Source of the DNA: an uncultured virus (IMG/VR IMGVR_UViG_3300025174_000013)
Taxonomy: Duplodnaviria; Heunggongvirae; Uroviricota; Caudoviricetes
DNA: 20,000 bases
IMG/VR virus record: IMGVR_UViG_3300025174_000013
Location: 55,145 to 75,144 of that record
Direction: 5' to 3' (one strand)
Part shown: positions 1-20,000 of the stretch, piece after piece
Position numbering within the stretch: the first letter of the stretch is position 1
Layout of the letters: each line of letters opens with the position of its first letter
Made by a program: the position numbers and the translations under genes
Notes under the pieces: model-generated
Told to the model about the DNA's origin: nothing
Database searches by the model: none
Seen by the model: the letters and a program-made list of their open reading frames with translations, nothing else

Positions 1-28
1 TAATATATGAGAAAAGGTTATACAAATT

Positions 29-859
29 ATGCAAAAACTGGCATCACTATTAGCGATTTTGTTAATCGTGGGATTATTAGGTACAAATTTCGCATATGGG
101 GATTATACAGAATACATGAAAATAAGAATAGAATCTGATAAACCAAATGTTTGTGTATTTGAAGCCGAAAACCCACAAGTAGATTTTGCAAAAAGAGGAC
201 TTTATAAAAAAACCGTAAAATGGATAAGTGAATGGTCTAAACAACTGGAAAAAGAAGCCAATGGAGGTAATTGGGATTTTACATATGAATTCATACATAA
301 TTCTACTCACTTTGATAAAAAACCAACAGATTTCCCTCAATGTAATGTATTGATAGTATTTGATGCCGAGAATTTAAATCCAATAGAAAGTGATTTAGGT
401 ATGGCACAAGGATACACATCTTTTGATTATAGAAGTTCAACTCATAAATTTTCATTTATAGATATTTTCACATTTGCACCAACAAATGAAATAAATTTAG
501 GTCAATTAGATTTTACCAATATGACAAAAAATGCAGATGGCTCATATGAAGTAAAATTAGGTAAAGAAATGTTTACATCAGAACCAATTTCTGATGAAGC
601 AATTAGAATAGTTATTCAACATGAATTTGCTCATGCAATGGGATTAGGTCATTGGAGTGATACAACCAAAAATGATTTTAAATCGATCATGGTTCCACAA
701 TTTGATGTACGAGCAAAAGGATTAGAAAATATAAAAATAACACTTGATGATATCAAGGCATTAATAGAACTTTATGGTGAAGATGGATTTAGTAAATATT
801 ATCAAGTTCTAATTCCAGATTTAGCATATGGATGGGAAAAATCAGTAATGAAAAATTAG
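29..859 (+). CDS. Secreted matrixin/M10-like (metzincin) zinc metalloprotease
   Basis: N-terminal hydrophobic signal peptide; HEFAHAMGLGH (HExxHxxGxxH) zinc motif followed by Met-turn SIMVP. Confidence 0.85.
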   Translation: MQKLASLLAILLIVGLLGTNFAYGDYTEYMKIRIESDKPNVCVFEAENPQVDFAKRGLYKKTVKWISEWSKQLEKEANGGNWDFTYEFIHNSTHFDKKPTDFPQCNVLIVFDAENLNPIESDLGMAQGYTSFDYRSSTHKFSFIDIFTFAPTNEINLGQLDFTNMTKNADGSYEVKLGKEMFTSEPISDEAIRIVIQHEFAHAMGLGHWSDTTKNDFKSIMVPQFDVRAKGLENIKITLDDIKALIELYGEDGFSKYYQVLIPDLAYGWEKSVMKN

Positions 860-904
860 ATTTCTGTACGTTTATATTGGGTGATCTGGCTTTATATACA
901 GGGC

Positions 905-1090
905 ATGACGCGTTGTAGACTTTGTGAGAGTGTTCACCGTAAGGGAAGAGGGGAATCTTGGGATAATATGATGTGTAAAACATGCTACATACTTTTGGAT
1001 AATTTTACATGGAGTAATAGATGGGGTATAGTAAAAACATATCTATCAACAAAAGATTTCTTAATAGACGCACAACTGATTGAAAAATAA
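905..1090 (+). CDS. Small Zn-finger protein
   Basis: CRLC...CKTC; ATG 905 preferred over the track start 881 because TTTATATT at 872 gives leaderless spacing; TAATG overlap with next gene. Confidence 0.6.
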   Translation: MTRCRLCESVHRKGRGESWDNMMCKTCYILLDNFTWSNRWGIVKTYLSTKDFLIDAQLIEK

Positions 1091-2160
1091 TGGAAATTAT
1101 ATTTAATGAAAAAGAATGGAAGGAAGCTAACGAAAAATACATAGAAGAATCAATAAAAGATGAAATTTTAAAAAGAATAAGAAAAAGAAAAATGGAGTTA
1201 CCATATCCTAAAGTAACGTTGGATGAGGCAAAAGAAGATTTTAAAAAATTACAGGGATTAAACACTGAAGAATTATGGAAAAATGGTGATTTTTATTTCA
1301 AATATGATTACGAATTACCTCATGGAGATACATATATTGAATTATCCACAATAGGAAATAAGTCGTCAAATTACTTTCATCAAGAAAACAGAATGAAATG
1401 TGACTCGTTAAATTCACCTAGTCCTTATAGGGTATGGAATTCTGATAAGTTTATGAAGACATTATTTGGTTCGTTATGGACAATGAATGTAAAAGAAGTA
1501 AACAGTAAGACTTTATGGAGTTCAATAGTTTTAAGAAAATATGTAGCATCACAATTTAAACCATCAGTGGCAAAAGCAATTTATAATAAATATAATTCTA
1601 AAAACGTTCTTGATTTGTCAATGGGATGGGGTGATAGATTAGCTGGTTTTCATGCATCTAACGCGGAAAGATATATTGGTATAGACCCCAACGAGAAATT
1701 GTTTAGTGGATATGGAGATCAATATCTGACATATAGGACTGGAAAAGAGTCATTATTTATAATAAAGCCTGCAGAAGAAGTAGAGTATAAAGGAGAAGAA
1801 TTTGATACAATATTTACTTCTCCACCATATTTTGATACTGAAAGATATTCCATTGCAAATACTCAGTCATGGATAAGATATAAAACATTGGATGATTGGC
1901 TTACTAAGTTTTTGTTTACTTCAATAGAAAAGGCGTGGGGTGCGTTAAAAAGAGATGGAATTCTTTTAATTAATGTTTCTGATGCATATGGTCATCATAA
2001 GGTACAAAAAATATGTGACCCCATGAATGAGTTTATAACTACTTTAAAGGGTGCTGAATATGAGGATGCCATAGGAATGAGAATGGCTAAAAGACCAAAT
2101 CAGAATACTCATAAAGAAGGAATATTTTGTGAACCAATATGGGTATTTCGTAAAAAGTAA
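1090..2160 (+). CDS. Amino (N4-C/N6-A) DNA methyltransferase
   Basis: SAM-binding motif I LDLSMGWGDRL, YIGIDPN, catalytic motif IV FTSPPYF. Confidence 0.85.
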   Translation: MEIIFNEKEWKEANEKYIEESIKDEILKRIRKRKMELPYPKVTLDEAKEDFKKLQGLNTEELWKNGDFYFKYDYELPHGDTYIELSTIGNKSSNYFHQENRMKCDSLNSPSPYRVWNSDKFMKTLFGSLWTMNVKEVNSKTLWSSIVLRKYVASQFKPSVAKAIYNKYNSKNVLDLSMGWGDRLAGFHASNAERYIGIDPNEKLFSGYGDQYLTYRTGKESLFIIKPAEEVEYKGEEFDTIFTSPPYFDTERYSIANTQSWIRYKTLDDWLTKFLFTSIEKAWGALKRDGILLINVSDAYGHHKVQKICDPMNEFITTLKGAEYEDAIGMRMAKRPNQNTHKEGIFCEPIWVFRKK

Positions 2161-2166
2161 ATGAGG

Positions 2167-2271
2167 CTATTTTTTGGTGGCTGAATCCTGCCTCAAGGCT
2201 TCAATGCATTTCAGTTTTTTCCTTTTTTTATACTTGTTAGGAGTCTCAATGACTGCGTGACTTTCAAGCAC
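2167..2271 (-). CDS. Possible 34-aa basic microprotein (GTG start), divergent from gene 2360
   Basis: Reads (V/M)LESHAVIETPNKYKKRKKLKCIEALRQDSATKK; minus-strand TTTATATT ~30 nt upstream. Confidence 0.3.
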   Translation of the reverse strand: MLESHAVIETPNKYKKRKKLKCIEALRQDSATKK

Positions 2272-2322
2272 TTTTAATAAGAACAATAGGAAATATAAAC
2301 TTTATTTTGTACAACTTTACAC

Positions 2323-2351
2323 ACAAGGGTTTATATACCCCTTAGTACATA
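2323..2351 (+). promoter_or_regulatory. Conserved promoter/operator, copy 1
   Basis: ACAAGGGTTTATATACCCCTTAGTACATA; TTTATATA at 2330, ATG at 2360. Confidence 0.8.
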
Positions 2352-2359
2352 CCCATGAT

Positions 2360-2875
2360 ATGAAACAAACATTAACAACAGAAGACGTAGACTCAATTAT
2401 TGGTGCTATTGAAATTGCTGAAGATGAAAGCGGTGGAGATTATTCCGACTTAAAAACAAAACTTTTAACCATTTATCCAGAAACAAAAGACTTGATTGAT
2501 GAACGTAATAGAAAATGGCAAGAAGAAAGTGATACACAAAGACTTGCAAGAGAGAGAATAACAAGAATTATATTTCATGCACTTAAAAAAGGTGAACCAA
2601 TTATATCTCAATTACAGTACATGATTGGTGGTACAAAAACCTATAATATGATTAGAAAAAACTATAGTGATGAAATATGTTTATCTGCCGATTTATTCAA
2701 GTACCACTTAGAAGATTTAATAGAATTGGGATTAATAGCAGAACTTAGAGATTACATTAAACAGGAATCTAAAGAAGATGGCAATGAATGGATGAAAGAT
2801 CATTATAAAGATAAAGCAGATGACCAATTATGGCATGTATTGGTAAAAATCTTAGACAGAGTAAAAAGATCCTAA
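2360..2875 (+). CDS. Hypothetical protein
   Basis: 171-aa ORF with leaderless start at conserved promoter. Confidence 0.75.
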   Translation: MKQTLTTEDVDSIIGAIEIAEDESGGDYSDLKTKLLTIYPETKDLIDERNRKWQEESDTQRLARERITRIIFHALKKGEPIISQLQYMIGGTKTYNMIRKNYSDEICLSADLFKYHLEDLIELGLIAELRDYIKQESKEDGNEWMKDHYKDKADDQLWHVLVKILDRVKRS

Positions 2876-2907
2876 TCATTTATATTATGTAATTAGTAAC
2901 TACTTAT

Positions 2908-3036
2908 GATACATATTCCCAAGACAAGCGACCATCATATCGTTTTGTAACTTGGGGTAATATGTATTTGACCACGGACAACGGTTTAGGGAATTTTTCC
3001 GTGATTTCATTGTCAGATAGGTGCCTCTGTCCGTGG
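2908..3036 (+). ncRNA. Candidate structured ncRNA (long hairpin plus multibranch domain)
   Basis: ATACATATT 2909-17/AATATGTAT 2959-67, CCCAAG/CTTGGG; CCACGGACA 2972-80/TGTCCGTGG 3028-36; TTTATATT at 2879. Confidence 0.55.
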
Positions 3037-3079
3037 AGCCCTATCAATTTATATTAAGGCTTAACATAAATGTGGTAAT

Positions 3080-4063
3080 ATGATTCAAGGATTTGTAAAG
3101 CTTTACAGGGAAAAAGGACTAAATGTAATACCACTTAAACCAAAGTCTAAATTTCCAGATGAAACAAACATGCCAATAAATCCACAAACTGGTAAGCGTG
3201 GTTGGAAAATATATCAAACTGAAAAGTGTAATATAGAAATTAAAGAAGGGCAAAATGGAGCAGTGCTTTGTGGTGAATCATCGGGTAATTTAGTGGTTAT
3301 AGACCTTGATGATCGTGAGTTATCAAAAGTTTTTGATGACTGGGAAAAAAGAAAAAATGAAACATTAATAGTTGAAACTGGAAAAGGATATCACGTATGT
3401 GTTAAACCAAAAGGAAAGTTGCCAGAAAAAAGCTTAAGATTAATAAATGATAAAGGTCAACGTATAGACATTCAATCACAAGGAACTTACGTATTAATTC
3501 CGGGTTCAATTAATCCAGAGACTGGTAAAGAATATAAAATAATTTCAAGTACATTGGATATACAGGATATAGACTTGGATGGTTTCATTAATAGTTTATC
3601 GAATCATGGGTTCAATCCAGAACGTATAAAGAAAGGAGTTGTTGAAATTTTAAAAGGTGTAAAAGAAGGAGAAAGAGATTATAGTGTATACACGCTTGGG
3701 GTAGCGATGAGACATAGTTTTGGTTTAAAAGATGCTGGATTATTATCATATCTAAATCATTTTAATCAAACATCGGTATTTCCCCCACTGCCAGATGTAG
3801 TGATAAAACAAAAAGTTCAAAGTGTGATGAACGCCGATGTTGAGAAAATTAGATTTAAAGAATTTTTAGAGAAATTTGATTTAAAAGAAGTAAAATTGAA
3901 ATATGACGATAATTTTTGGAAAGATGTAGAAGATTTACGTATACACAATAAACTTCAATCTAAAGATTTAAAACTTGAATGTGTAATTTGTAAAAAATTG
4001 GTAGCATATAATCCACAAGATACTACACATAGGGGGCACATCATTACAATTATATACAAGTAA
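3080..4063 (+). CDS. Bifunctional DNA primase-polymerase (prim-pol, AEP superfamily) with PriCT-like domain
   Basis: VIPL..KSKFP N-terminus, VVIDLD, ETGKGYHV, GTYVLIPGS; GERD...N...PPLP PriCT-like segment; C-terminal CxxC...HxxH. Confidence 0.85.
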   Translation: MIQGFVKLYREKGLNVIPLKPKSKFPDETNMPINPQTGKRGWKIYQTEKCNIEIKEGQNGAVLCGESSGNLVVIDLDDRELSKVFDDWEKRKNETLIVETGKGYHVCVKPKGKLPEKSLRLINDKGQRIDIQSQGTYVLIPGSINPETGKEYKIISSTLDIQDIDLDGFINSLSNHGFNPERIKKGVVEILKGVKEGERDYSVYTLGVAMRHSFGLKDAGLLSYLNHFNQTSVFPPLPDVVIKQKVQSVMNADVEKIRFKEFLEKFDLKEVKLKYDDNFWKDVEDLRIHNKLQSKDLKLECVICKKLVAYNPQDTTHRGHIITIIYK

Positions 4064-4076
4064 TACATTATACTAT

Positions 4077-4217
4077 GTAGGACTTTCAAGGGGTTTCAAT
4101 ATGAGGGCTAATAACCCAATGACCTGATAAAGCTGAAGTCGTGGTGGCTTTATCAAACGTGTAGTGGTGATGAAGGTATTAGATTGTTCGATAAACTGAG
4201 CCACTTTAAGAACACGC
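4077..4217 (+). ncRNA. Candidate structured ncRNA with kink-turn
   Basis: GGGTT/AACCC; TGATAAAGC 4125-33/GCTTTATCA 4147-55; AGTGGT-GAT-GA-AG...CT-GA-GCCACT k-turn 4163-4205; CGTGT/ACACG; TATA at ~4049. Confidence 0.6.
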
Positions 4218-4271
4218 AATTTAAATAGAACCACTGTATAGTAATTATGTGAAAAGTATGAGTCATACATA

Positions 4272-4454
4272 ATGCCTTATACAAGAGTACCATATACCGA
4301 CACTCGTAAAAAGCGACAAATTTTACGATATCGCCGATATGTGCGAAGAAAAGCACGAGGACATAGCCACCAAATATATGAAATAAAGAACACAAAAGGG
4401 CTAATCGTGAGCAGATGTAGAATCTGCAAATTTCATTTTTTTAAATTTATATAA
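4272..4454 (+). CDS. Arg/Lys-rich small protein, possible Zn-binding (HxH...CxxC)
   Basis: 60-aa ORF, highly basic. Confidence 0.5.
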   Translation: MPYTRVPYTDTRKKRQILRYRRYVRRKARGHSHQIYEIKNTKGLIVSRCRICKFHFFKFI

Positions 4455-4476
4455 GGATGATATGTTATAGGATAGT

Positions 4477-4725
4477 ATGGCAAATAGAGGAACCAAAAAG
4501 AGCAAACTATCTGAAAACCCTGAAAATTGGACTGGTAAGGAATTTAGAAAGTTCTTAGATAAATCACTTGATAAATTAGATGACGAAGCGTCAGTATCAG
4601 TAAATAGAGGAACAGGGCAAATAAAAGTAAAAGACTTGAAAAAGAAAAAAGGCACTGACAGAAAGAAAGCCTCAAAAGGCAGATATGTTTCTACTGGAAG
4701 AGGAACTGGGCGAAGAAAGCTTTAA
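4477..4725 (+). CDS. Highly basic small protein (possible nucleic-acid binding)
   Basis: K/R/G-rich 82 aa; TTTATATA at 4446. Confidence 0.7.
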   Translation: MANRGTKKSKLSENPENWTGKEFRKFLDKSLDKLDDEASVSVNRGTGQIKVKDLKKKKGTDRKKASKGRYVSTGRGTGRRKL

Positions 4726-4758
4726 AAAGTTATATACTAATTACATCCATTAATTATT

Positions 4759-5013
4759 ATGGCATTTCACTCAGAAAGAGCAAAAGCAGGAACTCGAAAG
4801 CAAATAGACTTACAGATTAAGACTATTAAGGCTAATATAGCAAGTTTAGAGAAAGAACATGTAAAAACTGAAAAATATTTAGGAAAAGGTCTTAATGATG
4901 CATTCATTAACAAAGCATTAAAAAACATTAATGCTACTATTGCACTAAAAGAGAAACAACTTGCAGATTACGAAGCAACACGAGCAAAATACGAAAAAGA
5001 CGGACTAATTTAA
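4759..5013 (+). CDS. Small coiled-coil protein
   Basis: Heptad-like helical pattern; TATA at ~4729; T-tract after the stop. Confidence 0.7.
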   Translation: MAFHSERAKAGTRKQIDLQIKTIKANIASLEKEHVKTEKYLGKGLNDAFINKALKNINATIALKEKQLADYEATRAKYEKDGLI

Positions 5014-5014
5014 G

Positions 5015-5036
5015 TCTTCTTTTTATTTTTATTTTT
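5015..5036 (+). terminator. Archaeal oligo-T terminator
   Basis: TCTTCTTTTTATTTTTATTTTT directly after stop codon. Confidence 0.5.
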
Positions 5037-5147
5037 ATAAGCAACCTCATGTAATGTAAATTGTGAGAGAGTCAGAGAACGACTGCGTGTCAAATGCGGT
5101 GTCCTTATCCGAAGAAAATTTATTAGGCTCTGCAACATTATATAATA

Positions 5148-5234
5148 GATGTGGTAGTGTGAATTTGCATACTTGGATGACAAATAAAACCTTAACATAG
5201 ACAAGAGGACTGGAGTAATTACCCAGCCACATCT
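5148..5234 (+). ncRNA. Degenerate tRNA-like cloverleaf RNA
   Basis: Acceptor GATGTGG/CCACATC, TA linker, D stem GTGT/GCAT, anticodon stem CTTG/CAAG around a 24-nt loop, AGGA variable region, T arm CTGG/CCAG with non-canonical loop; TTTATTAG at 5119. Confidence 0.55.
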
Positions 5235-5244
5235 ATCATATCAA

Positions 5245-5273
5245 ACAAGCATTTATATACCCCATAGTATATA
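5245..5273 (+). promoter_or_regulatory. Conserved promoter/operator, copy 2
   Basis: ACAAGCATTTATATACCCCATAGTATATA; TTTATATA at 5252, ATG at 5282. Confidence 0.8.
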
Positions 5274-5281
5274 AGATAATT

Positions 5282-5746
5282 ATGAAAACAAAAAGTAATC
5301 GACCTGAAGTTCAAAAAGGTTTACAAATTTGTTTTAAAATCACCAATATGGTAAAAGAACAATTTCCTAACGAAGTATTTGCAATCAAACAAAATTCTAT
5401 TGTACCTTTTACTTCCAATAAAAGACTTTGTAATAATACTTCTTTGGGTGGTTCATTTGCTCATTTTCACAATACTAAACCTCACAGAGTTTGTTGTAAA
5501 CAAAACTTTCTTATTAATGGTAGAAATTGGCATAGTGAATACGAATTTGGTAGGCAAAAAAGAGGAACTGGATATTATGTAAATGGAACACTTGGCTACG
5601 TGTTGTTAATAGTTCATGAATTAGCACATCATAGAACAAAGGGACATGGGAAGAAATGGGTTATTAAATGTAAGAAATTTCAAAACTTTATGATAAATCA
5701 ATTAATCAGTGGTGAATATTATAAGTATATATTACCTATTCATTAA
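5282..5746 (+). CDS. SprT/YgjP-like zinc metalloprotease
   Basis: VHELAHHRTKGHGKKW matches HExxH...HG..W minigluzincin pattern. Confidence 0.7.
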   Translation: MKTKSNRPEVQKGLQICFKITNMVKEQFPNEVFAIKQNSIVPFTSNKRLCNNTSLGGSFAHFHNTKPHRVCCKQNFLINGRNWHSEYEFGRQKRGTGYYVNGTLGYVLLIVHELAHHRTKGHGKKWVIKCKKFQNFMINQLISGEYYKYILPIH

Positions 5747-5755
5747 CTTATTATA

Positions 5756-5878
5756 ATGAATGGAAAGCCGAAGGAAGAAAAAATCGACTTAAAGGTTACA
5801 CTTTTATTGGGTATTATACTAGGAGCGGTAGTATATGGAAGTATCAAAGTCGTCCAAATGGGAGGTCTTCATCCATGA
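5756..5878 (+). CDS. 40-aa single-TM microprotein
   Basis: MNGKPKEEKIDLKVTLLLGIILGAVVYGSIKVVQMGGLHP; ATGA overlap with next gene. Confidence 0.6.
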   Translation: MNGKPKEEKIDLKVTLLLGIILGAVVYGSIKVVQMGGLHP

Positions 5879-6189
5879 CTGAAACATTATATAAAGGATT
5901 GGTTGGAAATGCCAAATCGATAATGGCTCATTTACCAAAAGAGAATTGGTTTCATACATATGCATTGTGGTTAGCAAATGAAACTAAACCATTTACAAAA
6001 GAAGAATGCAAAAAAGCACAAAAAATAGCAGATGAAATGTCTCATTGGGTTAATTGTCAACATCATTCAGGTGGTTCTCATATGGTTTTACTTCAATATA
6101 CTTTGGATTATCTTGGTGCTCGTACTATGTCTGAAGTAGAATTGGCTTATATGAGAGAAAACAAGGAGTTTGGTAAAAAAGATGATTGA
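5875..6189 (+). CDS. Hypothetical protein
   Basis: 104-aa ORF with GGAGGT RBS. Confidence 0.7.
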   Translation: MTETLYKGLVGNAKSIMAHLPKENWFHTYALWLANETKPFTKEECKKAQKIADEMSHWVNCQHHSGGSHMVLLQYTLDYLGARTMSEVELAYMRENKEFGKKDD

Positions 6190-6496
6190 TTTTAACACAA
6201 TAATAAGAAACCCAACACCTGACAACGCATTTAGTTTATGGAATTTTATGGTTCCTAATGAAGTTAAAGGCATTATGCCAGATGTATTAAGTGGAATAAA
6301 TTCTGGAGAAGATACCACACAGTTAGCAAATCAAACAGTTTTCAAAATAATAGATGTGGTAGAAGAAAGAGTATTAAAAGAAGGAGTGGATCATGTATTT
6401 CAAAACGGAATAGCAGATAGAATAATGGACATGATGACTGGGCAATATATGGTTAGTATATTCGAAAGAGTCGCAAATATGCTTGTTGGAGCATAA
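6182..6496 (+). CDS. Hypothetical protein
   Basis: In-frame ATG 6182 overlapping upstream gene end. Confidence 0.65.
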   Translation: MIDFNTIIRNPTPDNAFSLWNFMVPNEVKGIMPDVLSGINSGEDTTQLANQTVFKIIDVVEERVLKEGVDHVFQNGIADRIMDMMTGQYMVSIFERVANMLVGA

Positions 6497-6553
6497 TCAG
6501 GCACGGCTAAGCGTGAGTTTAAGTTTAAATACTACATTCAAGAAGTCAAGTCT

Positions 6554-6733
6554 ATGGTAAGCAAATCATGGTTAGTCACCGTAACACCATTAGTCATAGC
6601 TGTAGTAACATTCCTAAAATCGTTTGTCTATGGTACAGATCTGACTGAATCAGAACTTGAATTAATCAAGCTAGCTGTTGGTGCATTTGTAGGTTCAGGT
6701 GCAATAGGAGCCTATTTGTCTGCAAGGGCATAA
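6554..6733 (+). CDS. 59-aa two-helix membrane protein
   Basis: MVSKSWLVTVTPLVIAVVTFLKSFVYGTDLTESELELIKLAVGAFVGSGAIGAYLSARA; TTTAAATA at 6524; T-tract ~6756-6771. Confidence 0.7.
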   Translation: MVSKSWLVTVTPLVIAVVTFLKSFVYGTDLTESELELIKLAVGAFVGSGAIGAYLSARA

Positions 6734-6812
6734 GTAAAGAGTAGGTAATACTCTAATTTTTTCTTTTTTTTATTATCATTATGTTTATAAAGGAGTAAAT
6801 ATAATTTATTTT

Positions 6813-6878
6813 TGGTGATAAGGTAGGATATTCGCTGATAGGGCGTAAGTACCATCCGTCTATTCTACTATATCACCA
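6813..6878 (+). ncRNA. Candidate small hairpin ncRNA
   Basis: TGGTGATA/TATCACCA (8 bp) plus GGTAGGATA/TATTCTACT (9 bp, 2 GU); TTTATAAA at 6784. Confidence 0.55.
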
Positions 6879-6914
6879 TATAAGTTAATATTATTGATTA
6901 GGCTAAACTAAGCA

Positions 6915-7037
6915 TTGGAAGATAGTGGCAAAAGAACAGATTATGATTTACCATGTAGGCTATGTAGAAAAGAAAAGGCATCAGCTCTTGGAGTAATTTG
7001 TGTTGATTGTTTAAAGAGATATGGTTTTATAAAGTGA
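6915..7037 (+). CDS. 40-aa Zn-finger microprotein (TTG start)
   Basis: CRLC...CVDC; TATA-like TTAATATT ~6884. Confidence 0.55.
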   Translation: MEDSGKRTDYDLPCRLCRKEKASALGVICVDCLKRYGFIK

Positions 7038-7073
7038 CAATACGGTTATATAGAGATTAATGGCAGATAAGGT

Positions 7074-7532
7074 ATGCCAGCTAATCAGATAATTCATGAT
7101 ATATGGATAGGTGATTTAGAGGACGCTCTAGTATGGGATGGTAACTTATTATGTGTTTTAGAAACTAGACCTGAAAGACTACCAGTAGATGCATTACATA
7201 TTCCTATTCTGGCATTAAGATTTGAAAAAACATTCATGAAAGATAAAGATGGAAATGATACCAATTACCAAATATCTGGATTTGTTGATAGAGCATTACC
7301 AGTACAATTAGACGCAGTTGCACATGTTATTCAAAACCATATAGACGCAAAAGAAAGGCTAATGGTTCATTGTGGGGCTGGGATGGAACGAAGTCCGTTA
7401 GCATTAACATGGTACTTACACACTAGAATGGGTCTTACATTAGAAGATGCATTTGCGTTAGTAAAGACAAAAAGACCACAAGCACAGAACAGATTAGAAT
7501 GGTTAAATATCAGCAATCCATTAAACAAGTAA
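7074..7532 (+). CDS. Dual-specificity protein phosphatase (CX5R)
   Basis: IWIGD N-terminus, VHCGAGMERS active-site loop, AFALVKTKRP. Confidence 0.9.
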   Translation: MPANQIIHDIWIGDLEDALVWDGNLLCVLETRPERLPVDALHIPILALRFEKTFMKDKDGNDTNYQISGFVDRALPVQLDAVAHVIQNHIDAKERLMVHCGAGMERSPLALTWYLHTRMGLTLEDAFALVKTKRPQAQNRLEWLNISNPLNK

Positions 7533-7807
7533 TGGGTAGTGAAGACTGGCGGGATTGGGAAATAGATGAATGGAACATTAGACCAAGATTCAAAGGAGAA
7601 GATTTAACTAAAAAACGACAACTAAAGAAAGCCGAAGAACTAACAAGGGACGATGTATTAGGAGCAAGACATCATATAAAAGAAGTCTATTGTAAAGTTT
7701 GTGAAAAAGAATGGAATCGTGGAGCAATAAATGTTTGTAATGAATGTATCGAATATTATTGCGATGAACACATAACTAGACATCCAAATTGTACTAATGG
7801 TCGATAA
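7532..7807 (+). CDS. Zn-finger protein (B-box/AN1-like)
   Basis: CKVC...CNEC...YCDEH...HPNC; TAATG overlap gives start at 7532. Confidence 0.65.
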   Translation: MGSEDWRDWEIDEWNIRPRFKGEDLTKKRQLKKAEELTRDDVLGARHHIKEVYCKVCEKEWNRGAINVCNECIEYYCDEHITRHPNCTNGR

Positions 7808-7810
7808 AAA

Positions 7811-7921
7811 TTGAAATGTTGTAATAGATTTTGCAATGAAAAAGCAACCAATAGGGTTGGTTTAGGTGGTTTGTTTCATTATGTATGTTTTGATCATGCC
7901 ATGGATTCTACATTTGACTAA
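7811..7921 (+). CDS. 36-aa Cys/His microprotein (TTG start)
   Basis: KCCNRFCNEKA...VCFDH. Confidence 0.5.
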   Translation: MKCCNRFCNEKATNRVGLGGLFHYVCFDHAMDSTFD

Positions 7922-7953
7922 TTAGTTAAATACTACTTCATTATAACTACTTT

Positions 7954-8178
7954 ATGGCAACTGTATTTATAATTGATGGAAAACCACAAATGAAACAGCG
8001 ATTACCATATATTCCACGAGAAGGTGAAGTAGTAGAAATTGTTTCACCCAATGAAATTGGTGTTTATGTGGTTGATTTGATTCAACATAGAATTGATCTG
8101 AAAAGTACTATAGGCGTTGTAGATACGATGGTTCACATTACTAAAACTGAAAAAAAGAAAACAAAAAAGAGTGATTAA
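7954..8178 (+). CDS. Hypothetical beta-rich small protein
   Basis: 74-aa ORF; GTTAAATA at 7925. Confidence 0.7.
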   Translation: MATVFIIDGKPQMKQRLPYIPREGEVVEIVSPNEIGVYVVDLIQHRIDLKSTIGVVDTMVHITKTEKKKTKKSD

Positions 8179-8535
8179 ATGGTTGGTTCCATTATTGGAA
8201 ACATAAAAAACTCTGTTTGTGGTTGGGATGGCAAAATTTTAGGTAAGGGTTCATCTAAACAAGGACATTCTCACAAAGAACTTATGAAGTGTTTATACAA
8301 AAGTAATATGGAACTAAGTAAATCTATGCAAATATCTAGAAAGTTAGAAGAAGAGGTAAAAGCACTTCAAGAACAACTTGCCCATTATATTATCAAAGAA
8401 CAAAAGGAAAAAGAAAATACAGGATTAATGGATGTAAAAGAAGTAATAAATGTAGATGATAGTAAAACTGAGGCAAAAGACCTTTTAGAAGCAGAATCAA
8501 TAATAGATGAATCACTTGGAAACAATACCGCATAA
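8179..8535 (+). CDS. Hypothetical coiled-coil protein
   Basis: 118-aa ORF abutting previous stop. Confidence 0.7.
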   Translation: MVGSIIGNIKNSVCGWDGKILGKGSSKQGHSHKELMKCLYKSNMELSKSMQISRKLEEEVKALQEQLAHYIIKEQKEKENTGLMDVKEVINVDDSKTEAKDLLEAESIIDESLGNNTA

Positions 8536-8755
8536 GTATTTGATATCGAAAGGAATATCTTTTCCTATTTTAGAGGAAGGAGATCCAGTACCAGTAATAC
8601 AATTAGAATGTTATGAATACATAATAAAAGAAGGTGAAGATGGATGGTACTCAGCAGAATGTGAAGAATTACATGCCATAACTCAAGGAAAAACATGGGA
8701 CGAAATAAAGAATAATATACTAGAAGTTCATTCCTTAATGTTAGAGGCACAATGA
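8507..8755 (+). CDS. HicB-like antitoxin N-terminal domain (orphan)
   Basis: EDGWYSAECEELHAITQGKTWDEIKNNILE matches the HicB partial RNase H fold pattern; real start may be TTG 8540. Confidence 0.7.
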   Translation: MNHLETIPHKYLISKGISFPILEEGDPVPVIQLECYEYIIKEGEDGWYSAECEELHAITQGKTWDEIKNNILEVHSLMLEAQ

Positions 8756-9033
8756 TATTAAACCACGAAAAAAATACAGATCCCACTCTTTATGAAGCAA
8801 GAGTAGGTTGTATGAATTGTGATGCAGTTAAAGTAATGGGAATAAAAAAAGGTAAGTCAGTTGATGACTGGTTAAAAACAGAAAAAATTAAATGTCCTTC
8901 ATGCGAGTGTCTAGAAACACTCCAGTCATGGAAACAATATCTGGCAGGAAGAGCAATGATAACACAAATTGTAAAAATGTCTGAAAAAGAAGAAGATATT
9001 GAAGGAAAAGGAAGGTTAGGTCACTTTGGCTGA
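8752..9033 (+). CDS. Zn-ribbon protein
   Basis: CMNC...CPSC. Confidence 0.7.
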   Translation: MILNHEKNTDPTLYEARVGCMNCDAVKVMGIKKGKSVDDWLKTEKIKCPSCECLETLQSWKQYLAGRAMITQIVKMSEKEEDIEGKGRLGHFG

Positions 9034-9160
9034 GAGATGCCCACAATGTGGTAAAAAAATGTGGAATATGCAAACTTGTCATTTGTTTTGTGGAAATTGT
9101 GGTGCTCATTTAGATTGTGCTGATAAAGGATGTTCTAATAATCCCGAATCAACATGGTAG
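9026..9160 (+). CDS. 44-aa archaeal Zn-finger microprotein (resembles HVO_2523-type CPxCG family)
   Basis: CPQCG...TCHLFCGNCGAHLDCADKG; TTG start; family resemblance from recall only. Confidence 0.65.
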   Translation: MAERCPQCGKKMWNMQTCHLFCGNCGAHLDCADKGCSNNPESTW

Positions 9161-9216
9161 ATATAAATCTTTTTCATCAAATTAATCTTTAAATGTTATT
9201 AGTGTTATACACTTTT

Positions 9217-9330
9217 ATGATTACTAATCATTGTAACAATGATATGCATAATCTTTGTAATAAACCAGTAAGCTGTGAATGTAAATGCCATAAAAATAGA
9301 TGGGGTACATATCGTGTAGGTGGTGGTTAA
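9217..9330 (+). CDS. 37-aa Cys/His microprotein
   Basis: HC....H..C.....CECKCH. Confidence 0.55.
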   Translation: MITNHCNNDMHNLCNKPVSCECKCHKNRWGTYRVGGG

Positions 9331-9452
9331 TGATGAATAACGAACTTCCTAAAGGTGGTGGTATATGTTTTATATGTAATGAACCATGCTTACCACTTCA
9401 TTATACACACCCGCAGTGCAGAATAGATTTTCAAAAAATTGAAAAAAGATGA
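9330..9452 (+). CDS. 40-aa Zn-finger microprotein
   Basis: CFIC...HPQC; TAATG overlap. Confidence 0.55.
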   Translation: MMNNELPKGGGICFICNEPCLPLHYTHPQCRIDFQKIEKR

Positions 9453-9458
9453 TTAGCT

Positions 9459-9554
9459 TTGACTAAGTATTGTGCAGAATGTGGAAAAGAAACAAATATT
9501 ACCTATAAGAATATATGTTTGTCTTGTCAAATGAAAGTGAACAAAGATGGTTAA
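9459..9554 (+). CDS. 31-aa Zn-finger microprotein (TTG start)
   Basis: CAECG...CLSC. Confidence 0.5.
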   Translation: MTKYCAECGKETNITYKNICLSCQMKVNKDG

Positions 9555-10011
9555 ACAAACGTTTTCTATATTTAAAGAGAAGTTTACACAAACAGATTTG
9601 GATAGAATAGATCCAAGAATAAAAAAATATCTCGATGGATGGAAATTAGTTGAACTTTATAAAGGAAAAGTAGTAACTCTTCCACCTGATTGGAATTCTG
9701 AGATATTTCCATACAAATATTGTGAAGTCTATAAGGATGCAAACAGTCCAAATCCCGGCGAAGAAGAGAACGAAATTCAATTATATTTATCATGTGGATG
9801 GCGTGGATATGACGATGAAGTTGTAATTGTTTTAATGATTGTAGGAACTAATGTATTAAATGGTACAGATAAGGTAAGTGCAGAAATACATAAAATGAGT
9901 GGTGCATCTATGAAATTATATAAGAATAATAAACTAATCACTGACTTTACAAAACAAAGCTTTTGGCGAAAAGAATCATTGGATAAGGTTTGGATTGAAC
10001 GCTTGGACTAG
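9547..10011 (+). CDS. Hypothetical protein
   Basis: 154-aa ORF in overlapping gene chain. Confidence 0.7.
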   Translation: MVKQTFSIFKEKFTQTDLDRIDPRIKKYLDGWKLVELYKGKVVTLPPDWNSEIFPYKYCEVYKDANSPNPGEEENEIQLYLSCGWRGYDDEVVIVLMIVGTNVLNGTDKVSAEIHKMSGASMKLYKNNKLITDFTKQSFWRKESLDKVWIERLD

Positions 10012-10264
10012 CTTTTGGAACTGGTACGAAAATAAGGTACTTGGTTCAGTAATTATTATTGCAATTATTCAAATAATTCAAATCCCACACATGATTTGGA
10101 ATCTTGACCTTTATCTACAATGGGGACAAATTTCTAGAGTAAATCCTGTATTAGATTGGCTCTTATACGGTGTGGATTTGATTGAAATAGTATCAATTAT
10201 TCAAGTATCATTTATATTATACTCAATGATTAGAAAGAGGTTGAAGAGAAAATGCCAAAAATAA
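9995..10264 (+). CDS. Small two-TM membrane protein
   Basis: Two hydrophobic segments and basic C-terminus. Confidence 0.65.
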   Translation: MNAWTSFWNWYENKVLGSVIIIAIIQIIQIPHMIWNLDLYLQWGQISRVNPVLDWLLYGVDLIEIVSIIQVSFILYSMIRKRLKRKCQK

Positions 10265-10896
10265 TAATTAAGGTAAAGGAAGAGTATTTAGTATTAGTTC
10301 CAAGACCAACAAAAGAAGAACGTATGGCATTAAAAGAAGATATAATGCTACGCGGACAACATGATCCAATAGTAATTAATAGAGATGGATTCATATTAGA
10401 TGGATATACAAGATATGAAATTTGTCAAGAACTTGGAATAGAAGTTAAATATAGAATACAAGAATTTGCAACAAAAGAAGAGGAAAAAAGATATGTAATA
10501 AACTGCAATGTAAGAAGAAGACATCTGAATGCATTTCAACGAGTAGGATTAATGTACGACATGTATGTTATGGAAAAAGCACTTGCATTAAAAAGACATT
10601 ATGGTAATAAAGATTATAACGGCATAAAAAGAGGAAATGTAGGTGACATAGTAGGAAAAACGATAGGAGTAAATGGTATGACAGTATCAAAATCAGTATA
10701 CATAATGGAACATGCAAGTACTGAAATACAGGATAAGGTAAAAAATGGGAAAATAAGTATAGAAAAAGCCTATCTTGATTTAAAAAACCTCAGTCATGCA
10801 AGAATACTTCGTAAAAGCTATATCAAGAATGAAACAAAGTTAATATGTCCTCATTGTCAACAAATATCAAAGAAAAAAGAGTGGAAAATAGCATGA
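10252..10896 (+). CDS. ParB/Srx-like N-terminal domain protein with HTH-like region and C-terminal CxxC
   Basis: LKEDIMLRGQHDPIVIN...ILDGYTRYEIC.ELG, NVRRRHLN. Confidence 0.8.
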   Translation: MPKIIIKVKEEYLVLVPRPTKEERMALKEDIMLRGQHDPIVINRDGFILDGYTRYEICQELGIEVKYRIQEFATKEEEKRYVINCNVRRRHLNAFQRVGLMYDMYVMEKALALKRHYGNKDYNGIKRGNVGDIVGKTIGVNGMTVSKSVYIMEHASTEIQDKVKNGKISIEKAYLDLKNLSHARILRKSYIKNETKLICPHCQQISKKKEWKIA

Positions 10897-11135
10897 CTGA
10901 ACAAACAAAACTAGACTTGCGTGGGCTTTTTGTGCCAGAGACTTTGTTTAAAATAGAAATAGAAATGAGTAAAATGGAAGACGGTGATACTGTATTAATA
11001 CTAACAGATGACCTTAACTCGGAAGAATGGGTAATAAGATGGGCTCACAAAAATGGTCATGAGTTAATAGCATCAGAGAAAGTTGCAACTGGATTAAACA
11101 TAACATTAAAGAAAGGTGGGTATTCTATACAATGA
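10893..11135 (+). CDS. TusA/SirA-like protein lacking the catalytic cysteine
   Basis: LDLRGLFVPET vs family LDxxGLxCPxP; GDTVLILTDD, W..KNGHEL, ITLKK; ATGA overlap gives start 10893. Confidence 0.75.
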   Translation: MTEQTKLDLRGLFVPETLFKIEIEMSKMEDGDTVLILTDDLNSEEWVIRWAHKNGHELIASEKVATGLNITLKKGGYSIQ

Positions 11136-11290
11136 AATGCTGGTTTTGTGTAAAAGAAAGGCATAAGGATTGTATGAGAATTATTCCAGAAAGTGCAATA
11201 CAGATAAAAGGAATTAAGGAGGATTGTTCATTCGATGTTGTTAATATACCTTGTGAGTGTTTTGAATCAGACAGAAAATTACATGAATAA
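11132..11290 (+). CDS. 52-aa Cys/His microprotein
   Basis: CWFC....H..C...CEC...H; ATGA overlap. Confidence 0.6.
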   Translation: MKCWFCVKERHKDCMRIIPESAIQIKGIKEDCSFDVVNIPCECFESDRKLHE

Positions 11291-11306
11291 TTGTTATTTT
11301 GTACAA

Positions 11307-11335
11307 ACAAGGGTTTATATACCCTATAGTATATA
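11307..11335 (+). promoter_or_regulatory. Conserved promoter/operator, copy 3
   Basis: ACAAGGGTTTATATACCCTATAGTATATA; TTTATATA at 11314, ATG at 11344. Confidence 0.8.
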
Positions 11336-11343
11336 GGTATAAT

Positions 11344-11478
11344 ATGAATCAAAAAGAAGCACAAGATTTGATCAAGGAATTGCGAGAGATTGGAGCCATT
11401 GTTGATTTTAGACCAGCACGGGCAAAAGAACGACTTGATCAAGTGATTGCAACTTTACGGAATGGGATAACTTCATGA
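11344..11478 (+). CDS. 44-aa helical microprotein coupled to the helicase
   Basis: MNQKEAQDLIKELREIGAIVDFRPARAKERLDQVIATLRNGITS; leaderless start, ATGA overlap. Confidence 0.7.
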   Translation: MNQKEAQDLIKELREIGAIVDFRPARAKERLDQVIATLRNGITS

Positions 11479-12635
11479 GTGTTAATCTTCGTGACTATCA
11501 AACTGATGCAAAAGACAAGTTCTTTAATGCTAACAAACGGGGGACATTTTTATTCGCAACAGGAACGGGCAAAACCGAAATAGCAATAGGAATCATGGAA
11601 CAATACTTACAAGAACGAAAAGAAGTTAAAATCTTGTTTCTTGCTCCTAGAATAACATTAGTAGAACAAACCACTGAACGAATAAGGGGTTATGGTTTAA
11701 TTGCTGGCTCATATTATTCACTTGAAAAGGAATTAGAGCAACCAATAATTGTTTCAACTTATCAAAGCATTAGTAATGAATTACATCTTATCAATGAGTT
11801 TGACTTTATTGTTTTTGATGAAGTACATTTGGCTTCTGATTATGCTGAGAAATTCAGTGAAATAATGAAAGTTGCTGATGATCAAGGCTTGCATATGTTA
11901 TGTTTAACCGCTACTTTGGATAAATTCAATTATGAACGATTTGGTACAATTCTACGAACTTGTCCAGTATTAGGCGAAATAGATTTGAATGATGCCATTA
12001 ACAATGATTATCTTTCTCCAGTCGTAGTTGAAGATCATAGCGTCAATCTTTCACCTGAAAGTCAAAGACTTTACAATGAATACAGTAATGCAATTAAAAA
12101 TTTAAGTGATGCATTAGGTACATCAAATCCGCGAGATATACAACGAATGCTTGGACGGGTAAGAGAAGCAGGAATGTGGTTTAAAACAGTTCAAGCAAGA
12201 AAGCTTCTTATGGAATATAATCATGAAAAAGCAGATAAAGTATTAGAATTAGTAAAAACCTTCAATGGTGAACAAACCATAATATTTTGTGAAAGAACAA
12301 AGACATTAGAATTACTCAAGGAAAAAATGGGTGATTGTTTTGAATTCATTACAGCAAAAACGGGGAAGAAAAAGAGAAGAGAAATACTTGAAAACTTTGG
12401 TAAAACATTTCATGTAATTGGCACAGTTCACACATTAGACTTAGGTTATGATGTACCAAACATACGACACGGAATCATAGTGGCTAGCAATAAGAATGAA
12501 ACTACCATAGTTCAGCGTATCGGGCGTGTGGTTAGAAAAGCAGAAGGTAAGACTTTATCAAAAATTTATGTCATTTACGCAAAAGGAACACACGAACAAG
12601 GCTTATTCCAAAAAATCAAAGACGCGGTAAAATAG
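11475..12635 (+). CDS. Superfamily 2 helicase (XPB/Rad25-like)
   Basis: LRDYQ Q-motif, ATGTGKT, DEVH, TAT, LGYDVP, QRIGRVVR. Confidence 0.92.
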   Translation: MSVNLRDYQTDAKDKFFNANKRGTFLFATGTGKTEIAIGIMEQYLQERKEVKILFLAPRITLVEQTTERIRGYGLIAGSYYSLEKELEQPIIVSTYQSISNELHLINEFDFIVFDEVHLASDYAEKFSEIMKVADDQGLHMLCLTATLDKFNYERFGTILRTCPVLGEIDLNDAINNDYLSPVVVEDHSVNLSPESQRLYNEYSNAIKNLSDALGTSNPRDIQRMLGRVREAGMWFKTVQARKLLMEYNHEKADKVLELVKTFNGEQTIIFCERTKTLELLKEKMGDCFEFITAKTGKKKRREILENFGKTFHVIGTVHTLDLGYDVPNIRHGIIVASNKNETTIVQRIGRVVRKAEGKTLSKIYVIYAKGTHEQGLFQKIKDAVK

Positions 12636-12667
12636 TTTATATTACGGCAAAAACCTATAATAGTGAT

Positions 12668-12892
12668 ATGACAGAAAAACACTACGTAGTAAAATGTATA
12701 CATGACGAAGATGATAAAGAATGTCTTCATAAAGAAGTATGTGCTATCCATTGCCACAATAATAAAAAGGAAAATTGTTACAAACACTGTAATAAAACAT
12801 GGGCATGTGAGACAGAAGCTCAAGCCCAAGTATTGAAGCAAACACATATAGCAAACGAAACACTGCACAAACCATACATAAAGAAGATGTGA
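12668..12892 (+). CDS. Cys/His-rich small protein
   Basis: 74 aa with multiple C/H pairs; TATA-like ~12636. Confidence 0.6.
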   Translation: MTEKHYVVKCIHDEDDKECLHKEVCAIHCHNNKKENCYKHCNKTWACETEAQAQVLKQTHIANETLHKPYIKKM

Positions 12893-13356
12893 TGGAAACA
12901 TTCAGTAGAGATTTAATCGGCGGAAAGGAAATAGAAAAAACAGTATTAAACATAGTTAAAAAAACATATCCAGATGCACACACGGTAGATGGTTATTGTA
13001 AAGATTGGGACATATACATTCCATCATTAAAAAAAGGAATAGAAGTAAAGTCTGATCAATATTCACAAAAAAGTGGGAATATTGTAGTTGAAGAATCATT
13101 CAATGGAAAACCAAGTGCTTTATCTACAACAAAAGCATCATTATGGGTTTTTCATACTGGCAACAAAATAATTCAAATAACTCCAGATTTATTGAGAATA
13201 ATAATAGCGGAGAACAATTTAAAAACAGTTCAATTTATAGCAAAAGGGGATACACAACCAAAAAAGGCATATTTCGTAAAACAATATCTAATAGAACCCC
13301 GTGCTTTAGCCGTGAATGACGTAAATGACCATGATATAACAATACGAATGGTTTAA
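12889..13356 (+). CDS. PD-(D/E)XK family nuclease-like protein
   Basis: GKEIE...WDIY...IEVKSD, SGNIVVE. Confidence 0.7.
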   Translation: MMETFSRDLIGGKEIEKTVLNIVKKTYPDAHTVDGYCKDWDIYIPSLKKGIEVKSDQYSQKSGNIVVEESFNGKPSALSTTKASLWVFHTGNKIIQITPDLLRIIIAENNLKTVQFIAKGDTQPKKAYFVKQYLIEPRALAVNDVNDHDITIRMV

Positions 13357-13384
13357 ATTACCCTGTTAATCACATAACGATAAC

Positions 13385-13558
13385 ATGGCAACAAATGGTA
13401 ACAACAATACTGAACTAGCCCTAATAGGTTCAACAACCGCTTTAGGATTAGCTGGATTGGCTACAGGAGTAGTAAGCGATGCTAATACATTGTTTGTACT
13501 CATTGGAGCACAACTAGTAGCATTTGGCTTTGTAATAGGTAAGAAACTATTCGGCTAA
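13385..13558 (+). CDS. 57-aa two-helix membrane protein
   Basis: MATNGNNNTELALIGSTTALGLAGLATGVVSDANTLFVLIGAQLVAFGFVIGKKLFG; TTTAAATT at 13352; T-tract after stop. Confidence 0.7.
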   Translation: MATNGNNNTELALIGSTTALGLAGLATGVVSDANTLFVLIGAQLVAFGFVIGKKLFG

Positions 13559-13583
13559 ATCTTTCTCTTTTTTTTCAAGAATC

Positions 13584-13697
13584 ATGCCTCAGAAAAAGCT
13601 CGATTTTTCATCCACTAGAATTTATATATTAGTTGCACTATTAGTACAACCAATCGAAATAGTTATATTACACATTATGTATATAATATATCGATAG
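13584..13697 (+). CDS. Possible 37-aa hydrophobic microprotein
   Basis: MPQKKLDFSSTRIYILVALLVQPIEIVILHIMYIIYR; no clear promoter or RBS. Confidence 0.3.
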   Translation: MPQKKLDFSSTRIYILVALLVQPIEIVILHIMYIIYR

Positions 13698-13803
13698 TGA
13701 GTAATTCCATAGACTCTTACTTCAACTATGAATCGGAGCATCGCCAAAAAGCCGAAAGAGTTGGCAAAGGATTTATCCCAATGAGAGGAATGGGTTCACT
13801 ATT
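13693..13803 (+). ncRNA. Candidate multibranch ncRNA
   Basis: GATAGTGAGT/GTTCACTATT closing stem, ATAG/CTAT and GCCAA/TTGGC arms; TTATATTA at 13663. Confidence 0.55.
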
Positions 13804-13809
13804 AGACAC

Positions 13810-13889
13810 TTCTTTATATAATCACCAATGAAGTACAAGTCAGTTCTTTATATAATTAAAAAATATCAATACATGGTTCTTTATATAAT
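13810..13889 (+). repeat. Three exact 13-bp direct repeats TTCTTTATATAAT
   Basis: Copies at 13810, 13844, 13877 (period 34/33). Confidence 0.9.
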
Positions 13890-14055
13890 GAGTCGCGAAA
13901 TGTGCAAAATGGCGACTTATTAGGCATGATAGGATGCCATATGGCAAAACTATGGTATATATACTAAGTAACCATAAATGGAAATATTATCAATTAACAA
14001 GCCTTTATATACTTGGTATCCGTAAATAGACTAAATACTCTTTAAAGTGTAACAT

Positions 14056-14214
14056 ATGATTACGAGAGTATGCCCAATTTGCGGGGGAATAGTGGAAATA
14101 ACACTAGAGCAACTATACATAAGGAAGAGTTTTCAAGGTAATAAGAAGGAATTCATTGAAAGAGAACTAAGGCTATGCATAAGATGTAAATGGTATAGAT
14201 TCAGTGCTCGTTAA
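14056..14214 (+). CDS. 52-aa Zn-ribbon microprotein
   Basis: CPICGG...CIRCKW. Confidence 0.6.
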   Translation: MITRVCPICGGIVEITLEQLYIRKSFQGNKKEFIERELRLCIRCKWYRFSAR

Positions 14215-14246
14215 GAAGCAATAACTTTATAGGCTATAAGTTTATT

Positions 14247-14336
14247 GTTAATCGCATTAACAGTTAATGGAGTTAACAGTTAACAAGTGGTCAGCTTTCT
14301 TGATATTGGTCAGCTTATTCCGACCACATGTGGTCA
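14247..14336. repeat. Cluster of short direct and inverted repeats upstream of TerS
   Basis: TTAACAGTTAA x2, TGGTCAGCTT x2, palindrome GACCACATGTGGTC 14322-14335. Confidence 0.8.
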
Positions 14337-14465
14337 TAATTAGGCTGAGCTAATACTATACACCCTCCTATACAACTTTTGTGCCTAAAAGGTAATATAT
14401 GCTTATATGGTAACTAAATCATGCAATGCAGGCACGAGAATAATGCAAAATAAAGGGGATATACA

Positions 14466-14909
14466 ATGAGCGAAATACAAGAACCAATGGAGCTAACTAC
14501 CATAGATGTAGAAAACATGACTCCTAAAGAACAGGAGATATACCATAGAAGAATGCGTGTATTTGCTAATCTATTCGTACCGCCTGCAGTTAGGCTAACC
14601 CATGAAGCACTTGCCGAAAACGAAAAGGTAGAAAGGGATACTATAACAAGGGACATAAGGTGGATAAAGATAACATATCCAGATTTATGGTCAAATGAAC
14701 AAATAAAGCATGGATTTGCCTATAGTATGCTAAAAGTATCTAATATGTATGAAGTCATGATTAGGGAATTATACGATAGTTTTCAAGCCACAACTGATAT
14801 ATTCGAGAGAATAGCAATAGCTAAAGCGTTGAATGATTTAATGCCAACATACACCAATTCAAAGGCACATGGAGTAATCTTGGAAAAAATCAAAGGCACG
14901 GTGAAATGA
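14466..14909 (+). CDS. Probable terminase small subunit
   Basis: HTH-like LTHEALAENEKVERDTITRDI plus helical body; ATGA-coupled directly upstream of TerL. Confidence 0.65.
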   Translation: MSEIQEPMELTTIDVENMTPKEQEIYHRRMRVFANLFVPPAVRLTHEALAENEKVERDTITRDIRWIKITYPDLWSNEQIKHGFAYSMLKVSNMYEVMIRELYDSFQATTDIFERIAIAKALNDLMPTYTNSKAHGVILEKIKGTVK

Positions 14910-16744
14910 ATAAAAAATTCATAGATGATAAGTTTTACTCTGACTTTGAAAAAATAACATCTTCGGAAGTAGATTTACCAACATTACCAATGGATCCAAT
15001 GAAGTGGATAGAAGAAGCTAGACCATTTGTTGAAGGAAGACCACGTTCATTCCTAATAGCACCATTTTGGGATGACATTTACAGGGATAACAATACACAT
15101 AAGTTTATTATAGGTGGGCGACAAATATTCAAATCTACTTATACTACCGATATATTGGCACATGAAACAACAGCTTTTCCAAAGTCTCAAGTTTGTTACG
15201 TTACTTTTGATGATGTGAATAAGGCAGGATTTTCAAGGCAGAAATTACAATATGGTACATTTGAGCCAAATCCAATACTAAAACAATTTCCAAGGCATGA
15301 TTTGGGTAACGTGGGGGAAATTTCGCTAAAGAATGGTAGCACAATATACATTACTACAGATCATGGACAATACAGGCATGTAGAAGGTAAATCATTAGAT
15401 CATGTTATGTTAGATGAAGCACAATATCAAGATATACAATATTTTGACAAAGTAACATTAACAATGACACAAACCATGGGTAAGATTACAGTATTAGGAA
15501 TTGGTGGAGAAAGTGGATCACCTTATGAAGAATTATGGCGTAGAACAGATCAACGAAAATGGATATATGATGATCTTAATTGGCGTGAGAAATTGCAGTT
15601 TGGACTAGTTAAGAATCACAGAGGACAAGAAAAACATGGATTAATTATAGGCGAATACTTGAAAGAAGTATTGCGTGGACATTGGGAAGTAACAAATCCA
15701 CGAGCAACACATTGGCACGGATATTATTTACCACAACATATATTTCCATCTATTCCATTAACAATAGAATCAGCAATTAATGATTATGATGTAGATCCAA
15801 TTTACTCAATAGAATATAAGAGAAAACATATGAATAGAGCACTTTATACTTCTCACGTATTGGGATCATTCTACAAGGCACAAAGAAGACCAATTACAAA
15901 CGAAATGATAGAAGCATGTATGAAGAATTATTATTACATGAAATTATTGACTCCAGAGCAAATAGGAGATATTAAGGATACATATGGAGACAGAGTATTT
16001 ATTTCAATGGGAGTGGACTTTGGTTCTGGCAGTCCGTCACAAACTGTTATATCAATTTTAATTACATGGAAAATAAAAGAATCCGATAAATTGCAGACAA
16101 GTACACATAGAATTCAATTAGCTCTTCTTGAGCCAAGACCACAGGAAAATCAATTAGACCAAGCCGAATATATTAATTGGATGTTTAAAACGGCAAAATG
16201 TGATATAGGAATAGGAGATCTTGGTTATGGAGCTAATCAAGTAATGATCATACAGGAAGGTGGTTATAACAGACAAACAGGAGTTAAATTCGCGGGAGTA
16301 GGTGCAAATAAATTTTATGGTTCAAGAACTATAGGAGACGAAACAAAACCACTAATGGAATTCACTGAGAAACAGGACGAACATGGTAAACAAAATCCAC
16401 ACATTAAGTTAGACAAATCACAAATTATACAGGAATTCATAGACTTTATGGAAGAATACGTACCACATCCAGACAATCCATTTGTTGAGGATTATCAAAG
16501 ACTAAGGTTTATGATACCAAATCATCCAGACAGCAGATCACAAATAGATTTCATATTCCATGATTGGGTGCAATTAGTTAGAGTTGACTTGCCAGAAGAA
16601 TTAGAAAAAGAAGAAATTGACAAAAGAATTTTTGCTCGGAAACAATTTTCACATCCTAGCGATTCGTTAATCTCAGTTATTTATAGTTTGCAAGGATCGA
16701 AAATTAAACAAGGGTTTCATTGGGTAACTGTCGGCAACGATTAA
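14906..16744 (+). CDS. terL: Terminase large subunit
   Basis: Walker A variant GRQIFKST, Walker B VMLDE, nuclease MGVDFG, GDLGYG, C-terminal HPSDS. Confidence 0.88.
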   Translation: MNKKFIDDKFYSDFEKITSSEVDLPTLPMDPMKWIEEARPFVEGRPRSFLIAPFWDDIYRDNNTHKFIIGGRQIFKSTYTTDILAHETTAFPKSQVCYVTFDDVNKAGFSRQKLQYGTFEPNPILKQFPRHDLGNVGEISLKNGSTIYITTDHGQYRHVEGKSLDHVMLDEAQYQDIQYFDKVTLTMTQTMGKITVLGIGGESGSPYEELWRRTDQRKWIYDDLNWREKLQFGLVKNHRGQEKHGLIIGEYLKEVLRGHWEVTNPRATHWHGYYLPQHIFPSIPLTIESAINDYDVDPIYSIEYKRKHMNRALYTSHVLGSFYKAQRRPITNEMIEACMKNYYYMKLLTPEQIGDIKDTYGDRVFISMGVDFGSGSPSQTVISILITWKIKESDKLQTSTHRIQLALLEPRPQENQLDQAEYINWMFKTAKCDIGIGDLGYGANQVMIIQEGGYNRQTGVKFAGVGANKFYGSRTIGDETKPLMEFTEKQDEHGKQNPHIKLDKSQIIQEFIDFMEEYVPHPDNPFVEDYQRLRFMIPNHPDSRSQIDFIFHDWVQLVRVDLPEELEKEEIDKRIFARKQFSHPSDSLISVIYSLQGSKIKQGFHWVTVGND

Positions 16745-16775
16745 TTTATATTACCTACATTACTACATTATATTA

Positions 16776-16855
16776 GATTCAAGCCTTTTCCAAGCCGTTA
16801 AGGTAATCTGAATCCATCATTTAATCCATGGGCGAGCACCATGTAAAAAACGCTC
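16776..16855 (+). ncRNA. Candidate small structured RNA between terL and the TerL-fragment gene
   Basis: GATTCA/TGAATC plus CCTT/AAGG hairpin, then GAGC/GCTC hairpin; TTTATATT at 16745. Confidence 0.4.
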
Positions 16856-16957
16856 ACTAATATTTTAGTATCAAATTATCACAATAGTATATAAAGATCG
16901 GTGGTTTTATGATACTAAAGCATTAGTATATATTATCTATCCAACTCAATAAATGAA

Positions 16958-17281
16958 ATGGTAAAGAAGAAAATATCACATTCAAGAATATCAAGAAATT
17001 CATTGTTGTCTATTCCCAAAATAGGAAAAATTAAGTTAAAAAAGGGTTCAATAATATATGTTGCAACAGATCACGCAGAATATCATAATGTACAAGGAAA
17101 ATCATTAACTCAATTATGGTTGGATGAATTTAAAGATCCAATAGGTGATATGCAAAAACGTTTAAAGAGAGCAAAAAGATATGTACATCAGGATTTATAT
17201 CGATTATCTCTTTATGAGATAGAAGAAGCATTAAAATTGTTTGAAATACTTAAAGAATATTTGGGCGATAATGAAAAATGA
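16958..17281 (+). CDS. Small protein carrying a TerL ATPase Walker-B segment
   Basis: aa 23-57 align without gaps to TerL aa 137-171, 20/35 identical; TATA ~16926. Confidence 0.8.
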   Translation: MVKKKISHSRISRNSLLSIPKIGKIKLKKGSIIYVATDHAEYHNVQGKSLTQLWLDEFKDPIGDMQKRLKRAKRYVHQDLYRLSLYEIEEALKLFEILKEYLGDNEK

Positions 17282-17484
17282 TAGAAGTACCAATTAAGGA
17301 TTATCAATTTACGGGGATAATTGCACTAATAGGAACTGTAATGTGGTTATCAGTAGTAAGTAACATAAATGCAAGTATAGGTCATATGTTTGTTTTTGCT
17401 ATAGGTGCTAGCATGAGTGCATTAGGATTATTAACAACATTGGTTTGTTTCTTCATGGGAGATAATGTGAGGTTTAAGATATGA
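17278..17484 (+). CDS. Small two-TM membrane protein
   Basis: Hydrophobic 68 aa, ATGA overlap. Confidence 0.65.
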   Translation: MIEVPIKDYQFTGIIALIGTVMWLSVVSNINASIGHMFVFAIGASMSALGLLTTLVCFFMGDNVRFKI

Positions 17485-17612
17485 ATAAATGTAAATTTTG
17501 TGGAAGCTATGATGGTATGAGTATGCATAACAAACCATATGAATCAAGTGAGCCAGACTTTGGTTTTATTTGTAGAACATGTGGAAGAGTTTCACTAGAG
17601 GAGCCAGAATGA
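17481..17612 (+). CDS. 43-aa Zn-finger microprotein
   Basis: CKFCGS...CRTCG; ATGA overlaps at both ends. Confidence 0.65.
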   Translation: MNKCKFCGSYDGMSMHNKPYESSEPDFGFICRTCGRVSLEEPE

Positions 17613-17995
17613 CCGCAGAAGAAGACGAAATCATAGTAAAAGCTAATGAGATTATAAGTAGAAGAAATAACGAAAAACGAAATAAAGAAGAACAAAACAT
17701 TATAAAAACATTACAGAATAAGGTAGGCAAATATTATAGAACATATGAATTTAATGATGAGAAGAAAAACTTTTATCGAGTATTTTATGATGATTGGAGA
17801 GATTCACAGGTCAAGGTAGAAAGATGGAATTATTCTCATGATGGATATTATGGTGTTAATCTGGAAACATGGTATAATGATCGTTCAAATGATAGCGATA
17901 AAGAGATATCCGAAACTGAATTCATGCAGGCAGTAAGTTGGTGGATGAAGAAAGTAGGGGTTTATCAAATTCTTACAATGGAAAGTGATCATTAG
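17609..17995 (+). CDS. Hypothetical protein
   Basis: Start 17609 (MTAEED) by GAGGAG RBS and ATGA overlap. Confidence 0.7.
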   Translation: MTAEEDEIIVKANEIISRRNNEKRNKEEQNIIKTLQNKVGKYYRTYEFNDEKKNFYRVFYDDWRDSQVKVERWNYSHDGYYGVNLETWYNDRSNDSDKEISETEFMQAVSWWMKKVGVYQILTMESDH

Positions 17996-18219
17996 TGAAA
18001 AAGGTTAAGATAAAAGGGCTCATTAAAATTGGCGATGAAACATTTGAATTAGGAGAAAATATCGAAGGAAAGCCAATAATGAAGGATAATAAGAAAATAG
18101 GTGAAATAACAAAAATGTATTTTGAAGGTGGAGACTTGAAATTTGAAGGAACATTAGAAACAGATAAATTGCCCGAAGTAAGCTATTCCTATAAGAAAGA
18201 GGAGAATAAAGATGCATAA
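17995..18219 (+). CDS. Hypothetical beta-rich protein
   Basis: GTG start overlapping previous stop. Confidence 0.65.
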   Translation: MKKVKIKGLIKIGDETFELGENIEGKPIMKDNKKIGEITKMYFEGGDLKFEGTLETDKLPEVSYSYKKEENKDA

Positions 18220-18547
18220 AATAGTTGAACCCGAAGAAAGATGTAAAACTTGTAATAAGGTAGACAAGTGGGCAGAAGAAGATATATTCTGTGATACTTG
18301 TGAAATAAAGATTAGTGATAAACAAGATAATTATAGGGGATATCCATTTAGCTTCAATTCGGTGGGATGTAATAATAGCGATAGTAGGAATATGGAATTT
18401 TGTTCTACAAGATGTGGGGTTGAGTGGTTGATAACAAAAGGAGCAAAATATCTCAAAAAATACCGTGAACAGGAAGGTAGAGGATTCTTTTCAATATATC
18501 TATTTGAAGATGACTTAAAATACTTGACAAAGGTGATAAAGAAATGA
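18212..18547 (+). CDS. Zn-finger protein (TRASH/FCS-like)
   Basis: CKTC, CDTC, FCSTRC; GGAGGAG-like RBS. Confidence 0.65.
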   Translation: MHKIVEPEERCKTCNKVDKWAEEDIFCDTCEIKISDKQDNYRGYPFSFNSVGCNNSDSRNMEFCSTRCGVEWLITKGAKYLKKYREQEGRGFFSIYLFEDDLKYLTKVIKK

Positions 18548-18732
18548 GTAAATTAACTACTAAAGAAGTGTTATTTATAACAATTTGTTCTCAATTTCCT
18601 ATTGGAATGATAATGGGAGTTTTATTATCACATACAACGACTAATATACATGAATTTACTTTTATTCTTGCAAGTGTTCTTTTTCCATTGAGTTTTCTTT
18701 TTTGTTGGTTCGCGGAACAGGTGAAAAAATAA
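18544..18732 (+). CDS. Small two-TM membrane protein
   Basis: GGTGA RBS, ATGA overlap, hydrophobic. Confidence 0.6.
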   Translation: MSKLTTKEVLFITICSQFPIGMIMGVLLSHTTTNIHEFTFILASVLFPLSFLFCWFAEQVKK

Positions 18733-18735
18733 GAA

Positions 18736-18897
18736 ATGATTAGAACATATTGTGATAAATGTAAAAAGGAATCTGAATTAAAAGAAATAGATGTGTATGG
18801 ATGTGGTCATGATTTTAGGAGTTCTAGGTCTTTTTGTGCAGTTTGTTATGAAGAAAATAAAAGTCTCATTAAGAAAATCATGGAGAGTAAGAAATGA
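18736..18897 (+). CDS. 53-aa Zn-finger microprotein
   Basis: CDKC...CAVC; ends KIMESKK. Confidence 0.65.
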   Translation: MIRTYCDKCKKESELKEIDVYGCGHDFRSSRSFCAVCYEENKSLIKKIMESKK

Positions 18898-19001
18898 AAA
18901 CTCTAATCGATTTACTTATTTTTATTTCAATTCCAATAAGTTTCATTTTATTATTAAGATGGAAGATGCCACGAATTAAAATCATGGAGAGTAAGAAATG
19001 A
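18874..19001 (+). repeat. 24-bp exact direct repeat AAAATCATGGAGAGTAAGAAATGA
   Basis: Copies at 18874-18897 and 18978-19001. Confidence 0.92.
18894..19001 (+). CDS. 35-aa single-TM microprotein
   Basis: MKTLIDLLIFISIPISFILLLRWKMPRIKIMESKK; ATGA overlaps at both ends. Confidence 0.55.
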   Translation: MKTLIDLLIFISIPISFILLLRWKMPRIKIMESKK

Positions 19002-19204
19002 GTGAGAAATGCCTATGCTGTAAATCATGTACACCATTTTTTAAGAAAGGTATATGTCATAATTGCTTTGATTACATTACTAAGAAATTAGGGGGTAATG
19101 ATATAGCATTAGTAATGTCATCATATCATCACAGACATCCAGAGGATAGGGAATTTGAAAAGATATTTACATATGCATACGCTGTATGGTGTGGTAGAAA
19201 ATGA
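18998..19204 (+). CDS. Zn-finger small protein
   Basis: CLCC...CHNC. Confidence 0.6.
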   Translation: MSEKCLCCKSCTPFFKKGICHNCFDYITKKLGGNDIALVMSSYHHRHPEDREFEKIFTYAYAVWCGRK

Positions 19205-19332
19205 TAGACTTTGAAGCATATGAGAAATGGTATAATGCACATATCATTTTCTGGCGAAGGGTAATAAAGAAATACTTTGAAAAAGAGTATGGGTTTATAT
19301 TATGCTTTGAACCTAAAATAGAGGGAGAATAA
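19201..19332 (+). CDS. 43-aa hypothetical microprotein
   Basis: ATGA overlap; fills the gap to the next RBS. Confidence 0.55.
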   Translation: MIDFEAYEKWYNAHIIFWRRVIKKYFEKEYGFILCFEPKIEGE

Positions 19333-19335
19333 GGA

Positions 19336-19563
19336 ATGAAAAAAGAACAATGGGAAAAATTAGAAATGGAAATGCAACGAAGTTTAAAACTTGCAGAGAA
19401 TGATAGACGGTGGATAGTCCAACATTATTTCGATAATAGGGCTAATCCAGTTGAAACGAGAATACGATTTGATAATGAAACTAGAACATCAATAATGTAT
19501 CTTAAATCAGTAATAGAAACTTTAAATTTATTACGTTCAGATGTGGGGATTGATCCAATATGA
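19336..19563 (+). CDS. Hypothetical protein
   Basis: GGGAG RBS, 75 aa. Confidence 0.65.
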   Translation: MKKEQWEKLEMEMQRSLKLAENDRRWIVQHYFDNRANPVETRIRFDNETRTSIMYLKSVIETLNLLRSDVGIDPI

Positions 19564-19751
19564 ATAAGGATAGAAAAGAATTACAGGAAACATTAAACAA
19601 ATTCAAAGGTAAAAAACTTACTAACATTAATGTTGATGAGTTTTGGTTAAATTTTGAGTTTGATGATAAAGAACTTTTAGGCATAATGGATGTAAAGTCA
19701 GAAGAAAAGAAATTGGAAAAAATAAGAGCGATATTAGATGAGTTGGTGTAA
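19560..19751 (+). CDS. Hypothetical protein
   Basis: ATGA overlap, 63 aa. Confidence 0.6.
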   Translation: MNKDRKELQETLNKFKGKKLTNINVDEFWLNFEFDDKELLGIMDVKSEEKKLEKIRAILDELV

Positions 19752-19756
19752 TTATA

Positions 19757-20000
19757 ATGATACCACGTTCAATGTGTATTACTGAAGAAGAGTTTCTGCC
19801 CGAATGGACTGCTTTCATGGAAAGATATTTAACAGAAGGAAAACGTATTGAATTACAACGTAAACATGGATTGGACATATATGAAGCAGGCAAGTGTTTA
19901 GTTGGAGAAGCACATTTTTTTGAAAAAGTATATTATAATTGTTCGTATTGTGCTGGTGTAGCATGTGGGATGATTACAATCAGTGGTTATTCATACAATG
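19757..20000 (+). CDS. Hypothetical protein, truncated by window end
   Basis: Open frame MIPRSMCITEEEFLPEW...CLVGEAH...CSYC running to 20000. Confidence 0.6.
   Translation, partial: MIPRSMCITEEEFLPEWTAFMERYLTEGKRIELQRKHGLDIYEAGKCLVGEAHFFEKVYYNCSYCAGVACGMITISGYSYN

Follow-up and report, generated by a model that had tools for sequence, protein, structure and literature searches.

The window, the whole 20,000-nt stretch of DNA that was analysed, covers positions 55145-75144 of a 75,144-base virus record (G000). Genes for the terminase large subunit, PrimPol and a helicase were found in the virus. The window is best explained as the region of replication and early genes in a head-tailed virus whose hosts are ammonia-oxidising archaea. 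The elements E1 to E6 lie beside predicted TATA boxes. They were compared between the window's own lineage A and two related virus lineages, B and C, using three distinct viral sequences each for E3 and E4 and two for E5. The PrimPol protein of lineage B is 86% identical in amino acids to that of lineage A, and that of lineage C is 54-57% identical by alignment. All promoters, +1 sites and 3' ends of the elements in Table 1 are predictions.

The initial annotation placed a TATA box before each of the six elements. All six boxes are present, with 29, 28, 29, 30, 30 and 31 nt from the first T of the box to the first base of E1 to E6, respectively. The offset had also been claimed to equal that of leaderless genes, and 13 such genes in the window have about the same spacing, their ATG starts sitting 29-34 nt past a TATA-like box. 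Across the whole record, a TATA-like hexamer lies at -36..-26 in 23/86 + strand ORFs.

Table 1. Predicted promoter boxes and elements in the window, with folding z scores and, in brackets, the number of 200 dinucleotide shuffles that folded as well.
Feature	Position	Strand	Folding z	Remarks
E1 TATA box TTTATATT	2879..2886	+		kept in lineage B
E1, whole			-3.52 (1/200)	
E1a, first hairpin of E1, 61 nt	2908..2968	+	-4.84 (0/200)	lineage-specific
E1b, block abutting PrimPol promoter	2969..3046	+	-1.22	97.4% identical to lineage B
E2 TATA box ATTATATA	4049..4056	+		overlaps PrimPol end; conserved in lineages A, B, C
E2, structured RNA element	4077..4216	+	-0.30 (68/200)	24 pairs, 7 changed on both sides
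E2 hairpins	4105-4117; 4126-4154	+		
E2 3' domain	outer stem 4158-4162/4212-4216; stem 4164-4168/4200-4204	+		
E2 K-turn-like motif	4164..4204	+		stem GUGGU/GCCAC; GAUGA 4169-4173; GA 4198-4199
E3 TATA-like box TTTATTAG	5119..5126	+		AAATTTATTAGGCTCTGC invariant across lineages A, B, C
E3 RNA, 86 nt	5148..5233	+	-2.58 (1/200)	7-bp closing stem, three hairpins; putative viral member of host small-RNA family
E4 TATA box TTTATAAA	6784..6791	+		TTTATAAAGGAGTAAAT kept across lineages A, B, C
E4, irregular hairpin, 64 nt	6814..6877	+	-4.10 (0/200)	25 pairs; GUAA tetraloop
E5 TATA box TTATATTA	13663..13670	+		lineage B: TTTATAAT, same distance; flank 61-73% identical
E5, multi-stem element, 110 nt	13693..13802	+	-1.33 (22/200)	variable internal loop; 32 pairs, 1 compensatory
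E6 TATA box TTTATATT	16745..16752	+		kept in lineage B; following 80 nt not
E6 as proposed	16776..16854	+	-1.59 (15/200)	variable segment; not alignable to lineage B
Hairpin downstream of E6, 72 nt	16856..16927	+	-5.27 (0/200)	abuts promoter of ORF 16958

Folding of each element was compared with 200 dinucleotide shuffles, the control named in the initial annotation. E1, E3 and E4 folded better than their shuffles; E2, E5 and E6 did not. A scan of 399 windows gave a mean z of -0.24 (sd 1.31); the elements conspicuous in it were only E1 and E4, the latter with the lowest energy of all and the 8th-ranked z. Since many coding windows score equally low, several of them with z < -4, folding energy is weak evidence here. 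A closing stem at the first nucleotides had been seen in five elements. Stems of at least 7 bp open at offset 28-31 in E1, E3, E4 and E5; E2 has none and E6 only a local 39-nt hairpin. In DNA as AT-rich as this, chance alone gives such a 7-bp stem at 13% of positions, or 31% if 4-nt windows are counted. G-U pairs do lean to the + strand, as noted before, with the caveat that this strand is G-rich throughout (GC skew +0.04 to +0.38).

Sequence comparison between lineages was more telling for four of the elements. Identity between lineages A and B is 85-97% in the elements, against 61% in the unconstrained spacer upstream of E5 and 77.8% at third codon positions. Covariation, suggested earlier as a check, was found in E2, E3, E4 and E5 (7, 3, 2 and 1 compensatory pairs, respectively) and not in E1b. 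Judged from these comparisons, E2, E3, E4 and E5 appear to be genuine conserved, non-coding, + strand structured elements at the predicted +1 of a conserved TATA box. The proposal of six independent small RNAs loses E6 as drawn and the lineage-specific first hairpin of E1, and keeps E2 to E5 as conserved structured elements.

The covariation score of E2 was reached by 0/500 shuffles. Paired cells make up 99% of 96, and 7/96 pair only as + strand G-U; in slid controls 30-44% of cells were paired, and the number of pairs with changes on both sides was 0-1. Linkage of E2 to the PrimPol gene holds in each of the three lineages, and the search for host relatives gave 1 weak match among 151 genomes. 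Its GAUGA and GA are invariant in 4/4 sequences and the stem flanking them covaries. Box C/D sRNAs are K-turn RNAs bound by L7Ae. Like a K-turn, E2 has a covarying stem followed by GAU and by a GA that faces GA on the opposite strand, and GUGAUGA ... CUGA in lineage A resembles the C and D boxes. Unlike box C/D sRNAs, E2 loses the D box in lineage C (GCGA) and has no C'/D' boxes, and its non-canonical stem requires an extra A left unpaired in the K-turn register. Just 24 nt separate the boxes in lineage A, so two guides do not fit. The candidate partner of E2 is a K-turn protein, for example L7Ae, which it would bind via its GAUGA/GA motifs.

The compensatory pairs of E3 among viral lineages all lie within the closing stem. 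Their covariation, observed in three viral sequences, was matched by 19/500 shuffles, and 8/66 cells are kept only as + strand G-U. A covariance model of E3 was run on 151 genomes sampled from the class to which G001, a Thaumarchaeota MAG, belongs; 28 of them have a match, a single locus of 62-77 nt per genome (best E 6e-7). The model matched 0/5 genomes of other archaea, and in a further 18 loci, viral and genomic, no match had an E under 1. Common to E3 and the host loci are GUGUGAGUUUGCA and ACUGRNUUAACUA..CAGC. Each host locus has a TATA box ~27-28 nt before the closing stem, and the loci are stand-alone, with varied gene neighbours. When 23 sequences of E3 and host loci were aligned, 12/22 pairs had changed on both sides and 0/500 shuffles were as good; this alignment was fitted to the model's own structure, and one of its rows (L095) is doubtful. 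No family of this type is present in Rfam. By homology, E3 apparently copies a small-RNA gene of host chromosomes, newly found here.

E4 is 96% paired over its pairs, and is 95% identical to lineage B and 86% to lineage C. Its covariation was matched by 52/500 shuffles, and the host search gave 1 weak match among 151 genomes. The conserved block of E5 extends exactly from closing stem to closing stem. One E5 stem changes from G-C to A-U between lineages, around a loop of 17 vs 13 nt; BLAST for host relatives returned chance-level matches only. E4 and E5 are thus both conserved blocks of non-coding sequence that retain their structures.

Both E1 and E6 are composite, a lineage-variable 5' piece being followed by a conserved hairpin. 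Lineage B is without E1a and has a different short sequence in its place. The hairpin downstream of E6 is 94% identical in lineage B, with two one-sided changes whose pairs are retained via G-U. E6 as drawn is not supported as a conserved RNA, as the nearest relative has unrelated sequence there and folding is no better than shuffles.

The best explanation of the whole, which we hold to be slightly better than an even bet, is that gaps between short operons hold small RNA genes whose products would be trans-acting RNP parts or mimics. Each gene would have its own TATA box and a folded RNA running from the predicted +1, with 5' and 3' ends paired as a closing stem. The products would most likely be stable small RNAs that work in trans, either as components of host ribonucleoprotein particles or by mimicking them. 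The positions of the elements, their conservation, their structure-preserving changes and the homology of E3 to host loci are observed; we infer transcription, RNA ends, action in trans and partners. E3, lying in a promoter-bearing host small-RNA gene family, makes the idea of an independent small RNA or mimic concrete. It may be an enlarged version of the host RNA. Since both invariant loops of the host RNA are retained in E3, the two would share a binding partner, and E3 would replace the host RNA or compete with it. Two further roles suggested in the initial annotation found no support: ARAGORN and Rfam identify none of the six as a tRNA mimic, and antisense matches to targets within the virus are at chance level.

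Small RNAs of other viruses offer partial parallels. Phage T4 species 1 and 2 are small stable RNAs in a tRNA gene region, co-transcribed and processed with tRNAs. Like the proposed RNAs, they are virus-encoded and structured, have no assigned function and adjoin virus tRNA genes. T4, however, is a bacterial virus, whereas each element here has its own predicted archaeal TATA box, the window's virus record is without tRNA, and the sequences are unrelated. YrlA RNAs, from bacteria and phages, resemble Y RNAs and tRNAs. They too are small, have paired 5' and 3' ends and a multi-arm domain, and occur in hosts and their viruses, but their sequence is unrelated and the elements have no Rfam match. 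These archaea are not known to have a Ro protein as partner.

A possible but distinctly less probable reading is that the elements are not free RNAs but cis-acting cassettes, an upstream promoter and folded leader in tandem with the gene's leaderless promoter. They would yield a second, leadered mRNA form or interfere with the downstream promoter, and the repeated promoters might serve as recombination joints shuffling modules between viruses. The next TATA box lies 2-19 nt past the end of each element. No T-run terminator was found 3' of the elements in lineage A, so transcripts there may continue into the next gene. At the PrimPol slot two TTTATATTA boxes, the second of which (at 3048) is the predicted promoter of the leaderless PrimPol gene, surround unrelated inserts in lineage A and L012; in L011 there is just one box. 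Similarity between lineages breaks off at these sites. PeSL cassettes of T4-type phages combine a bacterial sigma-70 early promoter with a simple terminator hairpin. They are likewise dispersed intergenic promoter and hairpin units at mosaic module borders, with duplicate promoters around variable inserts. Unlike PeSL, the elements are diverse multi-stem structures, four of them conserved in their own right, and multi-stem folds with covarying closing stems exceed the needs of a leader hairpin. The cassette reading is also at odds with the stand-alone, promoter-bearing host homologues of E3. Furthermore, T6 runs follow E2 and E4 in lineage C, and in L012 these lead to tRNA genes or a separate small ORF, with a different downstream gene.

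It is unlikely that the elements act as DNA, that is, as inverted repeats by the PrimPol and helicase genes that serve as operators, priming sites or origins, E2 being a stem-loop origin placed downstream of the primase gene. The Sulfolobus plasmid pRN1 is reported to have a stem-loop origin downstream of its primase gene. PrimPol is flanked by E1 and E2, its linkage to E2 holds in all lineages, E1b and the hairpin downstream of E6 touch promoters, and the - strand of that hairpin folds almost equally well (z -4.24). Conversely, the + strand G-U pairs of E2 and E3 become A-C mismatches on the opposite strand, and E4 folds worse on the - strand (-18.5 vs -24.1 kcal/mol). An origin signal is absent from the GC skew, and the single promoter-bearing host chromosome loci of E3 fit a viral origin poorly.

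Marginally less likely still, the elements are remnants or relatives of tRNA genes, in slots where related viruses have true tRNAs. The slots adjoining E1, E2 and E4 contain tRNA-Thr, Cys, Arg (intron-containing), Trp, Asp and Val in lineage C, and lineage B has a tRNA-Met. E3 and its 73-77 nt host relatives share a 7-bp closing stem, three arms and a tRNA-like size. However, ARAGORN, also at a lowered threshold, found no tRNA in the window, the whole record or 8 host loci; Rfam gave no tRNA match (window up to E=10, host loci up to E=1); and the loops are without T-loop and D-loop signatures. According to PMC8651126 and PMC13532342, archaeal tailed viruses encode tRNA genes. As there, host-type RNA genes occur in head-tailed viruses, lineage C having six at the same slots, but E1 to E6 are not tRNAs, and E3 appears to copy a different host RNA, absent from Rfam.

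That the elements are functionless hairpins, arisen by chance in AT-rich spacers next to real promoters, is a poor explanation overall, and would concern chiefly E1a and E6, which are not conserved. The frequency of chance closing stems and the shuffle results for E2, E5 and E6 favour it; it fails to account for the identity of E2 to E5 relative to spacer and third codon positions, for the compensatory changes or for the E3 host homologues, and for E2 to E5 it is refuted by conservation. The earlier view that the elements hold no convincing ORF was mostly borne out, E1 having a 14-aa leaderless mini-ORF. That very small proteins are encoded is the least credible reading: the mini-ORF at 2906 has an unrelated 16-aa counterpart at the same ATG in lineage B, the 44-aa GTG frame across E5 is broken there by a 4-nt length difference, the 47-65 aa - strand frames on E2, E3 and E4 lose their start or carry 1-2 nt indels in relatives, and substitutions track base pairs rather than codons.

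The window covers bases 55145–75144 of a virus record of 75,144 bases. It has a composition of 32% G+C, and in a crude ORF call the + strand holds 86/95 ORFs. Besides a PrimPol, a superfamily-2 helicase and a large terminase, its products include a methylase, a metalloprotease, a phosphatase, a TusA-like protein and many tiny zinc-ribbon ORFs. Among species-representative genomes the best PrimPol match, 43% identical, lies in a metagenome-assembled genome (MAG) titled 'Thaumarchaeota archaeon'. Thirteen ATG starts in the window fall 29–34 nt past the first T of a TATA-like box, and over the whole record a TATA-like hexamer lies at −36 to −26 in 23/86 + strand ORFs. Other genes have GGTGAT-type ribosome-binding sites in place of the TATA offset. 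The initial annotation had proposed six small structured RNAs (E1–E6, all + strand), each at the leaderless-gene offset behind a TATA box. All six TATA-like boxes were confirmed, and the first base of each proposed element lies 28–31 nt on. The motif ACATTAT was rejected: its copies in the promoter spacers of E2, E3, E5 and E6 are four of 29 in the record and are not retained in two related virus lineages.

Coordinates, folding z-scores (elements, 200 dinucleotide shuffles each) and identity to related lineage B of the features in the window
Feature	Position	z	Identity to lineage B	Remarks
E1	from 2908	-3.52
E1a	2908-2968			61-nt hairpin
E1b	2969-3046	-1.22	97%
E2	4077-4216	-0.30
E2 3' domain			92%	outer stem CRUGU/ACAYG; next stem GUGNN/NNCAC; facing motifs GAUGA vs GA, both invariant
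E3	5148-5233	-2.58	88%
E4	6814-6877	-4.10	95%
E5	13693-13802	-1.33	87%
E6 (as proposed)	16776-16854	-1.59
Hairpin after E6	16856-16927	-5.27	94%	72 nt
PrimPol	3080-4063
Superfamily-2 helicase	11475-12635
Large terminase	14906-16744			distant matches to phage terminases

E1, E3 and E4 fold better than their dinucleotide shuffles; E2, E5 and E6 do not. In a sliding-window scan of the + strand (399 windows, 20 shuffles), the standard deviation of z was 1.31, and values below −4 occurred in several coding windows. Of the elements, E4, whose energy was the lowest of any window, and E1 alone stood out. Chance would supply a perfect 7-bp closing stem at 13% of positions. Because half of the set fails the shuffling test that the initial annotation itself had set, the case must rest on comparison. 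The accompanying claim that the elements hold no convincing ORF survives in that no frame over them is retained in relatives; a 14-aa leaderless mini-ORF at 2906 may still be coding.

Two related lineages emerged from protein-guided scans and pattern scans. Lineage B is made up of three contigs, identical in their overlaps, with a PrimPol 86% and a terminase 75% identical in amino acids to those of the window's own virus (lineage A). For lineage C there are two short contigs, L011 and L012, with PrimPols 54–57% identical by alignment. Codon positions 1, 2 and 3 are 90.6%, 93.6% and 77.8% identical between A and B. Divergence is far greater in plain spacer, where identity is 61% before E5 and the sequence before E4 cannot be aligned. 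The comparison reveals conserved promoters at a fixed distance from their elements and non-coding blocks, also conserved, with closing stems at their limits. When viral contigs were scanned for the E4, E3 and E5 core patterns, only the same three contigs came back, and five extra places matching the E2 pattern were all chance matches within coding sequence. Covariance models of E4, E3 and E2 gave nothing below E=0.77 in 18–23 loci of distant PrimPol relatives and found no second copy in the 75,144-base record. No promoter-element layout was seen on reading the gaps of five distant relatives (L052–L056). DNA contigs from four runs on the window were lineage-B-like variants. In two runs the contig joints (13542>13692 and 13802>14042) coincide with the E5 borders of the lineage B comparison, and these contigs are probably lineage B again.

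For E3, the three viral sequences share 22 pairs (97% paired) with three compensatory changes, all within the 7-bp closing stem; 19/500 shuffles were equally good. A covariance model built from these three sequences was searched in 151 genomes of the Thaumarchaeota MAG's class and matched 28, at one locus each (E 6e-7 to 0.09 per genome). It matched 0/5 other archaeal genomes, and none of 18 unrelated loci below E=1. All 20 host loci fetched for re-testing matched again, with one, L095, looking different and doubtful. Four of eight weaker matches are 73–75 nt forms. BLAST with E3 hit 16/401 genomes, mostly by a single 23-nt match. Six of these places were re-tested with the model: L129 proved a true 77-nt member, with a central hairpin and CUGGAGUAACUACCCAG, and three of the 23-nt places (L124–L126) had no match. 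Rfam gave no match to the host loci up to E=1.

A 23-row alignment of the family was fitted to the structure of the model, with doubtful row L095 included. Both sides change in 12/22 pairs, which 0/500 shuffles equalled, and controls with slid partners had 2–3 such pairs. In the closing stem, which joins the 5' and 3' ends, 6/7 pairs change on both sides. Host and viral forms have in common a first hairpin, GUGUGAGUUUGCAYA (GUGUGAGUUUGCA), and a 3' hairpin, ACUGR..UAACUA..CAGC, directly before the closing stem; both are near letter-for-letter in E3 of lineages A, B and C and in 19/20 fetched host loci (L095 deviates). The host loci have a TATA box, CTCTATAAGCA, CTCTTTAAGCA or CTTTTAAT, about 27–28 nt upstream of the closing stem, and in E3 TTTATTAG precedes the stem by 29 nt. 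The viral elements thus agree with a host RNA gene in the distance from promoter to stem. The host central linker measures 9–25 nt, whereas the central part of E3 has 35 nt and an extra small hairpin. E3 is a host-type RNA gene and, judged from sequence, an enlarged variant of the 62–77 nt host RNA. The host of the virus is within the archaeal class of the MAG. Chromosomal neighbours of the host loci are unrelated (MFS transporter, TFB, histidine kinase, isochorismatase). At host loci L102–L111 a leaderless 32–36 aa ORF (MLKKLFAKLQRNQKK...) lies within ~55 nt after the RNA gene in many genomes; zinc-ribbon mini-proteins are also found downstream, and a motif, CCTAATTAAC, recurs upstream. A conserved unpaired stretch of E3 (5180–5191) is complementary over 12 nt to 17562–17573, 6–17 nt before the ORF at 17579, at chance level (E=0.28).

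E2 has the best covariation of the set. Its 24 pairs are 99% paired over four sequences, with both-sided change in 7, and 0/500 shuffles matched the covariation score. Sliding the partners by 1–3 columns lowered pairing to 30–44% and both-sided changes to 0–1. Its TATA box overlaps the end of PrimPol and is present in all lineages. As E2 also has the worst z-score, folding z-scores can mislead in very AT-rich genomes. K-turns consist of a canonical stem, a 3-nt bulge, tandem G.A/A.G pairs and a non-canonical stem, and are bound by L7Ae. In the 3' domain of E2 the corresponding stem covaries (G-C to A-U, U-G to C-G), 4/4 sequences keep GAU+GA and the facing GA unchanged, and the next two pairs covary only with one A unpaired. 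Further upstream is a second arrangement, AUGA-GGG...CCC-RAUGA. By their sequence patterns both look like K-turns.

Box C/D sRNAs have a C box (RUGAUGA) and a D box (CUGA) joined by a terminal stem, internal C'/D' boxes and two guides of ~12 nt. E2 carries GUGAUGA and CUGA in lineage A and GCGAUGA and CUGA in lineage B, whereas lineage C has ACGAUGA or AUGAUGA with GCGA replacing CUGA. In lineage A 24 nt separate GAUGA from CUGA and the internal boxes are absent. E2 was therefore rejected as a box C/D sRNA, since the D box is not kept and the guides have no room. A host search with the E2 model gave 1/151 genomes at E=0.021, which is chance level.

E4 is a 64-nt irregular hairpin with a GUAA loop. 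Its 25 pairs are 96% paired, with two compensatory changes and three from G-U to G-C or A-U; 52/500 shuffles were equally good. Its promoter, TTTATAAAGGAGTAAAT, is present in A, B and C. The main rival to separate RNA genes is that the elements are leaders or belong to tandem promoters. Consistent with that, the lineage A elements have no terminator behind them: a run of at least five T directly after the element is absent for all six. In lineages A and B a zinc-ribbon ORF directly follows E4. In L012, however, T6 stands after both E2 and E4, and E4 is parted from the zinc-ribbon ORF by that T6, tRNA-Asp, tRNA-Val and a LAGLIDADG-like ORF. With these features between them, E4 is a separate module and not the leader of this ORF. 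The E4 model found 1/151 host genomes at E=0.096, again chance level.

E5 could be compared with lineage B only. Identity rises from ~60–73% to near 100% at the first base of the closing stem and falls again past its last base. A G-C to A-U change occurs in an inner stem whose loop measures 17 nt in one lineage and 13 nt in the other, and this length difference breaks the only long frame over E5. The promoter differs in sequence in lineage B and retains its distance. Host BLAST with E5 touched 8/401 genomes through 19–34 nt matches to different parts, at chance level.

At E1 and E6 the promoters are conserved and the sequence immediately after them is not. Hairpin E1a is missing from lineage B, and unrelated sequence takes the place of the E6 segment there. 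The parts that touch the next promoter, E1b and the hairpin after E6, are conserved; E1b has no covariation, and the hairpin has two one-sided changes kept as G-U. In the PrimPol slot L012 holds an unrelated, folded insert of ~150 nt between two TTTATATTA boxes, and L011 has one box without insert. Because of these variable 5' parts and of the L012 insert as against L011, such slots look like cassette exchange sites. More generally, RNA-gene slots beside leaderless promoters appear to be sites of module exchange. Lineage C carries tRNA genes for Thr, Cys, Arg (with intron), Trp, Asp and Val (L011 8-154 and 2396-2612; L012 1957-2029 and 4633-4783), and the LAGLIDADG-like ORF lies at L012 4826-5275. 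In lineage B a tRNA-Met lies on the − strand; the record has no tRNA. Further folded non-coding inserts stand behind orphan TATA boxes in lineage C at L012 194-366, L012 1665-1720 (z −3.12, preceding tRNA genes) and L011 151-272, without counterpart in the window.

None of the three matches that Rfam 15 gave to the window up to E=10 came near the gathering score (best 18.2 vs 35.6 bits); the only one inside an element was DUF805b in E5 (E=0.55). The mark of tRNAs and tRNA-like RNAs is a cloverleaf with D and T loops. The idea of tRNA mimics was not borne out, with ARAGORN reporting none in the window, the record or eight host loci and Rfam giving no tRNA match. Nor did antisense regulation hold up, virus targets being limited to 11–12 nt matches with E 0.25–2.

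The substitutions on the + strand preserve structure, E3 has a gene family in hosts, and a relative has tRNA genes in the same slots. Among the rival explanations, roles at the DNA level, remnants of tRNAs, chance and mini-proteins are considered less probable. Under the preferred reading as separate RNA genes, the RNAs would be transcribed from the conserved TATA promoters and would be stable because their 5' and 3' ends pair. They may act in trans, with E3 replacing the host RNA or competing with it and E2 working via a K-turn protein. A bolder synthesis, which we consider improbable as a whole, is that ammonia-oxidising archaea share a conserved, cloverleaf-sized RNA of 62–77 nt that has its own promoter, is not in Rfam and forms an RNP not yet known. 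The virus group would have captured and enlarged this RNA as E3 and, with the PrimPol-linked K-turn RNA (E2) and others, would take over or disarm host RNA–protein machinery. RNA and tRNA genes would be exchangeable cassettes moved between viruses by recombination at duplicated TATA promoters.

Ammonia-oxidising archaea are globally important in the nitrogen cycle. To our knowledge, almost no non-coding RNAs of archaeal viruses or small RNAs of ammonia-oxidising archaea have been described. Viruses with host-type small RNA genes are a known kind, from tRNAs and phages. The RNA families and the host RNA appear to be new; searches of the literature, including passages of PMC9693318 and PMC5069720, turned up no account of RNAs like these from the viruses or their hosts. 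The comparison yields four candidate viral RNA families and one host RNA family (28/151 sampled genomes, not in Rfam), with coordinates, structures and predicted start sites. That a virus carries a copy of a small RNA of its host points directly to a function that is worth attacking or replacing, and makes the host RNA testable in cultured Nitrosopumilus.

Several other features were seen in the window. GC skew was monotonic, with no origin signal, and a 9-mer common to 2161-2359 and 5063-5118 was discarded as chance expectation. A longer shared promoter, ACAAGGGTTTATATACCCC.TAGTA, stands at 2330, 5252 and 11314 ahead of three leaderless genes, and similar versions are found at two other places in the record. 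A leader does precede the gene at 4272: in 4220-4271, a TATA-like box at 4220 stands before 52 nt of leader that include hairpin GTATGAGTCATAC, and identity of the leader is 98% with lineage B and 85% with lineage C. At 13803-14055 the promoter-like TTCTTTATATAAT occurs three times at 33–34 nt spacing, followed by several short hairpins, and the segment is mostly missing from lineage B. The spacer 14215-14465 lies upstream of ORF 14466-14909 and the large terminase. GTTAAY repeats occur in it, as do TGGTCAGCTT, in two copies, and the palindromic GACCACATGTGGTC; by folding energy its windows take places 4, 7 and 9 among 399, and 73/251 nt are alignable to lineage B. It may be a packaging site. 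ORF 16958-17281 (107 aa) contains a stretch resembling part of the large terminase, with a nucleotide match too, and is 99.7% identical between A and B, far above the terminase itself (79%).

What the first reader, a model, noticed from the sequence alone, without database searches (positions are those of the whole stretch)
16958..17281. Mini-gene carrying a copy of the terminase ATPase Walker-B segment: candidate terminase decoy or inhibitor
Seen: aa 23-57 (GKIKLKKGSIIYVATDHAEYHNVQGKSLTQLWLDE, nt 17024-17128) align without gaps to TerL aa 137-171 (GEISLKNGSTIYITTDHGQYRHVEGKSLDHVMLDE, nt 15314-15418), 20/35 identical including Walker B LDE. Nine of the 20 identical residues use different synonymous codons, so this is not a fresh DNA duplication. 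Walker A and the nuclease domain are absent; a basic N-terminus and an unrelated helical C-terminus flank the segment. The gene has its own TATA and heads a coupled operon. Established: Avs1-3 STAND NTPases sense phage large terminases, partly through ATPase active-site residues. Inference: a catalytically dead terminase mimic that titrates terminase-sensing immunity, poisons a competitor's packaging motor, or regulates its own. It could instead be a remnant captured from a related virus's terL.
Basis: partly seen in the sequence, partly recalled or inferred. Interest (0 to 1): 0.85.

Follow-up and report, generated by a model that had tools for sequence, protein, structure and literature searches.

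The report
Terminase-derived mini-protein in archaeal virus
A soil virus of ammonia-oxidising archaea carries, just after its DNA-packaging motor gene, a small gene built from one inner piece of that motor plus a new tail; related viruses keep the gene but swap versions, it probably works as a molecular mimic, and its job is untested.

Summary
ORF 16958-17281 (107 aa) matches TerL aa 111-171 of the neighbouring terL (BLASTP E 4e-12).

It is not a scar. An exhaustive search found eight other small proteins (98-154 aa, 31-51% identical) with the same build. Profile comparison aligns the family to TerL 72-173, from the Walker A remnant to Walker B, E 3.6e-25. The helical-hairpin tail has no TerL counterpart. 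A sister form carries a zinc-ribbon tail and has dN/dS 0.10.

The gene is the most discordant one in its locus:
- Viruses with 75% identical TerL share it at 99% DNA identity.
- Viruses with identical TerL carry a 35% identical version.
- Both versions occur in one sample.

TerL relatives point to Nitrososphaerota hosts.

My best reading is a binding-only mimic of TerL's conserved core segment, most likely aimed at terminase-sensing host immunity. A packaging modulator is the main rival.

Earlier notes of this scan report terminase-fragment mini-genes in bacterial phages on other DNA. This is an archaeal-virus case.

The parts
14466..14909 (+). Putative small terminase gene, assigned by position only. 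Its stop overlaps the terL start.
   Evidence: ORF list. No Pfam or PHROG hit. Only 29% identical to the 212-aa protein at the same place in L005/L016, although TerL is 75% identical.
14906..16744 (+). terL, large terminase, 612 aa, with ATPase and nuclease domains.
   Evidence: phrog_675 at 1e-29. AF2 model with mean pLDDT 82.9. Foldseek best matches are T4 gp17 3cpe at 1e-11, Sf6 gp2, PhiV-1 TerL 8dgc_E and P74-26 TerL. 394 homologues at E <= 1e-10.
15116..15139 (+). TerL Walker A (G71 R72 Q73 .. K76 S77 T78). Long members of the mini family begin with a remnant of it; the window's mini protein lacks it.
   Evidence: These columns are invariant in the 32-sequence TerL alignment. hhalign starts at TerL R72. 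Sequences of the long members.
15236..15418 (+). TerL aa 111-171, the source-like segment: end of helix 2, beta hairpin 138-141/146-151, loop with invariant Y156 G161 K162, and Walker B strand 166-169 with D170 E171.
   Evidence: BLASTP and tblastn. Secondary structure of the TerL model. Invariant columns.
16856..16927 (.). Conserved 27-nt imperfect inverted repeat around a TATATAAAG box, just upstream of the mini gene. It is kept in all three virus lineages and could be an operator or an RNA hairpin.
   Evidence: the repeat finder I1, 78% complementary. RNA fold -19.7 kcal/mol, z -4.0, 1 of 200 shuffles as good. Conserved in alignments A1 and A4.
16927..16934 (+). TATA-like box about 25-30 nt before the ATG; inferred archaeal promoter of the mini-gene operon.
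   Evidence: Sequence. The same spacing of TTTATATA-like boxes is seen before many first genes of the window. Inference only, no transcript data.
16958..17281 (+). The mini gene, 107 aa (P0001), first gene of a tightly coupled run of small genes.
17024..17128 (+). Core TerL-like segment (aa 23-57): hairpin, loop with G47-K48, and Walker B strand with D56-E57.
   Evidence: 20/35 identical to TerL 137-171. Family invariants I25 K28 S31 Y42 V45 G47 K48 D56 E57. AF2 strands 22-26 and 32-36, with pLDDT about 50.
17138..17275 (+). New C-terminal helical hairpin (aa 61-106) with no counterpart in TerL.
   Evidence: AF2 helices 61-77 and 81-106, pLDDT above 90. hhalign stops at residue 59. Only generic helical-hairpin or TPR-like matches. 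Family invariants A72 Y81 L85 L102.
16855..17322 (.). 468-bp block that is 98.9% identical to viruses whose terL is only 78% identical in DNA; a recently exchanged patch.
   Evidence: blastn of the window against L004 and L005. Alignment A1. Contigs in runs X17 and X18 join this block to the L005-type upstream flank at 16858.
17278..17484 (+). Downstream coupled gene for a 68-aa predicted membrane protein. Its first 45 nt belong to the exchanged block.
   Evidence: ORF list and translation. ATGA overlap with the mini stop. 69-74% identical between lineages. No family hit.

Best explanation
SHOWN.
- The ORF encodes a real small protein of a family restricted to a narrow clade of tailed viruses of ammonia-oxidising archaea.
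- The family arose from a piece of the large terminase ATPase domain (TerL 72-173, from the Walker A lysine region to Walker B), joined to a new helical-hairpin tail.
- In several lineages, this one included, the family has been trimmed to the beta hairpin, the following loop and the Walker B strand.
- It cannot be an ATPase, since it has no P-loop and lacks most of the fold. It still keeps the residues that are invariant in TerL itself.
- It is the first gene of its own operon directly after terL.
- It is exchanged or replaced between co-occurring viruses independently of the TerL and TerS types.

INFERRED.
- It works by binding only, as a mimic of TerL's most conserved and normally buried core segment, shown in an exposed and largely unfolded state on a stable helical handle. 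It would compete with TerL for a partner that reads that segment.
- The partner I think most likely is a host immune sensor of terminase. The best fit is the Upx type, which is modelled to grip unfolded ATPase core strands, or an Avs-like sensor that reads active-site residues.
- On this reading the fragment occupies or misdirects the sensor before or while TerL is made.
For: Homology to TerL:
- (E 4e-12 pairwise, 3.6e-25 profile against profile).

A real family:
- 8 further small proteins at 31-51% identity cover both the TerL-like part and the tail, out of 13 hits with E <= 1e-3 in 1.84 billion representatives.
- 2 more came from the profile search.
- Invariant residues S31 Y42 G47 K48 D56 E57 coincide with TerL invariants S145 Y156 G161 K162 D170 E171.

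The TerL-like segment is the conserved core:
- Mean pairwise identity is 0.53 for the segment against 0.33 for the tail, over 36 pairs.
- In L017, L018 and P0024 the tail is replaced by a zinc ribbon while the segment stays.
- L017 against L018 gives 13 synonymous and 7 non-synonymous changes, dN/dS 0.10. The neighbouring gene gives 0.65.

The segment is not folded on its own:
- AF2 pLDDT is about 50 for the segment and above 90 for the tail.

Conflict-like population pattern:
- Amino-acid identity for window-L005, window-L016 and L005-L016 is 100/35/35% for the mini protein, 75/75/100% for TerL, 29/29/100% for TerS, and 69-98% for downstream neighbours.
- L016 and L022 are 100% identical over more than 5 kb up to the promoter and 40-67% identical across the ORF.
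- In run X13, loose ends at 16936 and 17275 read into the other version, so both occur in one sample on the same flanks.

Own promoter and accessory operon:
-.

Precedent and plausibility (passages of PMC13601566):
- T4 vs.8, Ksap1 and Ksap2 are TerL-ATPase-like accessory proteins that engage Avs2. The authors raise an anti-defence role as a possibility.
- Upx is modelled to bind unfolded terminase ATPase strands and occurs in bacteria and archaea.
- Its Supplementary Data 5 lists one Nitrososphaerota homologue.
- Hosts are inferred from TerL relatives: 22 of 23 genome loci lie in Nitrososphaerota, Nitrosopumilaceae or Thaumarchaeota assemblies.
Against: - No expression data were found.
- The paper describes Upx recognition as independent of amino-acid sequence. 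That would not by itself explain why D56-E57, G47-K48, Y42 and S31 stay invariant.
- Avs2 and Avs3 bind a large folded surface, which this fragment cannot reproduce.
- A fragment that binds a sensor might trigger it rather than block it.
- Only one Nitrososphaerota Upx entry was seen in that supplement, and nothing shows that this virus's host has any terminase sensor.
- All nine aligned members are strongly basic, pI 9.3-10.3, which fits nucleic-acid binding equally well.
- K48 is M in L017 and L018, so not every 'invariant' holds in the wider family.
- The gene is absent from the fetched flanks of 34 of 37 TerL-relative viral loci and of 23 of 23 genome loci. It is therefore a lineage-specific extra. 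Some of those flanks were short.
- Mosaic exchange of small genes is common in viral accessory regions and need not mean conflict.
Confidence: 0.35

Rival explanations
1. Packaging modulator. The fragment docks on TerL itself, for example at the inter-subunit face of the ATPase ring where a neighbour's loop preceding Walker B normally sits, or by strand exchange with nascent TerL. It then delays, tunes or poisons motor assembly, either of the virus's own motor or of a co-infecting relative's.
For: - It lies directly downstream of terS-terL in 4 of 4 helical-tail loci read (window, L004, L005, L016).
- It keeps the Walker B strand and the loop before it (G47-K48), which are invariant in TerL.
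- Trans-acting fingers from a neighbouring subunit are established for phi29, P74-26 and D6E terminases (passages of PMC7617512). That the P74-26 finger lies in the loop just before Walker B is recalled, not checked. A PDB entry for a P74-26 R139A mutant exists.
- Long family members keep a Walker A remnant, R..FK(S/T)T.
- Co-occurring related viruses exist that could compete.
Against: - Versions are not linked to TerL or TerS type. Version 1 sits with two TerL types that are 75% identical and two TerS types that are 29% identical, and one TerL type sits with two versions that are 35% identical. That is unexpected for a specific partner of the virus's own motor.
- A poison aimed at residues invariant in all TerLs would hit its own motor too.
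- It is absent from more distant relatives that have the same motor.
- The zinc-ribbon form is not next to terL within its 1.9-2.2 kb contigs.
- It has its own promoter, separate from terS-terL.
Confidence: 0.25
2. Exapted scaffold. The TerL ancestry is only historical, and the protein now does something unrelated to terminase. One possibility is a small basic nucleic-acid-binding or regulatory protein of the accessory operon.
For: - All nine aligned members have pI 9.3-10.3, with 16-38 Lys+Arg residues.
- The N-terminus is Lys/Arg/Ser-rich.
- One subfamily has a zinc-ribbon tail.
- The neighbours are small zinc-finger and membrane proteins of unknown function.
Against: - It does not explain why precisely the TerL-invariant residues, including the catalytic-type D-E pair, remain invariant in a protein that cannot hydrolyse ATP.
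- It does not explain why the TerL-like part is more conserved than the tail.
Confidence: 0.2
3. Decaying remnant of a captured or duplicated terL with no function of its own; an open frame by chance.
For: - It is short and next to terL.
- It has no family annotation in Pfam, PHROGs or PADLOC.
- It is restricted to a narrow clade.
Against: - Ten intact helical-tail family members and P0024 of the zinc-ribbon form, found as protein clusters at 31-51% identity to the query, have conserved motifs in both parts.
- dN/dS is 0.10 in the zinc-ribbon pair.
- A conserved promoter region lies upstream in three lineages.
- The tail is a confidently folded hairpin.
- One cluster was seen on 22 contigs and another on 13.
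Confidence: 0.05

Closest known systems
Large terminase ATPase domain (the window's own TerL; T4 gp17-type; solved relatives 3cpe, 4ife, 8dgc_E, 4zni by Foldseek)
   Same: It is homologous to TerL 111-171, and the family to TerL 72-173. It keeps the NGS-type hairpin, the G-K loop and the Walker B hhhhDE.
   Different: It has no beta-1 strand or P-loop, no strands after Walker B, no coupling motif and no nuclease domain. It adds an unrelated helical hairpin. It cannot be an ATPase or a motor subunit.
Phage T4 vs.8 (and Ksap1/Ksap2): stand-alone TerL-ATPase-like accessory proteins that engage Avs2 (Evans et al. 2026, PMC13601566; passages read)
   Same: These are virus-encoded extra proteins related to, or shaped like, the terminase ATPase domain. 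They are lineage-restricted and of unknown function, and the authors raise an anti-defence role as a possibility.
   Different: [quoted passage not shown] The protein here is a 35-100-residue piece of that domain with a foreign tail, in an archaeal virus. No sequence comparison with vs.8 was made, because I held no vs.8 sequence.
Terminase sensing by Upx through an unfolded ATPase core (AlphaFold 3 models in PMC13601566)
   Same: It offers a known kind of partner that would read exposed TerL core strands, which is what this protein displays. Upx occurs in archaea, including one listed Nitrososphaerota entry.
   Different: Upx is a host defence protein, not a relative of this gene. The strands named in the paper (beta 1, 4, 5, 6) were not mapped onto this TerL. 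No Upx inhibitor or decoy is described in the passages I read.
Satellite-encoded packaging-interference proteins (SaPI Ppi, PICI Rpp) and eukaryotic microProteins (both recalled from general knowledge, not checked here)
   Same: These are small proteins that act by binding, either to redirect or block a packaging component, or as a truncated relative of the protein they interfere with.
   Different: As recalled, Ppi and Rpp target the small terminase and are not terminase fragments. MicroProteins are a eukaryotic concept. Neither is related in sequence.
Terminase-fragment mini-genes noted earlier in this scan in bacterial phages (notes e1-5353421, e1-5941893, e1-5353423, e1-6068637, e1-5362130; AI notes, unchecked)
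   Same: The design is the same: small accessory genes that carry one conserved inner piece of TerL. One note names the 'NGS strand plus Walker B', which is the same piece as here. Function is untested in every case.
   Different: They come from other genomes and other hosts (bacteria). I could not compare sequences, so whether they share descent or arose independently is unknown.

Membership tests
Large terminase ATPase (TerL, T4 gp17 / Terminase_6N type) | Walker A P-loop (here G-R-Q-x-x-K-S-T) after strand beta 1 | tested here: not met
   P0001 starts after this region. Its N-terminus aligns with the stretch after the P-loop helix in long members. hhalign begins at TerL R72 only for long members, which keep R..FK(S/T)T but no beta 1 and no glycines.
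Large terminase ATPase (TerL, T4 gp17 / Terminase_6N type) | Walker B hhhhDE with the catalytic glutamate | tested here: met
   L-W-L-D56-E57 aligns with M-L-D170-E171, and D and E are invariant in 9 of 9 members.
Large terminase ATPase (TerL, T4 gp17 / Terminase_6N type) | Complete ASCE sheet with strands after Walker B and a coupling motif, plus the C-terminal RNase H-like nuclease | tested here: not met
   The alignment to TerL ends at residue 59. AF2 shows only a hairpin and two helices. Pfam Terminase_6N is matched weakly by 1 of 9 members, E 0.013.
T4 vs.8-type stand-alone TerL ATPase-like proteins | [quoted passage not shown] | tested here: not met
   There is no Walker A, and only about a third or less of the domain is present. 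Direct comparison with vs.8 was not possible.
Pfam DUF5886 (PF19233) | Score at or above the gathering cut-off (36.5 bits), shared by relatives | tested here: not met
   20.1 bits, E 8.6e-4, for P0001 only; 1 of 9 family members match.
TPR / helical-repeat proteins (tail only) | Significant match to TPR models or a specific helical-repeat fold | tested here: inconclusive
   TPR_14 and TPR_2 are matched by 1 of 9 members each at E 0.07-0.1. The PDB profile search hits a designed helical repeat at 7e-8 and STI1/SRP72 at 0.06-0.09. The best VIA-align Z is 7.5, within the range the tool calls a common arrangement.
Anti-defence decoy or antagonist of terminase sensors (Avs1-3, Upx) | Binds the sensor and lowers its response to TerL | not testable with these tools
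No PADLOC hit. Only circumstantial support.
Fragment-type competitive inhibitor ('microProtein' design) | Small protein descended from one part of a larger protein | tested here: met
   Trimming from long to short forms is visible in the family alignment.
Fragment-type competitive inhibitor ('microProtein' design) | Acts by non-productive binding to the parent protein or its partner | not tested
   No complex prediction or assay.

The most novel reading that the evidence does not exclude
Viruses of ammonia-oxidising archaea carry a fast-swapping gene whose product displays the invariant, normally buried hairpin-to-Walker-B strands of the packaging ATPase in an unfolded state on a stable handle. 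It would serve as bait or a blocker for host sensors that detect terminase by its unfolded core (Upx type) or its active-site residues (Avs type). Together with the terminase-fragment mini-genes that this scan noted in bacterial phages, this would define a general counter-defence strategy, reached independently in different lineages and not yet described: a fragment decoy of a conserved viral pattern. This would be its first case in archaeal viruses.
Probability: 0.25. Interest if true: 0.85.

Novelty: new variant of a known kind. Interest (0 to 1): 0.62.

Why it matters
Terminase is the viral protein that several prokaryotic immune sensors read, because it cannot change its core. Little is known about how viruses answer this, and in the papers I searched no terminase-derived inhibitor or decoy is described. 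Only full-domain look-alikes of unknown role, such as T4 vs.8, are mentioned.

This gives a compact and well-defined test case. The protein has 107 residues. The family shows which 35 residues matter. Natural versions with different tails exist, and the population pattern looks like conflict.

If the mimic reading is right, it links archaeal virus-host conflict to the Avs/Upx field and shows how a virus can turn its own unchangeable motif into a tool. If the packaging-modulator reading is right instead, it would be a natural fragment inhibitor or regulator of a viral DNA motor.

It also adds an annotated family to the almost unannotated genomes of viruses of soil nitrifying archaea.

Tried and rejected
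- **Complex prediction.** Complex prediction of the mini family with full-length TerL was answered 'not available' and nothing was folded. Binding to TerL is therefore untested.
- **DUF5886.** The match is below the cut-off and is shared by only 1 of 9 members. I treat it as chance.
- **Tail copied from the TerL C-terminus.** Second-domain HMM hits near TerL 490-540 have independent E-values of 380-930, and hhalign finds no second region. Rejected.
- **Recent gene conversion with terL.** The longest shared DNA word is 9 nt and DNA identity is 69%. Rejected.
- **The 99% block kept as a DNA-level site (pac or cos).** The other version at the same place is unrelated in DNA. This is unlikely for the ORF. 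The upstream inverted repeat is conserved in all three lineages and may be regulatory.
- **K48 as a trans-acting finger.** The position of the P74-26 finger is recalled, not checked. L017 and L018 have M at this position. I did not use it as evidence.
- **RNA families and tRNAs.** None found in the window. No sigma-70 or terminator excess.
- **Expression.** No RNA holder was listed among 19 runs.
- **More genomic contexts.**
  - The scan with A3 found no relative.
  - Viral scans with P0012 and P0016 found none.
  - The contexts of P0003-P0007, P0009, P0011, P0016 and P0023 remain unseen.
  - The 7 weak loci L009-L015 (43% over residues 25-59) were not examined.
  - L019 is an unrelated TPR protein.
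- **ESM Atlas.** Best feature score is 0.80, with structure rows of generic helical bundles. No lead.
- **Family and structure libraries.** PHROGs and PADLOC give nothing for family members. The PDB sequence search with the TerL profile gives nothing at E <= 0.01 and only a chance chitinase row at E <= 10.
- **Papers.**
  - 'terminase'+'Avs'+'decoy' gave 10 papers; in the two I opened, 'decoy' is used only in the proteomics sense.
  - 'large terminase'+'dominant negative'+'fragment' gave 1 unrelated paper.
  - 'truncated large terminase' gave 0.
  - 'ammonia-oxidizing archaea'+'defense systems'+'AVAST' gave 0.
- **Portal and capsid genes.** PHROG scans of 29 large ORFs outside the window and of window ORFs recognised neither. 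The record is 68% complete.
Full report
**The observation**

The window is the last 20 kb of a 75,144-bp IMG/VR virus record estimated 68% complete. ORF 16958-17281 (+, 107 aa, P0001) lies 213 nt after terL (14906-16744, 612 aa, P0002).

- TerL is secure. It matches phrog_675 at 1e-29 and gives an AF2 model of mean pLDDT 82.9. The best Foldseek matches are T4 gp17, Sf6 gp2, PhiV-1 TerL and P74-26 TerL.
- BLASTP aligns mini 3-57 with TerL 111-171 (24/61 identities, E 4e-12).
- DNA identity is 72/105 and the longest shared word is 9 nt.
- No other TerL-like place exists in the window or the record.

**It is a family, not a scar**

A near-length word-index search found only the protein itself. 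The exhaustive phmmer search of 1.84 billion representatives gave 13 hits at E <= 1e-3:
- the query itself;
- eight small proteins (98-154 aa, 31-51% identical) that cover both the TerL-like part and the tail;
- two that look like terL fragments (P0013, P0014);
- two repeat proteins that I set aside (P0008, P0010).

A profile search added P0023 and P0024.

In the nine-sequence alignment the invariant residues are I25 K28 S31 Y42 V45 G47 K48 D56 E57 in the TerL-like part and A72 Y81 L85 L102 in the tail. S31, Y42, G47, K48, D56 and E57 correspond to residues that are invariant in a 32-sequence TerL alignment spanning 51-88% identity.

Profile-profile comparison aligns the family with TerL 72-173 (probability 99.65%, E 3.6e-25) and nothing beyond. 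Long members begin M-R-K-K-F-K-T-T, opposite the TerL Walker A G-R-Q-I-F-K-S-T. They continue through helix 1, strand 2 and helix 2.

The window's protein keeps only a short remnant of that N-terminal part, S-H-S-R-I-S-R-N against S-M-S-R-I-S-R-N in P0007. After that come the hairpin, the loop and the Walker B strand. So the family started as TerL 72-173 plus a new tail and has been trimmed in several lineages.

**Structure**

AF2 on the family alignment gives two confident helices, 61-77 and 81-106 (pLDDT above 90). It gives a low-confidence TerL-like part (about 50) with a hairpin at 22-26/32-36.

In the TerL model the matching elements are the hairpin 138-141/146-151 and the Walker B strand 166-169, inside the ATPase sheet.

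The tail resembles only generic helical hairpins. The Pfam DUF5886 hit is below the cut-off and is matched by 1 of 9 members.

**A second architecture**

L017, L018 and P0024 join the same TerL-like segment to a zinc-ribbon tail. That segment is closest to the P0012 version, 64-68% identical over residues 4-31.

L017 against L018 shows 13 synonymous and 7 non-synonymous changes (dS 0.35, dN 0.036, dN/dS 0.10). The neighbouring 136-aa gene gives 0.65.

Across the helical-tail family the TerL-like segment is more conserved than the tail, 0.53 against 0.33 mean pairwise identity over 36 pairs. The TerL-derived segment is therefore the selected core, and the tail is replaceable.

**Context and population pattern**

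Searching viral contigs with TerL gave one record with identical TerL (L003) and two with 75% identical TerL (L004, L005). In L004 and L005 the mini protein is 107/107 identical.

The DNA block 16855-17322 is 98.9% identical to L004 (5 mismatches in 468), while terL is 78% identical. A metagenome contig (L016) has a TerL identical to L005's. At the same slot it carries a version only 35% identical to the window's.

L016 and the L005 contig are 100% identical for more than 5 kb up to the promoter. They are 40-67% identical across the ORF and 82-98% afterwards.

| Gene | window-L005 | window-L016 | L005-L016 |
|---|---|---|---|
| TerS | 29% | 29% | 100% |
| TerL | 75% | 75% | 100% |
| mini | 100% | 35% | 35% |
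| downstream membrane protein | 69% | 69% | 74% |
| next gene (orf128) | 83% | 84% | 98% |

All values are amino-acid identities.

Laying contigs of four DNA runs showed two things:
- In X13, loose ends at 16936 and 17275 read into the other version, so both versions occur on the same flanks in one sample.
- In X17 and X18 the block joins the L005-type upstream flank at 16858.

The gene is thus exchanged independently of TerL and TerS types.

It is also narrowly distributed. Of 37 TerL-relative viral loci, only the 3 closest have it within the fetched flanks. None of 23 genome loci has it. Some flanks are short, so a few absences are weak.

**Host and expression signals**

Of the 23 genome loci with TerL relatives (41-54% identical), 22 lie in Nitrososphaerota, Nitrosopumilaceae or Thaumarchaeota assemblies, several on contigs of 0.18-1.9 Mb. 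One is labelled Flavobacteriaceae. The 19 sequencing runs holding the stretch are soil or sediment DNA, and none is RNA.

Many first genes in the window have a TTTATATA-type box about 30 nt before the ATG. Internal genes have GGAGG/GGTGA-like sites, the archaeal pattern. The mini gene has such a box at 16927-16934.

It then overlaps the next gene by ATGA, and the following small genes are similarly packed.

Upstream lies a conserved 27-nt inverted repeat (16856-16882 / 16901-16927). As RNA it folds with z = -4.0. It is kept in all three lineages.

**What it does**

Shown: this is a domesticated, selected, non-enzymatic TerL fragment with its own promoter, in a variable accessory region. The rest is inference.

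A protein that cannot hydrolyse ATP yet keeps the TerL-invariant residues is most simply something that is read by a partner of TerL. Several features fit a target outside the virus's own motor better than a regulator of that motor:
- its versions are not linked to TerL or TerS type;
- it turns over fast;
- two versions coexist in one sample;
- its distribution is narrow;
- it has a separate promoter.

Evans et al. 2026 (PMC13601566; passages and one supplement table read) report three relevant things:
- Stand-alone TerL-ATPase-like proteins (T4 vs.8, Ksap1/2) engage Avs2, and the authors say these may be anti-defence proteins.
- Upx is modelled to grip unfolded ATPase core strands.
- Upx occurs in archaea, with one Nitrososphaerota entry in the homologue table.

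I therefore rank the readings as follows:

| Reading | Confidence |
|---|---|
| Mimic aimed at terminase-sensing immunity | 0.35 |
| Modulator or poison of the packaging motor | 0.25 |
| Unrelated function of a basic small protein (pI 9.3-10.3) | 0.20 |
| Functionless remnant | 0.05 |

Points against my first choice:
- No binding test was possible.
- Upx recognition is described as sequence-independent.
- Avs pockets need a folded domain.
- Binding might trigger a sensor rather than block it.
- No sensor is known in this host.

**Comparison and novelty**

The protein is not a TerL. Walker A, the full fold and the nuclease were tested and are absent. It is not a vs.8-type full-domain paralogue either.

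My paper searches found no terminase-fragment protein of this kind. Supplements of bioRxiv papers could not be seen.

Earlier notes of this scan, which are AI notes I did not check, describe terminase-fragment mini-genes in several bacterial phages. One of them has the same 'NGS strand plus Walker B' piece. The design may therefore be recurrent, and this is an archaeal-virus instance with natural tail variants.

I rate it a new variant of a known kind, with interest 0.62.

Noticed in passing
window 14466-14909; L005 3345-3983: The gene in the small-terminase position is replaced between lineages. The window's protein has 147 aa and L005/L016's has 212 aa, and they are only 29% identical, although the adjacent TerL is 75% identical. 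Neither has a Pfam or PHROG hit in the window.
   Followed up: partly
window 16856-16927: A conserved 27-nt imperfect inverted repeat encloses a TATATAAAG box. As RNA it folds at -19.7 kcal/mol, z -4.0, and it is kept in three virus lineages. It could be an operator over the mini-gene promoter or a small RNA hairpin. An earlier scan note (e1-5712400) reports structured RNA elements in the related 98-kb virus.
   Followed up: partly
L017 1435-1701; L018 1436-1699; protein P0024: A sister architecture joins the same TerL hairpin-to-Walker-B segment to a CxxC...CxxC zinc-ribbon tail. It sits inside a run of small genes with no terL within the 1.9-2.2 kb contigs and is followed by a small membrane-protein gene, as in the window. 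dN/dS is 0.10.
   Followed up: partly
L005 5849-6028; L016 7604-7783: A 59-aa zinc-ribbon ORF lies between terL and the mini gene in the L005/L016 lineage and is absent from the window. Conversely, the window's 43-aa CxxC ORF at 17481-17612 is absent from L005. Small genes come and go throughout this region.
   Followed up: no
window, upstream of about a dozen genes (e.g. 2360, 3080, 4477, 5282, 12668): TTTATATA-type boxes lie about 30 nt before first-gene ATGs, and GGAGG/GGTGA-like sites precede internal genes. This is an archaeal promoter pattern and agrees with the Nitrososphaerota host inferred from TerL relatives.
   Followed up: partly
window 29-859, 3080-4063, 7074-7532, 10845-11135, 11475-12635: The accessory and replication genes include a matrixin-like metallopeptidase with a signal-like N-terminus, a Prim-Pol, a dual-specificity phosphatase, a TusA-like sulfurtransferase, and a helicase whose best PADLOC match is PbeA (5.7e-51).
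   Followed up: no
G000:C1 564-19829 and 25767-33125, 47651-54595: There are very large ORFs (2306, 1105, 1395, 1072, 1378, 1057 and 1255 aa) with no PHROG match at E <= 1e-5, bar one of unknown function. No portal or capsid gene was recognised in the 75-kb record.
   Followed up: no
contig ends near the mini gene (L004 ends at window-equivalent 17322): Several assemblies break within a few kb after terL, and one breaks exactly at the end of the shared 468-bp block. This is what strain-level heterogeneity at this locus would cause in metagenome assembly.
   Followed up: partly
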